Below are positions 1 to 64,000 of a DNA stretch of 64,000 nucleotides, piece after piece. Numbering within the stretch: position 1 is the first letter of the stretch; the number at the start of each line of letters is the position of its first letter. The notes below the pieces were generated by a model, which made no database searches, was not told the DNA's origin, and was given only the letters and a program-made list of their open reading frames with translations. Source of the DNA: an uncultured Nitrosomonas sp. (GTDB taxonomy: Bacteria > Pseudomonadota > Gammaproteobacteria > Burkholderiales > Nitrosomonadaceae); assembly GCA_949281375.1 (NCBI GenBank), contig CASDLT010000010.1, forward strand, positions 119,182-183,181, in the 5' to 3' direction. The position numbers were made by a program, and so were the translations under genes.

Positions 1-184
1 GCAACGCGCACTGGCGGCCATCTCGCAGAAATCTGCTGTCGCTATTGAAGCTATTCTGCTCGACGATCCCCGCGCCGGCGTCGACGTGGACAAAATAGAA
101 GACCTGCGTCTGGCTGAATCGATACTCAACATCGAACCACGCACCTTGAAACCGGGCGATGCTCAACCGAGCAAACGCGGCTGA
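1..184 (+). CDS. 3' end of a MobA/GlmU-like NTP-transferase family protein (partial at window start)
   Basis: Frame from nt 2 reads QRALAAISQKSAVAIEAILLDDPRAGVDVDKIEDLRLAESIL...KRG* with stop at 182-184. The DVD-x2-DL C-terminal motif is typical of NTP transferases. Confidence 0.6.
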   Translation, partial: QRALAAISQKSAVAIEAILLDDPRAGVDVDKIEDLRLAESILNIEPRTLKPGDAQPSKRG

Positions 185-226
185 TCAATTCTGGAATGAC
201 CGCTGAAGCTGATCGAATAACGATGT

Positions 227-1300
227 ATGAAGCTGATTGAACGATATATCGCACGCGAAATACTGCTGCCTTTCACGGTAGTCATTCTGATACTGGTCGG
301 ATTGTTCGCCAGCTTCAGCAGCGCTCGCCTATTGGCAGGGGCAGTCACCGAAACGCTCGGCATCGCGGCGTTGCTTAAACTGGTATTGCTGAAAACGCTG
401 ATTGCATTGGAAGTGCTGATTCCTATTGCGTTGTATATCTCGGTCATCATGGGGCTGGGCAGACTGAACAAGGATCAGGAGCTCAACGTCATCCGCTCCG
501 CCGGCATCAGCGGCACGCGAATCGTACTCACGGTTCTGACGGTCGCTGTTCCGGTAGGATTCGTCAGTGGCATGCTGTCATCGTATGTGCGGCCGTGGGC
601 CTATGCCGAAAGTTATATTCTGGATGCCCAGGCGGAAGCCGAACTGAATACCAATCGCTTTCAGGCCGGGCGTTTCCATGGCAGTGATCGCACCGGCAGG
701 ATTGTTTACGTACGCAGCAAGAACGACGCCGAGAAACAGATGAATGGTATCTTTCACTATATCAAACGCCCAGAAGGCACCGAGATCGTGCTCGCCCAAC
801 ACGCGCAGCAAATTCAACCGACTGCGACCGATCACAGACCCCACATCCTGTTATCCGATGGCATGGTATATCGATTGAGCAACGCCGCCAGCATCGATGA
901 AGTCATCGAATTCAAAACCATGACTTATTTTATCGATACGGAATATGTCATGAATTACCGGCGCAAGGCTGCCGCAACCCGGACGCTGTGGGAATCCGCT
1001 CAGCCGCGCGACATCGCCGAACTGCAATGGCGTATCTCCCGCCCACTCGCCACTATCCTGCTGGCGCTGATCGCAGTGACGTTCATACGCATCTCACCAC
1101 GGCAGGATAAAAGCGATCGCACCTACCTGATCGCAGCACTGGTTTTTGCCGGTTATTACAATCTGGCAGGCCTGGCCAAAACCTGGGTGGAACAAGGCGT
1201 CATTGGCAGCATGCCGGGAGTATGGTGGCTCGAATTTCTCATGGCCTGCGGCCTCGCCGCCTACGCAATGGCCTTCAAGAAACGAATACAGGCGCGTTGA
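227..1300 (+). CDS. lptF: LptF/YjgP-family permease (paralog)
   Basis: 357 aa. N-terminal 'LIERYIAREILLPF', 'GLGRLNKDQELNVIRSAGIS' and 'AELQWRIS' motifs; 3+3 TM layout. Confidence 0.85.
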   Translation: MKLIERYIAREILLPFTVVILILVGLFASFSSARLLAGAVTETLGIAALLKLVLLKTLIALEVLIPIALYISVIMGLGRLNKDQELNVIRSAGISGTRIVLTVLTVAVPVGFVSGMLSSYVRPWAYAESYILDAQAEAELNTNRFQAGRFHGSDRTGRIVYVRSKNDAEKQMNGIFHYIKRPEGTEIVLAQHAQQIQPTATDHRPHILLSDGMVYRLSNAASIDEVIEFKTMTYFIDTEYVMNYRRKAAATRTLWESAQPRDIAELQWRISRPLATILLALIAVTFIRISPRQDKSDRTYLIAALVFAGYYNLAGLAKTWVEQGVIGSMPGVWWLEFLMACGLAAYAMAFKKRIQAR

Positions 1301-1302
1301 CC

Positions 1303-2364
1303 ATGGTCATTTATCGCTATATTGCTTCTCAGGTCCAGCTCGGTTTTATGATCGCCATTGCGATTCTGCTGCCACTATTCAGTTTTTTTGATTTGCTCGA
1401 TCAGCTCGATGATGTCGGTCGAGGCACCTATCGCGTCCCCGACGCCTTCTTGTACACCGCGCTGCTATTGCCCCGCAGGTTCATTCAAATCGCGCCTTTC
1501 GTCGCTTTGCTGGGTACTGTCATCGCACTGGGAAAATTAGCAGTGCATTCCGAGCTGATCGCCATGCGCGTCGCTGGCCTTTCTCCACTGCGCATCAGTC
1601 TGGCGCCACTCAGTATCGGAATAATTTTGTTGCTCAGCGTAGCCGCCCTGGAGCAATTCATCGCTCCTCAACTGCAACAGAAAGCCATTACACTGCGCGC
1701 TCTTGCGCTGGAGCAAAGCGCCGAACTCGGCAAGAATCTGGGTATCTGGACGCGTAACGAAAAAAACATTTTGCGCATCGGCCATATGCTGCACACTAAA
1801 AAGGCAATCGGTATCGAAATTCTGCAAATCGATCAGGACGGTTTCTTGCAGACCCACACGTTGGCCGAGTCAGCCGACATTATCAATGACGACATTTGGA
1901 AATTGAACAATGTCGTCATCCGCACATTTTCCGGCGATCACATTGCGGCACAGCATCTCGATACACTTGATTGGCCCTCGTTTCTGAATCCTGAAGATGT
2001 CTTGACGCTTACCAAACCACCGGAAAGTCTTTCTCCCGTCGAATTATTGCGGCATGTTGAGTTTCTGCGCAGCACCGGGCAGGATGCCGATGCTTATGAT
2101 CTGGCGTTATGGCGCAAAGTGGGTAGCGCGTTTATGACCATTGCGATGCTTTTGCTGTCCATTCCGTTTGTATTTGGATCGATCCGCACCGGCCTGAGCA
2201 ACAAACTGGTATTTGCCGCATTGATTGGGGTTGCGGTGTATCTGATCGATCAGATCCTCGCCAATGTCGGACTCTTATTGCATGTAAACCCTGCAGTCAT
2301 TGCACTGGCGCCAAGCTTGACGATGATCATCATCGCCAATGTGTGGTTGAGCCGAACTTTTTAA
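1303..2364 (+). CDS. lptG: LptG/YjgQ-family permease (paralog)
   Basis: Start moved to ATG 1303, 2 nt after the lptF stop. Motifs 'LGKLAVHSELIAMRVAGLS' and 'LLSIPFVFGSIR'. Confidence 0.85.
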   Translation: MVIYRYIASQVQLGFMIAIAILLPLFSFFDLLDQLDDVGRGTYRVPDAFLYTALLLPRRFIQIAPFVALLGTVIALGKLAVHSELIAMRVAGLSPLRISLAPLSIGIILLLSVAALEQFIAPQLQQKAITLRALALEQSAELGKNLGIWTRNEKNILRIGHMLHTKKAIGIEILQIDQDGFLQTHTLAESADIINDDIWKLNNVVIRTFSGDHIAAQHLDTLDWPSFLNPEDVLTLTKPPESLSPVELLRHVEFLRSTGQDADAYDLALWRKVGSAFMTIAMLLLSIPFVFGSIRTGLSNKLVFAALIGVAVYLIDQILANVGLLLHVNPAVIALAPSLTMIIIANVWLSRTF

Positions 2365-2488
2365 CAATCATCTGTTATTGTGACCATAAACTGTCTAAAA
2401 TCCCATCAGTGGGGCTATTCATCCATGCTTGGCCGTCTGACGGTTGAACAATCAATCCAGACCCGATCAATCCGCAACCATTCATCTC

Positions 2489-3727
2489 ATGTCGACTTCA
2501 ACATATATTTACATTTTCGGTGAAAATGACACCAAAATTTGGGGACTCACGGGTCGTGAACGCTTGCAGCGCATGCTCAGTACCAATCACGACATCAAGC
2601 TCGTCAATGCTGTCGACACGATTCCTGAGGCTGCGCCCGTTCTTTTCCTGAACGCCAATTTTCTGTTCGATGCACGGGTAATTACTGCAATGCTGGGTCT
2701 GGAAAAGAAAGTCGTATTGAATAGCAATGACGGTTGCCCCGCGGCGATACGCTCTGATGGCAATCAAGCGGTTCCTCTGCTGAGGAATCTGAACAACAAC
2801 GCCGATCATCATCATAAATTCGCATCGCTGACTCTTTCGCGGATCCATTTATCTGACTTGAACATCGATGTTCAGAAAAACCTCAAGAAGAAAGATCCGC
2901 CATATATTTTTCCGATCAGCGATGCCAATCGCTCAGTACTGGAAAATGAACTGTTCTCCGGCTCTTACAAAGGCGTCACCGATCTCGTCACCAAATGGGT
3001 CTGGCCTGTTCCGGCGTTCTGGACAACCCAGTTATGCGTGCGGCACGGCTGGCAACCCAACCATGTGACGTATGCAAGCGTCGTGTTTGCAGTATTGGCG
3101 GGCATGGCCTTCTGGTATGGATGGTTTGCAATCGGCCTGTTGATGGGCTGGTTCATGACTTTTCTGGACACCGTCGACGGCAAGCTGGCGCGCGTCACCG
3201 TCACATCAAGCAAATTGGGTGACATCCTCGATCACGGCCTGGATATCATTCATCCGCCACTCTGGTATCTGGCATGGGGAGCCGGCTTAGCCACTACTTC
3301 GACGCCCATCAGCGGCCTGGGCATATTGATGGTGCTGATGTTCATCGGTTATGTCGGCGGACGGATCTGTGAAGGTATTTTTCACTATTGGTTGGCGCAC
3401 TTCGACATGTTCATCTGGGAGAGGTGGGATTCATTCAACCGCCTCATTACCGCGCGACGCAATCCCAATCTCATCCTGCTGACGTATGGATGGCTCATCG
3501 ACCAGCCTGCGCTCGGACTCGTGTTGGTCGTGATCTGGCATTTGATCTCGACAAGCATTCTGGGTTGGCGTTTGCTCACAGGGTGGCGCATCAAGCAAAC
3601 GCAAGGCACAGTGAAATCATGGCTGGAGGACATCGATCCCGCTCGCGACCGCGATCAATGGGCGGTAAAAATTTTTACTCGCGCCCCGCTCAGTCTGAAC
3701 AACCCTTCTGCAATTTCCATTAACTGA
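2489..3727 (+). CDS. CDP-alcohol phosphatidyltransferase family protein with soluble N-terminal extension (CpgA-like)
   Basis: Signature D-x2-DG-x2-AR...G-x3-D-x3-D present as DTVDGKLARVTVTSSKLGDILDHGLD. ATG 2489 preferred over TTG 2444. Confidence 0.85.
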   Translation: MSTSTYIYIFGENDTKIWGLTGRERLQRMLSTNHDIKLVNAVDTIPEAAPVLFLNANFLFDARVITAMLGLEKKVVLNSNDGCPAAIRSDGNQAVPLLRNLNNNADHHHKFASLTLSRIHLSDLNIDVQKNLKKKDPPYIFPISDANRSVLENELFSGSYKGVTDLVTKWVWPVPAFWTTQLCVRHGWQPNHVTYASVVFAVLAGMAFWYGWFAIGLLMGWFMTFLDTVDGKLARVTVTSSKLGDILDHGLDIIHPPLWYLAWGAGLATTSTPISGLGILMVLMFIGYVGGRICEGIFHYWLAHFDMFIWERWDSFNRLITARRNPNLILLTYGWLIDQPALGLVLVVIWHLISTSILGWRLLTGWRIKQTQGTVKSWLEDIDPARDRDQWAVKIFTRAPLSLNNPSAISIN

Positions 3728-3740
3728 GTTTTTTGATCTG

Positions 3741-5735
3741 ATGACACTTCAAGCACGGATTGACCGTTTACAGGCTGGAACAGCCAAAGTTGGCTGCCTG
3801 CTCAATCCGTTGAGCGGTCAAGTTCGCAAGCGCATTCCAGTCATCCAGCACGCTCTGGACACGATTCCCGGCCTGCTGATCCAGCAGGCACATGATGCGG
3901 TCACATTTAAAACGGCCATTACTCAATTACTGAATGCAAACATTGATGTACTCGTCATCATCGCCGGGGATGGAACCACCCATGCGGTACTCGGCCATTT
4001 ATTCACGGCATTGCCCCCTGATGCATGGCCGTTGATAATGATCATCCCTGGCGGCACCACCAATATGACGCCACTGGATCTGGGAATGCGCGACACGCCT
4101 GAGCGGGCCATCGAACGCCTGCATGACTTCTTGCTTAATCCAATAGCGCCCAGTCTGATCAACCGACCCGCGCTGCGCATCGACCAAGCAGGCATCGGTT
4201 CCATATACGGTATGTTTTTTGCCGTCGGATTGGTTGCTCGCGGCGTGAAATTTTCGCGCAGTCCGGTCAAGCAGATCGGTATCACCGGGGGCATTTTCAC
4301 TGTTCTGATCATGCTGCGATCCCTGATTGGGCTGATCAGCAGCATGCTACTCGGCCGCCAGCAAACCGAATGGGCGCCGGTTAACCTGAGCCTGACGCAG
4401 GCTGATGGCAGCGTTCGACAAGGCACTTATCTGTTTGCACTGGTAAGTGCGCTGGATCGCCTGCTGCTCAACATACGCCCCTATTGGGGACAAGAACAGG
4501 CGCCGCTCCATGTCACGCTGGTCGATCAACCTCCCAGGCGCCTATGGCGTTCGTTATGGCCGCTATTGTCAGGGCAAGGCAAACATTTAAAAGAATCGGA
4601 GGGCTACCATAGCCATAACACCAATTCCCTGACGCTGCATTTTGATGACGAATTCATCGTGGATGGCGAATTATATCGTTCGAGCAGCCTCCAAGAACCG
4701 TTGCGAATCAGTGCAACACATCCCATAACTTTCTTAGTATTAAAGGACACTGTGAATATCATGACCCATTCCCTACCCAGTTCAGCCGGGCAATTACCCA
4801 TTCGTCTGCTGAACGAAGTTGCCTGGGAGAGCAACAAGCCAGTATCTCCCGACCTGTTTCTTCTGGTTGATTCTCTGATCATGCGATTTGGCGAATCGGT
4901 CGAAGCCGTGATGATGTATGGTTCCTGCCTGCACTCCGACATTAGTCTGGAGGAAGGGATCGTCGATTTATACGTCGTGGTCGACAGTTATTCCAAGGCC
5001 TACCAAAAACGTTACCTGGCCAATCTGAATACCTGGCTGGCGCCGAATGTGTTTTATCTGGAAATACCGCACCAGGGCAAGACCCTGCGCGCCAAATATG
5101 CAGTCATTTCCATCAGCGATTTCGAACAGGGAGCGCAAATCTGGTTTCATCCTTATATATGGGCGCGTTTTGCGCAACCGTCCCGGCTGCTCTACAGCCG
5201 CAACAATGCCGTCAAGGAGCGTATCAATACGTCATTGGCGCAGTGCGTCGTGACTTTTCTGAAATCCGGCGGTGCGGCATTGGAAGCAGGCGTTTACGAC
5301 GTCAAGGAAATCTGGACGCGCTGCTTGACTCTGACCTACGCCGCCGAGCTGCGCGCCGAAAAGGAATCACGCGCACACCACCTCGCGCTCGTCAACCTGA
5401 ATGCGCTCACCCGTCTGACTGAAGAAGCCAGTCCAATGCTGACCGGCATTCTGGAAAGACTGGAAAATGGCAAGTACCACTGCCTTACCGATCCCGAGAC
5501 ACAACGCAAAACCCTCTGGCTCTGGCGTTTGCGCCGTTGGCAAGGACGAGTGCTTTCCATTTTGCGCCTGGCCAAAGCGACGCTGACTTTCAACAATAGC
5601 GTCGACTACGCCGCCTGGAAAATAGAGCGCCATACCGGCGTACAGGTCAAAGTCACGCCGACCATGCGCCGCTACCCGATATTGTGGGGATTGACGATCG
5701 CATGGGAGCTTCTGCGCCAGGGTGTTCTGCGTTAG
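3741..5735 (+). CDS. Fusion of DAGK/sphingosine-ceramide kinase domain and Tam41-like cytidylyltransferase domain
   Basis: N-half has kinase motifs LLNPLSG, AGDGT, PGGTTN and VDGE. C-half from about M342 has YGSC...VDLYVVVD, KYAVIS and W-x2-PYIWARFAQP. One uninterrupted 664-aa ORF. Confidence 0.75.
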   Translation: MTLQARIDRLQAGTAKVGCLLNPLSGQVRKRIPVIQHALDTIPGLLIQQAHDAVTFKTAITQLLNANIDVLVIIAGDGTTHAVLGHLFTALPPDAWPLIMIIPGGTTNMTPLDLGMRDTPERAIERLHDFLLNPIAPSLINRPALRIDQAGIGSIYGMFFAVGLVARGVKFSRSPVKQIGITGGIFTVLIMLRSLIGLISSMLLGRQQTEWAPVNLSLTQADGSVRQGTYLFALVSALDRLLLNIRPYWGQEQAPLHVTLVDQPPRRLWRSLWPLLSGQGKHLKESEGYHSHNTNSLTLHFDDEFIVDGELYRSSSLQEPLRISATHPITFLVLKDTVNIMTHSLPSSAGQLPIRLLNEVAWESNKPVSPDLFLLVDSLIMRFGESVEAVMMYGSCLHSDISLEEGIVDLYVVVDSYSKAYQKRYLANLNTWLAPNVFYLEIPHQGKTLRAKYAVISISDFEQGAQIWFHPYIWARFAQPSRLLYSRNNAVKERINTSLAQCVVTFLKSGGAALEAGVYDVKEIWTRCLTLTYAAELRAEKESRAHHLALVNLNALTRLTEEASPMLTGILERLENGKYHCLTDPETQRKTLWLWRLRRWQGRVLSILRLAKATLTFNNSVDYAAWKIERHTGVQVKVTPTMRRYPILWGLTIAWELLRQGVLR

Positions 5736-5800
5736 GAAACGCTGTGAAGAACGATGCTTCTCAGCATTGACAATCTCAACTGGATTTTTTTGGAGACCTC

Positions 5801-6448
5801 ATGAAAGCTTTGAATCGTTTATTTTTATTGGTACCACTGTTGATCCTCGCCGCGTGCTCCACGATGTACCTCGAAGGTCTGGAAAAAGTCGGCATTCCGA
5901 AACGGGACGTGATGGTTTATCGCGTCGAAAAAGCGCGCGACACTCAGCAAGAAACCAAGGAACAATTCAAGTCAGCGCTTGAACAGTTCACCGCCGCCAC
6001 CCAATTCAGCGGAGGGGACCTGGAAGACACCTATAAACGGTTAAACGATGCTTATGAAGCCAGCGTCAGCAAAGCCGATGAAGTTAAAAGCCGCATCGCC
6101 GATATCGAAAACGTGTCTGACGCCTTATTTACAGAATGGAAGCAGGAAATCACTGAATATAGCAATGCGTCGATGAAGCAGAACAGTCAGAAAAAACTCG
6201 ATGCCACGCAGGCTCATTACCAGCAATTGATCAGATCGATGAAACAGGCTGAAGCCAAGATTCAACCGATTTTGACGGTATTTCATGATCAAGTCATGTA
6301 TCTCAAGCATAATTTGAATGCGCGCGCGATCGCTTCGCTGAAGGGAGAACTGGGCAACATCCAGTCCGATGTCTCCAATTTGATTGCTTCGATGGAAAAA
6401 TCGATCAATGAAGCCAATGCGTTCATCAGTACGATGGAAAATAAATGA
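5801..6448 (+). CDS. DUF2959-family lipoprotein
   Basis: Lipobox LAAC, then 'MYLEGLEKVGIPKRDVMVYRVEKARDTQQETKEQF'; coiled-coil body. Confidence 0.75.
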   Translation: MKALNRLFLLVPLLILAACSTMYLEGLEKVGIPKRDVMVYRVEKARDTQQETKEQFKSALEQFTAATQFSGGDLEDTYKRLNDAYEASVSKADEVKSRIADIENVSDALFTEWKQEITEYSNASMKQNSQKKLDATQAHYQQLIRSMKQAEAKIQPILTVFHDQVMYLKHNLNARAIASLKGELGNIQSDVSNLIASMEKSINEANAFISTMENK

Positions 6449-6591
6449 TAGAATAGGTCCCTGATAGCATTGAAAAAAATCAAGCTCGGCAGCGTCAGAA
6501 TACAATATTCTCTCTTTCAGCCGATCAATCAAATCAGAATCTCAGTCTATCGATTAAGCAATTATTATTAAACTCATTTTTAGAGAAGATC

Positions 6592-6957
6592 ATGATAAAG
6601 ACACAGTTTGCTTCATTACTTTTTTATGGCGTCATTGCGTTTATCACGCTCGGTTCCGGCATCGTTCTTGCCGAAAAAGGAATGGCCGTGCACTACAGCG
6701 ACAAATTCCAGGGCAAGAAAACCGCCAATGGTGACATTTTCGATCAAAACGGATTGACGGCTGCACACAAGAAATTTCCCTACGGCTCTCAGGTCAAAGT
6801 CACCAATCTGGCCAACAACCAAAGCGTCGTGGTCACGATCAACGACCGGATGAGACGCCGCAACAAGAACATCATTGATGTCACATCTCGCGCCGCTACA
6901 GAACTGGGTTTCATCAAGAAAGGCCGCGCTCGGGTTAACCTTGAGTTGGTGAGATAA
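6592..6957 (+). CDS. RlpA-like double-psi beta-barrel protein (short, with signal peptide)
   Basis: Motifs 'KTANGDIFDQNGLTAAHK', 'VVVTINDR' and 'IIDVTSRAA'. Confidence 0.85.
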   Translation: MIKTQFASLLFYGVIAFITLGSGIVLAEKGMAVHYSDKFQGKKTANGDIFDQNGLTAAHKKFPYGSQVKVTNLANNQSVVVTINDRMRRRNKNIIDVTSRAATELGFIKKGRARVNLELVR

Positions 6958-7088
6958 GTATTAACCTTTAGATATGTAGATTGCGGCGCGCTATTTTTAT
7001 GGTGCTCCGCAATTTTATGAAATGAAACAACGTGTTCCACAACACTCTCAGAAATACCCTATATTGCCTTGCGTTTACCTGTAGACAT

Positions 7089-7934
7089 TCAAACAAACCG
7101 CATCGACAAGTCCACCGCCTGAATATTTTTCGTCAATCCCCCGATCGAAATCCGATCGACACCGGTTTCAGCCACCTGCCGCACCGTATCGAGCGTCATA
7201 TTGCCGGAAGCTTCCAAAATGATTCGCTGTCCTGAGTGTTGGCGGGTCAATGCCACCGCATTGCGCAGTTGAGCCAAACTAAAATTATCCAGCAATACCA
7301 TCACCGCGCCGGCGGCGATAGCTTCTTGAAGTTGCTGCACTGTTTCCACTTCGATTTGGATAAACACATCCGGCGATGCAATTTCACGTGCATGCGTCAA
7401 TGCCGGTAATATGCCGCCGGCCGCGATGATGTGGTTTTCCTTGATCAGAATCCCGTCATACAGACCGACCCGGTGATTGACCCCGCCGCCGCAGGTCACT
7501 GCGTATTTTTGCGCCAGCCGTAACCCAGGCAGTGTTTTGCGGGTATCGACAATGACGGCGCTGGTGCCGGCAATGGCATCGGCAAAATGCCGGGTTTGTG
7601 TCGCCACGGCGGACAATAATTGCAGAAAATTCAGTGCAGAGCGTTCCGCGGTCAGCATGGCGCGGGCCGAGCCGGTAATTTCGCACAATGTCTGGTTTGC
7701 CCGTATGCGATCGGCATCTTTGAAGAACCATTGGATGACTATGTCGGGCGCTAGCGATCTAAAACATGCGTTGAACCATTGTGTGCCACAGACCACGGCG
7801 TCCTCGCGCGTAATCACCCTCGCTTTCAAGGTCTTATTGTCGGGAACCAGCAATGCAGTCAAATCGCCACTGCCGATGTCTTCTTGCAGTGCGCGTTGCA
7901 CGTTGTCGCGAATTTCTTCCTCTATATCCTGCAT
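7089..7934 (-). CDS. nadC: Nicotinate-nucleotide diphosphorylase (carboxylating)
   Basis: Motifs 'EDIGSGDLT', 'DTRKTLPGLR', 'HRVGLYDGILIKENH' and 'EASG'. Confidence 0.97.
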   Translation of the reverse strand: MQDIEEEIRDNVQRALQEDIGSGDLTALLVPDNKTLKARVITREDAVVCGTQWFNACFRSLAPDIVIQWFFKDADRIRANQTLCEITGSARAMLTAERSALNFLQLLSAVATQTRHFADAIAGTSAVIVDTRKTLPGLRLAQKYAVTCGGGVNHRVGLYDGILIKENHIIAAGGILPALTHAREIASPDVFIQIEVETVQQLQEAIAAGAVMVLLDNFSLAQLRNAVALTRQHSGQRIILEASGNMTLDTVRQVAETGVDRISIGGLTKNIQAVDLSMRFV

Positions 7935-8118
7935 TTTTTTATTTTGTCCACCCTAACTGGCAATGAAGCCCTGCATTATAGTGCACACAGGCTGTACACT
8001 TACGAAAGTTCCGAAAAACAACTGCACTTGACCATCCTTCGGTGGTTTTTCAGAACCTGCTTACCGGATTGGTTTCTTGAGCACATACTATCGCGATTGA
8101 CTGCAGCATAACGGGAGA

Positions 8119-9609
8119 ATGAAGATGTCTAGCGCATTTGATGTGATTATTCATAGTCTTGCCACGATGCTGAGCGTAATTGCCGTCGGTTTCGTCATCG
8201 TATGGTTCATTCAGGATGTGACGCAGAAAAAACATTCGATTCTGCGGAATTATCCGGTCATAGGACGCTTACGATATTTTTTTGAGCTTCAGGGAAAATA
8301 TTTCCGCCAATATTTTTTCGCCAACGATCGGGATGAAATGCCCTTCAACCGCGCCACGCGTGCGTGGATTTATAAAAACGCCAAGAATAAAGGCAGCCTA
8401 GTCGGCTTCGGTTCCACAAATGACCTGCGTCAACCGGGTGCAATTATCTTCGTGAACGCCGCATTTCCGATACAGGAGGAAGATCAGCTTCCCACCCCTT
8501 CGCTTCACATTGGGCAAGATTATTGCCAATTTCCTTTCGAAGCCAAATCGATCATCAATATCAGCGGCATGAGCTATGGCGCGATTTCAAAACCAGCCGT
8601 GCGGGCGTTGTCGCTCGGTGCTGCGCAGGCGGGCTGCTGGTTGAATACCGGTGAAGGTGGATTGGCGCCCTATCACCTGGAAGGCCATTGTGACGTGATC
8701 ATGCAAATCGGCACAGCCAAGTATGGCATACGCGATGAGCAAGGCAATTTTTCTCCGCAGCGTGCCAAAGAACTCGGAAAAATCGTCAAAGCCTTTGAAA
8801 TCAAGCTTTCCCAAGGTGCAAAACCAGGCAAAGGCGGATTATTGCCGGGCACCAAGGTTGGCCCTGAGATTGCGGCCATTCGCGGCATTCCTGTCAACAT
8901 TGATTCGATCAGTCCCAATCGGCATAAGGACATCAATAGCATCGATGAGCTGCTCGATAAAATCCATGCGCTGCGCGAACTGACTGGACGGCCTGTGGGT
9001 ATCAAAACGGCAATAGGCGGATGGAATTTCATCAATGAATTATGTGACAGCATCAACCGCCGCGGACTGGAATATGCGCCCGACTTCCTGACCATCGATG
9101 GCGGCGAAGGCGGCAGCGGCGCAGCACCGCAGACTTTGATTGACCACGTCAGTCTGCCGATCGCCGAAGCTTTGCCACGCGTCGTTGATTCCTTGCTTCA
9201 GTCCGGCTTGAAGGATCGTATCTATGTGATAGCCGCAGGAAAATTGGTCACCTCCGCTGAAGGCGCCTGGGCGCTCTGCGCCGGCGCGGACTTCGTGAAT
9301 ACCGCTCGGGGTTTCATGTTCTCGCTGGGATGCATCCAGGCGATGCGCTGTCATCTCAATACTTGCCCCACCGGCATCACGACTCACGATGAACGCTTGC
9401 AAAATGGCCTGGTTGTGGAAGAAAAGTATTTGCGGGTTGCAAACTATGCCAGGAACGTCAACAAAGAAATCAATATGATCGCGCATTCTTGCGGCTTGCA
9501 GCATGCCCGGCAATTCAAGAGAGAACATGTGCGCATCGTTGAAACAGCCGGAAAAAGTGTCGCCCTCAACATTCTCCACCCTTACCCAGAACCGCCAAAA
9601 AAAACATGA
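8119..9609 (+). CDS. FMN-binding glutamate-synthase-family protein (stand-alone FMN domain, N-terminal TM)
   Basis: Motifs 'ISGMSYGAIS', 'NTGEGG', 'EIKLSQGAKPGKGG', 'DGGEGGSGAAP' and Cys cluster 'CIQAMRCHLNTCPTG'. Confidence 0.88.
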   Translation: MKMSSAFDVIIHSLATMLSVIAVGFVIVWFIQDVTQKKHSILRNYPVIGRLRYFFELQGKYFRQYFFANDRDEMPFNRATRAWIYKNAKNKGSLVGFGSTNDLRQPGAIIFVNAAFPIQEEDQLPTPSLHIGQDYCQFPFEAKSIINISGMSYGAISKPAVRALSLGAAQAGCWLNTGEGGLAPYHLEGHCDVIMQIGTAKYGIRDEQGNFSPQRAKELGKIVKAFEIKLSQGAKPGKGGLLPGTKVGPEIAAIRGIPVNIDSISPNRHKDINSIDELLDKIHALRELTGRPVGIKTAIGGWNFINELCDSINRRGLEYAPDFLTIDGGEGGSGAAPQTLIDHVSLPIAEALPRVVDSLLQSGLKDRIYVIAAGKLVTSAEGAWALCAGADFVNTARGFMFSLGCIQAMRCHLNTCPTGITTHDERLQNGLVVEEKYLRVANYARNVNKEINMIAHSCGLQHARQFKREHVRIVETAGKSVALNILHPYPEPPKKT

Positions 9610-9838
9610 ATCAGCGCTTTCGCCAGTCTGATTCGTTGCAAACGCCACCCCACGCCATAACGGCTAACGACACGCACACGCTGGTATTCACTGGCTGAAC
9701 AGGAATAAAGGGTAAAAACACGCCTTAATTGAGCGTTAAAAATAAATCGGCCTTACCGATAATAGCTTGTCGAACTCTTACCTTTTGATCAATCCTATCG
9801 TCATTAAAGTCATCCTGGATTTTAGTAAAATATTGATA

Positions 9839-12800
9839 ATGCTTCGTTTCTTTACTCATTACGATGATCGTAAAATGATTACTATCAGTGGATTGACACT
9901 GATGGTTTTCATTGCGATAGCAGGCTTATCGGTTTATAAGATCATGCATTCTCGAATGGAAACCGTGGTCTTTACAAATCTGCACGATGATTTTGACCAT
10001 ACCGTCGAATTGATCGGCACGCATATCACCCATGCGATGACAATCACTCAGAACCTCGCCCGGTATATTTCTCTGGCTCAGAATCAGGCAGATACTTTTC
10101 CAGATATTCCCCTGATCCTGAACATCGCAGCCTCTGCCAATGAGGTCGAAAGCCAATCTGCAGAACATTTTTCAGCGATACGCCTACATGATGCGCATGG
10201 CAAGTTACTGCTCAGTTCCGGAAGTCCACTTAAACACCCTCATTACGTCGTTCAGCTCGATGCTGATCCCGGCATGGAAAGTTATCTGCTTTGGAATGGG
10301 CAATTTATTTTGCGCACGATCGCGATCCTCAGAATTGACGATCAAACGGAACTTGGCCGTATCGTCACCGAAATGCCGCTGACTGCCCTGACTGAGATAT
10401 TTTCAAAAACTTCACGCATTGGGAAATCGGATGAATTTTCACTGTGTGTGTCCACTTCACAGGCCACCTCGGAAGTCAGTTGTTTTCAACGTAACCTGGC
10501 TGGAATTCAGTTCAAGCATTGGGAGCGCCGTCCGCATAACTCGCTGCCCCTGCACTTCGCGATGGAAGAGCAGAAGGGCATTCAATACCTGACGGATGAC
10601 CGGCAAATCAGTGTCATCGCCGTTCACGCTCCAGTTGCTGAGGGTATCGGTGCGGTTCTGAAGATCGACGAAAGTGAAATTGCGGACTATTTACCAAATC
10701 CTAACCCAGCAATCCTGTTAGCTCTGGTGATATCGATGCTGTCCGGCATAGCTGTTTTACGCTGGCTGACATTATCCCTTTTCCCGAACACCAATCCATT
10801 CCAAACAGCACCCAACAACCATTTGAAGCAATGGGCTCCTGACGAACACAACGTAACGAAAATTTATCCGGAATCTGAGTATATCAACGCTATAGACCAA
10901 CTCGCGGCAATCTTCATTGTTGACGGTAACGGCGAAATTGTGCAGGTCAACGATAAATTATGCGAGATCAGTGGTTACGGACGTGAGGAATTGATCGGCA
11001 AGGATCACCGCATATTATGCGCTCAACAGCATTCCCGCTCGCCTCTCGCCAGCTGGATAAAAAACTCCGTCAAGAAGGGTGTGCGCCAACAGGAGATCTG
11101 CAATCGTCATAAATCCGGCGAATTGTACTGGGTGGAAACAGTGACTATTCCACTGAAGAATGCGCAGGGAATCATTGATTGCTATCTTTTTGCCAGCGTC
11201 GACATCACGGCCCGTAAGCAAAAGGATATGGCCATAACTGAACGGCTGAAAGAAAATCAGTGCTTACAAATGATCCGTAATGCCATAAGACAGGATCTCA
11301 GCATTGAAAAACTCTGCCAGCACATCGTCGAGTCGCTCACGCTGGCCATGCAATTTCCCGAATTAGCCGTTGCAATGATCGAGCTGGGTAGCAAACACAT
11401 AGCATGCCCCGGATATACTGGTCATCATCCAAGCAAAATAGACACGAAAATCATCTCCAACGGAGAAATATGCGGCCTATTAGAAGTTGCATATCAACAA
11501 GGTCGCTCTTTTCTACCGCATGAGCAACATCTTATCGACACCATTGCACATGATCTCGGCCGCTGGTACGAGCGTAAGGAAGCTGAGCAGCGCATTCTTC
11601 AGATGACCACCCATGATGCACTAACAGGTTTGCCCAACCGGCAATTGCTCCAGGATCGGATCGAACAGGCGCTGGTGCAAGATTCACGCAATCCCAAAGT
11701 CATGGCGGTGCTGTTCATTGATCTGGATCACTTCAAAATGATCAATGATTCCCTCGGTCATGATATTGGCGACCTCCTGCTCAAAGCTGTGGCAGAACGG
11801 CTGATGACTTGCGTACGCAATGAAGATACTGTCGCACGCCAAGGTGGTGATGAATTCATCGTAGTGTTAAATTCGATTTCAGAATCCCTGGATGCCGCAA
11901 AAGTGGCGCAAAAAATCCTTGATGCGTTAGTCCAACCCCACGTCATTCTTCATCATGAATTGCATATTGGCGGCAGCATAGGAATTGCGGTCTTTCCCGA
12001 TGACGGCACGAGCTCAGAAACATTATTGAAGAACAGCGATGTAGCGATGTATCATGCAAAAGAGAACGGTCGCAACAATTATCAGTTCTTTACCAACGAT
12101 CTCAACAAATCGGCCCATGAGCGTCACACTCTTGGACTGGATCTTCGTCATGCACTAGAAAGAAACGAATTGGTTTTATTTTATCAGCCAGTGATGGATA
12201 TGCCTGATAATCGGCTGCACAGCGTGGAAGCATTGCTGCGCTGGCAGCATCCTCAGCAGCAATTGATCGGTCCGGATAAGTTCATTGGTCTGGCCGAGGA
12301 AACGGGGCTGATCATACCCATTGGTGAATGGGTCATCAAAACTGTCTGTCTCCAAATCAAAGCATGGAAAAGCCAGGGCTATTCAGTGCCTAGAGTAGCC
12401 ATCAATCTTTCCGGCAGGCAATTCAGAGATAACTCATTGATCAAGAATATTTCCCATATCCTGGAAGAAACCGGAACAGAAGCACGTTACATCACGCTGG
12501 AAATCACCGAAAGCATGCTCATTGATGATATTGAAAAAGTAGTGAATACATTGAAGTGCTTAAGCGAAATGGGCATTCACATCTCAATTGACGATTTTGG
12601 AACAGGCTACTCCAGTCTCAGTTACCTGAAGCGTTTTCCGATCCATACTCTCAAGATAGACCGCTCATTCGTGCGGGATATCGTCACAGACAAGAATGAC
12701 CACACCATTGTCGCCGCGATCATTGCGATGGCGCACAGCCTGGAAATCGAGGTCATCGCCGAAGGCATCGAAACGGCAGAGCAACTGCAGCTTCTCATGG

Positions 12801-12919
12801 CACAGCGCTGCAATCATTATCAGGGCTATTATTTCAGCCGTCCCGTTCCGGTATCACAAATCGAAAATATGCTGCAGGAATCGGTCACTACCGTGAATAA
12901 AATGCACGCCGTCGGCTGA
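9839..12919 (+). CDS. Membrane-bound PAS/GAF/GGDEF/EAL c-di-GMP enzyme
   Basis: Intact GGDEF with RxxD I-site (RNED) five residues upstream; EAL, DDFGTGYSS and KIDRSF motifs; PAS 'SGYGREELIG'. Start uncertain (9767, 9839 or 9875). Confidence 0.92.
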   Translation: MLRFFTHYDDRKMITISGLTLMVFIAIAGLSVYKIMHSRMETVVFTNLHDDFDHTVELIGTHITHAMTITQNLARYISLAQNQADTFPDIPLILNIAASANEVESQSAEHFSAIRLHDAHGKLLLSSGSPLKHPHYVVQLDADPGMESYLLWNGQFILRTIAILRIDDQTELGRIVTEMPLTALTEIFSKTSRIGKSDEFSLCVSTSQATSEVSCFQRNLAGIQFKHWERRPHNSLPLHFAMEEQKGIQYLTDDRQISVIAVHAPVAEGIGAVLKIDESEIADYLPNPNPAILLALVISMLSGIAVLRWLTLSLFPNTNPFQTAPNNHLKQWAPDEHNVTKIYPESEYINAIDQLAAIFIVDGNGEIVQVNDKLCEISGYGREELIGKDHRILCAQQHSRSPLASWIKNSVKKGVRQQEICNRHKSGELYWVETVTIPLKNAQGIIDCYLFASVDITARKQKDMAITERLKENQCLQMIRNAIRQDLSIEKLCQHIVESLTLAMQFPELAVAMIELGSKHIACPGYTGHHPSKIDTKIISNGEICGLLEVAYQQGRSFLPHEQHLIDTIAHDLGRWYERKEAEQRILQMTTHDALTGLPNRQLLQDRIEQALVQDSRNPKVMAVLFIDLDHFKMINDSLGHDIGDLLLKAVAERLMTCVRNEDTVARQGGDEFIVVLNSISESLDAAKVAQKILDALVQPHVILHHELHIGGSIGIAVFPDDGTSSETLLKNSDVAMYHAKENGRNNYQFFTNDLNKSAHERHTLGLDLRHALERNELVLFYQPVMDMPDNRLHSVEALLRWQHPQQQLIGPDKFIGLAEETGLIIPIGEWVIKTVCLQIKAWKSQGYSVPRVAINLSGRQFRDNSLIKNISHILEETGTEARYITLEITESMLIDDIEKVVNTLKCLSEMGIHISIDDFGTGYSSLSYLKRFPIHTLKIDRSFVRDIVTDKNDHTIVAAIIAMAHSLEIEVIAEGIETAEQLQLLMAQRCNHYQGYYFSRPVPVSQIENMLQESVTTVNKMHAVG

Positions 12920-12939
12920 TCAAGCTACGAAATCCTTCT

Positions 12940-12967
12940 CTTGAAATTTTGTTATCATCCCCCACGT
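12940..12967 (+). promoter_or_regulatory. Sigma-32 (RpoH)-type promoter of clpB
   Basis: CTTGAA-N14-CCCCACGT, about 35 nt before the clpB ATG; near the CTTGAA-N13/14-CCCCATNT consensus. Confidence 0.7.
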
Positions 12968-13000
12968 ACGAGCCATTAATCTTTCTGGGGAGAACCTGCT

Positions 13001-15598
13001 ATGCGTTTCGACAAGCTTACAACCAAGTTTCAACAAGCCATCTCGGACGCGCAAAGTATTGCGGTCGGTCAGGACAATTCAACCATTGAGCCACAGCACT
13101 TACTTCTCGCGCTTTTACAGCAAGAGGACGGCAGCACCGTTTCTCTGCTTCAGCGCTCAGGCGTCAATACTGCGCCGCTTCTGGAAAATCTCAAGCAACA
13201 AATACAGCGGCTGCCGAAAATTGAAAATTCCGGCGGTGAAGTCACGCTCTCCCGCACATTGAATAATCTGCTCAACCTAGCGGACAAGGAAGCCCAGAAA
13301 CGCAACGATCAGTTCATCGCCTCGGAAATGTTCTTGTTGGCCGTTTTGCAGGATAAAGGTGAGATCGGCGCATTATTGAAACAATTTGGCGCCAATTATG
13401 CAGCACTCCAACAGGCCATCAATGCCGTACGCGGCGGCGAGCAAGTGAGCAATCCCGAAGCTGAAGGCAGCCGCGAAGCATTGAAAAAATACACTCTCGA
13501 CCTGACCGAGCGGGCGCGTCAAGGTAAGCTGGATCCAGTCATCGGCCGCGATGATGAGATCCGCCGCGCCATTCAGGTTCTGCAACGCCGCACCAAAAAC
13601 AATCCGGTGCTGATCGGTGAACCCGGCGTCGGCAAAACCGCCATCGTCGAAGGTCTGGCGCAACGCATCGTCAACGGTGAAGTGCCCGAAAGCCTGAAAG
13701 ACAAACGCGTCCTAGTGCTGGACATGGCTGCATTGCTGGCGGGCGCAAAATATCGTGGCGAATTCGAAGAGCGTCTCAAATCGGTTTTGAAAGAACTTGC
13801 GCAGGACGAAGGAAAAACCATCGTTTTCATCGATGAACTGCACACGATGGTTGGCGCCGGCAAAGCCGAGGGCGCAATGGACGCGGGCAACATGCTCAAA
13901 CCCGCGCTGGCGCGTGGCGAATTGCATTGCGTCGGCGCAACCACGCTGGATGAATATCGCAAATATATCGAGAAAGACGCCGCGCTGGAGCGCCGCTTTC
14001 AGAAAGTGCTGGTCGAAGAACCGTCAGTGGAAGCCACCATTGCCATTCTCCGTGGACTGCAGGAAAAATATGAGTTGCATCATGGCGTCGATATTACCGA
14101 CCCCGCGATCGTGGCAGCGGCGGAATTATCCAACCGCTACATCACCGACCGTTTCTTGCCAGACAAGGCAATCGATCTGATTGACGAGGCGGCAGCTCGC
14201 ATCAAAATGGAAATTGACTCCAAACCAGAAGCTCTTGATAAGTTGGACCGGCGCTTGATTCAATTAAAGATCGAACGCGAAGCGATCAGGAAGGAAAAAG
14301 ACGAGGCTTCGCAAAAGCGCCTGCAACTGCTCGAAGATGAAATCAAGCAAAAAGAGCGTGAATATGCCGATTTAGAAGAAATCTGGAAAACTGAAAAATT
14401 CCAGGTGCAGGGTTCCCAGCACATCAAGGAAGAAATGGAAAAAATCAAGCTGGAAGTCGAAGCCGCGACCCGCAAAGGAGATTGGCAAAAGGTTTCTGAA
14501 TTGCAATATGGCCGACTCCCGCAACTGGAAGCGCAACTGCAATCGCAACTCAATGAGCAGAAAGCGCCAGATGGCAGTTCAAAAACCGCGCATGCCCCTA
14601 AGTTATTGCGTACGCAAGTGGGCGCTGAGGAGATTGCTGAAGTCGTTTCCCGCGCAACCGGCATTCCAGTTTCCAAGATGATGCAGGGCGAACGCGAAAA
14701 ACTGCTGACGATGGAACAAAAGCTCCACAATCGCGTCGTTGGTCAGGATGAAGCCGTCAAGTTGGTCTCGGACGCGATTCGGCGTTCGCGCGCCGGATTG
14801 GCCGATCCGAACCGGCCGTACGGCTCTTTTCTGTTCCTCGGCCCCACGGGTGTCGGTAAAACTGAACTCTGCAAGGCACTGGCCGGCTTTTTGTTCGATT
14901 CGGAAGATCATCTGATCCGTGTCGATATGTCCGAGTTCATGGAAAAACATTCGGTAGCGCGTCTGATTGGCGCGCCTCCGGGTTATGTCGGTTACGAAGA
15001 AGGTGGATATTTGACCGAACTGGTGCGTCGTAAACCTTACGCCGTAATTTTGCTCGATGAGGTCGAGAAAGCTCATCCGGATGTTTTCAATGTATTACTG
15101 CAGGTTCTGGATGACGGTCGCATGACCGACGGTCAAGGCCGCACTGTCGACTTCAAGAATACCGTCATCGTAATGACTTCCAATCTTGGTTCGCAAATGA
15201 TTCAGGATATGGCTGGCAGCGCATATTCAGCCATCAAGGAAGCCGTGATGAGCGAGGTAAAGACGCACTTCCGTCCCGAATTCATCAATCGCATCGATGA
15301 AGTTGTCGTGTTTCATGCCTTGGATGCACAGCATATCCAATCGATTGCCAAAATACAGTTGCATTATCTGGAAACGCGGTTGGCAAAACTGGACATGAAA
15401 CTTGAAGTCAGCGACGCAGCTCTGGCAGCCATTTCTCAAGCAGGTTTCGATCCAGTGTTTGGTGCTCGCCCGCTTAAACGCGCCATTCAGGCTCAAATCG
15501 AGAATCCATTGGCAAAAGAAATTCTGGAGGGCAGATTTGTGGCGAAAGATATCATCAAGGTGGATTATGGCGACGGCGCCATTCATTTCTCCAAATGA
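13001..15598 (+). CDS. clpB: ATP-dependent chaperone ClpB
   Basis: 865 aa. Two Walker A motifs ([16 protein letters not shown]), middle coiled coil, 'GARPLKR'. Confidence 0.99.
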
Positions 15599-15736
15599 AA
15601 GGAAAGCCTTTTGATGGATGGACTGAAAATGATGTCTACCCTGCTCGTGAGCACAAAATATGTCAGAATTGCCGGAGAATATGCTTAAGCGTTAAAAGAT
15701 TCGGGTAAAATGTGCTTTTTTACTGGATAGATTGTT

Positions 15737-16624
15737 ATGTTTAAAGGTAGCTTAGTAGCTATCGTGACGCCCATGCATGATGATGGCGGACTGGATCTAG
15801 AACGGTTCCGCTCTCTTCTTGATTTCCACATCGCGGAGGGTACCGATGGCGTTGTAGTGGTTGGGACTACCGGCGAATCTCCTACAGTGGATTTTGATGA
15901 ACACCATCTGCTGATGCAGACGGCAGTTGATCACGTTGCCGGGCGTATACCCGTCATCGCCGGAACGGGCGCCAATTCGACGCGTGAAGCGATTGATTTA
16001 TCGATTTTCGCAAAAAATTCAGGAGTCGATGCCTGTCTTTCTGTCGCTCCCTATTACAACAAACCCACCCAGGAAGGGTTATATCAACATTTCAAGGCCA
16101 TCGCGGAAGCCGTCGACATTCCGCATATCCTCTACAATGTCCCGGGCAGGACGGTTTCTGATATTCATAATGACACGGCATTGCGTCTGGCTGAAATTCC
16201 CAACATCGTCGGTATCAAGGATGCCACTGGCCATATCGGACGAGGTTCCGATCTGTTGCTCCGAGCCCCGCCCGATTTCTCGATTTATAGCGGCGACGAT
16301 ATCAGTTCGCTAGCGTTGTTGTTATTGGGTGGGCATGGCGTTATCTCAGTCACTGCGAATGTTGCCCCAAGAATGATGCATGATTTGTGCATTGCTGCTA
16401 AGGCAGGCGACCTCAACAATGCCCGATCAATCAATAATAAACTGTTGCGCCTGCACAATGATTTATTTATTGAAGCCAATCCCATTCCCGTTAAATGGGC
16501 TGTCGCACAGATGGGTCTGATCGGGCATGGTATCCGATTACCGCTCACACCTCTATCCGGTCAATATCACGCGCTCATACTCGAAGCAATGCAATCTGCA
16601 AATATATCCGTATCGAAGGAGTAA
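15737..16624 (+). CDS. dapA: 4-hydroxy-tetrahydrodipicolinate synthase
   Basis: Motifs 'GTTGES', 'YYNKP', 'LYNVPGRT' and 'GIKDA'. Confidence 0.98.
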
Positions 16625-16625
16625 G

Positions 16626-17780
16626 ATGTCAACAATGCACTGGCGAAAAGCGACCTTGTCGTCTCTAGTATTGATGCTTTCCTTGACAAATACCGGTTGC
16701 GGTACTTTTCAGCTCTTCCCCGAGACTAAAACGATTGATTATAAATCTGCAGGAAAATTACCTCCGCTAGAGATTCCTCCCGATCTTGTCCAACCTGCCA
16801 TCGATGAACGCTATACCATACCCGAGGGTGGTTCAGGGACAGCCACGTTTTCAAGCTACAGTAACGAGCGAGGGAATCAATCGAAAACGAGCAATACCGC
16901 TTTCATACCGTCATCGGTGCAGAATGTTCATATCGAACGGGCCGGAACCCAGCGCTGGTTGGTGGTACCACAACCCCCGGAAGCACTCTGGCCAGTCATC
17001 AAGGAGTTCTGGCAAGAACTCGGTTTTTTGATCAAAACCGAAGTTCCCGAAGCTGGCATCATGGAAACGGATTGGGCTGAGAATCGAGCTAAGATTCCCC
17101 ATGATCTAATCAGAACGTTCCTGTCCACTTTCCTGGATAGCATTTACTCAACGGCTGAACGCGATAAATTCCGCACTCGGCTTGAGCGGAATGAACAGGG
17201 CAATACAGAAATCTATATCAGTCATCGCGGCATGAGTGAAGTACTCGAAGGAGGCAGTCTCAACCGCACGGTCTGGCAACCCAAACCTGCCGATCCTGAT
17301 CTGGAAGCGGAGATGCTGTCCCGCTTGATGATGCGTTTCGGGGTCGAGGAAGAAAAAGCCAAAATGGAATTGACCACCGGTCGAAGTACTACTCAAGAGC
17401 GGGCTTATATAGAATCTGGAACTGACAATGCACTCATCATCAATGAAGCATTTGACCGATCGTGGCGGAGGATTGGTCTGGCACTGGACCGCATCGGTTT
17501 TACTGTTGAGGATCGAAATCGCGCAGAAGGCATTTATTTTGTGCGGTATCTGAATCCTGACAAAGACATCAAGAAAAAGGGCGATGATGAAGGGATTTTG
17601 TCGGGACTGATGTTCTGGCGCAGTGATGATTCGAACGATAAAGCTGCAAAGTACCGCATCCAGGTCAATAATACTGGCACCAGCACCAGCAAGGTCACAC
17701 TGTCCAACGAAGATGGATCGGCTGTTAGCTCAGCTACTGCCAAACGCATTCTTACTCTGTTACACGACCAGCTCAAGTAG
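16626..17780 (+). CDS. bamC: Outer-membrane assembly lipoprotein BamC (NlpB/DapX)
   Basis: Directly follows dapA. Motifs 'PPLEIPPDL', 'GIMETDWAENRA' and 'AERDKFRTRLE'. Start moved to ATG 16626. Confidence 0.92.
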   Translation: MSTMHWRKATLSSLVLMLSLTNTGCGTFQLFPETKTIDYKSAGKLPPLEIPPDLVQPAIDERYTIPEGGSGTATFSSYSNERGNQSKTSNTAFIPSSVQNVHIERAGTQRWLVVPQPPEALWPVIKEFWQELGFLIKTEVPEAGIMETDWAENRAKIPHDLIRTFLSTFLDSIYSTAERDKFRTRLERNEQGNTEIYISHRGMSEVLEGGSLNRTVWQPKPADPDLEAEMLSRLMMRFGVEEEKAKMELTTGRSTTQERAYIESGTDNALIINEAFDRSWRRIGLALDRIGFTVEDRNRAEGIYFVRYLNPDKDIKKKGDDEGILSGLMFWRSDDSNDKAAKYRIQVNNTGTSTSKVTLSNEDGSAVSSATAKRILTLLHDQLK

Positions 17781-17796
17781 ATACAGGTCAACACTT

Positions 17797-17833
17797 AAAA
17801 AAGAAAACCGCCGAAAGGGCGGTTTTCTTTTTT
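17797..17833. terminator. Bidirectional Rho-independent terminator
   Basis: aaaaaagaaaaccgcc-gaaag-ggcggttttctttttt between convergent genes. Confidence 0.9.
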
Positions 17834-17858
17834 CTCCCTTAGGAGGAATTCCTAATTC

Positions 17859-18077
17859 TTAGTGCCCGTCTTTACTGGTTCCGCCATAAGGACGAGGATC
17901 AGCACCTTCTTTCAAGCAATTGCCATTTCCATCGAGGCCATGCGGACATTCGTTTTGTCCACCGCTAATAAGTTTTTCGTAATTTGCTTTTTCGGTTTCA
18001 GGAAGCGCTTGATTTGGTTTTCCACATGCAGACAATGCCAAGGCCAATAAGGAGGCGGCCAGAAGAGTATATTTCAT
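17859..18077 (-). CDS. Small lipoprotein (72 aa)
   Basis: [18 protein letters not shown] lipobox; AAGGA RBS; shares the bamC terminator. Confidence 0.8.
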
Positions 18078-18261
18078 TATCTAATTTTCCTTATAAAAGT
18101 TCTTTTAACTTACTTAGGGGGAAGCAGTATATAACGAACCCAACCGATCGTTCAAGCACGTTTTCAGGTCAATCTTATCAATGAATTCCTTATAGGGGAG
18201 CCTACTCAGACTCGAGAAAAATCATTGCAAAAGCATGTCGGTCAAAAGAAATACATCGAAT

Positions 18262-19170
18262 TCATGACAATTTTTCTTTGTGAAAGAGTTCCGTTAATGC
18301 ACGAGTCACTCCTATTTGCCAGACTGGGAGTTCCAACTGGAACTGACCCTCGAGTTTGTGGGTCGCCAGGCGCGAGTTCAACGGGCGCACGGCCGGCAAA
18401 GGAAACTGATCACTGAATATGGGCGATACTGCCTCAGGCTGTACCATCAAGGGAAAATTTTCCCGCCGCGCATGAGTCAGGACAAATTGGGCATATTCAA
18501 ACCACGATGTATACCCTCGCGCCACCAGATGGAATACACCGCAAGCTTCAGGTTGATATTTCAAGGAATGCAATACCTGCGCGGTAATATCCGCGATCAG
18601 TTCCGCACCAGTGGGCGATCCGATCTGATCATCGACAATCGTCAGGGTGTCGCGTTGTTGTGCCAGGCGCAGTATTGTCTTGATGAAATTATGACCATAG
18701 ATTGAATACACCCAACTGGTTCGAAAAATAAAATAAGCGCAGCCGGAAGTAATGATATTTTTTTCACCCTGTAGCTTGGTTTTTCCATACATATTCAGTG
18801 GCTGAGCAGCGTCTGTCTCTCGATAGGGTTCGCTGCCGCGGCCGTCGAACACATAGTCTGTCGAGTAATGCACCATGGTTGCGTTCAATCGCCGCGCCTC
18901 CTCGGCCAGCACCCCCGGCGCTTCTGAATTGATGATCTGAGCCAATCCGTGTTCTTGCTCAGCTTTATCGACCGCCGTATAAGCTGCCGCATTTACAATG
19001 ATATCCGGCGAAATTTGCCGCAGGGTTCGAACGATTCCCGTCAAATTCGTCAAATCGCCACAGAAAGTCTCATCCGAAGAACTGACTGCGATCAATTCTC
19101 CCAACGGCGCCAAGCTCCGTTGCAATTCCCATCCTACTTGACCATTCTTGCCGAAAAGCACGATTTTCAT
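18262..19170 (-). CDS. rfbD: dTDP-4-dehydrorhamnose reductase
   Basis: Motifs 'GKNGQVG', 'NAAAYTAVDKAE', 'STDYVFDG' and YGKTK. Confidence 0.97.
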   Translation of the reverse strand: MKIVLFGKNGQVGWELQRSLAPLGELIAVSSSDETFCGDLTNLTGIVRTLRQISPDIIVNAAAYTAVDKAEQEHGLAQIINSEAPGVLAEEARRLNATMVHYSTDYVFDGRGSEPYRETDAAQPLNMYGKTKLQGEKNIITSGCAYFIFRTSWVYSIYGHNFIKTILRLAQQRDTLTIVDDQIGSPTGAELIADITAQVLHSLKYQPEACGVFHLVARGYTSWFEYAQFVLTHARRENFPLMVQPEAVSPIFSDQFPLPAVRPLNSRLATHKLEGQFQLELPVWQIGVTRALTELFHKEKLS

Positions 19171-20225
19171 GACCGCTCACCCGCATAATTTTTTTCCATC
19201 CATTCCCGGTATGCGCCTGTCTGAACATCAGTAATCCAAGATCGATGTTGCAGATACCATTGAATGGTCTTGCGTATGCCTGAGTCGAAAGTATCAGCCG
19301 GTTTCCAATTCAGTTCGCGCTCAATTTTGGAGGCATCGATCGCATAGCGCCGGTCGTGTCCCGGACGATCAGTGACATAGGTTATCAAATGCTGAAAAGA
19401 CGAATCAGGGTAGGTTTCCTGCAATAAACCGCAAATCTTGTGAATGATCTCGATATTGGGTTTTTCGTTCCAGCCACCGATATTATAAACCTCGCCTACC
19501 GTACCTGCTTCCAGAACACGGCAAATTGCATTGCAATGATCAATAACATATAACCAGTCGCGAATTTGCTGGCCATCGCCATATACCGGCAGAGGCTTGC
19601 CCTCCAGGGCGTTAACGATCATCAGCGGAATCAATTTTTCCGGAAACTGGAACGGGCCGTAATTGTTTGAACAATTGGTAGTCAAAACCGGCAAGCCATA
19701 GGTATGATGATAGGCGCGCACCAGATGATCACTGGAAGCCTTGCTGGCTGAATAAGGACTATTAGGCTGATAGCGGTGCTGTTCGGTAAAAGCCGCTTCT
19801 TCTCGCGCCAAAGAACCATAGACTTCGTCAGTAGATACGTGCAAGAAGCGGAAATCCCGCTTCTCTGCAGCATCCAGTTCCCCCCAATAACCTCGAACCA
19901 CTTCCAATAATCGGAACGTACCTAGAATATTGGTCTGAATAAAATCCTCCGGCCCATGAATCGATCGATCGACGTGGCTTTCCGCCGCAAAATTGATGAT
20001 GGCGCGGGGTTGATGTTGTTTCAATATACGTGCAATCAGATGCGCATCCCCGATATCTCCCTGGACAAACTGATGCCGGCTGTCTCCTTGTATAGATGCC
20101 AGATTTTTCAAATTGCCCGCATAGGTTAATTTATCGAGATTCACGATGGACTCGTCCGACTGGACAAGCCAATTCAGCACAAAATTACTTCCAATAAATC
20201 CCGCTCCGCCTGTAACTAGAATCAT
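19167..20225 (-). CDS. rfbB: dTDP-glucose 4,6-dehydratase
   Basis: Motifs 'VTGGAGFIGS', 'AAESHVDRSI', 'VSTDEVYG' and 'YSASK'; 4-nt overlap with rfbD. Confidence 0.98.
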   Translation of the reverse strand: MILVTGGAGFIGSNFVLNWLVQSDESIVNLDKLTYAGNLKNLASIQGDSRHQFVQGDIGDAHLIARILKQHQPRAIINFAAESHVDRSIHGPEDFIQTNILGTFRLLEVVRGYWGELDAAEKRDFRFLHVSTDEVYGSLAREEAAFTEQHRYQPNSPYSASKASSDHLVRAYHHTYGLPVLTTNCSNNYGPFQFPEKLIPLMIVNALEGKPLPVYGDGQQIRDWLYVIDHCNAICRVLEAGTVGEVYNIGGWNEKPNIEIIHKICGLLQETYPDSSFQHLITYVTDRPGHDRRYAIDASKIERELNWKPADTFDSGIRKTIQWYLQHRSWITDVQTGAYREWMEKNYAGERS

Positions 20226-20267
20226 TGAGCTGCCTCAAAAAATAAAATGATCACACGAACTCGTATC

Positions 20268-20295
20268 TATTCCTATATTCCTATATTCCTATATT
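20268..20295. repeat. 8-bp tandem repeat (TATTCCTA)x3.5
   Basis: Read directly; lies in the tilS-rfbB gap, about 43 nt upstream of the rfbB start. Confidence 0.9.
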
Positions 20296-20315
20296 TTCAA
20301 CATTGATCAGGTCGC

Positions 20316-21674
20316 TTATGATGGATCCCAGAGCGGCATTATGCCCAGTTCTGTCGACCTTGTTTGAAATTCACAGTCGACGCCAATGCCCGGAACCCAA
20401 ACGAGTTTCTCATCACAAAACAGTAAAGGCACATGCATACGTTCCCAGGGAGGAATAAACGCCTCCTGAAGCAAATTTTTCAAGCTCCGGCGCGGGCGGT
20501 TACAAGCTGGTCTGATTCGTTCTCCTCCGCTGCGCGAGCGAATGCTGAGCGATTTACCGAGCAATTTCTGCGGATCTATTCCATCAATGGTGGATTCGAC
20601 AAAACCAATGGTGCCCCTGATATGCTGCATGGTCGGCAAGGCTCCACCATGCCATACATAGCGCTGTTCCTTGAATTCCTTTATTTTTTCTTGACGCAGC
20701 AAAATATAAATAGCGCCCTGATAGCTACGAATTTCAGTATTGCCAAAGCTCATATGAAATTGGTGATCTGGTGACAATGCCTGGAGCTGCCTCAGAATTT
20801 CATTGAGTCGTGCCGCACTCGGCAGATCCGCACCATGCAATAACAAACAATAACGAAACAGATTCTTGGCCCGCGGGGCACTGAGTTTACGCAGCTTTTG
20901 TAGATTTAATCTGCCAGCAACCAGGCAATTATCGCGATCGATCTGAGCCAATTCGTCCAGAAGCAAAACGGCTTCCGAAAAATGGCGGCTGCTGCGCAGC
21001 AGCATGTCAGGGTACTGCGGATACCGCTTCCGGATGATCGGAAAGACGTCGTGGCGCAAGAAATTCCGATCAAATGCCGTATCGGCATTACTTTCATCCG
21101 TGATCCAGGTCAATTCGTTCTGCCGCGCATAAGCTTCGATATGGCAACGGGAAACCTCCAGCAACGGGCGAAGTATTTTTGGTGAATTATGACTCTGCTG
21201 ATTCCGAACCGCTGGCATCGCGCTCAGTCCTTTGAGGCCGGCGCCACGAAATAATTGCAATAACATGGTTTCAGCCTGGTCATCGAGATGTTGCGCCAGC
21301 AGGACATAATCAGCCTGGATGCGATCAAAAATCCGATAGCGTTGTTCGCGTGCACTGGCTTCCAGACTGATGCCCGGGCCTTTCTTGACCTGCACATACG
21401 CCACATGGACCGGAATTCGATAGGAATGACATATATCACAGCAGAACTTGCTCCAATACCCGGCATTATCACTGATGCCATGATTGACATGCACAGCAGT
21501 GAGCGTGAAATGCATTTCTTTGGATAGCACAGCAAGTATATGCAGCAACACCACCGAATCCACACCGCCACTCAATGCAATCGTCAACTGGTGACCCGGA
21601 GAAACATGCTGCAGCAGGGCTCTTCTCGTATCACATACGATACTATTCGACTTTGACTTCCTTGTATGAACCAT
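20316..21674 (-). CDS. tilS: tRNA(Ile)-lysidine synthase
   Basis: Motifs 'ALSGGVDS', 'EASAREQRY', 'QHLDDQAET' and 'RPLL'. ATG 21674 overlaps the accA end. Confidence 0.96.
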
Positions 21675-22614
21675 ACCCCATAAGTCGTTCAAGTCGTTTC
21701 TCGAGAAGCATATCGATGGAATGTTCTTGCTGAAGTTTACGCAGAGAATCGTGCAATACCGTTCTCACCGATTGCATGATGACCGGATAATCACGATGAG
21801 CTCCCCCGATCGGTTCAGCGATAATACTATCAACGAGATTCATTGCCTTCAGGCGGTCGGCAGTGATACCCATGATTTCTGCCGCCTCTGGCGCCTTCTC
21901 AGAGCTTTTCCACAAGATCGAGGCACAACCTTCCGGCGATATCACAGAATAGGTGGCATATTGCAGCATGTGAATGATGTCGCCCACTGCCACCGCCAGT
22001 GCACCGCCCGATCCTCCTTCTCCGATAATGACGCAGATGATCGGAACCTTTAACTCCGCCAAGACATAGAGATTTCTGCCAATCGCTTCGGATTGTCCTC
22101 GCTCTTCTGCATCAATACCGGGATAGGCACCCGGAGTATCAATGAAGGTTATCAGGGGAATGGAAAATTTCTCAGCCAGACGCATTAAACGCAGAGCCTT
22201 GCGATACCCCTCGGGTTTGGGCATGCCAAAGTTCCGGTAAATCTTTTCACGGGTATCGCGCCCTTTTTGATGTCCGATCACCATCACAGTTTGACCGTTG
22301 AAACGCGCCAACCCTCCGACGATCGCGTGGTCATCGGCGAAATTCCGGTCACCATGCAATTCCTCAAAATCGGTAAATAAGTGATCGATATAATCAAGGG
22401 TATACGGCCGTTGCGGATGCCGTGCAACTTGTGAAATCTGCCACGGAGTCAGCTTCGCATAGACGTTTTTAGTCAACGACAAGCTCTTCGCTTGCAGGCG
22501 TGTAATTTCCGCGGAAATATCCAGCGCAGAATCATCTTGTGCAAAACGCAATTCTTCAATTTTGGACTCAAATTCTGCAATATTCTGTTCAAATTCCAAA
22601 AAGGTGATTTTCAT
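21643..22614 (-). CDS. accA: Acetyl-CoA carboxylase carboxyltransferase alpha subunit
   Basis: Motifs '[10 protein letters not shown]', 'ARHPQRP', '[13 protein letters not shown]' and 'GEGGSGGA'. Start moved to 22614. Confidence 0.98.
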
Positions 22615-22804
22615 GTGGGTTAAGATATCATCTAAAAACGTGATGATACAGGATTTATAGATCATCCTGCACTACAGCGTCACTTTCGATCACATCGATC
22701 TTGAAATGAATTTTTTATGCCTCACTGCAATCTTGTTGATTTATTCTCACGCACTCACGACAATAAAATATCAAATATAAACAATAACTCAATATCAATA
22801 TACG

Positions 22805-23326
22805 ATGAAAAGACGTATTTTCCTTCAATATATGAGTATCGTGTCCTGGTGCTCGGCGAGTTCACTCCTGCACGGACAGGTCGTCGCTCACGATCACCCC
22901 AGCAGTAAGCCCGATCCACTGATCAAACCGAAGGCGGAATGGCGGATCTTGGTCGCGCCCGAGGCTTATCGGGTATTATTTGAAGAAGAAACTGAAGAAC
23001 CTGGCAGTAGCGAGCTCAATCATGAACATCAGGATGGTACCTATGTATGCGCAGCATGCTATTTACCGTTATTTGAAAGTCGACATAAGTATGATAGCGG
23101 TACTGGATGGCCCAGCTTTACTCAACCGATCTCTGAACATATTGCAACCAAGCAGGACTTTACGCTTATTTTCCTTCGTATCGAATACCATTGCGCACGT
23201 TGCGGGGGACATCAAGGCCATGTTTTCAATGATGGCCCCTCCCCGAGAGGCGAGCGCTGGTGCAATAATGGCGTGGCTCTGAAATTCATTCCTATTGCTG
23301 ATCGATTACCCAATCTCAGGCAATAG
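22805..23326 (+). CDS. msrB: Peptide-methionine (R)-S-oxide reductase with twin-arginine leader
   Basis: Two CxxC motifs, 'SGTGWPSF', 'GHVFNDGP', catalytic 'RWCNNG'; leader MKRRIFL. Confidence 0.93.
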   Translation: MKRRIFLQYMSIVSWCSASSLLHGQVVAHDHPSSKPDPLIKPKAEWRILVAPEAYRVLFEEETEEPGSSELNHEHQDGTYVCAACYLPLFESRHKYDSGTGWPSFTQPISEHIATKQDFTLIFLRIEYHCARCGGHQGHVFNDGPSPRGERWCNNGVALKFIPIADRLPNLRQ

Positions 23327-23405
23327 TGCACAACCGACTCTCAAGTCAATTGCTGCAAAAACTGCATACGCGCCATCATTCCACAACTAAAATTACCAGA
23401 AACCC

Positions 23406-24551
23406 ATGATTGATCAGTCTCATGTCCTCTCTCTGGGAGAAATAACACCCAAGGATTTTCTGCGCACCTACTGGCAAAAAAAACCCTTGCTCATTCGACA
23501 AGCGTTCACAGGTTTTAATGGTCTTCTATCACCGAATGAGCTGATGCAATTAGCGTGTGATCAAGAAGCCCAATCTCGTCTTGTCATCCAGAAAAATAAG
23601 AAATGGCACCTCAGACAAGGCCCTTTCACCCGCTCGGAACTGACCCGATTACCGCAGAAAAACTGGACTTTACTGGTCCAAGACGTTAATCATTTTCTCG
23701 TATCCGCGCGAGAGTTGTTAACCAGTTTCCGTTTCATCCCGCATGTACGATTGGATGATTTGATGGTGAGTTATGCACCTCGAGGCGGCGGCGTTGGGCC
23801 GCATTTCGATTCGTATGATGTTTTTTTATTGCAAGGAATGGGACAACGGCGCTGGCAAATCTCTTCCCAGTGCGATAGGGAAATCATTGCCGATGCGCCT
23901 TTAAGAATTCTAACGAATTTTCAACCCGAACAAGAATGGATTCTGGAACCAGGCGATATGTTGTACTTGCCTCCTCAATATGCTCATAACGGTATTGCCG
24001 AAGACGATTGCATGACCTATTCCATCGGTTTTCGCGCACCTAGCCATCACGAGATCATTACGCAATTCTTGGTTTATTTGCAGGATCATTTTGACATCAA
24101 AGAGGGATTGTATTCCGATCCGGATCTTCAATTGCAATCCCATCCGTCTTTGATCAGCCAAGCATTTTACGAAAAAATCAATGCAGTTCTTGAAAAATTA
24201 AAATGGAATCAAAAAGATATTGAGGATTTCATAGGAATTTATTTTTCAGAGCCCAAATCTCATGTTTTTTTTGATCAACCCGTCCGTCCACTATCAGAGC
24301 GCGTCTTTATTCGCACGGCAAAAGAAAATGGCCTTCAGATTAACTTAAAAAGTAGGATATTAAGCGGTAACCATACCTTCTATATCAATGGTGAAAGCTT
24401 TGAAGTAAGTTCGAAAACCTACGAGGAGCTACTCAATTTGGCTGACGACTATGAACTGCCCCATTCTTTCGTTGCAAATAAAGAATCAGAAAAAATTCTT
24501 TATCTATGGTATGTTAACGGATATCTCAGCATTAAAACCTCTTCCCGATAA
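23406..24551 (+). CDS. roxA: JmjC/cupin ribosomal protein L16 hydroxylase (YcfD/RoxA family)
   Basis: Motifs 'YWQKKPLLIR', 'RLDDLMVSYA', HxD in 'PHFDSYDVFL', 'LEPGDMLYLPP' and 'YSIGFRAP'. Confidence 0.88.
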   Translation: MIDQSHVLSLGEITPKDFLRTYWQKKPLLIRQAFTGFNGLLSPNELMQLACDQEAQSRLVIQKNKKWHLRQGPFTRSELTRLPQKNWTLLVQDVNHFLVSARELLTSFRFIPHVRLDDLMVSYAPRGGGVGPHFDSYDVFLLQGMGQRRWQISSQCDREIIADAPLRILTNFQPEQEWILEPGDMLYLPPQYAHNGIAEDDCMTYSIGFRAPSHHEIITQFLVYLQDHFDIKEGLYSDPDLQLQSHPSLISQAFYEKINAVLEKLKWNQKDIEDFIGIYFSEPKSHVFFDQPVRPLSERVFIRTAKENGLQINLKSRILSGNHTFYINGESFEVSSKTYEELLNLADDYELPHSFVANKESEKILYLWYVNGYLSIKTSSR

Positions 24552-24708
24552 TATTTCTCATTACAAATTTTCAGTTTTTTTCTGGACAGCACAACTGTAT
24601 TCTGGTATTAGTAGTATGGTCTTTCAATTTCTTGAGAGATCAGTGAATCGTTTGACATAATTTATTTTCATTTAAATTTTTTTAATAGAATTAAAGAGGA
24701 GATAAAAA

Positions 24709-24828
24709 ATGAAATACTCGATAATAGTTGCTGCTCTTCTCGCAGCTTTTGTAGCCGGTTGCGGCGAACCAAAACCCGGTCAATATCCACCTAGTTTTAT
24801 GGATGAACGTGACGGCACTCCCAAATAA
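24709..24828 (+). CDS. Unannotated 39-aa lipoprotein
   Basis: MKYSIIVAALLAAFVAGCGEPKPGQYPPSFMDERDGTPK*. AGAGGAG RBS, VAGC lipobox, downstream hairpin. Confidence 0.8.
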   Translation: MKYSIIVAALLAAFVAGCGEPKPGQYPPSFMDERDGTPK

Positions 24829-24867
24829 TGAGAAATTACTCTATTTACGTAATTACTTTCTTCAAAG

Positions 24868-24905
24868 CAGCAAACAGTCGCCTCTGAATGGGCGACTGTT
24901 TGCTG
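24868..24905 (+). terminator. Hairpin downstream of the 39-aa lipoprotein gene
   Basis: 15-bp perfect stem cagcaaacagtcgcc / ggcgactgtttgctg with an 8-nt loop; no strong U-tract. Confidence 0.7.
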
Positions 24906-25261
24906 AACATAAAATCTCAACCACATCATAAAATTTCAATCACATATTTTCATCAACCAACAAACGAAAATATGCTCGTCAGAAAAATTTAATTCTTCTT
25001 TAGTTCAAATCTGTATAATCTAAAGCACAACTTTAAGAGTTAGGAACCTCTGAGGAAATTCTGAGAAAACATGAACAGGGCACTAAACCTACATGTTAGT
25101 GCCGCGTTTGAATCTTGCTCAAGTGCTAATTTATAACAGCTTGTGAGTACACTATTTAATCAATCTGGTGTTAATATTCGATAATGTTCGTAATCTTTGT
25201 CAGAATTCTCTTCAGAAGTCGATAGTTGCATATTAAACCCATCCAAAACAGAGGAGAATAA

Positions 25262-25420
25262 ATGATAAAAATTTCATTAATGTTAGCAGCTCTGGCAATG
25301 TTAGGATTAAGTGCCTGTGAAGGAAAGAAAAGTTTAGACGGACATCCAATGGATAAACCGCCTCCCTCCGCATATGCTCCAAGAGACGCTGAGCCTGCAC
25401 AAGACACTGAGTCAAAATAA
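25262..25420 (+). CDS. Unannotated 52-aa lipoprotein
   Basis: MIKISLMLAALAMLGLSACEGKKSLDGHPMDKPPPSAYAPRDAEPAQDTESK*. GAGGAG RBS, LSAC lipobox. Confidence 0.8.
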   Translation: MIKISLMLAALAMLGLSACEGKKSLDGHPMDKPPPSAYAPRDAEPAQDTESK

Positions 25421-25456
25421 ACACAAAAACCCCAATTTGAGGAGTTTCTGATCGAT

Positions 25457-25503
25457 AAACATTAATCCTCTAATCACATTGGATCTGAGGGTTAATGTTT
25501 TTT
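25457..25503. terminator. Probable terminator between the 52-aa lipoprotein gene and sppA
   Basis: aaacattaatcctc...gagggttaatgttt stem followed by a T-run. Confidence 0.55.
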
Positions 25504-25575
25504 ATTATCGACATGTCAAATCAACAGACATGCCGAACGATCTTGCCATCGTAATTAATTTGAGATTCTTGCTGA

Positions 25576-26529
25576 TCACTTCAATGTGAATCCGCTCTGA
25601 GTCAAAAATTCAAGGGCGATTTTTCCTAACCGCTTGGCAAATAAATCAGAAAACCCTTCGCGCGGGGTAAAATCAACCAGCGTTTCTGCTTTTATGATTT
25701 CACGCGCAACATACTCAGCGTCACCCATTTCATCCGCAAGACCCAAATCGATACTCTTCTGTCCAGTCCATACGATCCCACTGAAAATCTTGGGATCATC
25801 CTTTAGGCGCTCGCCCCTGCCTTGCTGCACGACAGTAATGAATTGTTGATGGATTTCCTTCAATAAGGTCTTGGCATGTTCCTTCTGTACCGGATCCAAT
25901 GGCGTAAACGGATCAAGAAACCCCTTATTTTCACCTGCCGTGAGTAAGCGTCTTTCGATACCCAATTTCTCCAAGGTTCCTGCAAAACCAAAACCATCCA
26001 TCAATACGCCTATCGAGCCCACCAGGCTTGCTTTATCGACAAAAATCTTATCAGTGGCAACCGCAACATAGTAACCGCCTGAAGCGCACACATCACCGAT
26101 GACCGCATAAATAGGAATATCTGGATACTTGGTTCGCAGTCTTTTTATTTCATCATTGATATACCCAGCCTGAACGGGGCTGCCGCCAGGGCTGTTAATT
26201 CTCAAAATCACACCTTGGGTATTCTTATCCTTAAAGGCGGACTGCAAGCTTCCATTGATCTTATCGGCACTACTGGCACTGTCCGGAACGATGACACCGC
26301 GCAAATCAATCAAAGCGGTGTGTTTCTCGGCGAGGCGTACTTTTCCATCATCAATCCAATCCGTTGCAGCAAACAACAGAGCAAATAAATATAGAAAGGT
26401 CAATGTCTTGAAAAAAATCCCCCACAATCGTGCTCGGCGCTGTTCTCTGATAGACGCAAGCGCCAAGTTCTCCAGTAAATTTCTTTCCCAATTTTTGTTT
26501 TTAATTTCTGATTCGTCCATATTGTCCAT
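25576..26529 (-). CDS. sppA: S49 family signal peptide peptidase (short SppA type)
   Basis: Motifs 'RINSPGGS', 'CASGGYY', 'GSIGV' and 'TAGENK'; one TM anchor. Confidence 0.9.
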   Translation of the reverse strand: MDNMDESEIKNKNWERNLLENLALASIREQRRARLWGIFFKTLTFLYLFALLFAATDWIDDGKVRLAEKHTALIDLRGVIVPDSASSADKINGSLQSAFKDKNTQGVILRINSPGGSPVQAGYINDEIKRLRTKYPDIPIYAVIGDVCASGGYYVAVATDKIFVDKASLVGSIGVLMDGFGFAGTLEKLGIERRLLTAGENKGFLDPFTPLDPVQKEHAKTLLKEIHQQFITVVQQGRGERLKDDPKIFSGIVWTGQKSIDLGLADEMGDAEYVAREIIKAETLVDFTPREGFSDLFAKRLGKIALEFLTQSGFTLK

Positions 26530-26900
26530 TGCTATGACAAAAAAGTTTTATTCGGCGTACTACTTCTGCTTATACCAACACACAGACAAGTTAACCTACC
26601 ATTAGTTTATTAAATTGTTAATCTGAGAAATCATTAGCAAGTCAATCAAGTCTTTTTTTAGAATAAATAAAAACTTACCAACTTCTTGCTATCATAGCAG
26701 GAAACTCTTCACACGTGAGCTTGCTGCACGATTAGCATCACAAGCTCCGTCTTTGCCGGTGAAATTTTTACAGGCATCTTCAAATGTGTGCTCCCGCACA
26801 GACGATAACTTCTAATCTTGATATTTAACATGTAAGAAAAAGATGGTCATGGATTCTAAAAACTCTAACCCCTTTTATTTATTTTTCATAAAGGAATGCC

Positions 26901-28160
26901 ATGTATAAAAATAATTTGCTTATTTACTTATTCGGAATCCTGCTTCTTACAACCATCTATAGCACGACAGCCCCAGCCCAATCGACGCCAAAAACCGACA
27001 ATTCAGCGTCAGCAGATACCGAATGCCTATTCAATTGGGCTCAAACATTCTATCCACAGCTTTTTTCACCAGCGATTATGGGCCTGCAACAATCTTCCCC
27101 CTATCTCTATCGCTATTACGCTACGACAAATGCCTATCTGGGAGTTTCAACGACCGACAATCATGTCTATTATCTGGAGACCAACCAGACAGTACCGAAG
27201 GACATGGGAGACATCTCATCTCTGATGAAAGAAGCAGGATGTGGCGTCAAGCCCTACCCGGTGATTTTCATCCACGGACTGGCTTCTTCTTCTGATACCT
27301 GGATCGCTTATAGAGATTACCTGATCGCGAACGGTGGCTGGATTTATGGCGGAATACCTGCATATGATCCCGCCACAAAAACAGTTAATCTCAACTGTCC
27401 GACAAATTCAGCCCAGGTTGTTCCGTGTACTGGCAAAAACGGAAATTTTTACACGATCAATTTCTCAAGCAATCAGCAATTATCACTTGACCTTCTGGGC
27501 GGCGAGATCGCGGCCGCCATACAAGCAGTGTTAAAGGCCAATCCAGGCTCGACCAAGGTTCTGCTGATCGGCCACAGCTCGGGAGGACTTGCTGCCAGAG
27601 CTTACTTACAGGGAATGGCGCGAGCACCAGACGTCACGACTCCGCTTGCTTATCGCGATGATGTTTTTAGGCTGATTACAATTGGCACTCCCCATCTTGG
27701 CAGTTTCTGGGCAGAGGCATGCCATACCCGCTTCGATCTTTTCAATCTCATCGACGATATCGGGATTTGCGATCTTCTGGCGTCGGACATCGACAATGAC
27801 AGTGCCGCGATTCAAGATCTGCAACCTGATAGCAATGTTTTGGCTGCGCTTAACGATCTTAATACACACCCTTTGCCCGCAAATGTCTCATATGTTTCGA
27901 TCATAGGTACCGGACAGCCCACCTTGTCCAGTTTAGTCGATTTTGACTCTGGAGACGGAATCGTAACGAATGCCTCTCAAAATCTTTCCACGTTGACAGG
28001 AAACCTCCCTCTTCAACAAAAATCAGTCGCCATTGAGGTTCCTTTCAAAGAGTGTGGCAATAGAATCAGTCTGCCATTGCTCGATGATATTGGCCAGGCT
28101 CACACGTGCGAAACGAGCGATTCGAATATCGGCGCGGAGATTTTGAAAAATTTACAGTAA
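26901..28160 (+). CDS. Secreted alpha/beta hydrolase (lipase/PGAP1-like) with extra N-terminal domain
   Basis: Signal peptide, 'IFIHGLAS', nucleophile elbow GHSSGG, 'TIGTPHLGS' and 'GDGIV'. Confidence 0.8.
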   Translation: MYKNNLLIYLFGILLLTTIYSTTAPAQSTPKTDNSASADTECLFNWAQTFYPQLFSPAIMGLQQSSPYLYRYYATTNAYLGVSTTDNHVYYLETNQTVPKDMGDISSLMKEAGCGVKPYPVIFIHGLASSSDTWIAYRDYLIANGGWIYGGIPAYDPATKTVNLNCPTNSAQVVPCTGKNGNFYTINFSSNQQLSLDLLGGEIAAAIQAVLKANPGSTKVLLIGHSSGGLAARAYLQGMARAPDVTTPLAYRDDVFRLITIGTPHLGSFWAEACHTRFDLFNLIDDIGICDLLASDIDNDSAAIQDLQPDSNVLAALNDLNTHPLPANVSYVSIIGTGQPTLSSLVDFDSGDGIVTNASQNLSTLTGNLPLQQKSVAIEVPFKECGNRISLPLLDDIGQAHTCETSDSNIGAEILKNLQ

Positions 28161-28364
28161 ATCGAGAACTGATGAATACTCTCGCATCGCTTAAGAACCA
28201 AATAATTGAACTTCTTTGCATTTACAACAACTTTTTGGTAATTCTGAGCGATATTCAACATTTACCCTAATGAAGGCTTGGTGTGAAACCATACCGACGA
28301 ATGGTTTTTACTATCCGATAATGACACTCCTTGCCAAGCATCAGGGCGAATTTGAGCGGAGCAG

Positions 28365-28568
28365 ATGATGTTAAAAAAGGTACAAATCAGCGACAGGAAC
28401 TCGGGCAGGATTATCGCAGAGTACCCGATTGTATTAGAAATACTGGGCGTTTCCCCAATGGATTATTGCAAAGAAGCCTGGGAAAACGCGATTGATGAAG
28501 GAGTCGTCGATCCGACCAGAACCGCACGGTACGAAGTAGAAGTTGTGAATGACATATGGGATAAATAG
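28365..28568 (+). CDS. Hypothetical protein (67 aa)
   Basis: GGAG RBS and protein-like composition; no family recognised. Confidence 0.55.
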   Translation: MMLKKVQISDRNSGRIIAEYPIVLEILGVSPMDYCKEAWENAIDEGVVDPTRTARYEVEVVNDIWDK

Positions 28569-28581
28569 AGAGAAAAAATAA

Positions 28582-28746
28582 ATGTCAAAATTAAAATTAA
28601 AATTAAACAATAGAAAAATCACCGATACGGCCATTGTGAGTCCAAAAGTAAGAAAAAAAATGCGTACTAAACGTTATTTAATGGCTGTCATGGATTTTAT
28701 GAAAAAAGAAAGACCCTCGTTTGTACCTCCAGAATCTATTTCCTGA
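28582..28746 (+). CDS. Small basic hypothetical protein (54 aa)
   Basis: MSKLKLKLNNRKITDTAIVSPKVRKKMRTKRYLMAVMDFMKKERPSFVPPESIS*, starting 13 nt after the previous stop. Confidence 0.35.
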   Translation: MSKLKLKLNNRKITDTAIVSPKVRKKMRTKRYLMAVMDFMKKERPSFVPPESIS

Positions 28747-29378
28747 TAAAGATGAGGCGCCTGCATTAAAAAAAGACACGATCAACTCTTCGTGTCTTAT
28801 CGGTCGCCTGTCTGCATCAGTTTCAAGTACTTAATGCAATGATCACCCCCCACGAGGCAACATTTTTATAGAATTTCTGCTTCATAAGTACGCGCACACA
28901 CGCAGATAACTCCTCAAGCTCTTCGGGTTTCTTGATCGACTCTAATCTTCATTCATTCCCTACAGAATGACGGATGATTTTGTTGTCCCTTTCTGATCAG
29001 CTTTTTTAAAGCTCATTCTATGTCCCCTAACAATCCAGGTAAGAATCCTCAGTCCGTCAAGGTGGACTATTCAAGAATTCCGCATTTCATATTCCAAGGC
29101 GGCGATATTTTCCGGCTCAACAATGATATTCCCGACCAGCCCAATTGACATTCCCGAACGCTCCAATGATTCAACTTAAACGTCACGATCATATTCAATT
29201 TCCATCATCCAGCCAGCAGCTCATTACGGTAAACAAAAATTGATGGATGGAGAAAAGCAAAAGATTGTGCGAGAACGATCGTTTTACTTTCCTTGATCGC
29301 TTGGATAAAATGCTGAAAAATGTTTAGAAGGCGCTTGCAACCTAGCGCTTATGCGCATGTTTATCAGGAGACCCAGTC

Positions 29379-29939
29379 ATGACCCACTCAAATAATGACG
29401 ACCTCATTAATGGAATTGATCCAAAACGGACACAGGCCATAGTGGATCTCATCAGAAATGACACTACAAGTGATAGCGCAAAACCTGAGTTTCGAACCAC
29501 AGTTGCATGGGATAGCGGCTATCACGCCACTATGCGCGTCACAGATGGCCAAGTCGTGCTCGCCGATGAGCCTCAGCGTTTTGGGGGCGAAGGAATGGGA
29601 ATCACGCCAGAGGATTTGTTGCTGACTGCGGTTGGTGCTTGCCTCGTGGCGACTTATATTGGAGGATTATCCGCAGCCTCCATCAATGTCGAACATCTGC
29701 GCTTAAGTGTGTCAGGGCGGGTTAATTTCCGCGCAGCTTTTGCCATCGAACCTGGCTCTCCGGGCTTCGAAGACATCAAAGTCGTGGTGGATTTACAAAC
29801 AGATGCTCCGGAACAAGAAGTGATCGAATTGCTCGAAAAACTGAACAAAGCCGCGCCCATACCCGATACCATCATGCGACCAGTACCCGTCAATGTAGAA
29901 ATCATCCATCATTCCGAAGTAAAAGCATCTTCACCTTGA
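29379..29939 (+). CDS. OsmC/Ohr-like protein
   Basis: Motifs 'ADEPQRFGGEGMGITPEDLLLTAVGAC' and 'PGFEDIKVVV'; second Cys absent. Confidence 0.85.
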   Translation: MTHSNNDDLINGIDPKRTQAIVDLIRNDTTSDSAKPEFRTTVAWDSGYHATMRVTDGQVVLADEPQRFGGEGMGITPEDLLLTAVGACLVATYIGGLSAASINVEHLRLSVSGRVNFRAAFAIEPGSPGFEDIKVVVDLQTDAPEQEVIELLEKLNKAAPIPDTIMRPVPVNVEIIHHSEVKASSP

Positions 29940-30064
29940 TCACTTCTTAATCTCGAATTTTCACTCTTGTTTACCAACAGAGTATCTGCTTGATTGAAAT
30001 TAAATCCAACGGGTTATTGCTCAATAGCCATTAGGACGAAGATGCTTACACTTAAGGATGATCT

Positions 30065-31252
30065 ATGAACAATCCTGATATTCATGATGTGACGGTAATT
30101 GGCGCAGGTCCCGCCGGGTTATCAGTTGCCTACGAGCTAGTAAGATCGGGTTTAAAACCCCTGGTATTGGAACGCACTGGCGCTGTCGGCGATGTCTGGC
30201 GCAATCATTATGATGGTGTACGATTGAATTCCGGACGCTATTTTTCTGCCCTGTCAGGCAGTAAATTTCCGTTATCTGCTGGCTCATGGCCTTCCCGCGA
30301 AGAAGTGGTTCGTCTGCTGGAAACTTTCCCGGCACGCGGCGGATTTACCGTACAAACAAACACCGATATCGAGAAAGTAAGTTATGACCGGCAACGTGAT
30401 GTCTGGCACATCATCAGCACCGAAGGCAAGCAATTCGAGTCTCGCGCCGTTGTCATGGCCATCGGAGGCTGCCGTATTCCAGTGATTCCCGACTGGGAAG
30501 GCTTGAGAACCTTCCCGGGAGAAATTATTCATTCATCGAAATTCAAGAACACTCAGGCATATACTGGCAAGCAGGTTTTAGTCGTCGGCAGCGGCAATTC
30601 TGCTGCTGAAATTGCCAGCAGGTTGGCCGGGCATGCAAGCTCCGTAACGGTGTCGGTCAGGACGGCGCCCCATATTCTGCCAAAGAGCATTTATGGCATC
30701 CCGTTGATCGGCATTGGGGTATGGACCCGATACTGGCCTACCCGCTGGGTGGATGGCATATTACGTTTTTTACAGCACCGTATGATAGGAGATCTGAGTG
30801 CCCACGGCCTGCCTTATCCTTCTTTGCCACTTTCAAAGCAGTACGCCATCAACAACGTAGTACCCATTCTTTATCGACCTTTCATCGATGACGTCCGCGC
30901 CGGGCGAATTCACATCGTAGGCCCAATCCAGAAGATCACCGGAAAAACCGTGGAGGTATTTCAACGCATCCAAACTGCGCAACATAATGACACTGACGTG
31001 GTAACGCTGGAACCTGATGTCATCATCGTTGGCACCGGTTTTCGTACCGGCATCTCGAAACTGGTTAAAATTCCAGGCATCACCGACAAGGATGATCGGG
31101 TGGTTTTCTCGGGGGATCAGGAACATCCCAATGCGCCACGGCTCTACTTCATCGGACAGATCAATCCGTTAAGCGGATTATTGCGGGAAATCCGACTGGA
31201 AGCCGGCAGAATTGCACAAAAACTCAAGCAACACATTCAAACAAACCGGTAA
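30065..31252 (+). CDS. Flavin-containing monooxygenase (class B, FMO/YUCCA-like)
   Basis: GAGPAG (FAD), FPGEIIHSSKF (FMO fingerprint), GSGNSA (NADPH) and 'GTGF'. Confidence 0.9.
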   Translation: MNNPDIHDVTVIGAGPAGLSVAYELVRSGLKPLVLERTGAVGDVWRNHYDGVRLNSGRYFSALSGSKFPLSAGSWPSREEVVRLLETFPARGGFTVQTNTDIEKVSYDRQRDVWHIISTEGKQFESRAVVMAIGGCRIPVIPDWEGLRTFPGEIIHSSKFKNTQAYTGKQVLVVGSGNSAAEIASRLAGHASSVTVSVRTAPHILPKSIYGIPLIGIGVWTRYWPTRWVDGILRFLQHRMIGDLSAHGLPYPSLPLSKQYAINNVVPILYRPFIDDVRAGRIHIVGPIQKITGKTVEVFQRIQTAQHNDTDVVTLEPDVIIVGTGFRTGISKLVKIPGITDKDDRVVFSGDQEHPNAPRLYFIGQINPLSGLLREIRLEAGRIAQKLKQHIQTNR

Positions 31253-31885
31253 TGCAGGGTTTACCCAAGAAAAATCCGCTCAAGGAAAGCAGTCAGAAAA
31301 GATTGCTTCAAGCCGCTTGCGGTTTATTTATTTTGCAAAGAAGGCATTCATGCCACGGGAATTGCCAGAATCATCGAAGCATCAGGTGTTTCGCGCCGCG
31401 CGTTATATCTACATTACGGTTCAAAAGAAAACTTGCTCAGAGCAGTCTTTGAAGCCGAAGCCGATATGTGGTTCCAGTGGTTTGACACTGATTTAGCGGC
31501 GCTGAACTGCCCGGCCCGCGATCGTATTCTGGCGTTATTCGATGTAATGCGCAATTGGTTTGAGAGCGAGCATTTCTATGGCTGCATATTTATCAACGCT
31601 GTTGCTGAATATGATAAGGGCAACAGTTAGGTACAAGGCATTGCTATTACCCATCGGGAAAAAATCAATGCCAAACTCCGCACGATGGTCGAGGCTAGCG
31701 TCATACAAGATCCGGACATGGTAACGGAAGAATTAAGCCTATTAATCGACGGCGCGATCATAACCGCGATGGTAACGAGCCAGGGCGATATTGCTCATAT
31801 CGCAAGGTTGGTCGCAGAAGACATTTACGCAGCGCTTCTACTCACAAAGGAGACAAAGAATCTTGAATTGGCCGCTTTTGATTGA
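31252..31885 (+). pseudogene. TetR-family regulator, frameshifted and nonsense-interrupted
   Basis: TTTA duplication at 31323-31330; removing it restores 'GLFCKEGIHATGIARIIEASGVSRRALYLHYGSKENL'. In-frame TAG at 31628-31630, after which the frame continues to 31885. Confidence 0.9.
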
Positions 31886-32804
31886 CGAAAAAACACCCGA
31901 ACCCGTGCGGGCAATCTTACGAGGCGCAGGACAAGTCATGTTTTGTGGCAATGCCGTTACTGGATTTTTTGTCTTGATCGGGTTCTATGTGAGCGGAATA
32001 ATGACTGGAATAGCAGCGACGATAGGGTTAATTTGCAGTACTCTCACCGCGCATGCGTTCAAGTTTTGCTTGCAGGATATCAAAGCTGGACTTTACGGAT
32101 TCAACGGTATTCTGGTTGCGGTCTGCCTGTCTGTCTTCATGGGTCACACACCGCAGTTATGGCTCTACATTGTCATCGCGTCGATACTGTCTAGCATCGT
32201 CTGGGCGATGATGACTCGTCTTCTTCATATCTGCCGCCTTCCCGCGGCAACCTCATCTTTTGTGCTGATTAGTTGGATATTCTTGCTGATGATGCATGCT
32301 TCAGGCAATCAACCACCAGCGCCAATCATATCTATCACAGCACAGATCGGAGCCATTCCCATTGAAACATGGCTGACCGCCATGATGCGCGCCATCAGTC
32401 AGATTCTCTTCAGTGACGATGTACTGGTCGGAGGATTACTGCTGTCAGGAATTGCATTAGTTTCATGGCGAGGCGCTTACATGGCCATCGCCGGTGCGCT
32501 GATTGGTGTGGCATTGCCACTTGGCATGGGAATTGACCAGAAAGCTATCGAGGCAGGCTTGTATGGATTCAATCCGGTTTTGACAATGATTGCAGTAGGA
32601 TGGGTTTTTCTTGAATCCACTCCTCAAACAACTGTTCTGGCAGTAATCGCCGGGATATTGGCAGTGATCTGGCAGGTTGTGCTGTCCAGCTTACTGATGC
32701 CCATCGGGATACCGGTACTGGCTTCACCGTTTATTTTTACGCTATGGATGGTTTTGTTTGCGATCAATAAATTTAGATCCGGCGTCTCTGTGGCTCCAAG
32801 TTAG
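31863..32804 (+). CDS. Urea transporter (UT/Utp family)
   Basis: 'LRGAGQVMF', duplicated GLYGFNG/GLYGFNP motifs, about 10 TM. TTG start with AAGGAG 10 nt upstream. Confidence 0.9.
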   Translation: MNWPLLIDEKTPEPVRAILRGAGQVMFCGNAVTGFFVLIGFYVSGIMTGIAATIGLICSTLTAHAFKFCLQDIKAGLYGFNGILVAVCLSVFMGHTPQLWLYIVIASILSSIVWAMMTRLLHICRLPAATSSFVLISWIFLLMMHASGNQPPAPIISITAQIGAIPIETWLTAMMRAISQILFSDDVLVGGLLLSGIALVSWRGAYMAIAGALIGVALPLGMGIDQKAIEAGLYGFNPVLTMIAVGWVFLESTPQTTVLAVIAGILAVIWQVVLSSLLMPIGIPVLASPFIFTLWMVLFAINKFRSGVSVAPS

Positions 32805-32911
32805 ACCTCAGCAGGATTTTCAATTGAATGGAGTCCCATAGTTGATAACGCTCAATTCATATGGGAAAGAAAATATCCTTTCCCATGAATATTTATTCAA
32901 CCCATTCATAT

Positions 32912-33283
32912 TTATGAGTTTTTATGGCTTTGCCTTCCTGCTCGGGCGTGATCCTCGGAAGAACCACCCCGGGTATGTGACGAGGAATCGCCACTGCGTC
33001 CGGAACTTGATTTTGATCCACTGCGACCGCCGGAATCTTCATCATCCTGGGTAGATCGCGAACCGCTGTCGCTTCTGTTGCCCGAACTTGAAGCGCTGTG
33101 CGATCTGCTTTGCCCACCTTTTTGGCCAGCTTCTCGAGCTTCCTCCGAATCAAACTCATGCGCGGTGCCTTTTTCATGGGCAGCGCGTCCGCCTTTTGAG
33201 GCAATTTCACGCTGTTTATCTTCATCCATTGAGGCAAATCCTCTATTACTCGTATTACCTTGATTACTTTTTGAAGTAGTCAT
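32912..33283 (-). CDS. KGG-repeat general stress protein (YciG/GsiB-like)
   Basis: 'GFASMDEDKQREIASKGG' and 'EAREAGQKGG'; hydrophilic Ser/Gly-rich. Confidence 0.9.
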   Translation of the reverse strand: MTTSKSNQGNTSNRGFASMDEDKQREIASKGGRAAHEKGTAHEFDSEEAREAGQKGGQSRSHSASSSGNRSDSGSRSTQDDEDSGGRSGSKSSSGRSGDSSSHTRGGSSEDHARAGRQSHKNS

Positions 33284-33500
33284 CTTAAAATCTCCAGTAA
33301 ATTAAAAATGATCCTATGTGATCTCAATGATCACTTTCAATGTACTGGAGTTATTTATGATGGTATGTACGCTTTCTAACTTAATGTTAGAAAAGATGTT
33401 ATAGAGCCGAATCGAATGAAAATTCCATCAAGTGAGCGAATTCTGAAAATCACCGCGCTTTTTTACACGCCATTTCATGTGCCTGTTTGTCGTCCATTAT

Positions 33501-33641
33501 GAAAATGCTGATTAATCCCGCAAGCGAGATGAAGCGCAAGGCGCACGGAGCGTAACAACCGACACATCAACACGGTAGGTGAAGGCGCGAGTACCACGCG
33601 ACAAAGCGATTCGCTCGCGCAGCGAATCAATCAGCGTTTCT
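33501..33641 (+). mobile_element. MITE-like repeat, copy A
   Basis: Ends gaaaatgctgattaat / atcaatcagcgtttct; core GAGATGAAGCGCAAGGCG; flanks TTAT/GTGA (degenerate). Confidence 0.8.
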
Positions 33642-33675
33642 GTGATAGTTTCATTGAAACGTCAATCGCCGTGAC

Positions 33676-34488
33676 TCATAAATGTTCGGTCACATCCATC
33701 GAGAAATTGCGCCGATCTTGATTGCTGGATTTCGTTTTCAACCTTTCGAGATCTTCGCTTAAGCGCACGGCTTCATCTCTTTTAATTTCATAGCATTCAC
33801 AAGCGCCGGTTTCCAGTTTCTTTCTGTCTTTAAGGGCTATGTAACCTCTACCATAGTCTATCATGCCTTCATCCTGTAACTTTTTTGCAGCCTCTGTGAT
33901 TGTTTCGCGCCGCACGCCAAGAATATATCCAATCGAAGCCTGAGTTATCGACAATGTATCCGTCGCCGCGCGATCAAAGCCGGTCAGCAACCATGTGCAT
34001 AACTGGCGGTCTACGGCGTGGCGGCGAGTACATGCAATGGTTTGTGACATGTGAACAAAAACAGATTCTGCATAGCGCAGCATCAATTCTCGAAAATTTC
34101 CCAGTCGACGGCCGCCGCTGCGTGTCAACACCTTCTGCAACGCATCAACGGAAATTCGATACGCATATCCGGCTTGATTGATAATAACCTGAGTCGAGGA
34201 TTCGTTTTTTCCCAGGAATGTCGAAAAACCTAACACTCCTTCCTTGCCAATCATAGCTACTTCCACGGTCGACCCATCTTCCAGGCAGCACAACATCGAT
34301 GCAATGACTGAAACGGGAAAATAGACATGACCCAGTTTTTCATTGACTTCGAATACGACCTCGGCCACTGACAGAGTCACTAATTCCAAATGAGGAGTTA
34401 ACTGTTCCAGTTCGGAATGGGTAAGTGCACACAAGAGATGATTTTCTCGTGGATCGCAAGTAATTACAGTCATAATTGTTTGATCCAT
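33676..34488 (-). CDS. Crp/Fnr-family transcriptional regulator (paralog 1)
   Basis: cNMP-like domain 'EVAMIGKEG', HTH 'ILGVRRETITEAA', 'ACECY'; no Fnr Fe-S Cys cluster. Confidence 0.9.
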   Translation of the reverse strand: MDQTIMTVITCDPRENHLLCALTHSELEQLTPHLELVTLSVAEVVFEVNEKLGHVYFPVSVIASMLCCLEDGSTVEVAMIGKEGVLGFSTFLGKNESSTQVIINQAGYAYRISVDALQKVLTRSGGRRLGNFRELMLRYAESVFVHMSQTIACTRRHAVDRQLCTWLLTGFDRAATDTLSITQASIGYILGVRRETITEAAKKLQDEGMIDYGRGYIALKDRKKLETGACECYEIKRDEAVRLSEDLERLKTKSSNQDRRNFSMDVTEHL

Positions 34489-35096
34489 TGAAAGTTGAAG
34501 AATTAATATTTTTGATTCATCGTAGATACTCTTCCATTCGGTTATGAACGAGTAAAAGACATTCGTATTGCATTATAGCCTGACACGATTCCTCGTGGGT
34601 CAAACTCGCCTTTTTATCCGCCACGGCTCTTGAAAGCTCAGCGGACTCAAAAGATTTCTGTAAAAGCGTGCGTTACGGTTAGCATGCGTGAAATCAGGCT
34701 TTTATGCGCGATCTCTGTTTCATGTTTTTGTAACCGCAACCACGCTCTTCAAACCTATCACTGTATCTGATCATGGTTCGTCATCGCTTCCATAAGGTCT
34801 AACATCAAATATCATGATCATTCTGGTCAGACTTAATTAATGGGTAGGCGTATAAAATCAATATCGCCGCAAACAAAGACTGTTCGTACAAATTTTCCAT
34901 TCAAAAGATATGCTTCACGCGTTCTTTCCAGCAATCGAACACTCTGTCAAAACCCCAAACTTGCGTGGGTAATCGTACAGACTCCTCCCCGCAGGCCAAG
35001 CACAATACTTTCATTTTATGGTGTCATGACAGGAAGATCTATGAGGTGCAATACAGGTAATCGACATGCAAACGCGATGTCAGTGGAAATCATTAG

Positions 35097-35238
35097 AGAA
35101 ATATCGATTAATTCACCGCATGAGCGAATCGCTTTTTTGCACGCTACTATCTTCCTCCCCTTCGGGTTGATAGGCCTCGGTTAATGCGTTGCGTGCATCG
35201 TACGTTTCATCTCTTTCGCCAAATCAGTCAACATTTCC
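35097..35238 (-). mobile_element. MITE-like repeat, copy B (diverged)
   Basis: Perfect TTAG duplication at 35093-35096 and 35239-35242; reverse strand has gagatgaaacg...aagcgattcgctc...attaatc. Confidence 0.7.
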
Positions 35239-35373
35239 TTAGTGATCCGATCTGGTTTATCAGCCCCATGGACGACTGTTGAATATTCACCTGCCTTTCC
35301 ATTTTCTTACGTTGTCTGCGTGATGGAAATGGATAGTTCCCAGGCAAATCAAACCCTTTGTTAATTTAGAAAT

Positions 35374-36666
35374 TTGCTGACCGAAATTATGAATGCTCCT
35401 TTTTTAAATGATCTACGCACATCTTATTCTTTGATAGAGCGCTTCCGGTCAGTCCGCATGCAGACAATGGCACTGTGCACACCATTGGAAACGGAAGATT
35501 ATGTCGTTTCAAGCATGGTCGATGTCAGCCCCACGAAATGGCATTTAGCCCATACCACGTGGTTTTTCGAGACCTTTATCATAAAACCTTATCTACCATC
35601 GTATCAAACATTCGACTCTCGCTATGCCTTTCTTTTCAATTCTTATTATGAACAGGCTGGCGCACGTCAGTGCAGATCGCTTCGCGGCTTGGCAACACGC
35701 CCGACCGTCACCGAGGTATTTACATATCGCAGTTATGTCGATGAAGCCGTTGAAAACTTGTTTGACAAGATTGACGATGATTGCCAGCACCCGGCCTGGC
35801 GAAAGTTGGAAATGGGACTGCATCACGAACAACAACATCAAGAATTACTACTGACCGATATCAAACATGTGCTCTGGACAAATCCATTGCGCCCAACCTA
35901 TCGCAACGACAGCGCGTCATCGCTGCATACAGCGTTTCAACGGCAGAGATGGGAGCCAATTGAAGAAGGCCTTTATATCATTGGCAATGCCGAAGATCAG
36001 TTCACATTTGATAACGAGCGGCCAGCACACAAAACCTATTTGCAGTCCGCAAAATTATCGCACTCGTTGGTCACTAATGCGGAATATTCAGCTTTCATCG
36101 CCGATGGGGGCTATCAAACCCCAGGATTGTGGCTGAGCGATGGGTGGAGAATGGTGCAATCAGAGCAATTGCGAGCACCTCTCTATTGGGAGCAGTACAA
36201 TGGCCAATGGCATGAATTTACCTTGCACGGTGAACTGCCCTTGTCTCCCACTGTACCCGTGTGCCACATCAGTTATTATGAAGCCGATGCATTTGCACGC
36301 TGGGCGGGGTATCGATTGCCGACAGAAGCGGAATGGGAAATCGTCGCAAATAGACATTCCACGCAACAAATTAACCTACAACAAATCAGTTTTCATCCCT
36401 CTCCCGCAAGTGATGATAATCATATTCAGCAATTGTTCGGCCAGGTTTGGCAATGGACACAGAGTCCTTACATAGCCTATCCGGGATTTTATCCCTCATG
36501 CGACGTACTGGGCGAATACAACGGCAAGTTCATGTGTGATCAATGGGTTCTGCGCGGTTCCTCCTGCCTCACGCCCCCCGGCCATACCCGCACGACGTAT
36601 CGGAATTTCTTCCCGAGTGATGCCCGCTGGCAATTCACTGGCCTTCGTTTGGCGGCCGATGGATGA
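35374..36666 (+). CDS. egtB: Ergothioneine sulfoxide synthase
   Basis: DinB_2 motif 'WHLAHTTWFFETF', iron motif 'HHEQQHQE', FGE-sulfatase domain, 'EYNGKFM'. Start may be ATG 35389. Confidence 0.92.
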   Translation: MLTEIMNAPFLNDLRTSYSLIERFRSVRMQTMALCTPLETEDYVVSSMVDVSPTKWHLAHTTWFFETFIIKPYLPSYQTFDSRYAFLFNSYYEQAGARQCRSLRGLATRPTVTEVFTYRSYVDEAVENLFDKIDDDCQHPAWRKLEMGLHHEQQHQELLLTDIKHVLWTNPLRPTYRNDSASSLHTAFQRQRWEPIEEGLYIIGNAEDQFTFDNERPAHKTYLQSAKLSHSLVTNAEYSAFIADGGYQTPGLWLSDGWRMVQSEQLRAPLYWEQYNGQWHEFTLHGELPLSPTVPVCHISYYEADAFARWAGYRLPTEAEWEIVANRHSTQQINLQQISFHPSPASDDNHIQQLFGQVWQWTQSPYIAYPGFYPSCDVLGEYNGKFMCDQWVLRGSSCLTPPGHTRTTYRNFFPSDARWQFTGLRLAADG

Positions 36667-37682
36667 ACAATACGCTGCTTCATTCCAACGGTATGCAGAT
36701 TGAGTTCGCTTCTTCATCATTGCCTAATTCATTGCAAGCAGCCGCGATCACCGGGCTTGAAAACAAATGCAAAACGCTTCCTTCCGCCCTTTTCTACGAC
36801 GCAACCGGAGCCCGCCTGTTCGAGGAAATCTGCAAATTGCCCGAGTATTATCCTACCCGCACTGAATCAACGATACTGCGTGACTATGCACCCCTACTCG
36901 CTTCCCATATTGGAACAGATGCGGTCTTGATTGACTATGGCAGTGGCTCAGGAGAAAAGGCGCAATTCCTTCTGGACTATTTACCATCCTTGAACGCCTA
37001 TGTTCCTGTTGATGTTTCACGTGAACAACTCATGCAAGTCGCTGCTGAGCGATCTGCTCAATATCCGCTTCTGCAAGTCCTGCCAATCTGTGCAGACTAC
37101 ACCGAACCGTTAGAATTTCCCAATTTACCGGATGGAGCGCGTTATATCGCCTTCTTTCCGGGATCAACTATCGGCAATTTTCATCCTTCTGATGCAGTGA
37201 CGTTTCTGACTCAGATTCGAAGTACCATCATGCCGGAAGGAAAATTAATCCTCGGTGTTGATCGCCGCAAACATCCGGATTTATTGCACGCTGCCTACAA
37301 TGACAAACTAGGGCTTACCGCCGCGTTTAATCTCAATATTCTGAGGCATCTCAATCGTGAAATGAATGCTAGTTTCAATCTATCGCATTTTCGTCATTTG
37401 GCATTTTTCAATGAGCAAACCAGCCGTATCGAAATGCATCTAGAATCGTTAGTCGCTCACCAGGCCACGATTAACGACAAATTGATTCAATTCGACGCCG
37501 GTGAAACCATCCGTACAGAATGCTCATATAAATATGATGAAGAAAGCCTGAGCACACTGGCAGAAGCGAGCGGATTTGAGATCGAAGAACTGTACACCGA
37601 TAGTCGCCAATGGTTCTGGATCGCATTATTGAGCCCATCTTCATCTTCGAATCAATATTGTCAAGAAACAACTTCGTTCTGA
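36663..37682 (+). CDS. egtD: L-histidine N(alpha)-methyltransferase
   Basis: Motifs 'LFEEICKLPEYYPTRTE', 'FFPGSTIGNF', 'AAYND' and 'TECSYKY'; ATGA overlap with egtB. Confidence 0.95.
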   Translation: MNNTLLHSNGMQIEFASSSLPNSLQAAAITGLENKCKTLPSALFYDATGARLFEEICKLPEYYPTRTESTILRDYAPLLASHIGTDAVLIDYGSGSGEKAQFLLDYLPSLNAYVPVDVSREQLMQVAAERSAQYPLLQVLPICADYTEPLEFPNLPDGARYIAFFPGSTIGNFHPSDAVTFLTQIRSTIMPEGKLILGVDRRKHPDLLHAAYNDKLGLTAAFNLNILRHLNREMNASFNLSHFRHLAFFNEQTSRIEMHLESLVAHQATINDKLIQFDAGETIRTECSYKYDEESLSTLAEASGFEIEELYTDSRQWFWIALLSPSSSSNQYCQETTSF

Positions 37683-37862
37683 ATGTCAGCAGGTTTCGAT
37701 TTCTCGTAATTCCACGCTTCAATCAATTGAATGATTTATTTCCGGATCCCGTCATTCCACGTTCATCATCCTCAAGTCCCATGTTATGTGGGGTTTCAGA
37801 CAGACTCCTCATTCTCTGAATGATAGCCTATGGTTTTATAATCTATAAACGTAGGGGAGCTT

Positions 37863-38093
37863 GTGATGAATAAAGAAATATCATTTAAAACTTTATTAAA
37901 CGATTTCAGCAATTGGTTAAACAATAAACACCATACCAAAACGAGTAAAAAAGCATCAATGCCAGACAAGCCAGCAGTCGAGTCTACCCTTGATGACACA
38001 CTGAATAGTCATCAACGAGTTCAACAGCAAACCAAATACGACCGTTACCATCCGCTCTATCTCCAGGATCGGGATGTGAATAGTCACTTCTAA
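37863..38093 (+). CDS. Hypothetical protein (75-76 aa)
   Basis: GGGGAG RBS upstream; no family recognised. Confidence 0.45.
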   Translation: MMNKEISFKTLLNDFSNWLNNKHHTKTSKKASMPDKPAVESTLDDTLNSHQRVQQQTKYDRYHPLYLQDRDVNSHF

Positions 38094-38342
38094 TATTCAA
38101 GAATTCAAGACGCTGAGACTATAAACGTAGAGCCCCCATTTTTTCGAGGGAGAGCGAACCCTTTAAATCCTATCTGTTCGAGCGCATCAATGCGTCAAAA
38201 CTTGACAATGCTGGATAGGGGACTGCAGAACCGCGGTATGGGCGGCACGTTATCTGCATGACAGTGGCAAGCTTTCGCTGATGGACAGTTCTTCGCATGG
38301 CTCAATTGGCACTTGGGGATCGAGTGGACGAAGTATAGGAAG

Positions 38343-38386
38343 CATTGAGAACTGATATCAATTTCATTGAGAACTGATATCAAATT
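38343..38386. repeat. 22-bp tandem duplication
   Basis: cattgagaactgatatcaattt then cattgagaactgatatcaaatt (21/22 identical). Confidence 0.9.
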
Positions 38387-38486
38387 ATTAGAGACCTAGA
38401 AACGATGATCAGAAGGGAGCGCAGCTAGTTATTCAATTTGAAAGGGAATTTTTAATTCCCATTATGAAATTACACTTGGATTTTTT

Positions 38487-38562
38487 TGGTGCCGACACCA
38501 AGAATCGAACTCGGGACCTTCTGATTACAAATCAGCTGCTCTACCATCTGAGCTATGCCGGC
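38487..38562 (-). tRNA. tRNA-Thr (TGT)
   Basis: Reverse complement GCCGGCATAGCTCAG...CTGAT-TTGTAA-TCAG...GTTCGATT...GGCACCA; 76 nt with encoded CCA. Confidence 0.98.
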
Positions 38563-38588
38563 AATGGATAAATCTTACACTAAATAAA

Positions 38589-39011
38589 TTATTTGATAAT
38601 CCGCAAATTAGTTTTTTTTAGACCTTTTTCTTGGTAAGTCATTGACTCAACTAAGTCAGTTTCTTGTGATTCAGTCACAAAAGCTTGATCGTCTGCTTCT
38701 CGATCTTCGACGGGAAATGATAAACCTTGATTCACTTCTTTGGCGAAAATGCCTTTGACTGCATGAAGAGGAATATCTAATTTACGTGGAACGCCATTAA
38801 AACGGGCCATAAAGCTGATATGGTGATTACTAATCACAAGATCATGCGCAGCCTGGAGGCCAATATTAAAAACGATCTCGTCATTAGTAACAAAATGCGC
38901 TGGCATATCAAGGTCTGGATAAACAACAACAGAAATATATGGCGTTAGATCACTATCGATACACCATTCATAAATCGCGCGAATCAAATACGGTTTCGTA
39001 GAGCCACTCAT
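38589..39011 (-). CDS. sspB: ClpXP adaptor / stringent starvation protein B
   Basis: Motifs 'STKPYLIRAIYEWC' and 'ARFNG'; C-terminal 'LRIIK'. Confidence 0.95.
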   Translation of the reverse strand: MSGSTKPYLIRAIYEWCIDSDLTPYISVVVYPDLDMPAHFVTNDEIVFNIGLQAAHDLVISNHHISFMARFNGVPRKLDIPLHAVKGIFAKEVNQGLSFPVEDREADDQAFVTESQETDLVESMTYQEKGLKKTNLRIIK

Positions 39012-39607
39012 TTTCGCATAACTTTCTCAGATGCTGATAGCGCAGCGATAAATGGAGGGCGGCTAAACAAACTTTCTGAATATTTTAATAGCGGCGCAGC
39101 CTGCTTTGGCAATCGAATTTCATAGTGCTCAAGGCGCCATAACAATGGCGCAATGGCAACATCCAGCATTGAAAATTCATCACCCAGCATGAATTTCTGT
39201 TTTTCGAACACTGGAGAAATAATCGTCAGATGTTCAGTAATTACAGTTCTGGCTTTCTCCATGGCTTTTTGATCAGCCCCTTCAAATGCACTGATATGAC
39301 AGAACAGTTCCTGCTCAAACCGATATAACAACAGCCGTGCACGGGCACGCATGACGGGATCGGCAGGCATGAGTTGAGGATGTGGAAAGCGATCATCGAT
39401 ATATTCATTGATGATATTCGACTCATACAGTACGAGATCGCGCTCCACAAGCACAGGCGCTTTTCCGTATGGACTGATGACGGCAAGATCTTCTGATTTA
39501 TTATTAGGATCAACATCAATTACCTGGAAATCCATATCTTTCTCGTGCAACACAATCCTACAACGATGACTGTATGGACACGTAATTGTTGAATATAACG
39601 TCATCAT
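39008..39607 (-). CDS. sspA: Stringent starvation protein A (GST fold)
   Basis: Motifs 'SHRCRIVLHEK', 'YESNIINEYIDDRFPHPQLMP' and 'APLLWRL'. Confidence 0.96.
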   Translation of the reverse strand: MMTLYSTITCPYSHRCRIVLHEKDMDFQVIDVDPNNKSEDLAVISPYGKAPVLVERDLVLYESNIINEYIDDRFPHPQLMPADPVMRARARLLLYRFEQELFCHISAFEGADQKAMEKARTVITEHLTIISPVFEKQKFMLGDEFSMLDVAIAPLLWRLEHYEIRLPKQAAPLLKYSESLFSRPPFIAALSASEKVMRK

Positions 39608-39655
39608 AACTTCTAATCTCTGACTTACTTTTGACTATCTACAAAAAAATTGATC

Positions 39656-40381
39656 CTAGTGAATATCCTTCCAATATTCTTTTTTCAAGAGATAAGCGAG
39701 CCCTAAGAAACCCAACAGAAAAATCATTACTTCAATACCAAGTTTTTTTCGTTCATTAGCATGAGGTTCGCCAAGATAAACCAAGTAGTTAACTAAATCA
39801 CCAACAAATTTATCAAAATCGGCTTTGCTCAATTGACCAGGCTTATCCAGAACTAGACTCTTTTGATCACCTTTCTCGGATGTCTTAACCACTAGTTTCT
39901 GTTCGCCTTGCAGTTCATATAAAACATGCGGCATTGCAGCACGATCGAATACAAGATTATTCCAGCCGGTCCCGGTTGAATCATCCCGATAGAAAGCACG
40001 TAAATAAGTATATAGCCAATCTGCACCACGGGAACGCGCGATCACTGACAAATCGGGAGGAACGACACCGAACCATTCTTCGCCCTCTTTTTTACGCATG
40101 GCTGATTGCATCAAGTCACCAACTTTTTGACCTGTGAGAACCATTTTTTCGAGGATTTCTTCATTCGTATAGCCGATATCCCGATGACGGTTATAACGCA
40201 TATAACTTGCACCATGACACGTCAAACAGTAATTAACGAAGGTTTCAGCGCCACGTTTCAGTGACGCATTGTCGGTAATATCAACAGGAGCTTTATCCAA
40301 TGGCATGCCAGATTCACCAGCCATCGCGCCGAATGAAGTCATGCTCAACAAGATCAATAATGTTATCGTTATTTTCTTCAT
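39656..40381 (-). CDS. petC: Cytochrome c1
   Basis: CLTCH heme motif, 'PPDLS', C-terminal TM. Confidence 0.97.
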   Translation of the reverse strand: MKKITITLLILLSMTSFGAMAGESGMPLDKAPVDITDNASLKRGAETFVNYCLTCHGASYMRYNRHRDIGYTNEEILEKMVLTGQKVGDLMQSAMRKKEGEEWFGVVPPDLSVIARSRGADWLYTYLRAFYRDDSTGTGWNNLVFDRAAMPHVLYELQGEQKLVVKTSEKGDQKSLVLDKPGQLSKADFDKFVGDLVNYLVYLGEPHANERKKLGIEVMIFLLGFLGLAYLLKKEYWKDIH

Positions 40382-40384
40382 TTT

Positions 40385-41632
40385 TTACTCTTTTAGTCTT
40401 TTTGGCTCAGGTTTCGTTTTGTCTATTTTGCTATACCAAGGCATCAAGATGAAAAAAGCAAAATAAATGACTGTAAAGATTTGCGCTAACAAGGTATACA
40501 GCGGGGTCGGCGATTTAGTTCCCAACCAACCCAACACAAAAAAGCTGATCACAAAAAGGGTCAGAGCTATTTTGAAAAAGGGTCCTTTATAGCGTATCGA
40601 TTTGACCGGACTTCTATCCAACCAAGGTAAGAAGCAAAAAATGACAACCGATCCAGCCATCAGAATAACGCCCCACAATTTCGCATCAATCCCAAGGAAA
40701 TTTACCGTCACTGCCCTCAGCATTGAATAGTAAGGGGTGAAATACCATACAGGTGCAATATGATCCGGGGTTTGCAACGTATTAGCAGGGATGAAGTTGT
40801 TATATTCGAGGAAATATCCGCCCATTTCAGGAGCGAAGAAAATAATTCCACAGAACACCATCAAAAAGACGACGACCCCAACAATATCCTTTACCGTGTA
40901 ATAGGGATGAAAAGGAATACCATCCACGGGTATACCAGTGGCTGGGTTTTTGTTTTCTTTTATTTCTACGCCATCAGGATTATTGGAACCGGTTTCATGC
41001 AATGCCAGAATGTGCACGAATACCAGCACGAGCAAAATAAGAGGCAAGGTCACGACATGATAAGCAAAAAAACGATTCAGCGCAGCATCGGAAAGCGTAA
41101 AATCGCCCAATAACCATTGTTGCAATATCTCACCAACACTTGGAATGGCGCCAAACATACTGACGATTACTTGCGCTCCCCAGTAAGACATTTGACCCCA
41201 CGGTAAAATATAACCTGTGAACGCCAAACTCATCAGCACGAAAAATATACACATTCCCACTAACCATAGAAGCTCACGCGGTTTCCGATAGGAACCGTAC
41301 ATCATTCCGCGGAACATGTGCAAATAAACTACGACAAAAAACATGGATGCACCGGTGGAATGCATGTAACGAATCAACCAACCATAATCCACATCGCGCA
41401 TAATGTACTCGACAGATGCAAAAGCTTGACTGGCATCTGGTTTATAGTTCATGGTCAGGAAAATTCCGGTCAACAATTGATTGACCAGTACCAGCAAGGC
41501 TAAAGAACCAAAAAAATACCAGAAATTAAAATTCTTTGGCGCATAGTATTCGGAAAGATGTGCTTTCCAGTTTGATGTCAATGGAAATCGTTTATCGATC
41601 CATCCAATCATTGAATTAAATAAGTTACTCAT
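40385..41632 (-). CDS. petB: Cytochrome b
   Basis: Motifs 'RYMHSTGAS', 'LPWGQMSYWGA' and 'PVWY'. Confidence 0.98.
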   Translation of the reverse strand: MSNLFNSMIGWIDKRFPLTSNWKAHLSEYYAPKNFNFWYFFGSLALLVLVNQLLTGIFLTMNYKPDASQAFASVEYIMRDVDYGWLIRYMHSTGASMFFVVVYLHMFRGMMYGSYRKPRELLWLVGMCIFFVLMSLAFTGYILPWGQMSYWGAQVIVSMFGAIPSVGEILQQWLLGDFTLSDAALNRFFAYHVVTLPLILLVLVFVHILALHETGSNNPDGVEIKENKNPATGIPVDGIPFHPYYTVKDIVGVVVFLMVFCGIIFFAPEMGGYFLEYNNFIPANTLQTPDHIAPVWYFTPYYSMLRAVTVNFLGIDAKLWGVILMAGSVVIFCFLPWLDRSPVKSIRYKGPFFKIALTLFVISFFVLGWLGTKSPTPLYTLLAQIFTVIYFAFFILMPWYSKIDKTKPEPKRLKE

Positions 41633-42247
41633 TTACGCAGATCCCTCGCTTTCAGATCCAATTAAAAGACGGTTATCACTCAAATACACATGAGGAGGCA
41701 CAACCATATTGGTTGGAGCCGGTACATTTTTATATACACGTCCAGCAAGATCAAATTTTGATCCATGGCATGGACAGAAAAAACCACCTAACCAATCCGG
41801 GCCCAGATCCGCTGGAGCCACATCTTTTCTGAATACCGGTGAGCAACCTAAGTGAGTGCACACTCCCTCTGCAACAAAAATTTCTGGCTTGATCGAACGA
41901 GTGCGATTTTTCGCATAGTCTGGCTGCTGTTTTTTTTCAGAAGCTGGATCAGCAAGATCACCCTCGACTTTTTGCAGACTTGCCAGCATGTCAGGAGTTC
42001 GATTTAAAACCCAAACAACTTTTCCGCGCCATTCAACCATTAACAGCATGCCCGGTTCAAGTTTGGAGATATCGACCTCTACTGGTGCACCGGCTGCCTT
42101 GGCTCTCTCGCTAGGCATCATACTTAACAAAAAAGGCGTTGCAATCGCAACGCCTGCAATTCCTCCTGCTACTGAAGTCGCAGCGACCAAGAACTTTCTT
42201 CTGCCACTCATCTCATCATCAATGCTGAAACTATCTGCCATATTCAA
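41633..42247 (-). CDS. petA: Ubiquinol-cytochrome c reductase Rieske subunit
   Basis: Tat motif RRKFL; CTHLGC and CPCHGS. Confidence 0.98.
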   Translation of the reverse strand: MNMADSFSIDDEMSGRRKFLVAATSVAGGIAGVAIATPFLLSMMPSERAKAAGAPVEVDISKLEPGMLLMVEWRGKVVWVLNRTPDMLASLQKVEGDLADPASEKKQQPDYAKNRTRSIKPEIFVAEGVCTHLGCSPVFRKDVAPADLGPDWLGGFFCPCHGSKFDLAGRVYKNVPAPTNMVVPPHVYLSDNRLLIGSESEGSA

Positions 42248-42526
42248 CTATTCCATCAGTAATATTTTATGAAAAATTTAAACCTACAACGAGAATTTTG
42301 TTTACTCTCAATGAATTCCGCACAAAATCCTGCAAAAAATTTATGAATTTTTGAAGCGCGAAGTATAACATAACCATTCTGTGATTATTGAGAATAACAA
42401 AAGTATTTTTATGTTTTGTTGTTCTCATAGTTTTTACGCTCTCAATAATCTAATGAGTATCAAATCAATTTATTCGTCTTACCAAATTGCACACATTAAC
42501 ACATGCAGATTTGGCAGAGGATTTGA

Positions 42527-42665
42527 GGAAATGCTGATTAATTGATTGCACGAACGAACCGCCTCTTGCTTGGTACTCGCCACTCCCCCTATCTGATGGA
42601 TATGCCTGACTGCTGTGTTCCGTGCGTCTTACATTTCTCTCACGCATTTTATTATCAGCGCAACC
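42527..42665 (-). mobile_element. MITE-like repeat, copy C (diverged)
   Basis: End ggaaatgctgattaat; reverse strand has gcacggaacacagcag...gagtacc...gcggttcgttcg; flanks TTGA/TTAC. Confidence 0.7.
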
Positions 42666-42685
42666 TTACCGGCTATTTCTATCAG

Positions 42686-45418
42686 TTACTTAATCTTGCC
42701 ATGACATTGCTTGTATTTCTTACCAGATCCGCAAGGACATGGTTGATTACGTCCCACTTTATCATTATGACGTACGAACGGTTGTGACGTTTTATCAGTC
42801 CGGTCGTCGGCTGTAGCCTCTTCTTCTAAGGCGTCCCGATACTCAGCATGATGAAATTGCACATTTTCTGGCGCTTTCAAATTTTCTGTCACTGCTTCGA
42901 CCTGCTGTTCGCTTTGAATTTGAACTGTCAGCAGTATCTTAGTGACTTCATTCTTGATTTCTTCAAGCATCGTGGTGAATAACTCAAAGGCTTCACGCTT
43001 ATATTCCTGCTTAGGATTCTTTTGAGCATATCCTCGTAAATGAATACCCTGACGCAGATGATCCAATGCCGCCAGATGTTCCCGCCAGTGAGAATCGAGG
43101 CTTTGCAGCATCACTGCTCGCTCGTAATGATGCATGATGTCGGTTCCGACAGTAGCCACCTTTTGCTGATAGAGCGCATTGGCTGAATCAAAAATCCGTT
43201 GAAAAAGATTTTCTTCATGCAACTCAGGATCTTCCTTCAGCCATTGCTCAACGGGAAAATGCAACTGATATTCTGAAGCAAGCATTTTCTCCAAACCTGA
43301 TACATCCCACTGCTCCTCAACACTTCCGGGTGGGATGAATTGTCCAAAAACATTATCCAACACACTTTCCCGGATAGCGACAATAGTTTCAGATATATCA
43401 TGCTCTGCTTCCAGCAATTCATTTCGCTGCTGATAAATAACGTTTCGCTGATCATTGGCGACATCATCATATTCGAGCAATTGCTTACGCATATCGAAAT
43501 TTCTTGCTTCAACCTTTCGTTGAGCATTCTCAATAGCACGGGTTACCCATGGATGCTCGATCGCTTCACCTTCGGGCATTTTAAGGCGCGTCATGATATT
43601 GGCTACGCGATCTGACGCAAATATCCGCAACAATGGGTCTTCGAGTGACAGGTAAAACCGGCTGGAACCAGAATCACCTTGCCGGCCTGAACGGCCACGC
43701 AATTGATTATCCACTCTACGCGACTCATGCCGCTCAGTTCCAATGATGTGCAGTCCTCCCTTGTTGAGAACCTCTTCATGGGTAATTTTCCATTTCTGAT
43801 ACACATCCTCTATGCTTTTTTCTTTGGCTTCCTCGCTCAGTTTCTCATCCTGTCGGATGCGTTCAATTTCTGGCTCCGGATTTCCTCCCAAGACAATATC
43901 GGTTCCGCGGCCAGCCATATTGGTGGCAATGGTAATCATTTTAGGCCGGCCAGCCTGGGCAACGATACTTGCTTCACCGGCATGCTGCTTCGCATTCAGA
44001 ACCTGATGCGGCAATTTCTCTCTTTCTAGCAGCCTAGAAAGCAGCTCATTATTTTCGATCGATGTGGTACCTACCAGCACGGGCTGGCCCTGCTCATAGC
44101 ATTCTTTGATACCGTCGATAATCGCGTTATTTTTTTCCTTCGTCGTGCGAAATACCAGATCCATGCGATCCTCGCGAATCATCGGGCGGTGAGTAGGAAT
44201 TATGACGGTTTCAAGTCCGTAAATCTGCTGGAACTCGGCAGCTTCGGTATCGGCTGTACCAGTCATGCCTGATAACTTCTGATACATACGGAAATAATTC
44301 TGAAAGGTGATCGAAGCCAGAGTCTGATTTTCCTTCTGGATAGGCACACCTTCTTTCGCTTCGACCGCTTGATGCAACCCATCGGACCAGCGGCGGCCAG
44401 CCATCAACCGTCCGGTAAATTCGTCTACGATAACGACTTCGCCATTTTGCACGACATAATGCTGATCCAGGAAATAAAGACTATGAGCGCGCAAACCTGC
44501 ATTCAAATGATGAATCAAATTGATGTGCCCCGGGTCATACAAACTGGATCCCGACTTTAATAATCCTGCTTTCTCGAGCAGCTCTTCGGCATGTTCAAAC
44601 CCTGCTTCACTCATGGTGACCTGATGGGTCTTCTCATCCACACTGTAATCACCCGGCCCGTCTTCAGTCTCTTGCCGAATCAATTTAGGGATCAACGTGT
44701 TGATACGAACGTAAATTTCCGTATCACCTTCAGCCTGCCCAGAAATGATCAGAGGAGTTCGTGCCTCGTCAATGAGAATCGAGTCAACTTCATCGACAAT
44801 GGCAAAATTGAGCACGCGTTGCGCACGTTCCAGCGGATGGGTCACCATATTGTCACGCAAATAATCGAAACCGTATTCGTTATTAGTCCCGTAGGTAATG
44901 TCCGCGGCATAGGCTGCTTGCTTGTCGTCATGAGGCATCTGTGAATAAATCACACCTACGCTCATCCCCAGGAACTGATAAATTTTCCCCATCCACTCAG
45001 CGTCACGTTTAGCCAAGTAGTCATTCACAGTCACAATATGAACACCTTTGCCCGACAAGGCATTCAAATAGGCCGGCAATGTCGCCATGAGCGTCTTGCC
45101 TTCGCCGGTGCGCATCTCGGCAATCTTTCCTTCATGCAATACCATGCCACCGATAAGCTGCACGTCAAAATGGCGCATTTCCAGGACGCGTTTTCCTACT
45201 TCGCGCACAACAGCGAATGCTTCGGGCAAGATCGCGCTGAGTTCTTCTCCAGCTTGGACGCGCTGCTTGAATTCATCTGTTTTGGCACGAAGATCAGCAT
45301 TCGACAGTTCGGTCATCGTGGATTCCAACTCATTAATGACGCGCACAGTCTGGAAATACTGTTTGACCAAACGGTCATTACGACTACCAAAAATTTTTTT
45401 AAATAAATTGCTAAGCAT
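42686..45418 (-). CDS. secA: Preprotein translocase SecA
   Basis: 910 aa. Motifs 'MRTGEGKT', '[11 protein letters not shown]', 'NMAGRGTD' and SEC-C '[13 protein letters not shown]'. Confidence 0.99.
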
Positions 45419-45727
45419 AGAGTCCTAAAATTCTGTTTAAACAATGACTATGAACTTGGGCGAAAGATTTTACCGCGTCCATGCAAAACGAAAAGGCTTA
45501 ATTTTCAAGAAATCCTATCGGCACTTCATCAACTTCAGCATCGCTTGCGAGATCTCTTCATGAATAAAATCCGCATATTGTAAAGGAAATTTTGAAAAGC
45601 TACTGCTGACGTTCAGTCAGCTTGCGATGAAATCAGGCTCAACATGCCCTTCTTCAGTTATAAGTTAGTTCCTTGCCAGTCTTCACTTTCTATCCCCTGC
45701 TATCCATTTACACCATCTGCGATGGAT

Positions 45728-46645
45728 TTAGGGCGATTTTTTTAAGAATCGTGAAGGATTCAATGATTTATCTTTATGCCGTATTTCAAAATGCAGGTGC
45801 GGGCCGGTGGAACGTCCGGTATTACCGACTTCAGCTATCTTCTGCCCCTGCAATACCACCTGACCAAGCTCCACCAAACGTTTTGAGGCGTGCGCATAAC
45901 GACTTATCAACTCATCCCCATGATCTATCTCGACCATATTACCATATTCAGGATGACGGCCCGAATAGACCACCACACCGCCAGCAGAAGCTTTAATCGG
46001 GGTTCCAATATCTGCAGAAAAATCGACGCCTTCATGGAATGCGCGTTTTCCCGTAAAAGGATCCAGTCGATAACCATATCCGGACGAAAACCAGTCCGTT
46101 TCAATGGGCATCTCCGATGGTACAACGTATTTGCTCAACCGATCCCGGCGCAACAATGAATCCAGTGCGCTCAGCTTGTCCATTCTCTCATCCAGCACAT
46201 CGGACAATTCGTGCAGTTTATGATTGAACTCGGCAAACGTCAGCGCCTCAGTCGAAAATGCGCTATGCGCTCCGCCCTGTCCAGGCATTTCGTTAAAAAA
46301 GAGATCGCGAGACTCAATACCAGTCGATTCGGCCAAACGCTCACCCAGGGCATCCAAACGCAACAGTTGCGCTTGCATCTGGCCAAGCTTGCTGGCCATA
46401 ATATTTAAATTATCTTGCAGATGAGTTTGAATCTTTTGATGTCTTTCTTCTTGAGGATTCACCAATACGGCTCGTAAAAATGGTTCCTGGATCCGGTCAG
46501 CATACCGTAGCGAAATAAAATTCAAGCTCAGAGCCAATATCAGTACAATAGATAGAAAAAAGCCGATGAATAAGGTAATGTGTTTTCCTGTGAGGGAAAT
46601 TTTTCGCGCACGTTCTGATCTATTTGAAATAAAGATAATATTCAT
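45728..46645 (-). CDS. M23 family metallopeptidase
   Basis: HEGVD, 'YAHAS' and 'STGPHLHFE'; TM plus coiled coil. Start moved to 46645. Confidence 0.92.
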   Translation of the reverse strand: MNIIFISNRSERARKISLTGKHITLFIGFFLSIVLILALSLNFISLRYADRIQEPFLRAVLVNPQEERHQKIQTHLQDNLNIMASKLGQMQAQLLRLDALGERLAESTGIESRDLFFNEMPGQGGAHSAFSTEALTFAEFNHKLHELSDVLDERMDKLSALDSLLRRDRLSKYVVPSEMPIETDWFSSGYGYRLDPFTGKRAFHEGVDFSADIGTPIKASAGGVVVYSGRHPEYGNMVEIDHGDELISRYAHASKRLVELGQVVLQGQKIAEVGNTGRSTGPHLHFEIRHKDKSLNPSRFLKKSP

Positions 46646-46676
46646 AGTGAGCATTCCTGGAAATGTTGCATTAGCC

Positions 46677-47135
46677 ATGACCTCTTATAAAGTTAATTCT
46701 TATCTGAAACTTCTTGAGAAAACCCCTGAATATAAAGATGTGTTCTCTCTGGCACATCAGTTACATTCTAATCAATTAATATTTTCCCAACTGGTTCCAT
46801 CGCATTTAGCGCAGCACTGCACAATGGGACAGCTCATGCAGGGTAAATTGACGATAATGGCCGAAAATGGGGCGATTGCTCATAAGCTCAAGCAAATATC
46901 TCCATCGTTGTTGCTCAAGCTACAAGAATTAGGATGGGAAGTTACTGCAATTCAAATCTTGGTGCAAGCATATCAGATGACCCAAAATGCACAACAATCG
47001 CTCCATGCCAGACCGTTAAAAATGAAACTCAGCCAAGCCGGAAAGAACTCTTTACGTCAATTGGCAGCCAGCTTACCTAATTCAGAATTTAAAGATACCA
47101 TTAATTCTTTTCTAAACAAGCATCAAACAGATTGA
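46677..47135 (+). CDS. DUF721 (DciA-like) protein
   Basis: Divergent from M23-secA as in other Betaproteobacteria; 'AHKLKQISPSLLLKLQELGWEVTAIQILVQ'. Start moved to 46677. Confidence 0.75.
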   Translation: MTSYKVNSYLKLLEKTPEYKDVFSLAHQLHSNQLIFSQLVPSHLAQHCTMGQLMQGKLTIMAENGAIAHKLKQISPSLLLKLQELGWEVTAIQILVQAYQMTQNAQQSLHARPLKMKLSQAGKNSLRQLAASLPNSEFKDTINSFLNKHQTD

Positions 47136-47602
47136 GATTGGCTCCTTAAATCGTAAAATACAAGGTCATCAATCAAATAGTCGCATATTTCACTGCTTTG
47201 TCGAATTCTCGGTAAAAATTTCCATTATTGTTTTAAACGGGTCCTTTTCAGATTCTCCAGGAAACGAGCCTAGACTCAAGTGTAAGAATAACGCGGTAGC
47301 TCATCTCCCAGCAATGCCAACTATCATTTTCTCGATAAGATTCCCTTGAATTTTTCATTATTTCAATAGACCACCCATCGCTTCACAATTTCTGGCACTA
47401 TTCAAAGAGTCGGCTGTCTACTCGTTTTTTATCTTCATCAGACGTCTCGTATATAATGCAGAATCGTTGATCGGACTGATAGGTACAAAACGCATCATTT
47501 CCCAATAGTATCTTAATCCTTATATTTTCTAATCATGACTCATGCTTTCTGTGTGCAGCAATTTCAGGCTACCCATCCAACCATGCTGATAAAAATCATC
47601 CT

Positions 47603-49456
47603 ATGAATGTTTTTTATGAAGAAGCTGGATCCTTCAAGGTGGGTGCCATCCTGATCGATAACAACACTTCGTTACAGATAGAGGCAGTGCACGGCAAACG
47701 CTCGAAAATCAAGGCATCGTCGGTATTGTTTCGGTTTGATACGCCCCCACTGCCTGAGTTCATGGGTCATGTCCAAAAAGTAATCGATGAGCTGGATCCT
47801 AATTTTCTCTGGGAATGCAGTGCGCAGAATACCGAATTCGCCAGCAATGAACTCGCAGCCGATTATTTTGGCCATAAACCGAGTCCAGTCGAAGCAGCTG
47901 CCATTTTGCTGCTACTGCAAAATGCGCCTATCTATTTTTATAAAAAGGGCCTCGGACGATATAAAGCAGCGCCCCCCGATGCGCTGAAGGCAGCACTGGC
48001 CGGTCAAGAGAAGAAACGCTTGCAGGCAGAGCAGCAATCTCGATATATCGCACACTTGAATGAATTTCTTCTACCTGAAGAGTTTAAGCCGCTGATCGGC
48101 AATTTGCTCTACAAACCCGAGAAAAATTCTATCGAATGGAAAGCGCTTGAACACGTCTGCACAGAAAAAAAACTAACCGCCGTCAAACTGTTGGAGAAAT
48201 GCGGGGCTGTTCCTTCATCGCATGATTACCATTTCAATCAATTCGTTTGGGAGCATTTTCCAGAGGGAACCGGCTTTAAAGGATTGGAATCTCAATCGTC
48301 ATTCACCGATTTACCGGATTTACCTGTTTCAGATGTAATCGCCTTCAGTATCGATGATGCTTCGACCACAGAAATCGATGATGCCTTCTCCGTGACGCAG
48401 CTGTCACTTGGAAGCTTTCGCATTGGCATTCATATTGCCGCACCGGCATTGGGAATCGAACCCGACTCGGCTCTGGACAAGATCGCGGCGGAACGGCTTT
48501 CAACAGTTTATCTACCCGGGAATAAGATTACCATGCTGCCCGACAGCATCATCAATCACTTCACATTGACTGAAAACCGCTTACAACCAGCCCTTTCTCT
48601 ATATCTTGACGTATCCGATGATTTCACGGTCATTAAATGCGAAAGTCGAATCGAAAAAATCAGAGTCGCTACCAACTTGCGCAACAATTCACTCGAGCAG
48701 CATTTCAACGATCTGGCCTTGAACAAAGGAGGATTCGAGCACGTCTACAGCAACGAACTTAGCCTGTTATGGAAATTTGCCTGCAAAATGGAGGCCCAGC
48801 GGGGAAAATCCAATGATAACAATGACAAAATCGACTATAGTTTTGACATTAAGGATGATCGCGTGACGATCAATGAACGCCGTCGCGGCTCGCCCATCGA
48901 CAAGGTGGTGTCGGAACTCATGATTTATGTGAATACCGAATGGGGCAAACAATTAACTGAAGCAGGCATTACCGGGATTTTTCGCAGCCAGATGAATGGC
49001 AAAGTCAAAATGAGTACTTCCCCGGCACCGCACCAGGGTTTGGGCGTTTCTCAATATACCTGGAGCAGCTCGCCGATGAGGCGGTATGTCGACCTCATCA
49101 ATCAACGGCAACTTATCGCACTCCTCAGGAAGGAAGCGCCGCCGTATCAAAAGGATAGTCATAGCCTGTTAGTAGCCATGCGCGATTTTGACGCGGCCTA
49201 TAATATCTATGGTGAATTCCAGCGATCAATGGAGCGCTACTGGTGCCTGCGCTGGTTACTTCAAGAAAACATTCAGATCACCAATGCGCAGGTCATCAAG
49301 GAAAATCTGGTGAAATTGGATCACATGCCATTGATTACCCGCGTGCCCTCCTTGCCCGACATGGCGCCCGGCACGTATGTACAATTGAAATTATCCGAGA
49401 TTGATCTGCTTGAACGTTATCTGCATGCGGAATTTCTACAAAAACATAACACATAG
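47603..49456 (+). CDS. rnb: RNB-domain exoribonuclease (betaproteobacterial RNase II type)
   Basis: Motifs 'FSIDDASTTEIDDAFS' and 'SSPMRRYVDL'. Confidence 0.92.
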   Translation: MNVFYEEAGSFKVGAILIDNNTSLQIEAVHGKRSKIKASSVLFRFDTPPLPEFMGHVQKVIDELDPNFLWECSAQNTEFASNELAADYFGHKPSPVEAAAILLLLQNAPIYFYKKGLGRYKAAPPDALKAALAGQEKKRLQAEQQSRYIAHLNEFLLPEEFKPLIGNLLYKPEKNSIEWKALEHVCTEKKLTAVKLLEKCGAVPSSHDYHFNQFVWEHFPEGTGFKGLESQSSFTDLPDLPVSDVIAFSIDDASTTEIDDAFSVTQLSLGSFRIGIHIAAPALGIEPDSALDKIAAERLSTVYLPGNKITMLPDSIINHFTLTENRLQPALSLYLDVSDDFTVIKCESRIEKIRVATNLRNNSLEQHFNDLALNKGGFEHVYSNELSLLWKFACKMEAQRGKSNDNNDKIDYSFDIKDDRVTINERRRGSPIDKVVSELMIYVNTEWGKQLTEAGITGIFRSQMNGKVKMSTSPAPHQGLGVSQYTWSSSPMRRYVDLINQRQLIALLRKEAPPYQKDSHSLLVAMRDFDAAYNIYGEFQRSMERYWCLRWLLQENIQITNAQVIKENLVKLDHMPLITRVPSLPDMAPGTYVQLKLSEIDLLERYLHAEFLQKHNT

Positions 49457-49584
49457 TACAACGGTGAAAACGCGATCATCCGTTAATATTGACTAATCAT
49501 ATGACAAGAAAATAGTTGTTGCCTACAATACGAACTTTGCTCTTCGCGGTACGATTTATTATTTAAGGTCTGATCTCCTTAGCT

Positions 49585-50496
49585 GTGACTATTCATTTAA
49601 ACGATATTCCCTCATTACTGGCCCGTAGCTATCAATTTGCTCAAGCCAATCGCCTGCTGGTGGCGATGACCATTTCGTTATTTCTCCACGTAATCATATT
49701 GTTCGGGGTCACATTTCAATTCCCGCAACCCAATTTCGATAAGATCGCAACTTCTCTCGAAGTCGTATTGGTCAACAATAAAACTCTCTCCAAACCCACA
49801 AAAACTGATTTACTCGCTCCAGATAATCTTGATGGTGGCGGGAATACCAACGATGATCGCCGCGCCAAAACGCCTTTCCCGGTATTACCAAAAAGCAAGC
49901 CACTGTCGAAAGAAGTGGCCACGGAACAAAAAGTGAAGCAACTGGAGCATGAAGCCAAAAAACTCATGACTGCTGTCAAAGATGCCAAAACGATCGAACA
50001 ACCCAACACACAGCAACAAGAACCTGAAAACAAAGAGCCTAATACCGAAACCAGCGACTTGTTAGTGCGCAGCCTGGATATTGCCCGCTTACGAGCGCAG
50101 ATCGATCAGGATCATGATACCTATCAAAAGCGTCCCAAGAGAAAATTTGTCGGTGCGCGCACCAAGGAATACCGATTTGCACGCTATGTCGAAGATTGGC
50201 GCATGAAAATTGAGCGCATTGGTAATTTGAATTACCCCGAGGCGGCCAGAAAGGGAAAGCTCTATGGAAATTTGCAACTCACGGTCAGCATTCGCGCCGA
50301 CGGAGGTTTGGAATCGATCGAAATCAACCGTTCATCCGGTGAAAAAATTCTCGACCAAGCAGCCATCAACATCGTAAAACTAGCCGGACAAAACGGTTTT
50401 GCACCTTTTCCACCTGATATCCGCCAAGATACCGATATCTTGCATATTACCCGCACTTGGATATTTGCACCGTCCGACATGCTGTTAAGCCAATGA
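49585..50496 (+). CDS. TonB-family energy transducer
   Basis: N-terminal TM 'SLFLHV', C-terminal TonB_C 'SSGEKILDQAA'; conserved rnb-tonB-aroE order. Confidence 0.85.
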   Translation: MTIHLNDIPSLLARSYQFAQANRLLVAMTISLFLHVIILFGVTFQFPQPNFDKIATSLEVVLVNNKTLSKPTKTDLLAPDNLDGGGNTNDDRRAKTPFPVLPKSKPLSKEVATEQKVKQLEHEAKKLMTAVKDAKTIEQPNTQQQEPENKEPNTETSDLLVRSLDIARLRAQIDQDHDTYQKRPKRKFVGARTKEYRFARYVEDWRMKIERIGNLNYPEAARKGKLYGNLQLTVSIRADGGLESIEINRSSGEKILDQAAINIVKLAGQNGFAPFPPDIRQDTDILHITRTWIFAPSDMLLSQ

Positions 50497-50536
50497 TCGT
50501 GGCGCCGCCACATTATCATTTTCAAATCCTGCACCG

Positions 50537-51355
50537 ATGACTGATCGATATGCCGTAATTGGCAATCCCATCTCGCACAGCAAATCTCCGCTCATCCATG
50601 CTGCGTTTGCACGCCAGACCCATCAATCGATGCAATATGATGCGCTTCTGTCTCCGCTCGACGGCTTCCAAACAACCGTGCGTCATTTTCAACAACAGGG
50701 GGGCAAAGGCATGAACATTACCGTGCCCTTCAAAATGGAAGCATACCAGCTAGCCACCAGCCTGACTGAACGAGCAACCAACGCTCAGGCTGTCAACACA
50801 TTCAAATTCGATCAACAAGACATCGTGGGTGACAATACCGATGGCGCTGGGCTGGTCCGCGACATTGAATGCAATCTCGGAGTAACCCTCACCAGCAAAC
50901 GCATCTTGTTGATGGGCGCAGGTGGAGCAGCACGTGGCGTAATCTTGCCGATTCTGCTGCAACACCCCTCCTTGCTCACCATCGCCAACCGAACGCCAGA
51001 AAAGGCGCACGTTCTGAAACATCAATTCGATGCGCATGGTCATCTCTTGGCTCGTGATTATGCAGAACTTTGCAATCAACGGTTCGACATCATCATCAAT
51101 GCCACATCAGCAAGCCTGAACGATACGCTACCCGATTTATCTCCTGATCTGTTCGAGGACGTGATGCTTGTCTACGATATGATGTATGGATCTGACCTCA
51201 CACGTTTCCTGAAATACGCTCAACAACACGGCGCGCAACGGCTATCCGATGGGTTGGGCATGCTGGTGGAACAGGCAGCTGAATCCTTCTTCCTATGGCG
51301 AGGCATCCGACCTGAAACTCAACCCGTCATTAGTTTCCTTAAATCAGGTCTTTAA
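50537..51355 (+). CDS. aroE: Shikimate dehydrogenase
   Basis: Motifs 'HSKSPLIH', 'NITVPFK', 'GDNTDG' and 'GAGGAA'. Confidence 0.97.
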   Translation: MTDRYAVIGNPISHSKSPLIHAAFARQTHQSMQYDALLSPLDGFQTTVRHFQQQGGKGMNITVPFKMEAYQLATSLTERATNAQAVNTFKFDQQDIVGDNTDGAGLVRDIECNLGVTLTSKRILLMGAGGAARGVILPILLQHPSLLTIANRTPEKAHVLKHQFDAHGHLLARDYAELCNQRFDIIINATSASLNDTLPDLSPDLFEDVMLVYDMMYGSDLTRFLKYAQQHGAQRLSDGLGMLVEQAAESFFLWRGIRPETQPVISFLKSGL

Positions 51356-51365
51356 GTTCCATTAA

Positions 51366-51391
51366 AAGATTGATTGAAACTCATCAATCTT
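51366..51391. terminator. Inverted repeat after aroE (possible terminator or operator)
   Basis: aagattgat-N8-atcaatctt; AT-rich stem. Confidence 0.4.
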
Positions 51392-51597
51392 ACTGATTTG
51401 GCTGTTGATTGACGTCCCGGTTATACTCATCGGTGTCAAAATGACACGGAGAGAACCGCGTTAATTCGCTGCACTCTTATCTTTCCCACCCATGATCCTG
51501 ATATATTACTGGGGTTTTCATTCCCGGAGTCATCAATCTGCACCCAGCGCGGCGTTTTAAACGTCAACATTAATTCACTTGCCCTCGTTAAACCAAA

Positions 51598-53040
51598 ATG
51601 ATTGAAGACAGCCCAAGCCATGACGCCGAAAATGCCCCAACGCCGCTGGAGCAGACCACCTATCTATTACGCAAATACAAACTCGTCGAAGGGCTTGTCA
51701 ATTTACAGGAAGCCAACGACCAATCGCTGACTGAATCCTCGGTTCAAACTCGCAATTTATCCGAACTTCAACATTTTCTGGAACAACTTCATCCAGCCGA
51801 TATCGCGCATATCCTCGAAGCTTTGCCTCTGGATGATCGGCTTCTGATTTGGAGCATGGTCAAAGCCGAGCAAGATGGCGAGGTCCTGCTTGAAACGTCT
51901 GATGCCGTTCGCGCTACCTTGATCACCGACATGGGCAGTCAGGAGCTGATAGCAGCGACCGAATATCTCGATACCGATGAAATTGCCGACCTTGCGCCTG
52001 ACTTACCCCAGGACGTCATGGATGACGTCTTCCGCTCGCTGCCCATCACGGAACGCGAACAGCTTCGGTCTGCGATGTCTTACCCAGAAGATTCCGTTGG
52101 CGCATTGATGGATTTTGATGTCATCACGATCCGAGAGGATGTTCGCCTGGAAGTCGTATTGAGATATTTGCGGCGCTTGGAAGAAATGCCCGATCATACC
52201 GATCAACTATTTGTTGTGAATAGAACTGAACATTTAAAAGGCGTGTTACTGATCAACCGTTTATTGGTTAGCGATCCTGATACGCTCGTGGCGAATGTAA
52301 TGACCAAAGAAATGATCAAGCTTCATCCAGACGATGTCGCCCAGCAGGCAGCAAATGCGTTCGAGCGCTATGATTTGGTCTCTGCGTCGGTTGTAGATGA
52401 AAGCGACAAATTGCTGGGTCGCGTCACTGTCGACACCGTCATCGATTTCATTCGCGCCAAGGCAGAGAATGAAGCATTGAATTTGGCCGGATTGAGTGAA
52501 GAGGAGGATTTGTTTGCGCCGGTTCTGAAAAGCGTCAAGAATCGATGGGTCTGGCTGGCGATCAATTTGGTGACGGCTTTCATCGCTTCGCGCGTAATCG
52601 GCTTTTTTGAAGATTCCATCGAACGACTGGTGGCATTGGCTGCATTAATGCCGATCATTGCCGGCATCGGAGGAAACTCGGGCAATCAGACCATCACGAT
52701 GATCGTTCGTGCATTGGCTCTGGATCAAATCAATACCAGCAGCGCCTGGAAATTGATCATGAAAGAAGTTGGCGTCAGCATTGTCAATGGCATCTTGTGG
52801 GGTACGGTCGTGGGATTGTTCACCTTTGCCATTTATCAAAATGCAGAATTGGGCTTGGTGATGACTTTGGCAATGATACTTAATTTGCTGCTGGCTGCGT
52901 TATTAGGGGTGTTGATTCCGTTGACGTTGCGTAAATTTGACCGCGATCCCGCGCTTGGTTCGAGCGTGATGATCACTGCGGTTACGGATAGTGGCGGTTT
53001 TTTTATTTTTCTTGGTCTGGCGACGCTGTTTCTATTGTAA
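51598..53040 (+). CDS. mgtE: Magnesium transporter MgtE
   Basis: MgtE_N domain, two CBS domains, 'GIGGNSGNQT' and 'VTDSGGF'. Confidence 0.97.
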   Translation: MIEDSPSHDAENAPTPLEQTTYLLRKYKLVEGLVNLQEANDQSLTESSVQTRNLSELQHFLEQLHPADIAHILEALPLDDRLLIWSMVKAEQDGEVLLETSDAVRATLITDMGSQELIAATEYLDTDEIADLAPDLPQDVMDDVFRSLPITEREQLRSAMSYPEDSVGALMDFDVITIREDVRLEVVLRYLRRLEEMPDHTDQLFVVNRTEHLKGVLLINRLLVSDPDTLVANVMTKEMIKLHPDDVAQQAANAFERYDLVSASVVDESDKLLGRVTVDTVIDFIRAKAENEALNLAGLSEEEDLFAPVLKSVKNRWVWLAINLVTAFIASRVIGFFEDSIERLVALAALMPIIAGIGGNSGNQTITMIVRALALDQINTSSAWKLIMKEVGVSIVNGILWGTVVGLFTFAIYQNAELGLVMTLAMILNLLLAALLGVLIPLTLRKFDRDPALGSSVMITAVTDSGGFFIFLGLATLFLL

Positions 53041-53074
53041 TCAGCGCCATTAAATCGATGCTTTTTGCTCATAT

Positions 53075-53111
53075 AAAAAAGCCTAGAGAAAATAAATTTA
53101 TTCTCTAGGCT
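53075..53111 (-). terminator. Rho-independent terminator of the PEP-CTERM gene
   Basis: agcctagagaa / ttctctaggct stem with an A6 run on the left (U-tract on the minus strand). Confidence 0.75.
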
Positions 53112-53199
53112 AATGCACCATGACGCAATGCAAGTATCTTCTTCTTATTGTTGTTCGTTTTCTATTTCCTGGAATTTTTACTGATCCATCACGCGACGG

Positions 53200-53826
53200 T
53201 CAAATTGAACGTGTATCACCTCTGTTGCGCAATTGATAACTTATCATCAACAAACCTGCCAATAGCATTGCATACGCCTCTGGCTCGGGAACTGCACTGA
53301 TATTGGTGAATACGAAAGCTTCATCATCGTAATCAAAATCCCCTCCACGAATCAAATCCTCAAACCCCACATAGGTGCCAGCAGGTATGCCAGTTTCCAT
53401 ATCACCGCCAAATGAAGTCGAGAACACATGACTGGTATGATCCGAATTAAATGAATGATCGGAGGACCAGGTTTTTCCCGTCGTCAGCACATTCAATTGA
53501 AAAGTAATGACATCACCTTCGTGGACAAATCCAAGATTCAGGAAATCTCCCGTCGCAGAACTATGATTGTGAAAAACGCCGGCCGATGTTTCGGGGGTTG
53601 CTACGCCATTGACCAACATCGTCAACGTGTTTGAATAAGCAGCCGTTGCACCGAAAAAATACCCATTGATTTGTCCAGTTGAGGTTGCGGTAAATGTATA
53701 AGAATCAGGATTCTGACTTCCAGTATTAGAATAAGTCACTGCCGCTGCACTGGCATTGAAGCTCGACGAGATGCTGAGTCCAAAAATGCCCATCATTGTG
53801 ATCAATCGTATAAAATTCTCCATCAT
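53200..53826 (-). CDS. PEP-CTERM sorting-domain exported protein (DUF4114-like acidic motif)
   Basis: Signal peptide; 'VGFEDLIRGGDFDYDD'; C-terminal VPEP-TM-basic tail. Confidence 0.92.
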   Translation of the reverse strand: MMENFIRLITMMGIFGLSISSSFNASAAAVTYSNTGSQNPDSYTFTATSTGQINGYFFGATAAYSNTLTMLVNGVATPETSAGVFHNHSSATGDFLNLGFVHEGDVITFQLNVLTTGKTWSSDHSFNSDHTSHVFSTSFGGDMETGIPAGTYVGFEDLIRGGDFDYDDEAFVFTNISAVPEPEAYAMLLAGLLMISYQLRNRGDTRSI

Positions 53827-54205
53827 ACCGCTCCTAATTTGTTAATCTGACTATCAAAAATTGACTAAACCATCAGTCACATAAGATTGAGCTATGCTAC
53901 CGATCCGCGGTTTGAATCGATAGAGAAAGGTGTCATCAAATCAGTATGATAATCACACTAGAAGAAGTAGGATGCCGATCCCGGCTTTGATAGGATGATT
54001 GCTTGCAGTAAAACTAGGAGAGATGTCCCGAAAATCTTTTTTACTCATTGATAATTTGAAGAGAATTTACAATATTCACTTGACAGAAATACCTTCGCAA
54101 TGAGATATGTGTCATGGGCTTCATGAACAACACTTCCGACCTTATCAATGGGCAATAGCTGCCATTTCGTTGCCCAGTCTATGTTTTGACCCATAGAAAT
54201 AATCA

Positions 54206-54937
54206 TTGAATAGCCTTATGAAAACAGATGACAATCAAATTTCATTTCGAACCACGATCATTGTGCGCCTATTGATCGCTATCGCACTTTTTCTGCTGCT
54301 CGCAAACACAGGCGGGCAGTTTTTAAGATTCTTGGTAGGAGAGGACAATCCTTACTTGAGAAAATTGATTCTTCTCGTTCACTTCGATCATGAAGGCAAT
54401 CTTCCCACCTACTTTTCGGTTTTATTGCTCTTGTTAATCGCAGCACTCCTGGCGCTCATTGCCGAGCTAAATCGAAAGCACATGCATCCCCATGTATCGA
54501 AGTGGATGACTTTGTCAGGGGGATTTTTATACATCGCATTTGATGAAGCCTTCCAAATTCATGAAAAGCTAATTTGGCCATTTCAAAGGTTGATCGGCGA
54601 AGACAATCTGGGAATTTTTTATTTTGCCTGGGTCATTCCGGCAATTTTCATTGTGATCATGCTTGGTCTGTTCTTTTTGAAATTTCTGCTTTACCTCTCG
54701 GTGACAGAAAGAAATAGATTCTTGCTAGCTGCAGCGTTGTATCTCGGAGGAGCCATAGGAATGGAACTCATCGGAGGTCGTCACGTAGAGTTATATGGAG
54801 AAGAAAATTGGGGGTATAGCACGATCACGACGCTTGAAGAAAGTCTCGAGATGGCTGGCCTTATTTTCTTCATCTGGGCACTCCTGAAATATTGCGAAGC
54901 ACATTATTCAAGCGTTCAGTTCCATTTCAAGGCATAA
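54206..54937 (+). CDS. Conserved multi-pass membrane protein of unknown function
   Basis: About 6 TM; 'FDEAFQIHE' and 'LEESLEMAG'. Start may be ATG 54218. Confidence 0.75.
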   Translation: MNSLMKTDDNQISFRTTIIVRLLIAIALFLLLANTGGQFLRFLVGEDNPYLRKLILLVHFDHEGNLPTYFSVLLLLLIAALLALIAELNRKHMHPHVSKWMTLSGGFLYIAFDEAFQIHEKLIWPFQRLIGEDNLGIFYFAWVIPAIFIVIMLGLFFLKFLLYLSVTERNRFLLAAALYLGGAIGMELIGGRHVELYGEENWGYSTITTLEESLEMAGLIFFIWALLKYCEAHYSSVQFHFKA

Positions 54938-55032
54938 CGCACTTCATTTCCCATTAATCATGAGTTCTGCATATCAGCGTTATCGCGCGCTGCTCTGCTA
55001 GCCTGGAAAAACCATTTCATAAAAAAATAATC

Positions 55033-57225
55033 ATGCACTATCAATTTTTTGCCACTACCCCGAAAGCACTCGAAGGCATCCTTGCCAATGAAGTTGAAAT
55101 GCTCGGGGGGGAAAATGTACGGCAGAAGCTGGCAGGGGTGGCTTTTCAGGGGGATTTGGAAACCGCATACACAACCTGCTTATGGTCGCGCGTCGCCAGC
55201 CGCATTTTATTGCTGCTCAGCAGCTTTGAAGTTAAATCCCAACAGGATCTCTATGATGGCATTCAGCGCATCGATTGGTTTGAGCATTTGAATGCAAACG
55301 ACAGCCTGGCAGTATCCTTCAGCAGCAAAAATAACTCGGCAATCAATAACAGCCATTTTGGCGCATTACGCGTCAAAGATGCCATCGTGGACCAAATGCG
55401 CGCCAGATTCAATGTTCGTCCAAACGTCGATACCGAGCATCCCAGCATTCGAGTCAATGTTCATCTCCAGGATGACACGGCTCAATTGAGCCTGGATTTA
55501 TCTGGCGAAAGTTCACACCGGCGCGGCTACCGTGACATCAATATCGCTGCGCCGATCAAGGAAAATCTCGCAGCCGCCATTTTGTTGCGTGCTGGTTGGC
55601 CCGACATCGCCCGACGAGGCGGCACGCTGCTCGACCCGATGTGCGGTTCAGGCACGTTACTGATCGAGGGAGCGCTGATCGCCGGCGATATCGCTCCCGG
55701 CCTGCAACGCGATTATTTTGGGTTTCTAGGATGGAAACAGCATAACGCCACACTCTGGCAAAGCCTTCTTGAGCAAGCTCAACAGCGCCGCGATATCGGT
55801 ATGCACCAACTCCCCGTCATTGTCGGCTTCGATCAGGATCGCCATACCGTGTCAGCGGCATTGAAGCACATTGACAACGCCGGCTTGACAGGAAAAATTC
55901 ATGTCGAAAAGCGCGATATCGCCAGCGCATCCGCGTCTGAACGCTGGCCCAAAGGTTTGATCGTCTGCAATCCGCCCTATGGCGAACGCCTTGGCGATGA
56001 AGAAGAGGTTGCACTGCTGTACCGGAAATTTGGTGAAACATTGAAACAACATTTCTCTGGCTGGCAGGCAACCATTATTATTGGCAATCCTGAACTCGGC
56101 TTTAAATTGGGCATCCGTTCGCAACGGCCGATCACGATGTTCAATGGCTCGCTGGAGTGCAGGCTGTTGCGTTTCAGCATTGAAGAAAAAGCGTTCTTCG
56201 AACCGAAAACCCACTCCCAGCAGGAACGCATCGAGCATATCCGGCGGCGCGCGCATACCGAACAGGCGGATCAACAGGCGGAAATGTTCGCCAATCGATT
56301 ACGGAAGAATATCAAACGGTTGACCAAATGGATCAAGCAACATCAGGTGCATTGCTACCGGCTCTACGATGCCGATTTGCCAGAATTTGCGGTGGCTATC
56401 GATATCTATCATGGCGACGAAACCTGGGTTAATGTTCAGGAATACGAGTCTCCCAAAACCATCGATCCGGCAAAAGCCAATCAGCGCCTTGCTGCAGCAA
56501 TGGCCGTTATACCTCACGTGCTGAACATACCTGCGGAAAATATTTTCTTAAAAATACGCCGCAAGCAGAAAAGTACCGATCAATATGAAAAACAAGGCGA
56601 TTCACGCCATTTCCATATCGTTGAGGAAGGCGGATGCAAGTTCTGGGTGAACTTTGAAGATTACCTGGATACTGGCTTGTTTCTTGATCACCGTCCGCTG
56701 CGTCTTTTGCTCCAGGAACAGGCAAAAGGCAAGCGTTTTCTGAATTTATTCGCTTATACCGGCAGCGCCACCGTCCATGCAGCAGTAGGCGGCGCCATTT
56801 CCAGCGTCACTATCGATATGTCCAATACCTATCTTGCATGGGCGCAAAGAAACTTCGTCCTCAACGGCATCCAAGGTAATCACACGCTAGTGCGCGCTAA
56901 CTGCTTGAAATGGCTAAGCGATCAGGTTGACACCCATCAAAAAACACGCTTCGATTTAATTTTTCTTGATCCGCCCACTTTTTCCAATTCCAAAAAAATG
57001 GATGAAGCATTTGATATCCAGAAAGACCATGTGACACTGATACGTAATGCGATGAGTCTGCTCGCGGTCAATGGAACATTGTACTTCTCAACCAACTTCC
57101 GGCGTTTCAAAATAAATCACGAAGAACTGGGTAAGTTCAAGATCGACGATATCAGCAAAAGTATGATTCCGGAGGATTTCGCTCGCAACAGCAAAATTCA
57201 TTATTGCTGGAAAATTACTCATTGA
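55033..57225 (+). CDS. rlmKL: Bifunctional 23S rRNA m2G2445/m7G2069 methyltransferase
   Basis: THUMP domain plus 'DPMCGSGT' and 'NPPYGER' (RlmL); 'DTGLFLDHR' and 'DPPTFSNSK' (RlmK); 730 aa. Confidence 0.96.
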   Translation: MHYQFFATTPKALEGILANEVEMLGGENVRQKLAGVAFQGDLETAYTTCLWSRVASRILLLLSSFEVKSQQDLYDGIQRIDWFEHLNANDSLAVSFSSKNNSAINNSHFGALRVKDAIVDQMRARFNVRPNVDTEHPSIRVNVHLQDDTAQLSLDLSGESSHRRGYRDINIAAPIKENLAAAILLRAGWPDIARRGGTLLDPMCGSGTLLIEGALIAGDIAPGLQRDYFGFLGWKQHNATLWQSLLEQAQQRRDIGMHQLPVIVGFDQDRHTVSAALKHIDNAGLTGKIHVEKRDIASASASERWPKGLIVCNPPYGERLGDEEEVALLYRKFGETLKQHFSGWQATIIIGNPELGFKLGIRSQRPITMFNGSLECRLLRFSIEEKAFFEPKTHSQQERIEHIRRRAHTEQADQQAEMFANRLRKNIKRLTKWIKQHQVHCYRLYDADLPEFAVAIDIYHGDETWVNVQEYESPKTIDPAKANQRLAAAMAVIPHVLNIPAENIFLKIRRKQKSTDQYEKQGDSRHFHIVEEGGCKFWVNFEDYLDTGLFLDHRPLRLLLQEQAKGKRFLNLFAYTGSATVHAAVGGAISSVTIDMSNTYLAWAQRNFVLNGIQGNHTLVRANCLKWLSDQVDTHQKTRFDLIFLDPPTFSNSKKMDEAFDIQKDHVTLIRNAMSLLAVNGTLYFSTNFRRFKINHEELGKFKIDDISKSMIPEDFARNSKIHYCWKITH

Positions 57226-57258
57226 AATTACTGCTTGGTACTTACCGCAATTCATTAA

Positions 57259-57398
57259 GAAAACGCTGATTAATTTGCCAAACGAACATAACGCTTCGTT
57301 GCTGGGTACTCGGCCCTCGCCTACCGTTTAGTAGTCCTGGTTGCTGCGTTCGATTCGCCTTGCGCTTCATCTCGTTCGCCAGATTAATCAGCATTTTC
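57259..57398 (-). mobile_element. MITE-like repeat, copy D
   Basis: Ends gaaaacgctgattaat / attaatcagcattttc; flanks TTAA/CTAA; core cgccttgcgcttcatctc. Confidence 0.85.
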
Positions 57399-57440
57399 CT
57401 AAAGAACATCAGGTAATATTTGCACCCAGCCTCATGGTCA

Positions 57441-57641
57441 TTATGACATTTTTGGCTTTCTTGAACCTCGTATGAATGTATCAATCAAATAACTCAAATA
57501 CAACGTAAGAATGATATCGGATAACACCCAGCCCATCATTGATTCCGGTAATTCGAAAGTCAACATGATGTTATAAAAGACCATACCAACAATCATTATT
57601 CCAATGATCATAATTTCATGATTTTTCATAAAGATCTCCAA
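57441..57641 (-). CDS. Small two-TM membrane protein
   Basis: Two hydrophobic segments and a basic tail; GGAG before ATG 57641 (57629 also possible). Confidence 0.6.
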   Translation of the reverse strand: MEIFMKNHEIMIIGIMIVGMVFYNIMLTFELPESMMGWVLSDIILTLYLSYLIDTFIRGSRKPKMS

Positions 57642-58185
57642 CTCATAAGTAATGATAAGGCAAAAAAGTGAAAAAATAATAAAACTTCACAAAATTTTCA
57701 CATATTATTCACAATAAATTTACATTTGTCTAGATGCAATCCCACCTTTAACTAAAAATGCGATAACGCTGACCGATAAATCTTTTGAGATTAGATGAAA
57801 GAATTTCAATCGCATGGCCAACATCATTCAAGCCAGGCTTTGAGAACAATTATGAGTTTGTGCAGCTGTGGGGATATTTTGAATTAGAACAGTATTTACC
57901 CGATTGTTTCGGATTGAGTCGGCCTGATTCGAGAAAAAAGGAATCTCGGCCGTATTAATGCTGGGGGTGTGAATATAACCGGCAATTACAATTCGATGAA
58001 TCAGATGTGAGCGGAAGCCTCAAGAATGAAACAAAAATGTTTTGCTTCTTCGCCACGGTGAAGTGCGGCCATAGCCGCATAGTATCCAACTCATGTGCAG
58101 TAAAATTGCACTAATTGATCTCGCTACCTCTACCTCTCATGAATGGCGATGGAATTAAGTAACTGCAGGAAGAATAATGATGACA

Positions 58186-58926
58186 TCAAGCAACTTTTTT
58201 CGATTCTTTCTTACCCACAAACAAACCTTGTTGAATGGTCTTGTAGCATTCACATGCTTTGTGCTCGAGAAGCAGTTTATTCTTCAGTTCCATATGGCCT
58301 CGGCGATAATTGATAATCCCGTTCAATTGAAATTTCCGCGCTAGCTCGGTAATGCTTTCACGCCGGACGCCCAGTAAATATCCGATCGTTTCGTGCGTAA
58401 TCGACAAATCCGTTGAGTCCAGGCGCTCGAACGTCAACAATAACCACCGGCTTAGCCGTTGTTCCAGGGTATGGCGGCAATTGCACACAGAAATCTGTGA
58501 AACATGCACAAGGAATGTTTGCGCGTATTCCAGCATCAATGTTTTAAGCATCCCGGCGCGACGCCCGCCACTGCGAGCGAGCAATTCTTTCAATACCTTG
58601 ACTGACATTTTATAGGCATAGCCTGCATGACTGATAACCGCCTGTGAAAAAGCCACATTCTTATTCAGTATCACGGAAACATCCAGAAAGCCCTCCTTAC
58701 CGACCATTTCAATCTCTACGGTCGAACCATCTTCAAGCGAGCATTGCAGGGAAGCGAGTGCATTAACAGGAAAATAGATAAATTCAATTTTCTCATTAAT
58801 TTCGTACAGAACCTCTGCTTGGGAAAGCGATATCAATTCCAAATGTGGAATCAACGCTTCAAGCTCAGCTTGAGGGAGTTCTTTCAAAATGTGGTTCTCA
58901 CGTGGATCGAATGATTTTATCAGCAT
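58186..58926 (-). CDS. Crp/Fnr-family transcriptional regulator (paralog 2)
   Basis: Clearly homologous to 33676-34488, sharing 'LEDGSTVE', 'RSGGRR', 'GVRRE' and 'ACECY'. Confidence 0.9.
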   Translation of the reverse strand: MLIKSFDPRENHILKELPQAELEALIPHLELISLSQAEVLYEINEKIEFIYFPVNALASLQCSLEDGSTVEIEMVGKEGFLDVSVILNKNVAFSQAVISHAGYAYKMSVKVLKELLARSGGRRAGMLKTLMLEYAQTFLVHVSQISVCNCRHTLEQRLSRWLLLTFERLDSTDLSITHETIGYLLGVRRESITELARKFQLNGIINYRRGHMELKNKLLLEHKACECYKTIQQGLFVGKKESKKVA

Positions 58927-59445
58927 TATCTTCTCCTTCTTTTGGGGAAATCATTAACCAAGCACCTATAAAAACTCACATGAATTTGGTAAGAATGATT
59001 TTTTTACGAGTCATCAAATGTGAAGCTATTTAATTAGAAATCGAGTCAAAAGAAAATAGGAGGAACTACGTAGTAAAGTCAGAAAATTAGAGAAATCCGG
59101 TTGATGAATTCGTCATCAACATCGAGGGTATTGATCCAGGAACAGGAATAAGAACTTGTATTTGATCAGCAATTCCACGAATGGCACGAATTCCACAACA
59201 AGCTTTTAACATCGTCGCGAGTCGGCGCTTTTTAGGCTTTTTATATTCTTAAAATCAATTGGTTATCGTTTTAAAGCTCTGAAATGCGAAATGGATGTGT
59301 TCAACAATCTAAATCTATGTATAAATACCTATCGACGTCTGAAAATATTTTTAAAAAATTTTTCAGTATTCATTTTCAATGAAAATTTCTTTGCTGACAG
59401 AGAGTAAAACCATCAAGCAGCGTCTGTTTGATCAGCATCTGTCCA

Positions 59446-60060
59446 TTAAAACGTGACATTGTGCATTGTGCATTGACTCGCAAGTTCAAGAAAACTACTG
59501 CTCGTCATTTTTTTTAAAATTTGAGTGCGGTGAATTTCCACAGTGCGGGCGCTAATATCCAATTGATGAGCGATTTCCTTCGTCGCGTTACCGGCAAGAA
59601 CCAGTTGCAAGATTTGCTTCTCTCGGGCGGACAATGTATTGAATTTCTGCAGGAAGAGTTTTTCGGACTCCAATTCATCATTGTTTTGCGATTGTTTTTG
59701 TAATTCAACCTGAATGCAATGAAAAATATCTTCGATGGCTACGGGTTTCGTGAGGAAATCCACTGCGCCGGATTTCATTGCCTGCACCGTAATGGGAACA
59801 GTGCCATAAGATGTCAGAAAAATGATCGGCAAGCGAATGTTCCGCCGCTCAAGCTCGGCCTGAAGCTCAATTCCGTTCATTCCAGGAAGATTGAGGTCCA
59901 GCACGATACAACCCGACAATTCCATGTCGAATCTTTCGAGGAACTCCTCCGCGCTGCTAAACAACTGGCAATCGATATCCACTGTCTCGAGCATCAACTG
60001 CAAGCTGTCTCGAATGGCCTCATCGTCGTCAATAATGAATACACGTGTGGGTTGCGTCAT
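59446..60060 (-). CDS. FixJ/LuxR-type response regulator
   Basis: DDD, 'VLDLNLPG', 'FLTKP' and HTH 'ISARTVEIHRTQILKKM'. Confidence 0.93.
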   Translation of the reverse strand: MTQPTRVFIIDDDEAIRDSLQLMLETVDIDCQLFSSAEEFLERFDMELSGCIVLDLNLPGMNGIELQAELERRNIRLPIIFLTSYGTVPITVQAMKSGAVDFLTKPVAIEDIFHCIQVELQKQSQNNDELESEKLFLQKFNTLSAREKQILQLVLAGNATKEIAHQLDISARTVEIHRTQILKKMTSSSFLELASQCTMHNVTF

Positions 60061-61028
60061 GACTCAAACGGTAGCGTAAATTTAATGCACAGTCCTTTCC
60101 TGGCATTCTGTTCCGCCCATATTTTTCCGCCATAAGATTCTACCAATGTTTTGCTGATCGGTAAGCCCATTCCTATGCCATTGGCTTTGGTCGAATAAAA
60201 GGGTTTGAAAAGCTGGTGTAACGCGCTGCTATCAGAAACGCCGCGCCCGTCATCGATCACAGCAATTTCAACCAACTCGGCCTTTGGGGAAGGCAGCGCA
60301 GTGACTATCGTCAATGTCCGGGCGTTTTCCTTGTTATCCTCCATTGCTTCGAGCGCATTCATGACCAGCGCGATGATGACCTTTTCGATATGCAGCGGAT
60401 TGACTGAAACTCTCCGCAAGTTCTTGGACAGCTTCAATTTAATGGTTATGTTGGATAAATCTTCCGTAACGCGCATATAGCTAAGGGCGCTATTGATGAG
60501 TATATTGATGTCCGAAGAGGTATTGCTTATTTTCTCAGTGCTCAAGAAAATCATTAAATGCTTGATGACATCTGTGGCGCGTTGCGACTGATCACAGCAT
60601 TTATTGATAATGTCCTTTATTTTGATTAAATCTGGATGCTCTGCATCCAATGATTTCTTCAATACAAAACTATAAAATGATAATGCGGTAAGAGGCTGGT
60701 GTAACGCATGCGCAATGACGATCGCCGTCTGATTTGAAACATAGAATTCGGTAAACTTTTCGATCGTATGGCGTTTTTTTATCAGCTCCCGATGATCCAG
60801 AAAATGAGTGAATCCTGAGTTGTTACTCATCGCAACGTTAGAGGATTTCGGGACATTCTGGCTTACATTCTGTTGAGAAACGACATAGGGATGCAAACCA
60901 TCACCATAGGTCAAGTAAGCGGGTTTCTCAGACTCTACGCATTTGAAAATACCATCGTGCTCTAAGCGCAGGTTTCGTTCAGGCGTTTGCTTGAGCCATT
61001 CAGTCCAACTAATGGGCATTTTTTCCAT
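60057..61028 (-). CDS. FixL-like histidine kinase without TM/PAS input domain
   Basis: H-box 'IAHALHQPLT', G1 'DDGRGV', F/G2 'FKPFYSTKANGIGMGL'; 4-nt overlap with the regulator. Confidence 0.8.
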   Translation of the reverse strand: MEKMPISWTEWLKQTPERNLRLEHDGIFKCVESEKPAYLTYGDGLHPYVVSQQNVSQNVPKSSNVAMSNNSGFTHFLDHRELIKKRHTIEKFTEFYVSNQTAIVIAHALHQPLTALSFYSFVLKKSLDAEHPDLIKIKDIINKCCDQSQRATDVIKHLMIFLSTEKISNTSSDINILINSALSYMRVTEDLSNITIKLKLSKNLRRVSVNPLHIEKVIIALVMNALEAMEDNKENARTLTIVTALPSPKAELVEIAVIDDGRGVSDSSALHQLFKPFYSTKANGIGMGLPISKTLVESYGGKIWAEQNARKGLCIKFTLPFES

Positions 61029-61400
61029 TAAGCGATACCAGTTTATTAGGGCTCATCAGTTTTATTTGAGCCGTTATTGAATTCTAATACGATCAGCCAA
61101 CGAAATAGCAGAGAAAATCCCTGAGTACAGAACAATTCATGAAACGATTACAGGATATGTTTCATTGCCGAGTAAGAAAAAGTCATTTTTTGCGGATTTC
61201 TCATAACCTGAGTAGAAACGAATCATAGAGCGTACTGTCGAATCTGGTCTGCATCCAATGAAGAAGTAATATGAATAACAACCCAAAAATGATAAAAGTA
61301 ACTCAGGCCAAACGTTTTCCCAGTTCGTAAGAAATTTATAAAATTCCAAATGACCGGGCAGCGATCTTGAATAGGAAATAAGCATTACTATGTAGCCTAA

Positions 61401-61547
61401 TTAAATGCTGATTAATTCGGCGATCGAGATGAAGCGCAAGGCGTACGGAACCAAGCAACCGAGATCTATCAACACCCTGGGTGAGAGAGCGGGTACCATG
61501 CAACGAAGCAATTCGTTCGTACAACTAATTAATTCATCAGCATTTCC
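61401..61547 (+). mobile_element. MITE-like repeat, copy E
   Basis: Perfect CTAA duplication at 61397-61400 and 61548-61551; core GAGATGAAGCGCAAGGCG; end catcagcatttcc. Confidence 0.85.
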
Positions 61548-61654
61548 CTAAACAACCCGCAGATTCACTACATTAAATTCAAACGAATAACAGCACATGA
61601 ATTTTTCTATTTTTTATCATAATCTTAAGATTAAATTTCCTCATTAAAACGATA

Positions 61655-64000
61655 ATGTACCGATTTCAGCGCGAAATTTCCTTACCCCTCACCAGTTCGA
61701 TATTCATCATTCTGGGTTTTCTTTTTATTCTCGATCTTTATGCTCCCCTGGGCATATGGGTATGGATATTTTATTTCATCCCGATCGTCATCTCGTTTTT
61801 CTCGTTACAGCCCAATTTTCCTTTTTTGGTCACCTTCCTGATCGCAATTTTTCTTTTTCTGGGCTTTGAGCTGAGTCTACCTGGGGTTGAAGAAAGAATT
61901 GCCCTCATCAACCGTAGTTTGGCGCTCACTTCGTTCCTGGGACTGGCCATTTTAGGCAATGTATTCATCCGCAATCAACTGCAAGTAAAAAAACATAATT
62001 GGCTGATCATGGGACAAAATAAATTGAATAGCGAAATGGCCGGCGACCTGGTGTTGACCGAACTGAGCAATACAATTTTGCGTTTTCTGGTGGATTATTT
62101 GGAAGCCCAAGTCGGGATCATCTATATCAACGACCGGGAAATTTTTCGTCACATGAGTACGTATGGGGTGTCAGTGGATACGGTGTTACCCGACACCATC
62201 AATTCTGAAGATGGTCTGATTGGTCAGGCTCTGAAGGATAATCTTCCCGTCATTTTGTCCGATGTACCCAACGATTATCTCAAGATCGGATCGAGTCTTG
62301 GAAAAAGTTCGCCCCGGCATTTGGTCATTTATCCTTTCGTTTTGAACAAAAAAACGAATTGTATAGTGGAACTGGGCTTTCTAAATTTTCATGCGCAATC
62401 GGCGCGCGATCTGCTCGATTTTGTCAGCAGATCCATCGCCTCAGCGGTGCAGGCAGCGCAAACACATCTGCAAGTGCATGAATTACTGATCGAAACTCAA
62501 CGTCAAAGTGAAGAACTGCATTCCTACAGCGAGGAACTTGATAAGCAAAGCGAATCGCTCAAGCTGTCCAACGCTGAATTGGAACAGCAACAGAAAACCG
62601 TGGAAACCGCCAATCGCCAATTGAAAGAACAATCAAGGATTTTGATCAATCAGAATGAAAGTCTGATCAATGCCAACTTAGCCCTGGAACTTCAGAAACA
62701 AAAACTTACTCAGGTGAGTCGCTACAAATCCGAATTCCTCGCCAATATGTCGCACGAGCTTCGGACACCTCTGAACTCCTCGATCATATTGGCACATTTA
62801 CTGGCCGAGAATCGCGAAGGAAATCTAACGGACCTGCAATTAAAGTATGCACAGACCATTGAAAAGTCGAGCAATGAACTATTATCGCTTATCAATGACA
62901 TTTTGGATTTATCCAAGATTGAAGCGGGCCACATGACGGTTTTGCCGCAAAGAGTCGATATCCTTGAGTTCGTGGCAAGCATGGAAGCTGTTTTTCAACC
63001 GATGAGCAATCAAAAAGGACTTCATTTCCGAAAGGAAATATCTGATCACGCTCCGGAAAGCTTCATCACCGATCCTCTCAGACTGGGTCAAGTCATCAAG
63101 AATTTGCTGTCCAATGCAATCAAGTTCACCGAAACAGGCGAGGTCACATTGTCCGTGACCACAACGCCGGATGCTCAGGTTGCCTTTATGGTCACTGATA
63201 CCGGTATTGGAATATCAGTGGAACAACAATCATTGATTTTTGAACCCTTCGTCCAAGTAGACGGTGCACTGAATCGCAAAAACGGTGGAACAGGTCTCGG
63301 ATTATCGATCTGCCTAGAACTCATTCAACTGTTGAAAGGGAACATTAAACTCGAAAGCAAAGTAGGCTACGGCAGTATTTTCACCGTGTTATTGCCCCCA
63401 GAACTGGATGTGCCGCAACGCCAGCCGGATATTGAATTTTCTCCGGTAATCTCCTCAACCATCGAGAAATCCTTGTTTCAGCCTGCCACATCAGAAATCT
63501 CAGTCGGCCATAGCCAGTTGAATCAACCGGGGCCATACTTCTTACCAAAATCAACGCTGAATGAACCCATAATTCTCATCGTCGAGGATAACCATAACGT
63601 CGCTGGCATCATTTCCGATCTCGCGACTTCTTTTGGATTTCAAGGAATCATTGCAACCACCTCCGAGGATGCGTCCCAGCAGTTACAGCGCCATAGTCCA
63701 ACTCTGCTCATCGTGAACAACCAGTTCAAACAAGATGTTGAAGATGCATTATTGGACACCGATACCCCTGAAATACCACTGCAACTACTATCCGCCCATG
63801 ATTTTTCATCTAATGAACTCACCGATGGCGCCAGGAATTACTCTCTCAAACCCTTCGTTCATCAGAAATTAATGGCTGATTTTCATCGGCTTCAGATGAA
63901 AACCCGACAAAAACTGGCTCATGTGCTGATCATCGAAGATGATCCCATCGAAAGAACGATGATAGGTGTTTTACTCAATTCGAAGAACATTGAAACCGTC
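61655..64000 (+). CDS. Hybrid sensor histidine kinase (TM-GAF-HisKA-HATPase-receivers), truncated by the window end; absent from the ORF track
   Basis: Frame open from ATG 61655 to 64000; 'ANMSHELRTPLNS', 'NLLSNAIKFT', 'GGTGLGLSI'; receiver starts 'ILIVEDN' and 'VLIIEDD'. Confidence 0.93.
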   Translation, partial: MYRFQREISLPLTSSIFIILGFLFILDLYAPLGIWVWIFYFIPIVISFFSLQPNFPFLVTFLIAIFLFLGFELSLPGVEERIALINRSLALTSFLGLAILGNVFIRNQLQVKKHNWLIMGQNKLNSEMAGDLVLTELSNTILRFLVDYLEAQVGIIYINDREIFRHMSTYGVSVDTVLPDTINSEDGLIGQALKDNLPVILSDVPNDYLKIGSSLGKSSPRHLVIYPFVLNKKTNCIVELGFLNFHAQSARDLLDFVSRSIASAVQAAQTHLQVHELLIETQRQSEELHSYSEELDKQSESLKLSNAELEQQQKTVETANRQLKEQSRILINQNESLINANLALELQKQKLTQVSRYKSEFLANMSHELRTPLNSSIILAHLLAENREGNLTDLQLKYAQTIEKSSNELLSLINDILDLSKIEAGHMTVLPQRVDILEFVASMEAVFQPMSNQKGLHFRKEISDHAPESFITDPLRLGQVIKNLLSNAIKFTETGEVTLSVTTTPDAQVAFMVTDTGIGISVEQQSLIFEPFVQVDGALNRKNGGTGLGLSICLELIQLLKGNIKLESKVGYGSIFTVLLPPELDVPQRQPDIEFSPVISSTIEKSLFQPATSEISVGHSQLNQPGPYFLPKSTLNEPIILIVEDNHNVAGIISDLATSFGFQGIIATTSEDASQQLQRHSPTLLIVNNQFKQDVEDALLDTDTPEIPLQLLSAHDFSSNELTDGARNYSLKPFVHQKLMADFHRLQMKTRQKLAHVLIIEDDPIERTMIGVLLNSKNIETV

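Follow-up and report, generated by a model that had tools for sequence, protein, structure and literature searches.

The closest described system is that of Caulobacter crescentus, in which the gene set for ceramide-phosphoglycerate (CPG) comprises cpgA-D, bcerS, CCNA_01211 and lptF2/lptG2 (CCNA_01210-01226). Genetics exist for each Caulobacter gene of the set (PMC11324152, PMC9393093, PMC12275187). In Caulobacter, LptF2/G2 bind LptB and are required only if sphingolipid is being produced; a 2026 preprint has proposed that these paralogues take their LptB from the LPS machine (10.64898/2026.04.12.717747). Olea-Ozuna et al. (2024) listed Neut_1100-1106 of Nitrosomonas eutropha C91 as orthologues of the Caulobacter CPG genes (PMC11324152, Fig 7 and S2D Table). 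That study matched Neut_1100-1106, 0458-0461 and 0267-0268 to Caulobacter CC_1152-1165 and predicted CPG/CPG2 as the product of the N. eutropha cluster. Its table gives 41% identity between Neut_1100 and CC_1154 (bCerS; E 5e-105), and only 24-33% identity between the Lpt proteins and those of Caulobacter.

Here we analyse the corresponding locus of an uncultured Nitrosomonas sp., which lies at the start of a 64,000-nucleotide stretch of contig CASDLT010000010.1 (the window). From the gene content of the genome, we consider it likely that this operon and an spt-acp-cerR-acyl-AMP-ligase operon together make an anionic phosphosphingolipid of the Caulobacter CPG type that is fed to the Lpt machine. 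It would probably also serve as the chief anionic lipid in the outer leaflet, given that this organism would be unable to make lipid A.

Organization of the locus and its proteins

The features of the locus are collected in Table 1. The initial annotation described five co-oriented, closely spaced genes, and all five are found on the + strand with intergenic gaps of -4 to about 125 nt. The seven-gene Nitrosomonas operon is, however, already under way at the start of the window and begins one gene earlier than had been described. Its order is bcerS-like, CC_1153-like NTP-transferase, lptF, lptG, cpgA-like and a cpgB::cpgC fusion. The bCerS-like ORF overlaps the NTP-transferase gene by 4 nt, matches none of the Pfam and NCBIfam models, and is by position the orthologue of the gene that opens the N. 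europaea locus, with 62% identity. LptG most likely starts at the ATG at 1303, 2 nt past the LptF stop codon, in an ORF that at its longest runs from 1222. Nitrosomonas sp. JL21 is the nearest relative; protein identities over the locus are 81-96%. Since the gene order is repeated in about 70 loci of other genomes, the arrangement is not due to chance. It is shared by Nitrosomonas, Nitrosospira, gammaproteobacterial metagenome-assembled genomes (gamma MAGs) and Nitrospirales; in the latter two groups an aas-cerR-acp operon adjoins the locus in divergent orientation. CpgA is absent from one genus of the family (g41). A gene for a DUF2959 lipoprotein directly follows cpgC in most Nitrosomonas loci, and is not found at this place in the Nitrosospira, gamma or Nitrospirales loci compared.

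Table 1. Coordinates of the features of the locus and of associated genes. Positions are those of the window unless prefixed.
Feature	Position	Strand	Size or residues	Profile match or motif
bCerS-like ORF, just upstream of the window	C10:117378-118514		378 aa	
MobA-like NTP-transferase, full gene	C10:118511-119365		284 aa	PF12804 NTP_transf_3, 54.3 bits
MobA-like NTP-transferase, 3' end	2..184	+	last 60 codons	
LptF permease	227..1300	+		PF03739, 224.7 bits; TIGR04407, 307.6 bits (cut-off 230)
LptG permease	1303..2364	+		TIGR04408, 323.7 bits (cut-off 240)
CpgA-like CDP-alcohol phosphotransferase	2489..3727	+		PF01066, 36.9 bits
Fusion ORF (cpgB::cpgC)	3741-5735	+	664 aa	
CpgB-like lipid (ceramide) kinase domain	3741..4742	+	residues 1-334	
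Fusion linker	4743..4760	+		KDTVNI
CpgC-like Tam41-family nucleotidyltransferase domain	4761..5735	+	residues 341-664	
DUF2959 lipoprotein	5801..6448	+		PF11172, 278.2 bits; lipobox LAAC
LicC-like CpgD candidate (contig C34)	L151:1132-1926	-		

The NTP-transferase has TTHA0179 (2dpw, E 1.5e-18) as its best PDB match and is the positional orthologue of the published Neut_1101, with conserved synteny. It had been put forward as the counterpart of CpgD, and is instead of the CC_1153/CCNA_01211 type. A LicC-like CpgD candidate is encoded on a different contig. Its best match is LicC (1jyk, E 2.8e-15) in a copy of the PDB searched without CpgD itself, and none of the NCBIfam equivalogs matched it.

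The CpgA-like ORF could start at 2444 or 2489, and its homologues begin at the equivalent of 2489. The protein has two domains, a cytoplasmic nucleotidyltransferase-like domain and a membrane domain, and its catalytic motif Dx2DGx2ARx8Gx3Dx3D (D227..D252) is invariant across homologues. The best fold matches of the AF2 model (pLDDT 82.8) are AF2299 (4o6m; E 6.7e-12, TM 0.58/0.70) and IPCT-DIPPS (4mnd). These archaeal proteins share its two-domain architecture and intact catalytic motif, at 11-18% sequence identity; for the CpgA-like protein a membrane sphingolipid is the presumed acceptor.

In the fusion protein, the kinase domain contains a DAGK_cat match (PF00781, residues 19-128, 45.5 bits against a cut-off of 23.6), the motif AGDGT at residues 74-78 and one hydrophobic segment (178-206). 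Stand-alone kinases align to residues 1-334. Comparison of the junction across L018, L023, L039, L036 and L056 places codon 335 (K) at the position of the N. oligotropha cpgB stop codon and M341 at the former cpgC start, and indicates that cpgB and cpgC became fused through loss of the stop codon. The C-terminal domain falls below the Pfam cut-off for PF09139 (17.2 bits against a 24-bit threshold), for which its homologues score 29.2 (P0042) and 23.1 bits (P0037). Its profile matches Tam41 in the PDB (6ig2, E 2.8e-5), and the five best Foldseek matches of its AF2 model (pLDDT 89.5) are all Tam41 (6ig4, 6ig2, 7ecd; E about 2e-9, TM 0.47-0.59, probability 1.00). Residues G45, S46 and D60 are invariant in the domain alignment (A2). 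The domain shares its fold with the mitochondrial CDP-diacylglycerol synthase Tam41/Mmp37 over about 275 columns. It differs in its 13-17% identity, in being fused to a kinase, and in its presumed substrate, ceramide-1-phosphate rather than the phosphatidate of Tam41. The joining of the two domains suggests that an intermediate is handed over between them.

Backbone genes, the Lpt machine and alternative readings

The initial annotation made its reading depend on a serine palmitoyltransferase (SPT) elsewhere in the genome. One is present, scoring 573.5 bits on the betaproteobacterial model NF047599 (cut-off 500), and belongs to an SPT-ACP-CerR-like reductase-acyl-AMP ligase operon on another contig (L017). 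In its neighbours, the domains are PP-binding, Epimerase and fatty acyl-AMP ligase (846.7 bits). Of the backbone genes expected upstream of the window, the bCerS-like ORF is indeed found there, whereas spt, ACP and cerR-like genes lie in this separate operon. The anticipated match to the Caulobacter cpg and sphingolipid-transport genes holds for the protein types of the locus and is joined by the SPT operon; orthology to cpgA-D, bcerS and lptF2/G2 is drawn from the published N. eutropha table and from synteny. CdsA and three other CDP-alcohol transferases are encoded elsewhere in the genome, so bulk phospholipid synthesis is independent of the locus.

LptA, LptB, LptC, LptD and LptE are all present in this genome, which is 99.99% complete and in which LpxC, LpxB, LpxD and WaaA were not found. 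The lpxC gene is missing at its usual site after ftsZ. None of 40 family genomes yielded LpxC, which was detected in 11 of 12 other families of the order. The genome keeps a KdsB-like gene, and a Kdo-containing glycoconjugate may therefore still be made. LptF and LptG had been taken for additional paralogues of the Caulobacter kind, but they form the only pair in the genome. The same holds for 39 of the 40 family genomes, each with two PF03739 matches (one pair), and N. europaea and N. multiformis have one LptFG pair each. Because lipid A genes and any other LptF/LptG are lacking, the lipid of the locus probably replaces LPS; in a genome without lipid A synthesis, replacement is more likely than addition.

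LptF and LptG cluster with the second, locus-borne pairs found in Gammaproteobacteria and Nitrospirales, apart from the canonical LptFG of the order to which they belong. We think it very unlikely that they instead descend vertically, with rapid change, from the canonical betaproteobacterial pair, grouped by a long-branch or compositional artefact and placed between lipid genes by coincidence. The tree, built without the Caulobacter and Sphingomonas pairs, does have a weakly resolved backbone and long branches that were flagged, and both proteins exceed the NCBIfam equivalog cut-offs. These cut-offs are non-discriminating, however, because both pairs of two-pair genomes pass them. Against vertical descent, the clade with the gamma MAG and Nitrospirales pairs emerges separately in each half of the tree, LptF and LptG, with support of 99-100 (100 for LptF), and a common clade with canonical Burkholderiales LptF is rejected by an AU test (dlnL 85.9, p 2.6e-10). 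LptFG identity is 50-56% to the gamma locus-borne pairs and 21-31% to canonical pairs of the same order; for LptF, it is 50-53% to the gamma MAG locus-borne proteins and 21-29% to those of 39 other families of the order. The flanking genes are also identical in type across three phyla or classes. An anionic sphingolipid added to an ordinary LPS-containing outer membrane, with LptF and LptG as extra dedicated paralogues, was the version first proposed. Caulobacter has that arrangement, and the gamma MAGs and Nitrospirales with the locus have two LptFG pairs plus LpxC. Genomes with one locus-type pair do not have LpxC, whereas two-pair genomes do. Given the single pair and the lipid A genes not found here, we hold this version to be quite improbable for the present organism; its pattern of one pair and no LpxC is family-wide, and had already been remarked on in 2010 for N. 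europaea (PMC3087551).

The enzymes might also act on glycerolipids. A diacylglycerol kinase fused to a Tam41-type CDP-diacylglycerol synthase, together with a PgsA-like transferase, would then form an alternative glycerophospholipid head-group route, and LptFG would export that lipid or some glycolipid. Public annotations do name a diacylglycerol kinase and PgsA, Tam41 is a phosphatidate cytidylyltransferase, and in vitro the Caulobacter CpgB accepts diacylglycerol as well (PMC11324152 S1 text). Ceramide is, however, the substrate on which the Caulobacter orthologues act in vivo, and the housekeeping routes are already covered by CdsA and the other CDP-alcohol transferases. A bCerS-like gene stands first in the operon, the locus lies head-to-head with a ceramide-backbone operon in other phyla, and SPT is present in 39 of 40 family genomes. 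We regard a glycerolipid substrate as unlikely.

Proposed pathway and implications

In the phosphosphingolipid pathway that we favour, the kinase domain would convert ceramide to ceramide-1-phosphate, by homology with Caulobacter CpgB, for which this activity has been shown. The fused Tam41-like domain would use ceramide-1-phosphate. Most simply, it would do so in a CTP-dependent reaction yielding CDP-ceramide, as Tam41 makes CDP-diacylglycerol, although a Caulobacter cpgA deletion still makes CPG, so that an enzyme other than CpgA would have to consume CDP-ceramide there. CDP-glycerate or a similar donor could come from a nucleotidyltransferase, either the in-locus enzyme or the LicC-like CpgD candidate or both, and the AF2299-like CpgA would move the phospho-head group onto the lipid. 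A head group other than phosphoglycerate is possible. LptB2-LptF-LptG-LptC would then pull the lipid out of the inner membrane, and LptA and LptD/E would bring it to the outer leaflet. We infer a Sphingomonas-like outer membrane without LPS. No lipid data for any Nitrosomonas were found in the literature searched.

A broader reading, on which we are evenly divided, covers the whole family of betaproteobacterial ammonia oxidisers, with Nitrosomonas, Nitrosospira and their relatives. They would have lost lipid A synthesis and canonical LptFG, kept LptA, LptB, LptC, LptD and LptE, and taken a sphingolipid-type LptFG as their only inner-membrane extractor, with an outer leaflet of anionic phosphosphingolipid. 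The Nitrosomonadaceae offer a clean natural test, having no lipid A pathway, no canonical LptFG, one sphingolipid-type LptFG and an otherwise full Lpt system. If the family-wide reading is true, substrate choice in the Lpt system resides in LptF/LptG, and the ATPase, periplasmic bridge and outer-membrane translocon are generic. Should lipidomics confirm the lipid, major soil and wastewater nitrifiers would have an endotoxin-free outer membrane, and the lipid A genes reported missing since 2010 would be accounted for. Confirmation would also bear on the sensitivity of nitrifiers to polymyxin-type compounds and would make the kinase-Tam41 fusion a single polypeptide with which to work out the CpgC reaction.

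Comparison with known systems

The locus and genome encode the same set of protein types as Caulobacter: a putative bCerS-like acyltransferase, a MobA/CofC-like NTP-transferase, LptF/LptG homologues, a PF01066 transferase with a cytoplasmic N-terminal domain, a DAGK-type ceramide kinase and a Tam41-like protein. As in Caulobacter, SPT, ACP, a reductase and an acyl-ACP synthetase are present in the genome. The genes here, however, lie in three separate regions of the genome, a single polypeptide combines the kinase with the Tam41-like protein, and counterparts of lptC2, CC_1166, CC_1167 and CC_1158 are absent, as published for N. eutropha. LptFG are also the only pair here, in a host without a lipid A pathway, and the product is a predicted one.

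The outer membrane without LPS of the Sphingomonas type provides a second comparison. In Sphingomonas, the principal anionic lipids of the outer leaflet are glycosphingolipids. LpxC, LpxB and WaaA are likewise missing there, yet the Lpt machine is complete and a sphingolipid pathway is present. The lineage described here is betaproteobacterial (Burkholderiales in GTDB), and its head group is predicted to be a phospho-acid, where Sphingomonas has a glycosyl group. The lipids of Sphingomonas are known from chemical characterisation, whereas the Nitrosomonas lipid is a prediction from genes.

N. eutropha C91 Neut_1100-1106 is the published precedent, with the same family, gene order and predicted function. 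There, as in N. europaea, cpgB and cpgC are two distinct genes, in contrast to the fusion described here. The earlier study took Neut_1102/1103 as counterparts of LptF2/G2, without noting that they are the sole pair or linking the locus to the absent lipid A genes (PMC11324152). Our analysis goes beyond it in the sole LptFG pair, the lineage of that pair by tree and AU test, the lipid A genes not found, and the CpgB/CpgC fusion.

Organization of the locus and the kinase-Tam41 fusion

We delimited the genes of the locus from an ORF listing and domain searches, and the DNA upstream of the window (C10:119182-183181) was read as well. Features inside the window are listed in the table below. The operon has seven coding units and starts ~1.8 kb before the window. 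A 378-aa bCerS-like ORF upstream of the window, which matches no Pfam or NCBIfam family even at a loose threshold, overlaps the 284-aa NTP-transferase gene by 4 nt. It is preceded by a subtilase-Kelch gene and then a strong terminator-like hairpin (L001:12925-12946, in the upstream segment), which, lying after the protease gene, marks the upstream border of the operon. This hairpin was the sole useful site from promoter and terminator scans, whose counts were at chance level. The subtilase-Kelch protein (L001:10316-12853) is a secreted-type protein of 845 aa that has a TIG domain in addition to its Kelch repeats. The start of LptG is best placed at ATG 1303, 2 nt past the LptF stop, and homologues of the CDP-alcohol phosphotransferase begin at the equivalent of 2489. 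Directly 3' of the last gene of the locus is a DUF2959 lipoprotein gene (window 5801-6448, lipobox LAAC), which in most loci of Nitrosomonas directly follows cpgC or the fusion gene; in Nitrosospira, gammaproteobacterial and Nitrospirales loci it does not occupy this place. The locus proteins are unmentioned in the main text of one AOB proteomics paper.

Features of the head-group and export locus within the window
Feature	Position	Strand	Evidence
NTP-transferase, last 60 codons	2-184	+	full gene extends upstream; 284 aa, MobA-like, PF12804 54.3 bits
LptF	227-1300	+	PF03739 224.7 bits; TIGR04407 307.6 bits
LptG	1222/1303-2364	+	TIGR04408 323.7 bits
CDP-alcohol phosphotransferase	2444/2489-3727	+	PF01066 36.9 bits
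664-aa protein, N-terminal DAGK-type lipid kinase	3741-5735	+	PF00781 45.5 bits

The 664-aa protein combines two proteins that are separate elsewhere. Its residues 1-334 align with free-standing kinases, and residues 355-664 with free-standing proteins of ~320 aa. The C-terminal part scores below threshold against Pfam Tam41_Mmp37 (17.2 bits), and one homologue passes (29.2 bits). A profile of 17 homologues of this domain matched the Tam41 structures 6ig2/6ig4 (E 2.8e-5) and 7ecd, and the five best Foldseek matches to its AlphaFold model (pLDDT 89.5) are all Tam41 (E ~2e-9, TM 0.47-0.59). At the junction, N. oligotropha has ...TFLVL, a stop codon, a short spacer and M, and the window protein reads ...TFLVL-K-DTVNI-M; comparison of the two indicates that loss of the cpgB stop codon, with an in-frame spacer of 18 nt behind it, created the fusion. 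The fused 664-aa form also occurs in N. ureae, Nm84, JL21 and many metagenome assemblies, and its presence in many independent Nitrosomonas assemblies leads us to reject a sequencing error. In N. europaea, N. oligotropha and most Nitrosospira, cpgB and cpgC are two genes. CpgB-like kinases also have another fusion partner: in P0038, a 684-aa protein of other assemblies, a lipid kinase of this kind is joined to a fatty-acid desaturase domain (PF00487).

In the CpgA-like transferase, the motif Dx2DGx2ARx8Gx3Dx3D (D227...D252) is invariant among homologues. Its model (pLDDT 82.8) gives fold matches over the whole length, cytoplasmic N-domain included, to AF2299 (E 6.7e-12, TM 0.58/0.70), phosphatidylinositol-phosphate synthases and IPCT-DIPPS. 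A LicC-like candidate for CpgD lies outside the locus (L151:1132-1926), and a PDB sequence search found no CpgD structure.

Ceramide genes and distribution of the locus

The initial annotation read the locus as a candidate for an anionic-sphingolipid head group and its export, a reading that hinged on a serine palmitoyltransferase (SPT) in the genome. One is present: contig C34 carries four adjoining genes for SPT, an acyl carrier protein, an NAD-dependent epimerase/reductase and a fatty acyl-AMP ligase, and the SPT passes the NCBI betaproteobacterial model (573.5 bits, cut-off 500).

A scan with one genome per species gave the best 80 of about 600 loci, with no Alphaproteobacteria among the matches listed. 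Nearly all Nitrosomonas and Nitrosospira loci listed have the order bCerS-like, NTP-transferase, LptF, LptG, CpgA, CpgB, CpgC. The same order is found in several gammaproteobacterial metagenome-assembled genomes (MAGs) and in Nitrospirales, and in both groups an aas-cerR-acp operon adjoins the locus divergently. This adjacency links ceramide synthesis to the head-group and Lpt genes without recourse to Caulobacter. In the order of the window, CpgA was found only in the window's family, Nitrosomonadaceae (0/59 other families), in which 32 of 40 genomes carry it and 39 of 40 carry SPT.

Four Nitrospirales segments (Nitrospirota; L091, L094, L096 and L097) carry the complete locus, with its gene order unchanged and the ceramide operon alongside; Nitrospirales also have LpxC and a second, very divergent LptFG pair. 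Evidently the locus has passed from one phylum to another among nitrifiers or their neighbours. L096 further carries a second CpgA-like gene (13374 onward, 45% identity) directly after cpgC. Within the family, the five genomes of genus g41 (G063, G066, G069, G073 and G077; 1.6-2.1 Mb) have no CpgA match, one LptFG pair and no LpxC, with SPT in four; this genus may stop at a simpler head group. In genus g42, the CpgA match of G081, G084 and G096 contains a single in-frame TGA in each, which might be explained by recoding, by a sequencing artefact or by the gene being a pseudogene.

A single LptFG pair in a genome lacking lipid A genes

The initial annotation compared the locus with that of Caulobacter, where LptF and LptG are paralogues. 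They are not paralogues in this genome: PF03739 matches only the locus LptF and LptG in an assembly that is 99.99% complete. The same holds for N. europaea and Nitrosospira multiformis, each with its one pair inside the locus, and exactly two PF03739 matches occur in 39/40 family genomes. The sole family genome with three (G087, genus g42) has an extra LptF-like gene near CpgA (C1:210206-211237). Two gammaproteobacterial MAGs and one Nitrospirales genome have a second LptFG pair in addition to that of the locus.

The window LptF shares 21-29% identity with LptF of 39 other families of the order, compared with 50-53% and 35-38% with locus-borne LptF of the gammaproteobacterial MAGs and Nitrospirales, respectively. 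We built a joint LptF/LptG tree of 73 sequences by quick search, with E. coli LptF/G as validated anchors and Alphaproteobacterial pairs absent. The Nitrosomonadaceae proteins cluster with the locus-borne pairs in both halves of the tree (LptF, support 100; LptG, support 99), and canonical Burkholderiales LptF forms a separate clade (support 99) in a tree whose deep backbone is poorly supported. An AU test rejects a single clade of Nitrosomonadaceae and canonical Burkholderiales LptF (dlnL 85.9, p 2.6e-10), for a group that was named after the identity pattern had been seen. Both proteins could be taken for ordinary LPS permeases, as they pass the NCBIfam LptF/LptG cut-offs; these cut-offs are uninformative because both pairs of two-pair genomes pass them, and together with the tree and the AU test this leads us to reject that assignment.

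Models for LpxC, WaaA, LpxB and LpxD found no match in the genome and were positive in control genomes. A tblastn search with proteins of relatives' LpxC loci found ftsZ and no LpxC, and lpxC is absent from the position after ftsZ that it occupies in relatives of the order; here ftsZ is followed by opposite-strand genes (C34:109693-112575). This looks like a clean loss at a conserved site. LpxC is found in 0/18 genomes of the genus and 0/40 of the family (genomes from four genera, each with completeness of 90% or more), and is present in 11 of 12 other families of the order. We reject an assembly gap because LpxC was not found in any of the 40 family genomes, several of them closed, and is missing from the conserved place. 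Opiyo et al. 2010 (PMC3087551) had already reported the lack of lipid A genes in N. europaea and N. multiformis, attributing it to genome reduction. A KdsB-like CMP-Kdo synthetase gene is retained beside an HpaI-type aldolase gene (L148:1102-1851, contig C4; NF009905 303.9 bits, cut-off 255) in this genome where WaaA and lipid A genes were not found; its product may still activate a Kdo-like sugar for some other glycoconjugate.

The rest of the Lpt machine is kept, as an lptC-lptA-lptB operon with LptD and LptE. Across five locus-bearing genomes, LpxC occurs in 3/3 with two LptFG pairs and 0/2 with one pair. This co-variation would be expected if LPS were handled by the canonical pair and sphingolipid by that of the locus.

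Proposed pathway and comparison with known loci

In Caulobacter, CpgB is a ceramide kinase, the first phosphoglycerate needs CpgC, and the second needs CpgA, CpgD and CC_1153; cpgA mutants still make ceramide phosphoglycerate (CPG) (PMC11324152, PMC9393093, PMC12275187). The LptF2/LptG2 of the same locus are needed only during sphingolipid synthesis and bind the single LptB (10.64898/2026.04.12.717747). By analogy, the kinase domain of the fusion would produce ceramide-1-phosphate, on which the Tam41-like domain would act, most simply by CTP activation to CDP-ceramide. As Caulobacter cpgA mutants still make CPG, an enzyme other than CpgA may consume this putative CDP-ceramide. A nucleotidyltransferase would provide CDP-glycerate or a similar donor, and CpgA would transfer the phospho-head group. 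LptB2FGC, LptA and LptDE would then deliver the lipid to the outer leaflet as a replacement for LPS. That these enzymes instead serve glycerolipids is unlikely, as CdsA and three other CDP-alcohol transferases are encoded elsewhere in the genome.

Within incomplete literature coverage, which leaves novelty unproven, we found no paper linking the sphingolipid genes of Nitrosomonas with its missing lipid A genes, and none joining the 2010 lipid A observation, the 2024 N. eutropha orthologues and the 2026 LptF2/G2 work. The N. eutropha orthologues are Neut_1100 (bCerS), 1101 (CC_1153), 1102/1103 (LptF2/G2), 1104 (CpgA), 1105 (CpgB) and 1106 (CpgC), with backbone genes at Neut_0458-0461 and CC_1157 and CpgD at Neut_0267/0268; synthesis of CPG and ceramide diphosphoglycerate (CPG2) was predicted, and the supplement notes a Tam41 domain (Olea-Ozuna et al. 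2024, PMC11324152). The gene order of the window locus is identical to that of Neut_1100-1106, which assigns its NTP-transferase, by position, to the CC_1153 type. The type of locus is therefore already published, and ours is another member of it. It is a variant by virtue of the kinase-Tam41 fusion and of being home to the sole LptFG pair of an organism without lipid A.

Follow-up and report, generated by a model that had tools for sequence, protein, structure and literature searches.

We describe in an uncultured Nitrosomonas sp. an accessory gene cassette encoding an OsmC-like protein, a class B flavin-containing monooxygenase (FMO)-like protein, a TetR-family regulator, and a variant urea transporter (UT)-family channel. 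We suggest that this TetR-controlled cassette serves to oxygenate a small solute that the cell takes up from its surroundings, a reading to which we assign a probability of about 0.5. In other bacteria the same OsmC-FMO pair follows an ABC importer, which makes uptake and oxidation of a small molecule the probable task of the cassette. The parts all come from known families, and their combination is undescribed as far as our literature search found; the search returned no publication on the cassette and no biochemical datum or paper for any of its members.

The cassette lies on the forward (+) strand of the window, the whole 64,000-nucleotide stretch of DNA analyzed here. The order and spacing of the osmC-like (29379 to 29939), FMO (30065 to 31252), tetR (31252 to 31885), and UT (31863 to 32804) genes are as described in an earlier note on this DNA, including the 125-nt gap between the osmC-like and FMO genes (29939 versus 30065) and the TAATG at 31250 to 31254, in which an ATG overlaps the FMO stop codon. 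The intergenic gaps in most relatives measure 30 to 130 nt and are not overlaps. A consensus scan placed a sigma-70-like promoter (TTTACT, 17 nt, TAAAAT) at 29283 to 29311 (+) and a terminator-like hairpin, a stem of 10 pairs followed by a T-rich tail, at 32860 to 32887 (+), between UT and a convergent KGG gene. The presumed TetR binding site is an operator-like palindrome, GAGAACGATCGTTTTA (29271 to 29286, +), which matches a conserved motif and overlaps the -35 hexamer. The best match to TAGACNGATCNGTCTA has at most 4 mismatches in all 41 distinct sequences 5′ of osmC from ammonia-oxidizing bacteria (AOB), a level reached by about 9% of random 250-mers. The motif GAGAACGATCGGTCTAC also stands directly 5′ of ABC importer genes in Pseudomonas, Pandoraea, Rhizobiaceae, and Providencia loci, in an alphaproteobacterial metagenome-assembled genome (MAG), and in a Nitrosomonas MAG; the window copy differs from it at two positions, both in the right half. 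As expected for a TetR-family system, a 16-nt palindrome-like operator is predicted at the regulated promoter, 5′ of osmC in AOB and 5′ of the importer in other proteobacteria. In N. europaea, an operator copy precedes an importer at a separate locus, and a third copy lies 5′ of a universal stress protein gene.

Alignment with the intact genes of Nitrosomonas sp. JL21 and Nm84 revealed that tetR of the window is a pseudogene, its reading frame broken into three pieces by three lesions. TTTA is duplicated in tandem, (TTTA)2, at 31323 to 31330, and the 4 extra nt shift the frame; a nonsense codon (TGG>TAG) stands at 31628 to 31630; and a 1-nt deletion between 31824 and 31825 causes a second frameshift. 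Once mended, the translation matches TetR_N (45.6 bits) and TetR_C_13 (30 bits) and belongs to the TetR family. The earlier note had taken TetR to be intact and translationally coupled to its neighbors, which does not hold in the source genome. The overlap of the tetR end with the transporter start, previously read as coupling, is a product of gene decay, since the 1-nt deletion lets the last TetR-frame piece extend to 31885, past the UT start. Fourteen DNA metagenome runs, representing at least 6 studies, contain all sampled 31-mers of positions 30900 to 32100, and DNA contigs from two of these studies, independent of each other, span 29170 to 33400 with no indel and the tetR part unchanged; the lesions are therefore genuine, and assembly error does not account for them. 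In the sister lineage L132, a deletion has removed most of tetR, from the equivalent of 31288 to that of 31740. Intact TetR proteins are encoded by the cultured relatives N. europaea, JL21, and Nm84.

The osmC-like/FMO/tetR cassette is patchily distributed, occurring in 29 of the 81 Nitrosomonadaceae genomes sampled. Thirteen of these 29 FMO-positive genomes also carry the variant UT, 3 carry an SsuA-like binding protein of an ABC importer, and 13 carry neither, so uptake is not obligatory. Neither the variant UT nor the SsuA-like binding protein was found in any of the 52 FMO-negative genomes, many of which hold a canonical UT. Across 54 AOB-type FMO loci, tetR lies 3′ of the FMO gene in 52/52 that could be judged, osmC lies 5′ in 48/51, and UT follows tetR in 22/49. 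The four genes do co-occur in other ammonia oxidizers, and the refuting outcome that the earlier note had named, a lack of co-occurrence elsewhere, did not arise. Outside the window, 13 of 14 variant UT copies adjoin an FMO gene, as judged from coordinates or from tblastn on fetched loci, and the 14th sits on a contig too short to be judged; one further copy (genome G086) is unlinked to FMO. The co-occurrence of UT and FMO is far beyond chance, and its counts overstate the number of events because the genomes are related and not independent.

A second type of transporter takes the place of the channel elsewhere. The three FMO-positive Nitrosomonadaceae genomes with the binding protein lack the variant UT and encode a NitT/TauT-type ABC importer under the same operator. 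In all 11 non-AOB loci surveyed (Pseudomonas, Providencia, Pandoraea, Advenella, Rhizobiaceae, and Burkholderiales and alphaproteobacterial MAGs), genes for a binding protein, a permease, and an ATPase lie directly 5′ of osmC-FMO, an arrangement also present in one Nitrosomonas MAG.

The variant UT-family channel (31863 to 32804, +) comprises 313 amino acids (aa). Its likely start is the conserved TTG at 31863, preceded by AGGAG at 31848 to 31852, and not the TTG at 31791 given in the open reading frame list. The protein is a full-length member of PF03253 (245 bits versus a cutoff of 25; profile positions 1 to 290 of 292) and falls below the cutoff of the Yut-type urea transporter equivalog TIGR03441 (257.2 versus 274.6 bits). 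It aligns with the bacterial urea channel dvUT over residues 16 to 308 and shares with canonical channels (dvUT structures 3k3f and 3me1, and the urease-linked AOB UTs, including the source genome's own) the full-length UT fold, with PF03253 covering residues 15 to 300 and both pseudo-repeats. Fourteen urea-contacting dvUT residues have been listed (Q24, V25, F27, F80, L84, L129, T130, E187, V188, F190, F243, L247, L293, and T294; PMC5311045), and at 11 of them canonical and FMO-linked UTs of ammonia oxidizers have the same residue. Glu at E187 and Thr at T294 occur in 30/30 canonical copies; in all 22 FMO-linked copies, and in 0/30 canonical ones, they are replaced by Gln (window Q180) and Ala (window A287), respectively. 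L129 is likewise fixed as Ala in 22/22 linked copies, and dvUT position 295 is Ser or Ala in every one of them. The dvUT set of pore residues, expected of a Yut-type transporter, is not fully kept in the window protein, which has Gln at E187, Ala at T294, Ala at L129, and Ile at V188. A vertebrate urea transporter isoform also has Gln at the E187 position (PMC5311045), and this substitution alone is thus compatible with urea transport.

Canonical UTs of the same bacterial family score about 295 to 317 bits against the Pfam model versus 237 to 263 for the linked copies, about 60 bits apart. In the UT tree, the urease-linked canonical UTs form one clade (support, 100/98), and the FMO-linked UTs fall outside it. 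Whereas the variant UT adjoins the FMO cassette, the canonical AOB copy adjoins urease; in the source genome it lies on another contig, about 3.5 kb downstream of a urease alpha-subunit match. Judged from sequence, the FMO-linked UT is a distinct, divergent paralogue of the urea channel. A urease alpha subunit was not found in four genomes having the variant UT. All variant-UT genomes checked encode a urea-carboxylase-family gene, which leaves room for a role in plain urea supply.

The 395-aa flavoprotein (30065 to 31252, +) matches the Pfam models Pyr_redox_3 (108.6 bits) and FMO-like (64.1 bits). Its translation contains GAGPAG (13 to 18), FPGEIIHSSKF (150 to 160), GSGNSA (175 to 180), and GTGFR (323 to 327), all invariant or nearly so in 13 homologues. 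Both dinucleotide-binding motifs are present (FAD, GxGxxG; NAD(P)H, GxGxx(G/A)), with G13, G15, G18, G175, G177, and A181 invariant in these homologues. The second motif listed, followed by K, fits FxGxxxHxxx(Y/F), the motif that identifies FMOs, whereas the Baeyer-Villiger form ends in W(P/D). Of its residues, G152, H156, and F160 do not vary among the homologues, and F150 hardly does. Neither a CxxC nor a conserved Cys was found in the translation and the 13 homologues. The AlphaFold2 model (pLDDT, 78.6) is closest to DiatB (8z12), a Cellvibrio FMO (4usq), and SMFMO (4a9w). Among the best 50 Foldseek matches in the PDB (E values of 1e-27 to 3e-19), 48 chains are FMOs, Baeyer-Villiger monooxygenases, or related monooxygenases, and those at ranks 36 and 42 belong to a ferredoxin/flavodoxin-NADP+ reductase. 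The flavoprotein has the motifs and the predicted fold of class B monooxygenases. Assignment to ArsO (NF040505; 161.6 bits over residues 7 to 212 only, versus a cutoff of 425) or to the trimethylamine monooxygenase Tmm (NF058570; 64.4 versus 675 bits) was rejected.

The short bacterial type II FMOs (SMFMO of Stenotrophomonas maltophilia, 4a9w; Cellvibrio sp. BR, 4usq; Pseudomonas stutzeri NF13, 4usr) resemble the window protein as single-component class B flavoproteins of about 360 to 400 aa with two dinucleotide-binding motifs and FxGxxxHxxx(Y/F). Profile E values (1e-34 to 5e-42) and query-normalized TM-scores (0.64 to 0.68) reflect this likeness, but identity is only 22 to 26% and the sequence matches lie mainly in the N-terminal half. 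Type II FMOs have been studied as biocatalysts of thioether and Baeyer-Villiger oxidation. No physiological partner genes are known for them, while the operon that contains the window FMO is conserved and also encodes an OsmC-like protein, TetR, and an importer. The flavin-dependent monooxygenase DiatB (PDB 8z12 to 8z17) is both the best full-length profile match (query 8 to 388; E value, 6e-40) and the best structural match (Foldseek E value, 1e-27; TM-score, 0.75), although at 26% identity. Our literature search found no paper on DiatB, so its reaction is not transferable to the window FMO.

The OsmC-like protein (186 aa; 29379 to 29939, +) contains an OsmC domain (PF02566, 56.5 bits) and a single conserved cysteine, Cys88, which is present in 48 of 49 homologues. 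It shares this domain and a Cys at the peroxidatic position with the OsmC/Ohr organic hydroperoxide reductases. It differs from them in that the resolving Cys is replaced by Ala: the site that we take, from the family motif, to be that of the second catalytic Cys is A159-P160, within an invariant APIPDTIxRPVP, and the protein is therefore not of the two-cysteine OsmC/Ohr type. It scored under the cutoffs of all NCBIfam OsmC/Ohr models, including OsmC-related (seleno)protein and Ohr, and its closest solved chain is 2opl, a hypothetical protein.

Expression of the first genes is visible in two activated-sludge metatranscriptome runs, whose RNA contigs start at 29330 and 29332, about 20 nt past the -10 hexamer, with zero depth upstream. 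These contigs are identical to the window and span osmC, FMO, and the tetR remnant. Their depth, a poor measure of expression, falls from 19 to 30 over osmC to 4 to 8 over the FMO 3′ part and the tetR remnant. Neither run yielded an RNA contig over the UT body (31800 to 32680), so UT is not visibly coexpressed in the source strain. The dN/dS values are 0.08 for osmC, 0.09 for FMO, and 0.17 for UT (the last versus JL21), and all three are intact open reading frames. Purifying selection acts on UT, whose rate of evolution is about twice that of its neighbors and whose branch in the tree is long.

In the mechanism that we propose, a single promoter with an overlapping operator would drive osmC-like, FMO, and tetR and, where one is present (about half of the carriers), a dedicated entry route as well. 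This route would be a neofunctionalized UT-family channel in many ammonia oxidizers, or a NitT/TauT-type ABC importer in other proteobacteria and a few Nitrosomonas. In the cytoplasm, the NAD(P)H- and FAD-dependent monooxygenase would oxygenate the solute at a soft nucleophilic atom, which may be S, N, or Se. The reactive oxygenated product, or else peroxide from uncoupled turnover, may be handled by the OsmC-like protein with its one cysteine. The solute or its product would release TetR. With the repressor lost in the lineage of the source strain, the promoter should be constitutively open.

The locus could instead be decaying, an accessory module on its way out of the source strain in which UT and cassette have no current role. 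The three tetR lesions, the two extra operator changes, and the rate, branch length, and missing RNA contig of UT would fit such a fate, as would the split UT of N. ureae Nm13 and the second FMO copy with stops in the same genome. Against it stand the intact frames and low dN/dS of the three structural genes, the RNA contigs over osmC and FMO, and the persistence of identical sequence in metagenomes of at least 6 studies; moreover, two sister lineages have lost the repressor and retained the structural genes, as selection for constitutive expression would lead one to expect. We consider decay quite improbable. Somewhat less so, though still unlikely, is a redox-stress pair comparable to AhpC/AhpF, in which the flavoprotein would serve as NAD(P)H-dependent reductase to an OsmC-like thiol peroxidase, with the transporters only coregulated and UT simply carrying urea. 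The OsmC fold does belong to hydroperoxide reductases, the flavoprotein weakly matches the YpdA, TrxR, and AhpF models, and the urea-carboxylase-family genes would suit a urea-carrying UT. One N. europaea operator copy precedes the universal stress protein gene. Genes for MsrB, a KGG stress protein, and EgtBD also lie near the cassette in the window; this stress-gene neighborhood, however, is kept only in the closest relative. The flavoprotein carries the FMO-identifying motif and lacks a redox-active Cys pair or any conserved Cys, its top structural matches are all monooxygenases, and its OsmC-like partner has no resolving Cys. Two unrelated importer types have been recruited and occur only with the cassette, and a peroxide system needs none.

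The earlier note had proposed an uptake-and-oxidation system for thiourea-type nitrification inhibitors or other small amides. Its first part is strengthened by the signs of a coupled unit, namely, the co-occurrence, the FMO-restricted UT paralogue, the ABC importer swap, and the shared operator; its second part found no direct support, as the sequences name no substrate. A thiourea-specific cassette, whose channel admits thiourea-type copper chelators for S-oxygenation by the FMO in the cytoplasm and so protects ammonia monooxygenase, is in our view rather doubtful. In its favor, thioureas are oxygenated by class B FMOs and ammonia oxidizers are very sensitive to them, while some urea analogues can pass through UT channels. 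A larger, softer analogue would fit a channel that has lost the mid-pore Thr hydroxyl and the Glu carboxylate, as 22/22 linked UTs have, and a thiol protein beside an S-oxygenase would fit the handling of a sulfenic acid product. The nearest functional analogy is the EthA/EthR pair of Mycobacterium, in which a TetR-family regulator controls a class B monooxygenase acting on thioamides and thioureas by S-oxygenation. Comparable to the window FMO at class level, EthA is longer and of the Baeyer-Villiger type, its gene is divergent from ethR, and it has no OsmC-like partner or dedicated importer. The same cassette and operator, however, lie behind an ATP-driven importer in Pseudomonas, Providencia, Pandoraea, and Rhizobiaceae, which lack ammonia monooxygenase, and this looks more like nutrient scavenging than enzyme defense; besides, only 29/81 Nitrosomonadaceae genomes have the cassette, and the literature search found no experimental link. 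It is similarly a long shot that the variant UT has been retuned (E187Q, T294A, and neighboring changes) to admit a urea analogue, for instance thiourea or one of the thiocarbonyl or seleno compounds related to it. With the FMO and OsmC-like protein, it would then form an inducible "drain and destroy" system lowering periplasmic copper-chelating nitrification inhibitors, and TetR-less strains would be constitutively tolerant.

Under our preferred reading of uptake and oxygenation of a small solute, the cassette would amount to a mobile OsmC-like/FMO pair under TetR control, with either an ABC importer or a retuned urea channel recruited to it. The conserved operator, the intact TetR in cultured N. 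europaea, JL21, and Nm84, and the soluble enzyme make it tractable. The linked channels offer a natural experiment on UT selectivity, in which the canonical channel shares its cell with a paralogue whose pore bears two fixed substitutions. For nitrification research, the cassette is a candidate for what determines, in some strains and not in others, how small urea-like or sulfur compounds (possibly inhibitors) are handled, and the source Nitrosomonas is a widespread wastewater strain in which the repressor has been lost.

Open reading frames and domain matches place four genes on the plus strand at 29379-32804 in the order osmC-like, FMO, TetR-like, and UT (urea-channel family), as the earlier note had described. 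The OsmC-like gene (29379-29939; PF02566) and the FMO-like gene (30065-31252; 395 aa; Pyr_redox_3 and FMO-like domains) are separated by the 125 nt that had been read between them, and the FMO stop codon does overlap the start of the TetR-like reading frame, in a TAATG at 31250-31254. The UT gene ends at 32804, and its most likely start in the sequence is TTG 31863, with an AGGAG at 31848-31852 and the same start kept in two relatives. It converges on a minus-strand gene for a KGG-repeat stress protein (32912-33283). Upstream, between an alpha/beta hydrolase gene and the osmC promoter, lies a low-G+C stretch of ~1.1 kb (28160-29270) with no ORF longer than 67 aa, the counterpart of which in Nitrosomonas sp. 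JL21 spans ~4 kb. A pair of ergothioneine synthesis genes in this Nitrosomonas, egtB (FGE-sulfatase and DinB_2; 430 aa) and egtD (Methyltransf_33; 339 aa), occupies 35374-37682 on the plus strand, 2.5 kb downstream of the cassette, with overlapping stop and start codons. A functional tie of this pair to the cassette was rejected, since the adjacency is found only in the closest relatives, JL21 and the sister lineage's locus L132 (egtB in L132), and at none of the other FMO loci; we read the proximity as local synteny.

The four-gene neighborhood recurs in other genomes. A scan of species-representative genomes found 54 loci with an FMO at 60% identity or more, including those of N. europaea, N. 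eutropha, N. halophila, N. nitrosa, N. mobilis, Nitrosospira, and Nitrosovibrio; the closest named proteins are from Nitrosomonas sp. JL21, Nm84, and N. ureae. At the loci that could be judged, tetR lies 3' of the FMO in 52 of 52, osmC lies 5' of it in 48 of 51, and UT lies 3' of tetR in 22 of 49. Not every genome has the cassette: in an even sample of 81 Nitrosomonadaceae genomes, 29 encode an FMO orthologue, namely the window genome and 15 of 31 relatives in its genus, 13 of 31 members of a second genus, and no member of two other genera. This sample takes in one unpublished genome (G103; FMO negative, with a UT fragment only), on which no claim rests. In N. ureae (L025 and L004 of strain Nm13; L089), the linked UT is split in two frames and a second, stop-broken FMO copy adjoins an intact TetR homologue elsewhere in the genome, which indicates that partial decay of the cassette recurs. 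At L021:7185-8727, a 1.5-kb insertion, probably a mobile element, separates FMO from tetR on a MAG contig that is labelled Kiritimatiellales but has Nitrosomonas-like genes and was probably mis-binned. Full-text literature searches (the gene combination, Nitrosomonas FMO, DiatB, and UT pore mutants) returned nothing on the cassette.

More distant FMO homologues (45 to 52% identity) are encoded by Pseudomonas helleri, P. palmensis, Providencia burhodogranariea, Pandoraea, Advenella, a Rhizobiaceae MAG, and Burkholderiales and alphaproteobacterial MAGs, each directly 3' of an OsmC-like gene. All 11 loci outside the ammonia-oxidizing bacteria (AOB) carry directly upstream a NitT/TauT-type ABC transporter consisting of an SsuA-like binding protein, a permease, and an ATPase, with TetR ahead of these importer genes in eight. 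In a Nitrosomonas MAG (L026), the importer genes come first, followed by osmC, FMO, and tetR, and N. europaea encodes an importer apart from the cassette, with 58 to 66% identity to its P. helleri counterpart. Of the 81 Nitrosomonadaceae genomes, 3 encode the binding protein, all three FMO positive and none with the variant UT. No further partner gene was common to the surroundings of the cassette in Pandoraea, Advenella, and a Nitrosomonas MAG. A search for a solved relative that would name the ligand of the binding protein gave only a weak match to 3qsl, an uncharacterized protein. Riboswitch control of the importers was rejected, as Rfam searches of seven importer loci for guanidine or other riboswitches gave one tRNA only; the window at 27000-35500 likewise had no credible Rfam match. 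In a single instance (Pandoraea L075:215-1546), an Amt ammonium transporter gene lies directly 5' of the tetR-importer-osmC-FMO cluster.

The UT of the window is a divergent paralogue. Its genome also encodes a canonical UT (305 bits versus 245 bits for the window copy) on another contig, ~3.5 kb 3' of a urease alpha-subunit match, and scores across the family are bimodal (about 295 to 317 versus 237 to 263 bits). Full-length low-scoring copies are confined to FMO-positive genomes (13 genomes; 0 of 52 FMO-negative ones), and 13 of the 14 copies outside the window adjoin the FMO, as judged from coordinates or from tblastn searches of the fetched loci, the 14th lying on a contig too short to judge. 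Maximum likelihood analysis placed the canonical UTs in one clade (100/98), with the linked copies outside it on long branches. Mapping the window UT onto dvUT, a solved bacterial urea channel, with the urea-contacting residues listed in PMC5311045, showed the same residue in both AOB groups at 11 of 14 positions. The position of dvUT E187 is Gln in 22/22 linked UTs versus Glu in 30/30 canonical ones, and that of T294 is Ala in 22/22 versus Thr in 30/30; residue 129 is Ala in linked versus Ser in canonical copies, and residue 295 is Ser or Ala versus Phe. Measured against JL21, dN/dS is 0.17 for UT, 0.08 to 0.09 for osmC and FMO, and 0.07 to 0.08 for neighboring genes (rough values, with dS near saturation); the UT evolves faster yet is still constrained. 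An occurrence of the variant clade outside the ammonia oxidizers was rejected on its best 120 sequence relatives: most of these are without a name, and the named ones all belong to Nitrosomonas, Nitrosospira, or an unclassified proteobacterial MAG. Absence of urease from some carriers was dropped as an argument against a role of the variant in urea use, since all four carriers with no urease alpha match encode a urea-carboxylase-family protein of full length. A complete Nitrosomonas genome that likewise has no urease alpha match (G086) encodes a second variant-type UT (L124; G086:C1:1459482-1460354), 55% identical to the window copy and not adjoining the FMO cassette; in the tree, this copy falls with the linked ones.

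A shared palindrome-like site, presumably bound by TetR, accompanies both arrangements. Its consensus is TAGACNGATCNGTCTA and its common form GAGAACGATCGGTCTAC, and it lies 48 to 198 nt 5' of osmC at four mismatches or fewer in 41 of 41 distinct AOB upstream sequences, a score that ~9% of random 250-mers reach. The same site is found 10 to 40 nt 5' of the binding-protein gene in the Pseudomonas, Pandoraea, Rhizobiaceae, and Providencia loci, an alphaproteobacterial MAG, and L026, and also 5' of the N. europaea importer. Genome-wide, the site is rare: the four genomes that carry it with no more than one mismatch have one to four places each, and at this threshold the window's own genome has none. 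The operator-like site of the window (GAGAACGATCGTTTTA; 29271-29286, plus strand) carries two changes, both in the right half, and extends into the -35 hexamer of a promoter found by consensus scan (TTTACT-17-TAAAAT). In N. europaea, a perfect 16-nt palindrome of this type (TAGACTGATCAGTCTA; L134, G115:C41:27179-27194) is flanked by a 222-aa ORF of no known family and by a gene for a tandem universal stress protein, and the regulon may include this locus as its third member.

The repressor is lost in the window's lineage. Its tetR appears in the ORF list as three short pieces, and alignment with the intact orthologues of JL21 and Nm84 located a 4-nt tandem duplication, (TTTA)2, at 31323-31330, a TGG-to-TAG change at 31628-31630, and a 1-nt deletion after 31824. 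With these lesions mended, the translated product retains matches to TetR_N and TetR_C_13. The claimed overlap between the end of tetR and the start of the transporter gene did not stand, as it arises from the 1-nt deletion, through which the remnant frame runs over the UT start. All sampled words of 30900-32100 are present in 14 DNA metagenome runs from at least six studies (biofilm and activated sludge), and DNA contigs from two of those studies span 29170-33400 with no indel and no change in tetR, so the lesions are real and the strain is widespread. At L132, the locus of the nearest relative found (FMO 86% identical), the counterpart of 31288-31740 is deleted, leaving 192 nt between FMO and UT; the 1-nt deletion is absent there, and the other two lesions fall inside the deleted stretch and are incomparable. 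The 4-nt duplication lengthens a T-rich run directly 3' of a small GC hairpin (AAGCCGCTTGCGGTTT; 31310-31335, plus strand), which makes a terminator-like site within the pseudogene that RNA contigs nonetheless read through.

That the locus is in decay remains a rival reading, which is opposed by ORFs that are intact and under constraint and by RNA contigs. The latter, from two activated-sludge RNA runs, are identical to the window without a single difference and have 5' ends at 29330 and 29332. Depth, a crude measure of expression only, is 19 to 30 over osmC and the 5' part of the FMO and 4 to 8 over its 3' part and the tetR remnant; the UT body (31800-32680) is uncovered, and the convergent KGG gene is by far the highest of the region (79 to 99). 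No RNA contig covers 28900-29200, and the zero depth upstream of 29200 argues for RNA and against DNA carry-over. A peroxide or thiol redox pair beside an unrelated urea channel also remains a rival, and the flavoprotein opposes it with a monooxygenase signature: GAGPAG, FPGEIIHSSKF (the FxGxxxHxxxF form of the FMO motif), GSGNSA, and GTGFR vary little or not at all across 13 homologues with identities as low as 50%, among which no Cys is conserved. Its AF2 model (pLDDT 78.6) matches DiatB (8z12), Cellvibrio FMO (4usq), SMFMO (4a9w), Janthinobacterium FMO, and Baeyer-Villiger monooxygenases; identities as ArsO, Tmm, or YpdA were rejected, all three models scoring far below their cutoffs. The OsmC-like protein keeps a single Cys (Cys88; 48 of 49 homologues) and, unlike two-cysteine OsmC/Ohr proteins, has an invariant APIPDTIxRPVP motif in place of the resolving Cys. 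That two types of importer occur only together with the cassette also argues against the redox pair.

The general idea of the earlier note, an uptake-and-oxidation unit, stands as the best reading. Thiourea as its substrate is a coherent idea that we consider improbable, because the same regulon in heterotrophs has an ATP-driven importer and these bacteria have no ammonia monooxygenase to protect. On this best reading, the TetR-controlled cassette would oxygenate a small imported solute, and the variant UT would be an alternative to the ABC importer; the window's lineage holds the cassette with its repressor lost.

Follow-up and report, generated by a model that had tools for sequence, protein, structure and literature searches.

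The window analysed here, a 64,000-nucleotide stretch of the genome of an uncultured Nitrosomonas species, contains five short repeats with inverted ends, and it raises the question of what these repeats are, how they spread and whether the host keeps them. They represent a 143-bp Nitrosomonas MITE that carries no gene and has IS5-type ends, and all five copies have decayed; as a MITE the type is ordinary, except that similar elements in many other Proteobacteria, with tips that differ, share its folded interior. In the explanation that we judge best, with a probability of roughly 85%, the family is a type II MITE with IS5-group ends that was mobilised in trans, the resident copies are its immobile fossils, and the conserved core serves the element's own spread.

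Copies in the window and the family they belong to

All five copies align full length, with exactly the coordinates and strands reported in a first-pass annotation of this DNA, and each of the five lies between open reading frames (ORFs) with Pfam domains, as had been claimed. Copy 1 (33501-33641, plus strand, 141 bp; 127 bits with the covariance model) is located 35 bp past the stop codon that ends a Crp/Fnr-type regulator gene (33676-34488, minus strand) and upstream of a gene for a KGG-repeat stress protein (32912-33283, minus strand), is antisense to both and has decayed flanks (TTAT and GTGA). Copy 2 (35097-35238, minus strand, 142 bp; 120 bits) occupies the divergent spacer between the same regulator gene and an FGE-sulfatase/DinB-domain gene (35374-36666, plus strand); its perfect duplication reads TTAG on the plus strand, at 35093-35096 and 35239-35242, and CTAA on either side in the orientation of the element. 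Copy 3 (42527-42665, minus strand, 139 bp; 71 bits), the most decayed of the five and, like copy 1, with decayed flanks, follows secA (42686-45418, minus strand) at a distance of 20 bp from its stop, precedes a Rieske Fe-S gene (41633-42247, minus strand) and has the same direction as both. Copy 4 (57259-57398, minus strand, 140 bp) is found between a convergent rlmL/K-type methyltransferase gene (55033-57225, plus strand) and Crp-like gene (58186-58926, minus strand), with the near-perfect duplication TTAG/TTAA, and copy 5 (61401-61547, plus strand, 147 bp), whose right terminal repeat has a small insertion, lies in the divergent spacer between an 82-amino-acid ORF (61137-61385, minus strand) and a GAF-histidine kinase gene (from 61655, plus strand). 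Both were identified by nhmmer, with E-values of 1e-35 to 1e-38. Copy 5 is flanked by a perfect CTAA duplication (61397-61400 and 61548-61551), which bears out the earlier count of two perfect duplications (copies 2 and 5) and one near-perfect pair (copy 4). Two of the elements in the window sit in divergent promoter regions.

The expectation of many further copies was also borne out: nhmmer found 91 matches, 73 of them full length (~143 bp), spread over 31 contigs of the 3.04-Mb draft genome, a density at which ~1.9 copies are expected per 64 kb compared with the five in the window. For annotation this means about 90 unannotated elements in the spacers of this Nitrosomonas genome; its relatives likewise carry dozens of copies. 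The elements are small (139-147 bp) and lack a transposase gene. Their consensus has terminal inverted repeats (TIRs) of 19 bp that begin with GG (GGAAATGCTGATTAATTCG and its complement), folds as a single hairpin (-61 kcal/mol) and contains every motif that the copies had been said to share, namely the ends GGAAAYGCTGATTAAT, the core GAGATGAAGCGYAAGGCG, GAGTACC and GCAACGAAGCGATTCG. Across the genome, both flanks show a YTAR consensus with greater direct than inverted identity, and the Y-Y identity of the flanks is 12/14. Since the median pairwise identity is ~69-70%, the copies were rightly described as strongly diverged. The description of the family as old and non-autonomous is upheld as well, because a homologue of the partner transposase described below is absent from the 99.99%-complete assembly and because the resident copies are 82.5% identical to their own consensus (17.5% diverged), compared with 98.6% in relative G030. 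The family probably records the burst of an IS5-group element that has since died out.

An interior conserved across Proteobacteria

The ~100-nt interior of the element is a long irregular hairpin whose conservation extends over many Proteobacteria and includes compensatory changes. In a phylum sample of 150 evenly drawn genomes, full-length matches were found in 13 with one model (R1) and in 22 with another (R2); MITE interiors are usually regarded as filler, and here one is conserved with covariation in ~15% of the sampled genomes. Between lineages, 94.2% of core positions pair, compared with 76.0% in shuffles and ~24-37% in slid controls, and compensatory double changes occur in 17 of 20 core pairs. 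None of 500 shuffles matched the observed values, a control that overstates the significance of the covariation because its rows are related sequences. Insertions and deletions between lineages are symmetric in both arms, indicating that pairing is preserved and not a reading frame. The core is also strand-asymmetric across lineages (26 G·U versus 10 A·C, p = 0.011), and its sense strand is 61-65% purine.

In other lineages the core is joined to different terminal tips, and its bulges are invariant while tips and duplication length vary; one class (G249) has a 3-bp duplication. No partner insertion sequence was found for this class, since its solitary ends share no upstream sequence. Plasmid and phage collections searched by blastn contained no match to the core. 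The internal motifs that the copies were earlier observed to keep despite their divergence are indeed special, being the part shared by a far wider group of elements; the attached suggestion that they are retained as structured RNA or regulatory DNA is unsupported for the resident copies. Because the tips and duplication length vary while the resident copies decay, selection on the element is separable from selection on the host.

One tentative interpretation, to which we give somewhat less than even odds, is that the core is a functional, strand-specific structured module, as RNA or single-stranded DNA, that has lasted across proteobacterial classes as a shared MITE 'chassis' whose outermost 6-10 nt were re-fitted time and again to the IS5-family transposases available, with the bulges GCAAGGCG ... 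GCAACG as a recognition site. Such re-fitting may account for the difference between the class with a 4-bp YTAR duplication and the class with a 3-bp one, and the bulges may be recognised specifically by a factor, from the host or linked to the transposase, whose effect is either to raise mobilisation or to act on transcripts carrying the core. There is a precedent for an interior, and not the ends alone, being selectable for mobilisation efficiency: in Stowaway, a hyperactive eukaryotic MITE, internal sequence reportedly enhances transposition, as Yang et al. are said to have described in Science in 2009. Stowaway belongs to a different kingdom from the window family, and its transposase to a different superfamily; any parallel would be functional only. 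The family is a simple, testable system for what the interior of a MITE adds to its spread.

A search of the literature and Rfam found no description of the core; repeat families from Pseudomonas fluorescens have been published without sequences in the text (PMC2718517). The gene context of the distant members was surveyed by crude ORF calling, which is unreliable in GC-rich genomes.

Decay and placement of the resident copies

The first-pass annotation had suggested that a role as structured RNA or as regulatory DNA might explain why the copies persist. This suggestion is unsupported for the resident copies, in which we find neither covariation nor an excess of G·U over A·C. RNAalifold recovered only 6 pairs from 60 resident copies, and the consensus fold was therefore mapped onto the resident alignment in place of the RNAalifold fold; with this fold, 82.4% of positions pair, compared with 81.7% in shuffles, and G·U and A·C are equally frequent among post-insertion changes (224 each). 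The copies fold about equally well on both strands (sense -42.3 kcal/mol, antisense -41.7 kcal/mol). Thus, the resident copies decay regardless of base pairing, and nothing here indicates retention by the host as structured RNA. In addition, neither a promoter-like nor a terminator-like site was present in copies 1 and 2, the two scanned; Rfam at the gathering score matched only a tRNA in the window; and Rfam at E-values up to 1 gave no relevant match among 12 copies from six genomes. Since the core is conserved between lineages while the resident copies decay neutrally, the hairpin would serve the spread of the element and apparently not the host.

Placement relative to genes is nevertheless uneven. 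Convergent spacers hold 21 copies where 14 are expected and divergent spacers 12 where 19.5 are expected. Copies are oriented with rather than against neighbouring genes at a ratio of 33:12, or 26:14 under stricter ORF calls; GC skew fails to explain this bias, and the bias relative to the replication strand is weak (33 versus 49, p = 0.10). Copies abut a stop codon in 15 of 73 cases, compared with 9.5% expected from site availability. The modest gene-orientation bias hints at an effect at the RNA level, which a purely selfish element does not need. In our preferred explanation, the fossils would have been kept only where they do little harm, in spacers and preferentially at gene 3' ends, often exactly on a stop codon that the YTAR duplication would regenerate.

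A rival explanation holds that purifying selection against harmful insertions is solely responsible for the orientation bias and the stop-codon placement, and that the core is inherited without function. The possible harms are polarity and the anti-Shine-Dalgarno-like CUCCCUC on the antisense strand. Stop-codon abutment follows naturally from the YTAR target because the target contains TAA/TAG, the orientation bias is weaker in young copies of relatives (23:13) than in old ones, and the neutral decay of the resident copies agrees as well. We regard this explanation as unlikely, at about one chance in five; it leaves unexplained the compensatory pairing and the bulges that stay invariant while tips and duplication length change.

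Less probable still is that the host keeps all or many of the copies as structured RNA or a regulatory element, for instance as a terminator, as the origin of an sRNA or as a hairpin in the 3'-UTR through which the upstream mRNA is stabilised or processed. The enrichment at gene 3' ends, the orientation bias that GC skew leaves unexplained, and the purine-rich sense strand with its G·U excess across lineages are all consistent with such a role. Set against these are within-genome pairing that is no better than in column shuffles, the equality of G·U and A·C, the 17.5% divergence from the consensus, the missing Rfam family and the two scanned copies that carry no promoter-like or terminator-like site, and the orientation bias itself shrinks with stricter ORF calls. 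Roles as structured RNA or regulatory elements have been reported for ERIC, Correia and QMITE and comparable ones are listed for other MITEs; ERIC and Correia are often co-transcribed with genes, with orientation-dependent effects on mRNA reported (PMC10969869). The window family resembles ERIC and Correia in consisting of imperfect palindromes of 100-200 bp in spacers; unlike them, it has resident copies that decay neutrally, and its sequences are unrelated. Correia elements duplicate TA.

Candidate partner insertion sequence and mobility

A plausible partner is present in relative G005, where a 1,195-bp IS5-group insertion sequence (L081:1008-2202) occurs in seven identical copies, each flanked by a perfect 4-bp duplication, which is CTAA in four of them, CTAG in two and CTCT in one, so that six of the seven lie at YTAR. 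It encodes a 327-amino-acid DDE transposase that scores 336.6 bits against the IS5-family model NF033581 and contains the Pfam domains DDE_Tnp_1 and DUF772. Its right inverted repeat matches the right end of the MITE at 20/20 positions and the left end at 18/19, and blastn detected no similarity between the two elements beyond the terminal 19-20 bp. Because both ends match the right end of the partner and nothing else matches, the family is, by sequence comparison, a type II MITE. The insertion sequence shares with the MITE its ends, its target and its duplication length, which supports the assignment to MITEs with IS5-type ends.

The transposase with matching ends that had been sought was found in relatives and not in this genome. 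Close homologues (at least 90% identity) are present in G005, G030, G032, G022 and G013 and in none of the contigs of the window's own genome (G000), in which the G005 element had no match by blastn or tblastn and matches to the TIR pattern outside MITEs were chance-like or remnants, with no autonomous partner among them. Three PF01609 matches in this genome were considered as partners and rejected; each is at the end of a contig, and the only complete ORF of the three (C21) does not truly resemble the partner transposase, its best alignment reaching E 0.023 across 35 amino acids. In G030, the genome with the youngest burst, the resident insertion sequence has ends with 2-3 mismatches to those of the MITE over 16 positions, and in three MITE-rich genomes (G004, G031 and G011), all fragmented drafts, no close transposase homologue was seen.

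Insertion sequences of the IS5 group, such as E. coli IS5, are in ISfinder's description ~1.0-1.5 kb long, with ends that begin with GG and a 4-bp duplication at YTAR/CTAG. The window family agrees with them in its ends, which begin with GGAA, and in its 4-bp YTAR duplication, as does its partner in relatives in size and in its single transposase; it differs in that its elements are 143 bp and gene-less, share only ~20 bp per end and reside in a genome from which the transposase is absent. In type II bacterial MITEs, similarity to the autonomous element is limited to the terminal repeats (PMC10969869), and the window family is likewise small, multi-copy, intergenic and hairpin-forming. MITEs linked to the IS5 family include BrickBuilt in Porphyromonas gingivalis (PMC4596501) and MITEPsy in Pseudomonas syringae (PMC3189936). 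What distinguishes the window family from these two, by description and not by sequence, is an interior conserved with covariation across proteobacterial classes, with different tips and duplication lengths; we found no report of such an interior in the literature on either.

Derivation of the MITE from the G005 insertion sequence by internal deletion, as a type I MITE, is very improbable: the terminal 19-20 bp are identical to the right end of that element, which speaks for this origin, whereas similarity ends after the terminal 20 bp, blastn found no interior likeness to the supposed parent, and the two MITE ends are each closest to the right inverted repeat instead of one to the left and one to the right. 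That the repeats are intergenic, palindromic and multi-copy would suit a RAYT (Y1) transposase spreading REP/BIME- or REPIN-like palindromes, a reading that, together with chance palindromes, we can practically dismiss given the defined 19-bp TIRs, the contradictory 4-bp direct target duplications, a DDE-type partner that shares ends and target, and E-values down to 1e-38.

In the preferred explanation of a type II MITE, both ends would be copies of the right inverted repeat that bounds an IS5-group insertion sequence, and the DDE transposase of such a partner could therefore cut and paste the MITE in trans, with insertion at a YTAR site duplicating 4 bp; the copies now resident would be immobile fossils of an old burst. 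Mobilisation by a transposase of the G005 type is plausible on this sequence logic. The core may contribute as a cis-acting foldback on one strand that helps the two ends to meet or recruits a host factor. Consistent with past mobility, none of the nine nearest relatives has the element at the site of copy 3, between secA and the Rieske gene, where the boundaries of excision or insertion are inexact and the junctions unreadable because the comparison spans only ~79% DNA identity. Of 60 young copies in relatives G005 and G030, 40 retain a perfect 4-bp duplication, which is TTAG in 15 copies, CTAA in 11, TTAA in eight, CTAG in four and another sequence in two.

Five window copies of a genome-wide family

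The five copies of the MITE in the window align with each other over their full length, and a profile built from them gave 91 matches in its own assembly (GCA_949281375.1; 3.04 Mb, 57 contigs), 73 of which were full length, in keeping with the prediction of the first-pass annotation that many copies would be present genome-wide. Copies 1-3 were located by a covariance model and copies 4-5 by nhmmer, with coordinates and strands exactly as first annotated; they rank among the best profile matches (E-values 1e-31 to 1e-38) and are the only copies in the window, compared with about two expected at 91 per 3.04 Mb. The 143-bp consensus, which contains all of the internal motifs quoted earlier, has the 5' end GGAAATGCTGATTAATTCG and a 3' end that is the complement of GGAAATGCTGATTAATTCG.

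All five copies are indeed intergenic, and the ORFs on either side of them carry clear Pfam domains (Crp/Fnr-type regulators, secA, a Rieske protein, an rlmL/K-type methyltransferase and a GAF histidine kinase). Copy 1 (33501-33641, +) is in the 3' region of a gene, to which it is antisense, and copy 3 (42527-42665, -) is in the 3' region of secA, in the same orientation; the flanks of both have decayed. The 4-bp duplications previously noted were recovered as perfect at copies 2 (35097-35238, -) and 5 (61401-61547, +), both in divergent spacers, and as near-perfect at copy 4 (57259-57398, -), which lies between convergent genes. The window contains two Crp/Fnr-family regulator genes, each with a MITE in its 3' flank: copy 1 for 33676-34488(-), which also has copy 2 in its promoter region, and copy 4 for 58186-58926(-). 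Elsewhere in the genome, a 47-bp mini-copy (contig C40:86950-86996; L007:151-197) retains the two terminal repeats and almost no interior, having arisen from the MITE by internal deletion.

The MITE between secA and the Rieske gene was absent in all nine of the nearest relatives, whose spacers align with a gap covering copy 3. The closest genomes compared have only ~79% DNA identity over conserved genes, too distant for exact junctions, and the alignment is consistent with insertion of copy 3 in this lineage.

Probable partner insertion sequence, target site and age

A relative, G005, contains a 1,195-bp IS5-group insertion sequence, the probable partner of the MITE, in seven identical copies, all flanked by perfect 4-bp duplications (four CTAA, two CTAG and one CTCT). 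Its sole protein (327 aa; Pfam domains DDE_Tnp_1 and DUF772) scored 336.6 bits against the NCBIfam IS5-family transposase model NF033581, and its closest plasmid-borne relatives, at most 73% identical, are annotated as IS5-family transposases. The terminal 20 bp of the element match the MITE right end at 20 of 20 positions, its right end reversed matches the MITE left end at 18 of 19, and no similarity was found between the two beyond these ends. Since both MITE ends match the right end of the partner and nothing else does, the MITE has a right-end-like terminus on each side of an interior that is unrelated to the partner and, judged by sequence, is therefore a type II MITE as that term is defined in a review (PMC10969869); the same features rule out a deletion derivative of the partner.

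Transposase homologues of at least 90% identity occur in G005 and four other relatives (G030, G032, G022 and G013). No homologue was found in the genome of the window, where the only DDE_Tnp_1 matches are fragments at contig ends, so that a transposase with matching ends is present in relatives and missing at home, and the designation of the family as non-autonomous stands. The one complete ORF among these matches, of 323 aa on a 3.5-kb contig (C21:215-1186; L002), was rejected as the partner because it is unrelated to the partner transposase (BLASTP E = 0.023); it probably represents another, collapsed insertion sequence. The ends of the G030 insertion sequence differ from those of the local MITE at 2-3 of 16 positions, and several MITE-rich draft genomes lack a close transposase homologue.

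Among the 73 full copies the consensus of both flanks is YTAR, and Y is identical left and right in 12 of the 14 copies in which both flanks are still YTAR. This direct agreement, with inverted agreement disfavoured, indicates a direct 4-bp target duplication and rules out a longer inverted repeat. In 60 copies with flanks from G005 and G030 (hereafter, young copies), 40 had identical 4-bp flanks, 38 of them YTAR. The copies in these two relatives outscore every copy in the genome of the window, in which identity to the genome's own consensus is 82.5%, compared with 98.6% in G030 and 91.6% in G005, indicating that the burst here is old, as first proposed.

Of 36 genomes sampled from the genus, 19 gave matches to the model, several of them with dozens of copies. 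In a scan of named genomes, a 25-nt piece of the MITE matched Nitrosomonas sp. Nm166, Nitrosomonas MAGs and one unclassified proteobacterial MAG. The presence of 29 copies in G060, from another family of the same order, points to horizontal spread.

A hairpin conserved between lineages that decays in residence

The consensus folds as one long irregular hairpin. Among 150 genomes drawn evenly from the phylum, full-length matches to a Nitrosomonas-trained model occurred in 13; a second model, built on diverse members, had matches in 22, representing 17 of 98 genera. The terminal tips of these distant elements vary (GAGCTTGTGAATAAATC, GGCACCTCTAAAAACC, AAAACGGTGAATAGGCC, TGAAAGCGTC, among others). 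Between tip classes there is partial similarity in the inner part of the terminal repeat, and the interior (the folded middle of ~100 nt) is common to them, with nearly invariant blocks such as GCAAGGCGCACGGAGCGCAGCGAC and GAGCACCGCGCAACGCAGC separated by variable stems. In the GAGCTTG class of the distant genome G249 the duplication is of 3 bp, and perfect in 8 of 10 copies, in place of the 4-bp YTAR. At one G249 locus (L194:581-869), two GAGCTTG-tipped copies lie head to tail with a single shared 3-bp duplication, TGA, between them; in G060, a core relative (L098:640-860, minus strand) with a further terminal sequence type has a ~65-nt insertion in its right arm and a DDE transposase gene ~0.7 kb away.

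Across 18 diverse sequences, compensatory double changes occurred in 17 of 20 predicted pairs, and pairing was 94.2%, compared with 76.0% when shuffled and ~24-37% with partners slid. None of 500 shuffles reached any observed pairing or covariation measure, a significance that is overstated because the rows are related. Between lineages G·U exceeded A·C (26 versus 10; p = 0.011), and purines make up 61-65% of the sense strand; together these indicate that the fold is better on one strand.

The resident copies, those in the genome of the window, do not bear out the tentative suggestion of the first-pass annotation, namely retention as structured RNA or regulatory DNA. Over 60 aligned resident copies, 82.4% of cells were paired versus 81.7% with partners shuffled between copies, and the small number of double changes could be traced to markers of sub-families. 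Changes from the consensus gave equal numbers of G·U and A·C mismatches (224 each), fold energy did not differ between strands, no Rfam family matched the MITE (the sole Rfam match within the window being a tRNA gene at 38490-38562(-), 66 bits), and no promoter- or terminator-like site was found inside copies 1 and 2, the two scanned. Resident copies thus decay without regard to structure. Strong constraint between lineages combined with free decay in residence would be expected of a hairpin that serves the propagation of the element itself and not the host. Our preferred reading is therefore that the hairpin may act in cis in mobilisation, for example by assisting end synapsis or recruiting a factor on one strand. 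Possible alternatives are an RNA-level role and a filter acting purely against harmful orientations.

Literature searches by keyword and by literal core sequence revealed no such Nitrosomonas MITE family or core, and the core had no match in plasmid or phage collections and no Rfam family. As a MITE family, the one in Nitrosomonas is of an ordinary kind, not previously described in the literature searched; a conserved, covarying and strand-asymmetric interior with exchangeable tips is, to our knowledge, an undescribed variant.

Placement relative to genes

Based on crude ORF calls, copies between co-directional genes were in the same rather than the opposite orientation by 33:12 (p = 0.0025), a bias not explained by GC skew. 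The ratio was 28:13 and then 26:14 under stricter ORF cut-offs, and 23:13 in young copies. Copies were slightly over-represented in convergent spacers and slightly under-represented in divergent ones.

From the same calls, 15 of the 73 copies exactly abut a stop codon, where the availability of YTAR sites predicts 9.5% (p = 0.004), and 16 of the 60 young copies do so too; such abutment arises because the target contains TAA or TAG, which the duplication regenerates. Three of these young copies lie exactly between the stops of two convergent genes (L128 and L130 in G005 and L181 in G030, the element spanning 1501-1643 in each locus). A single YTAR site, read as TAA on one strand and TAG on the other, evidently served both genes, and neither reading frame was disrupted by the 4-bp duplication.
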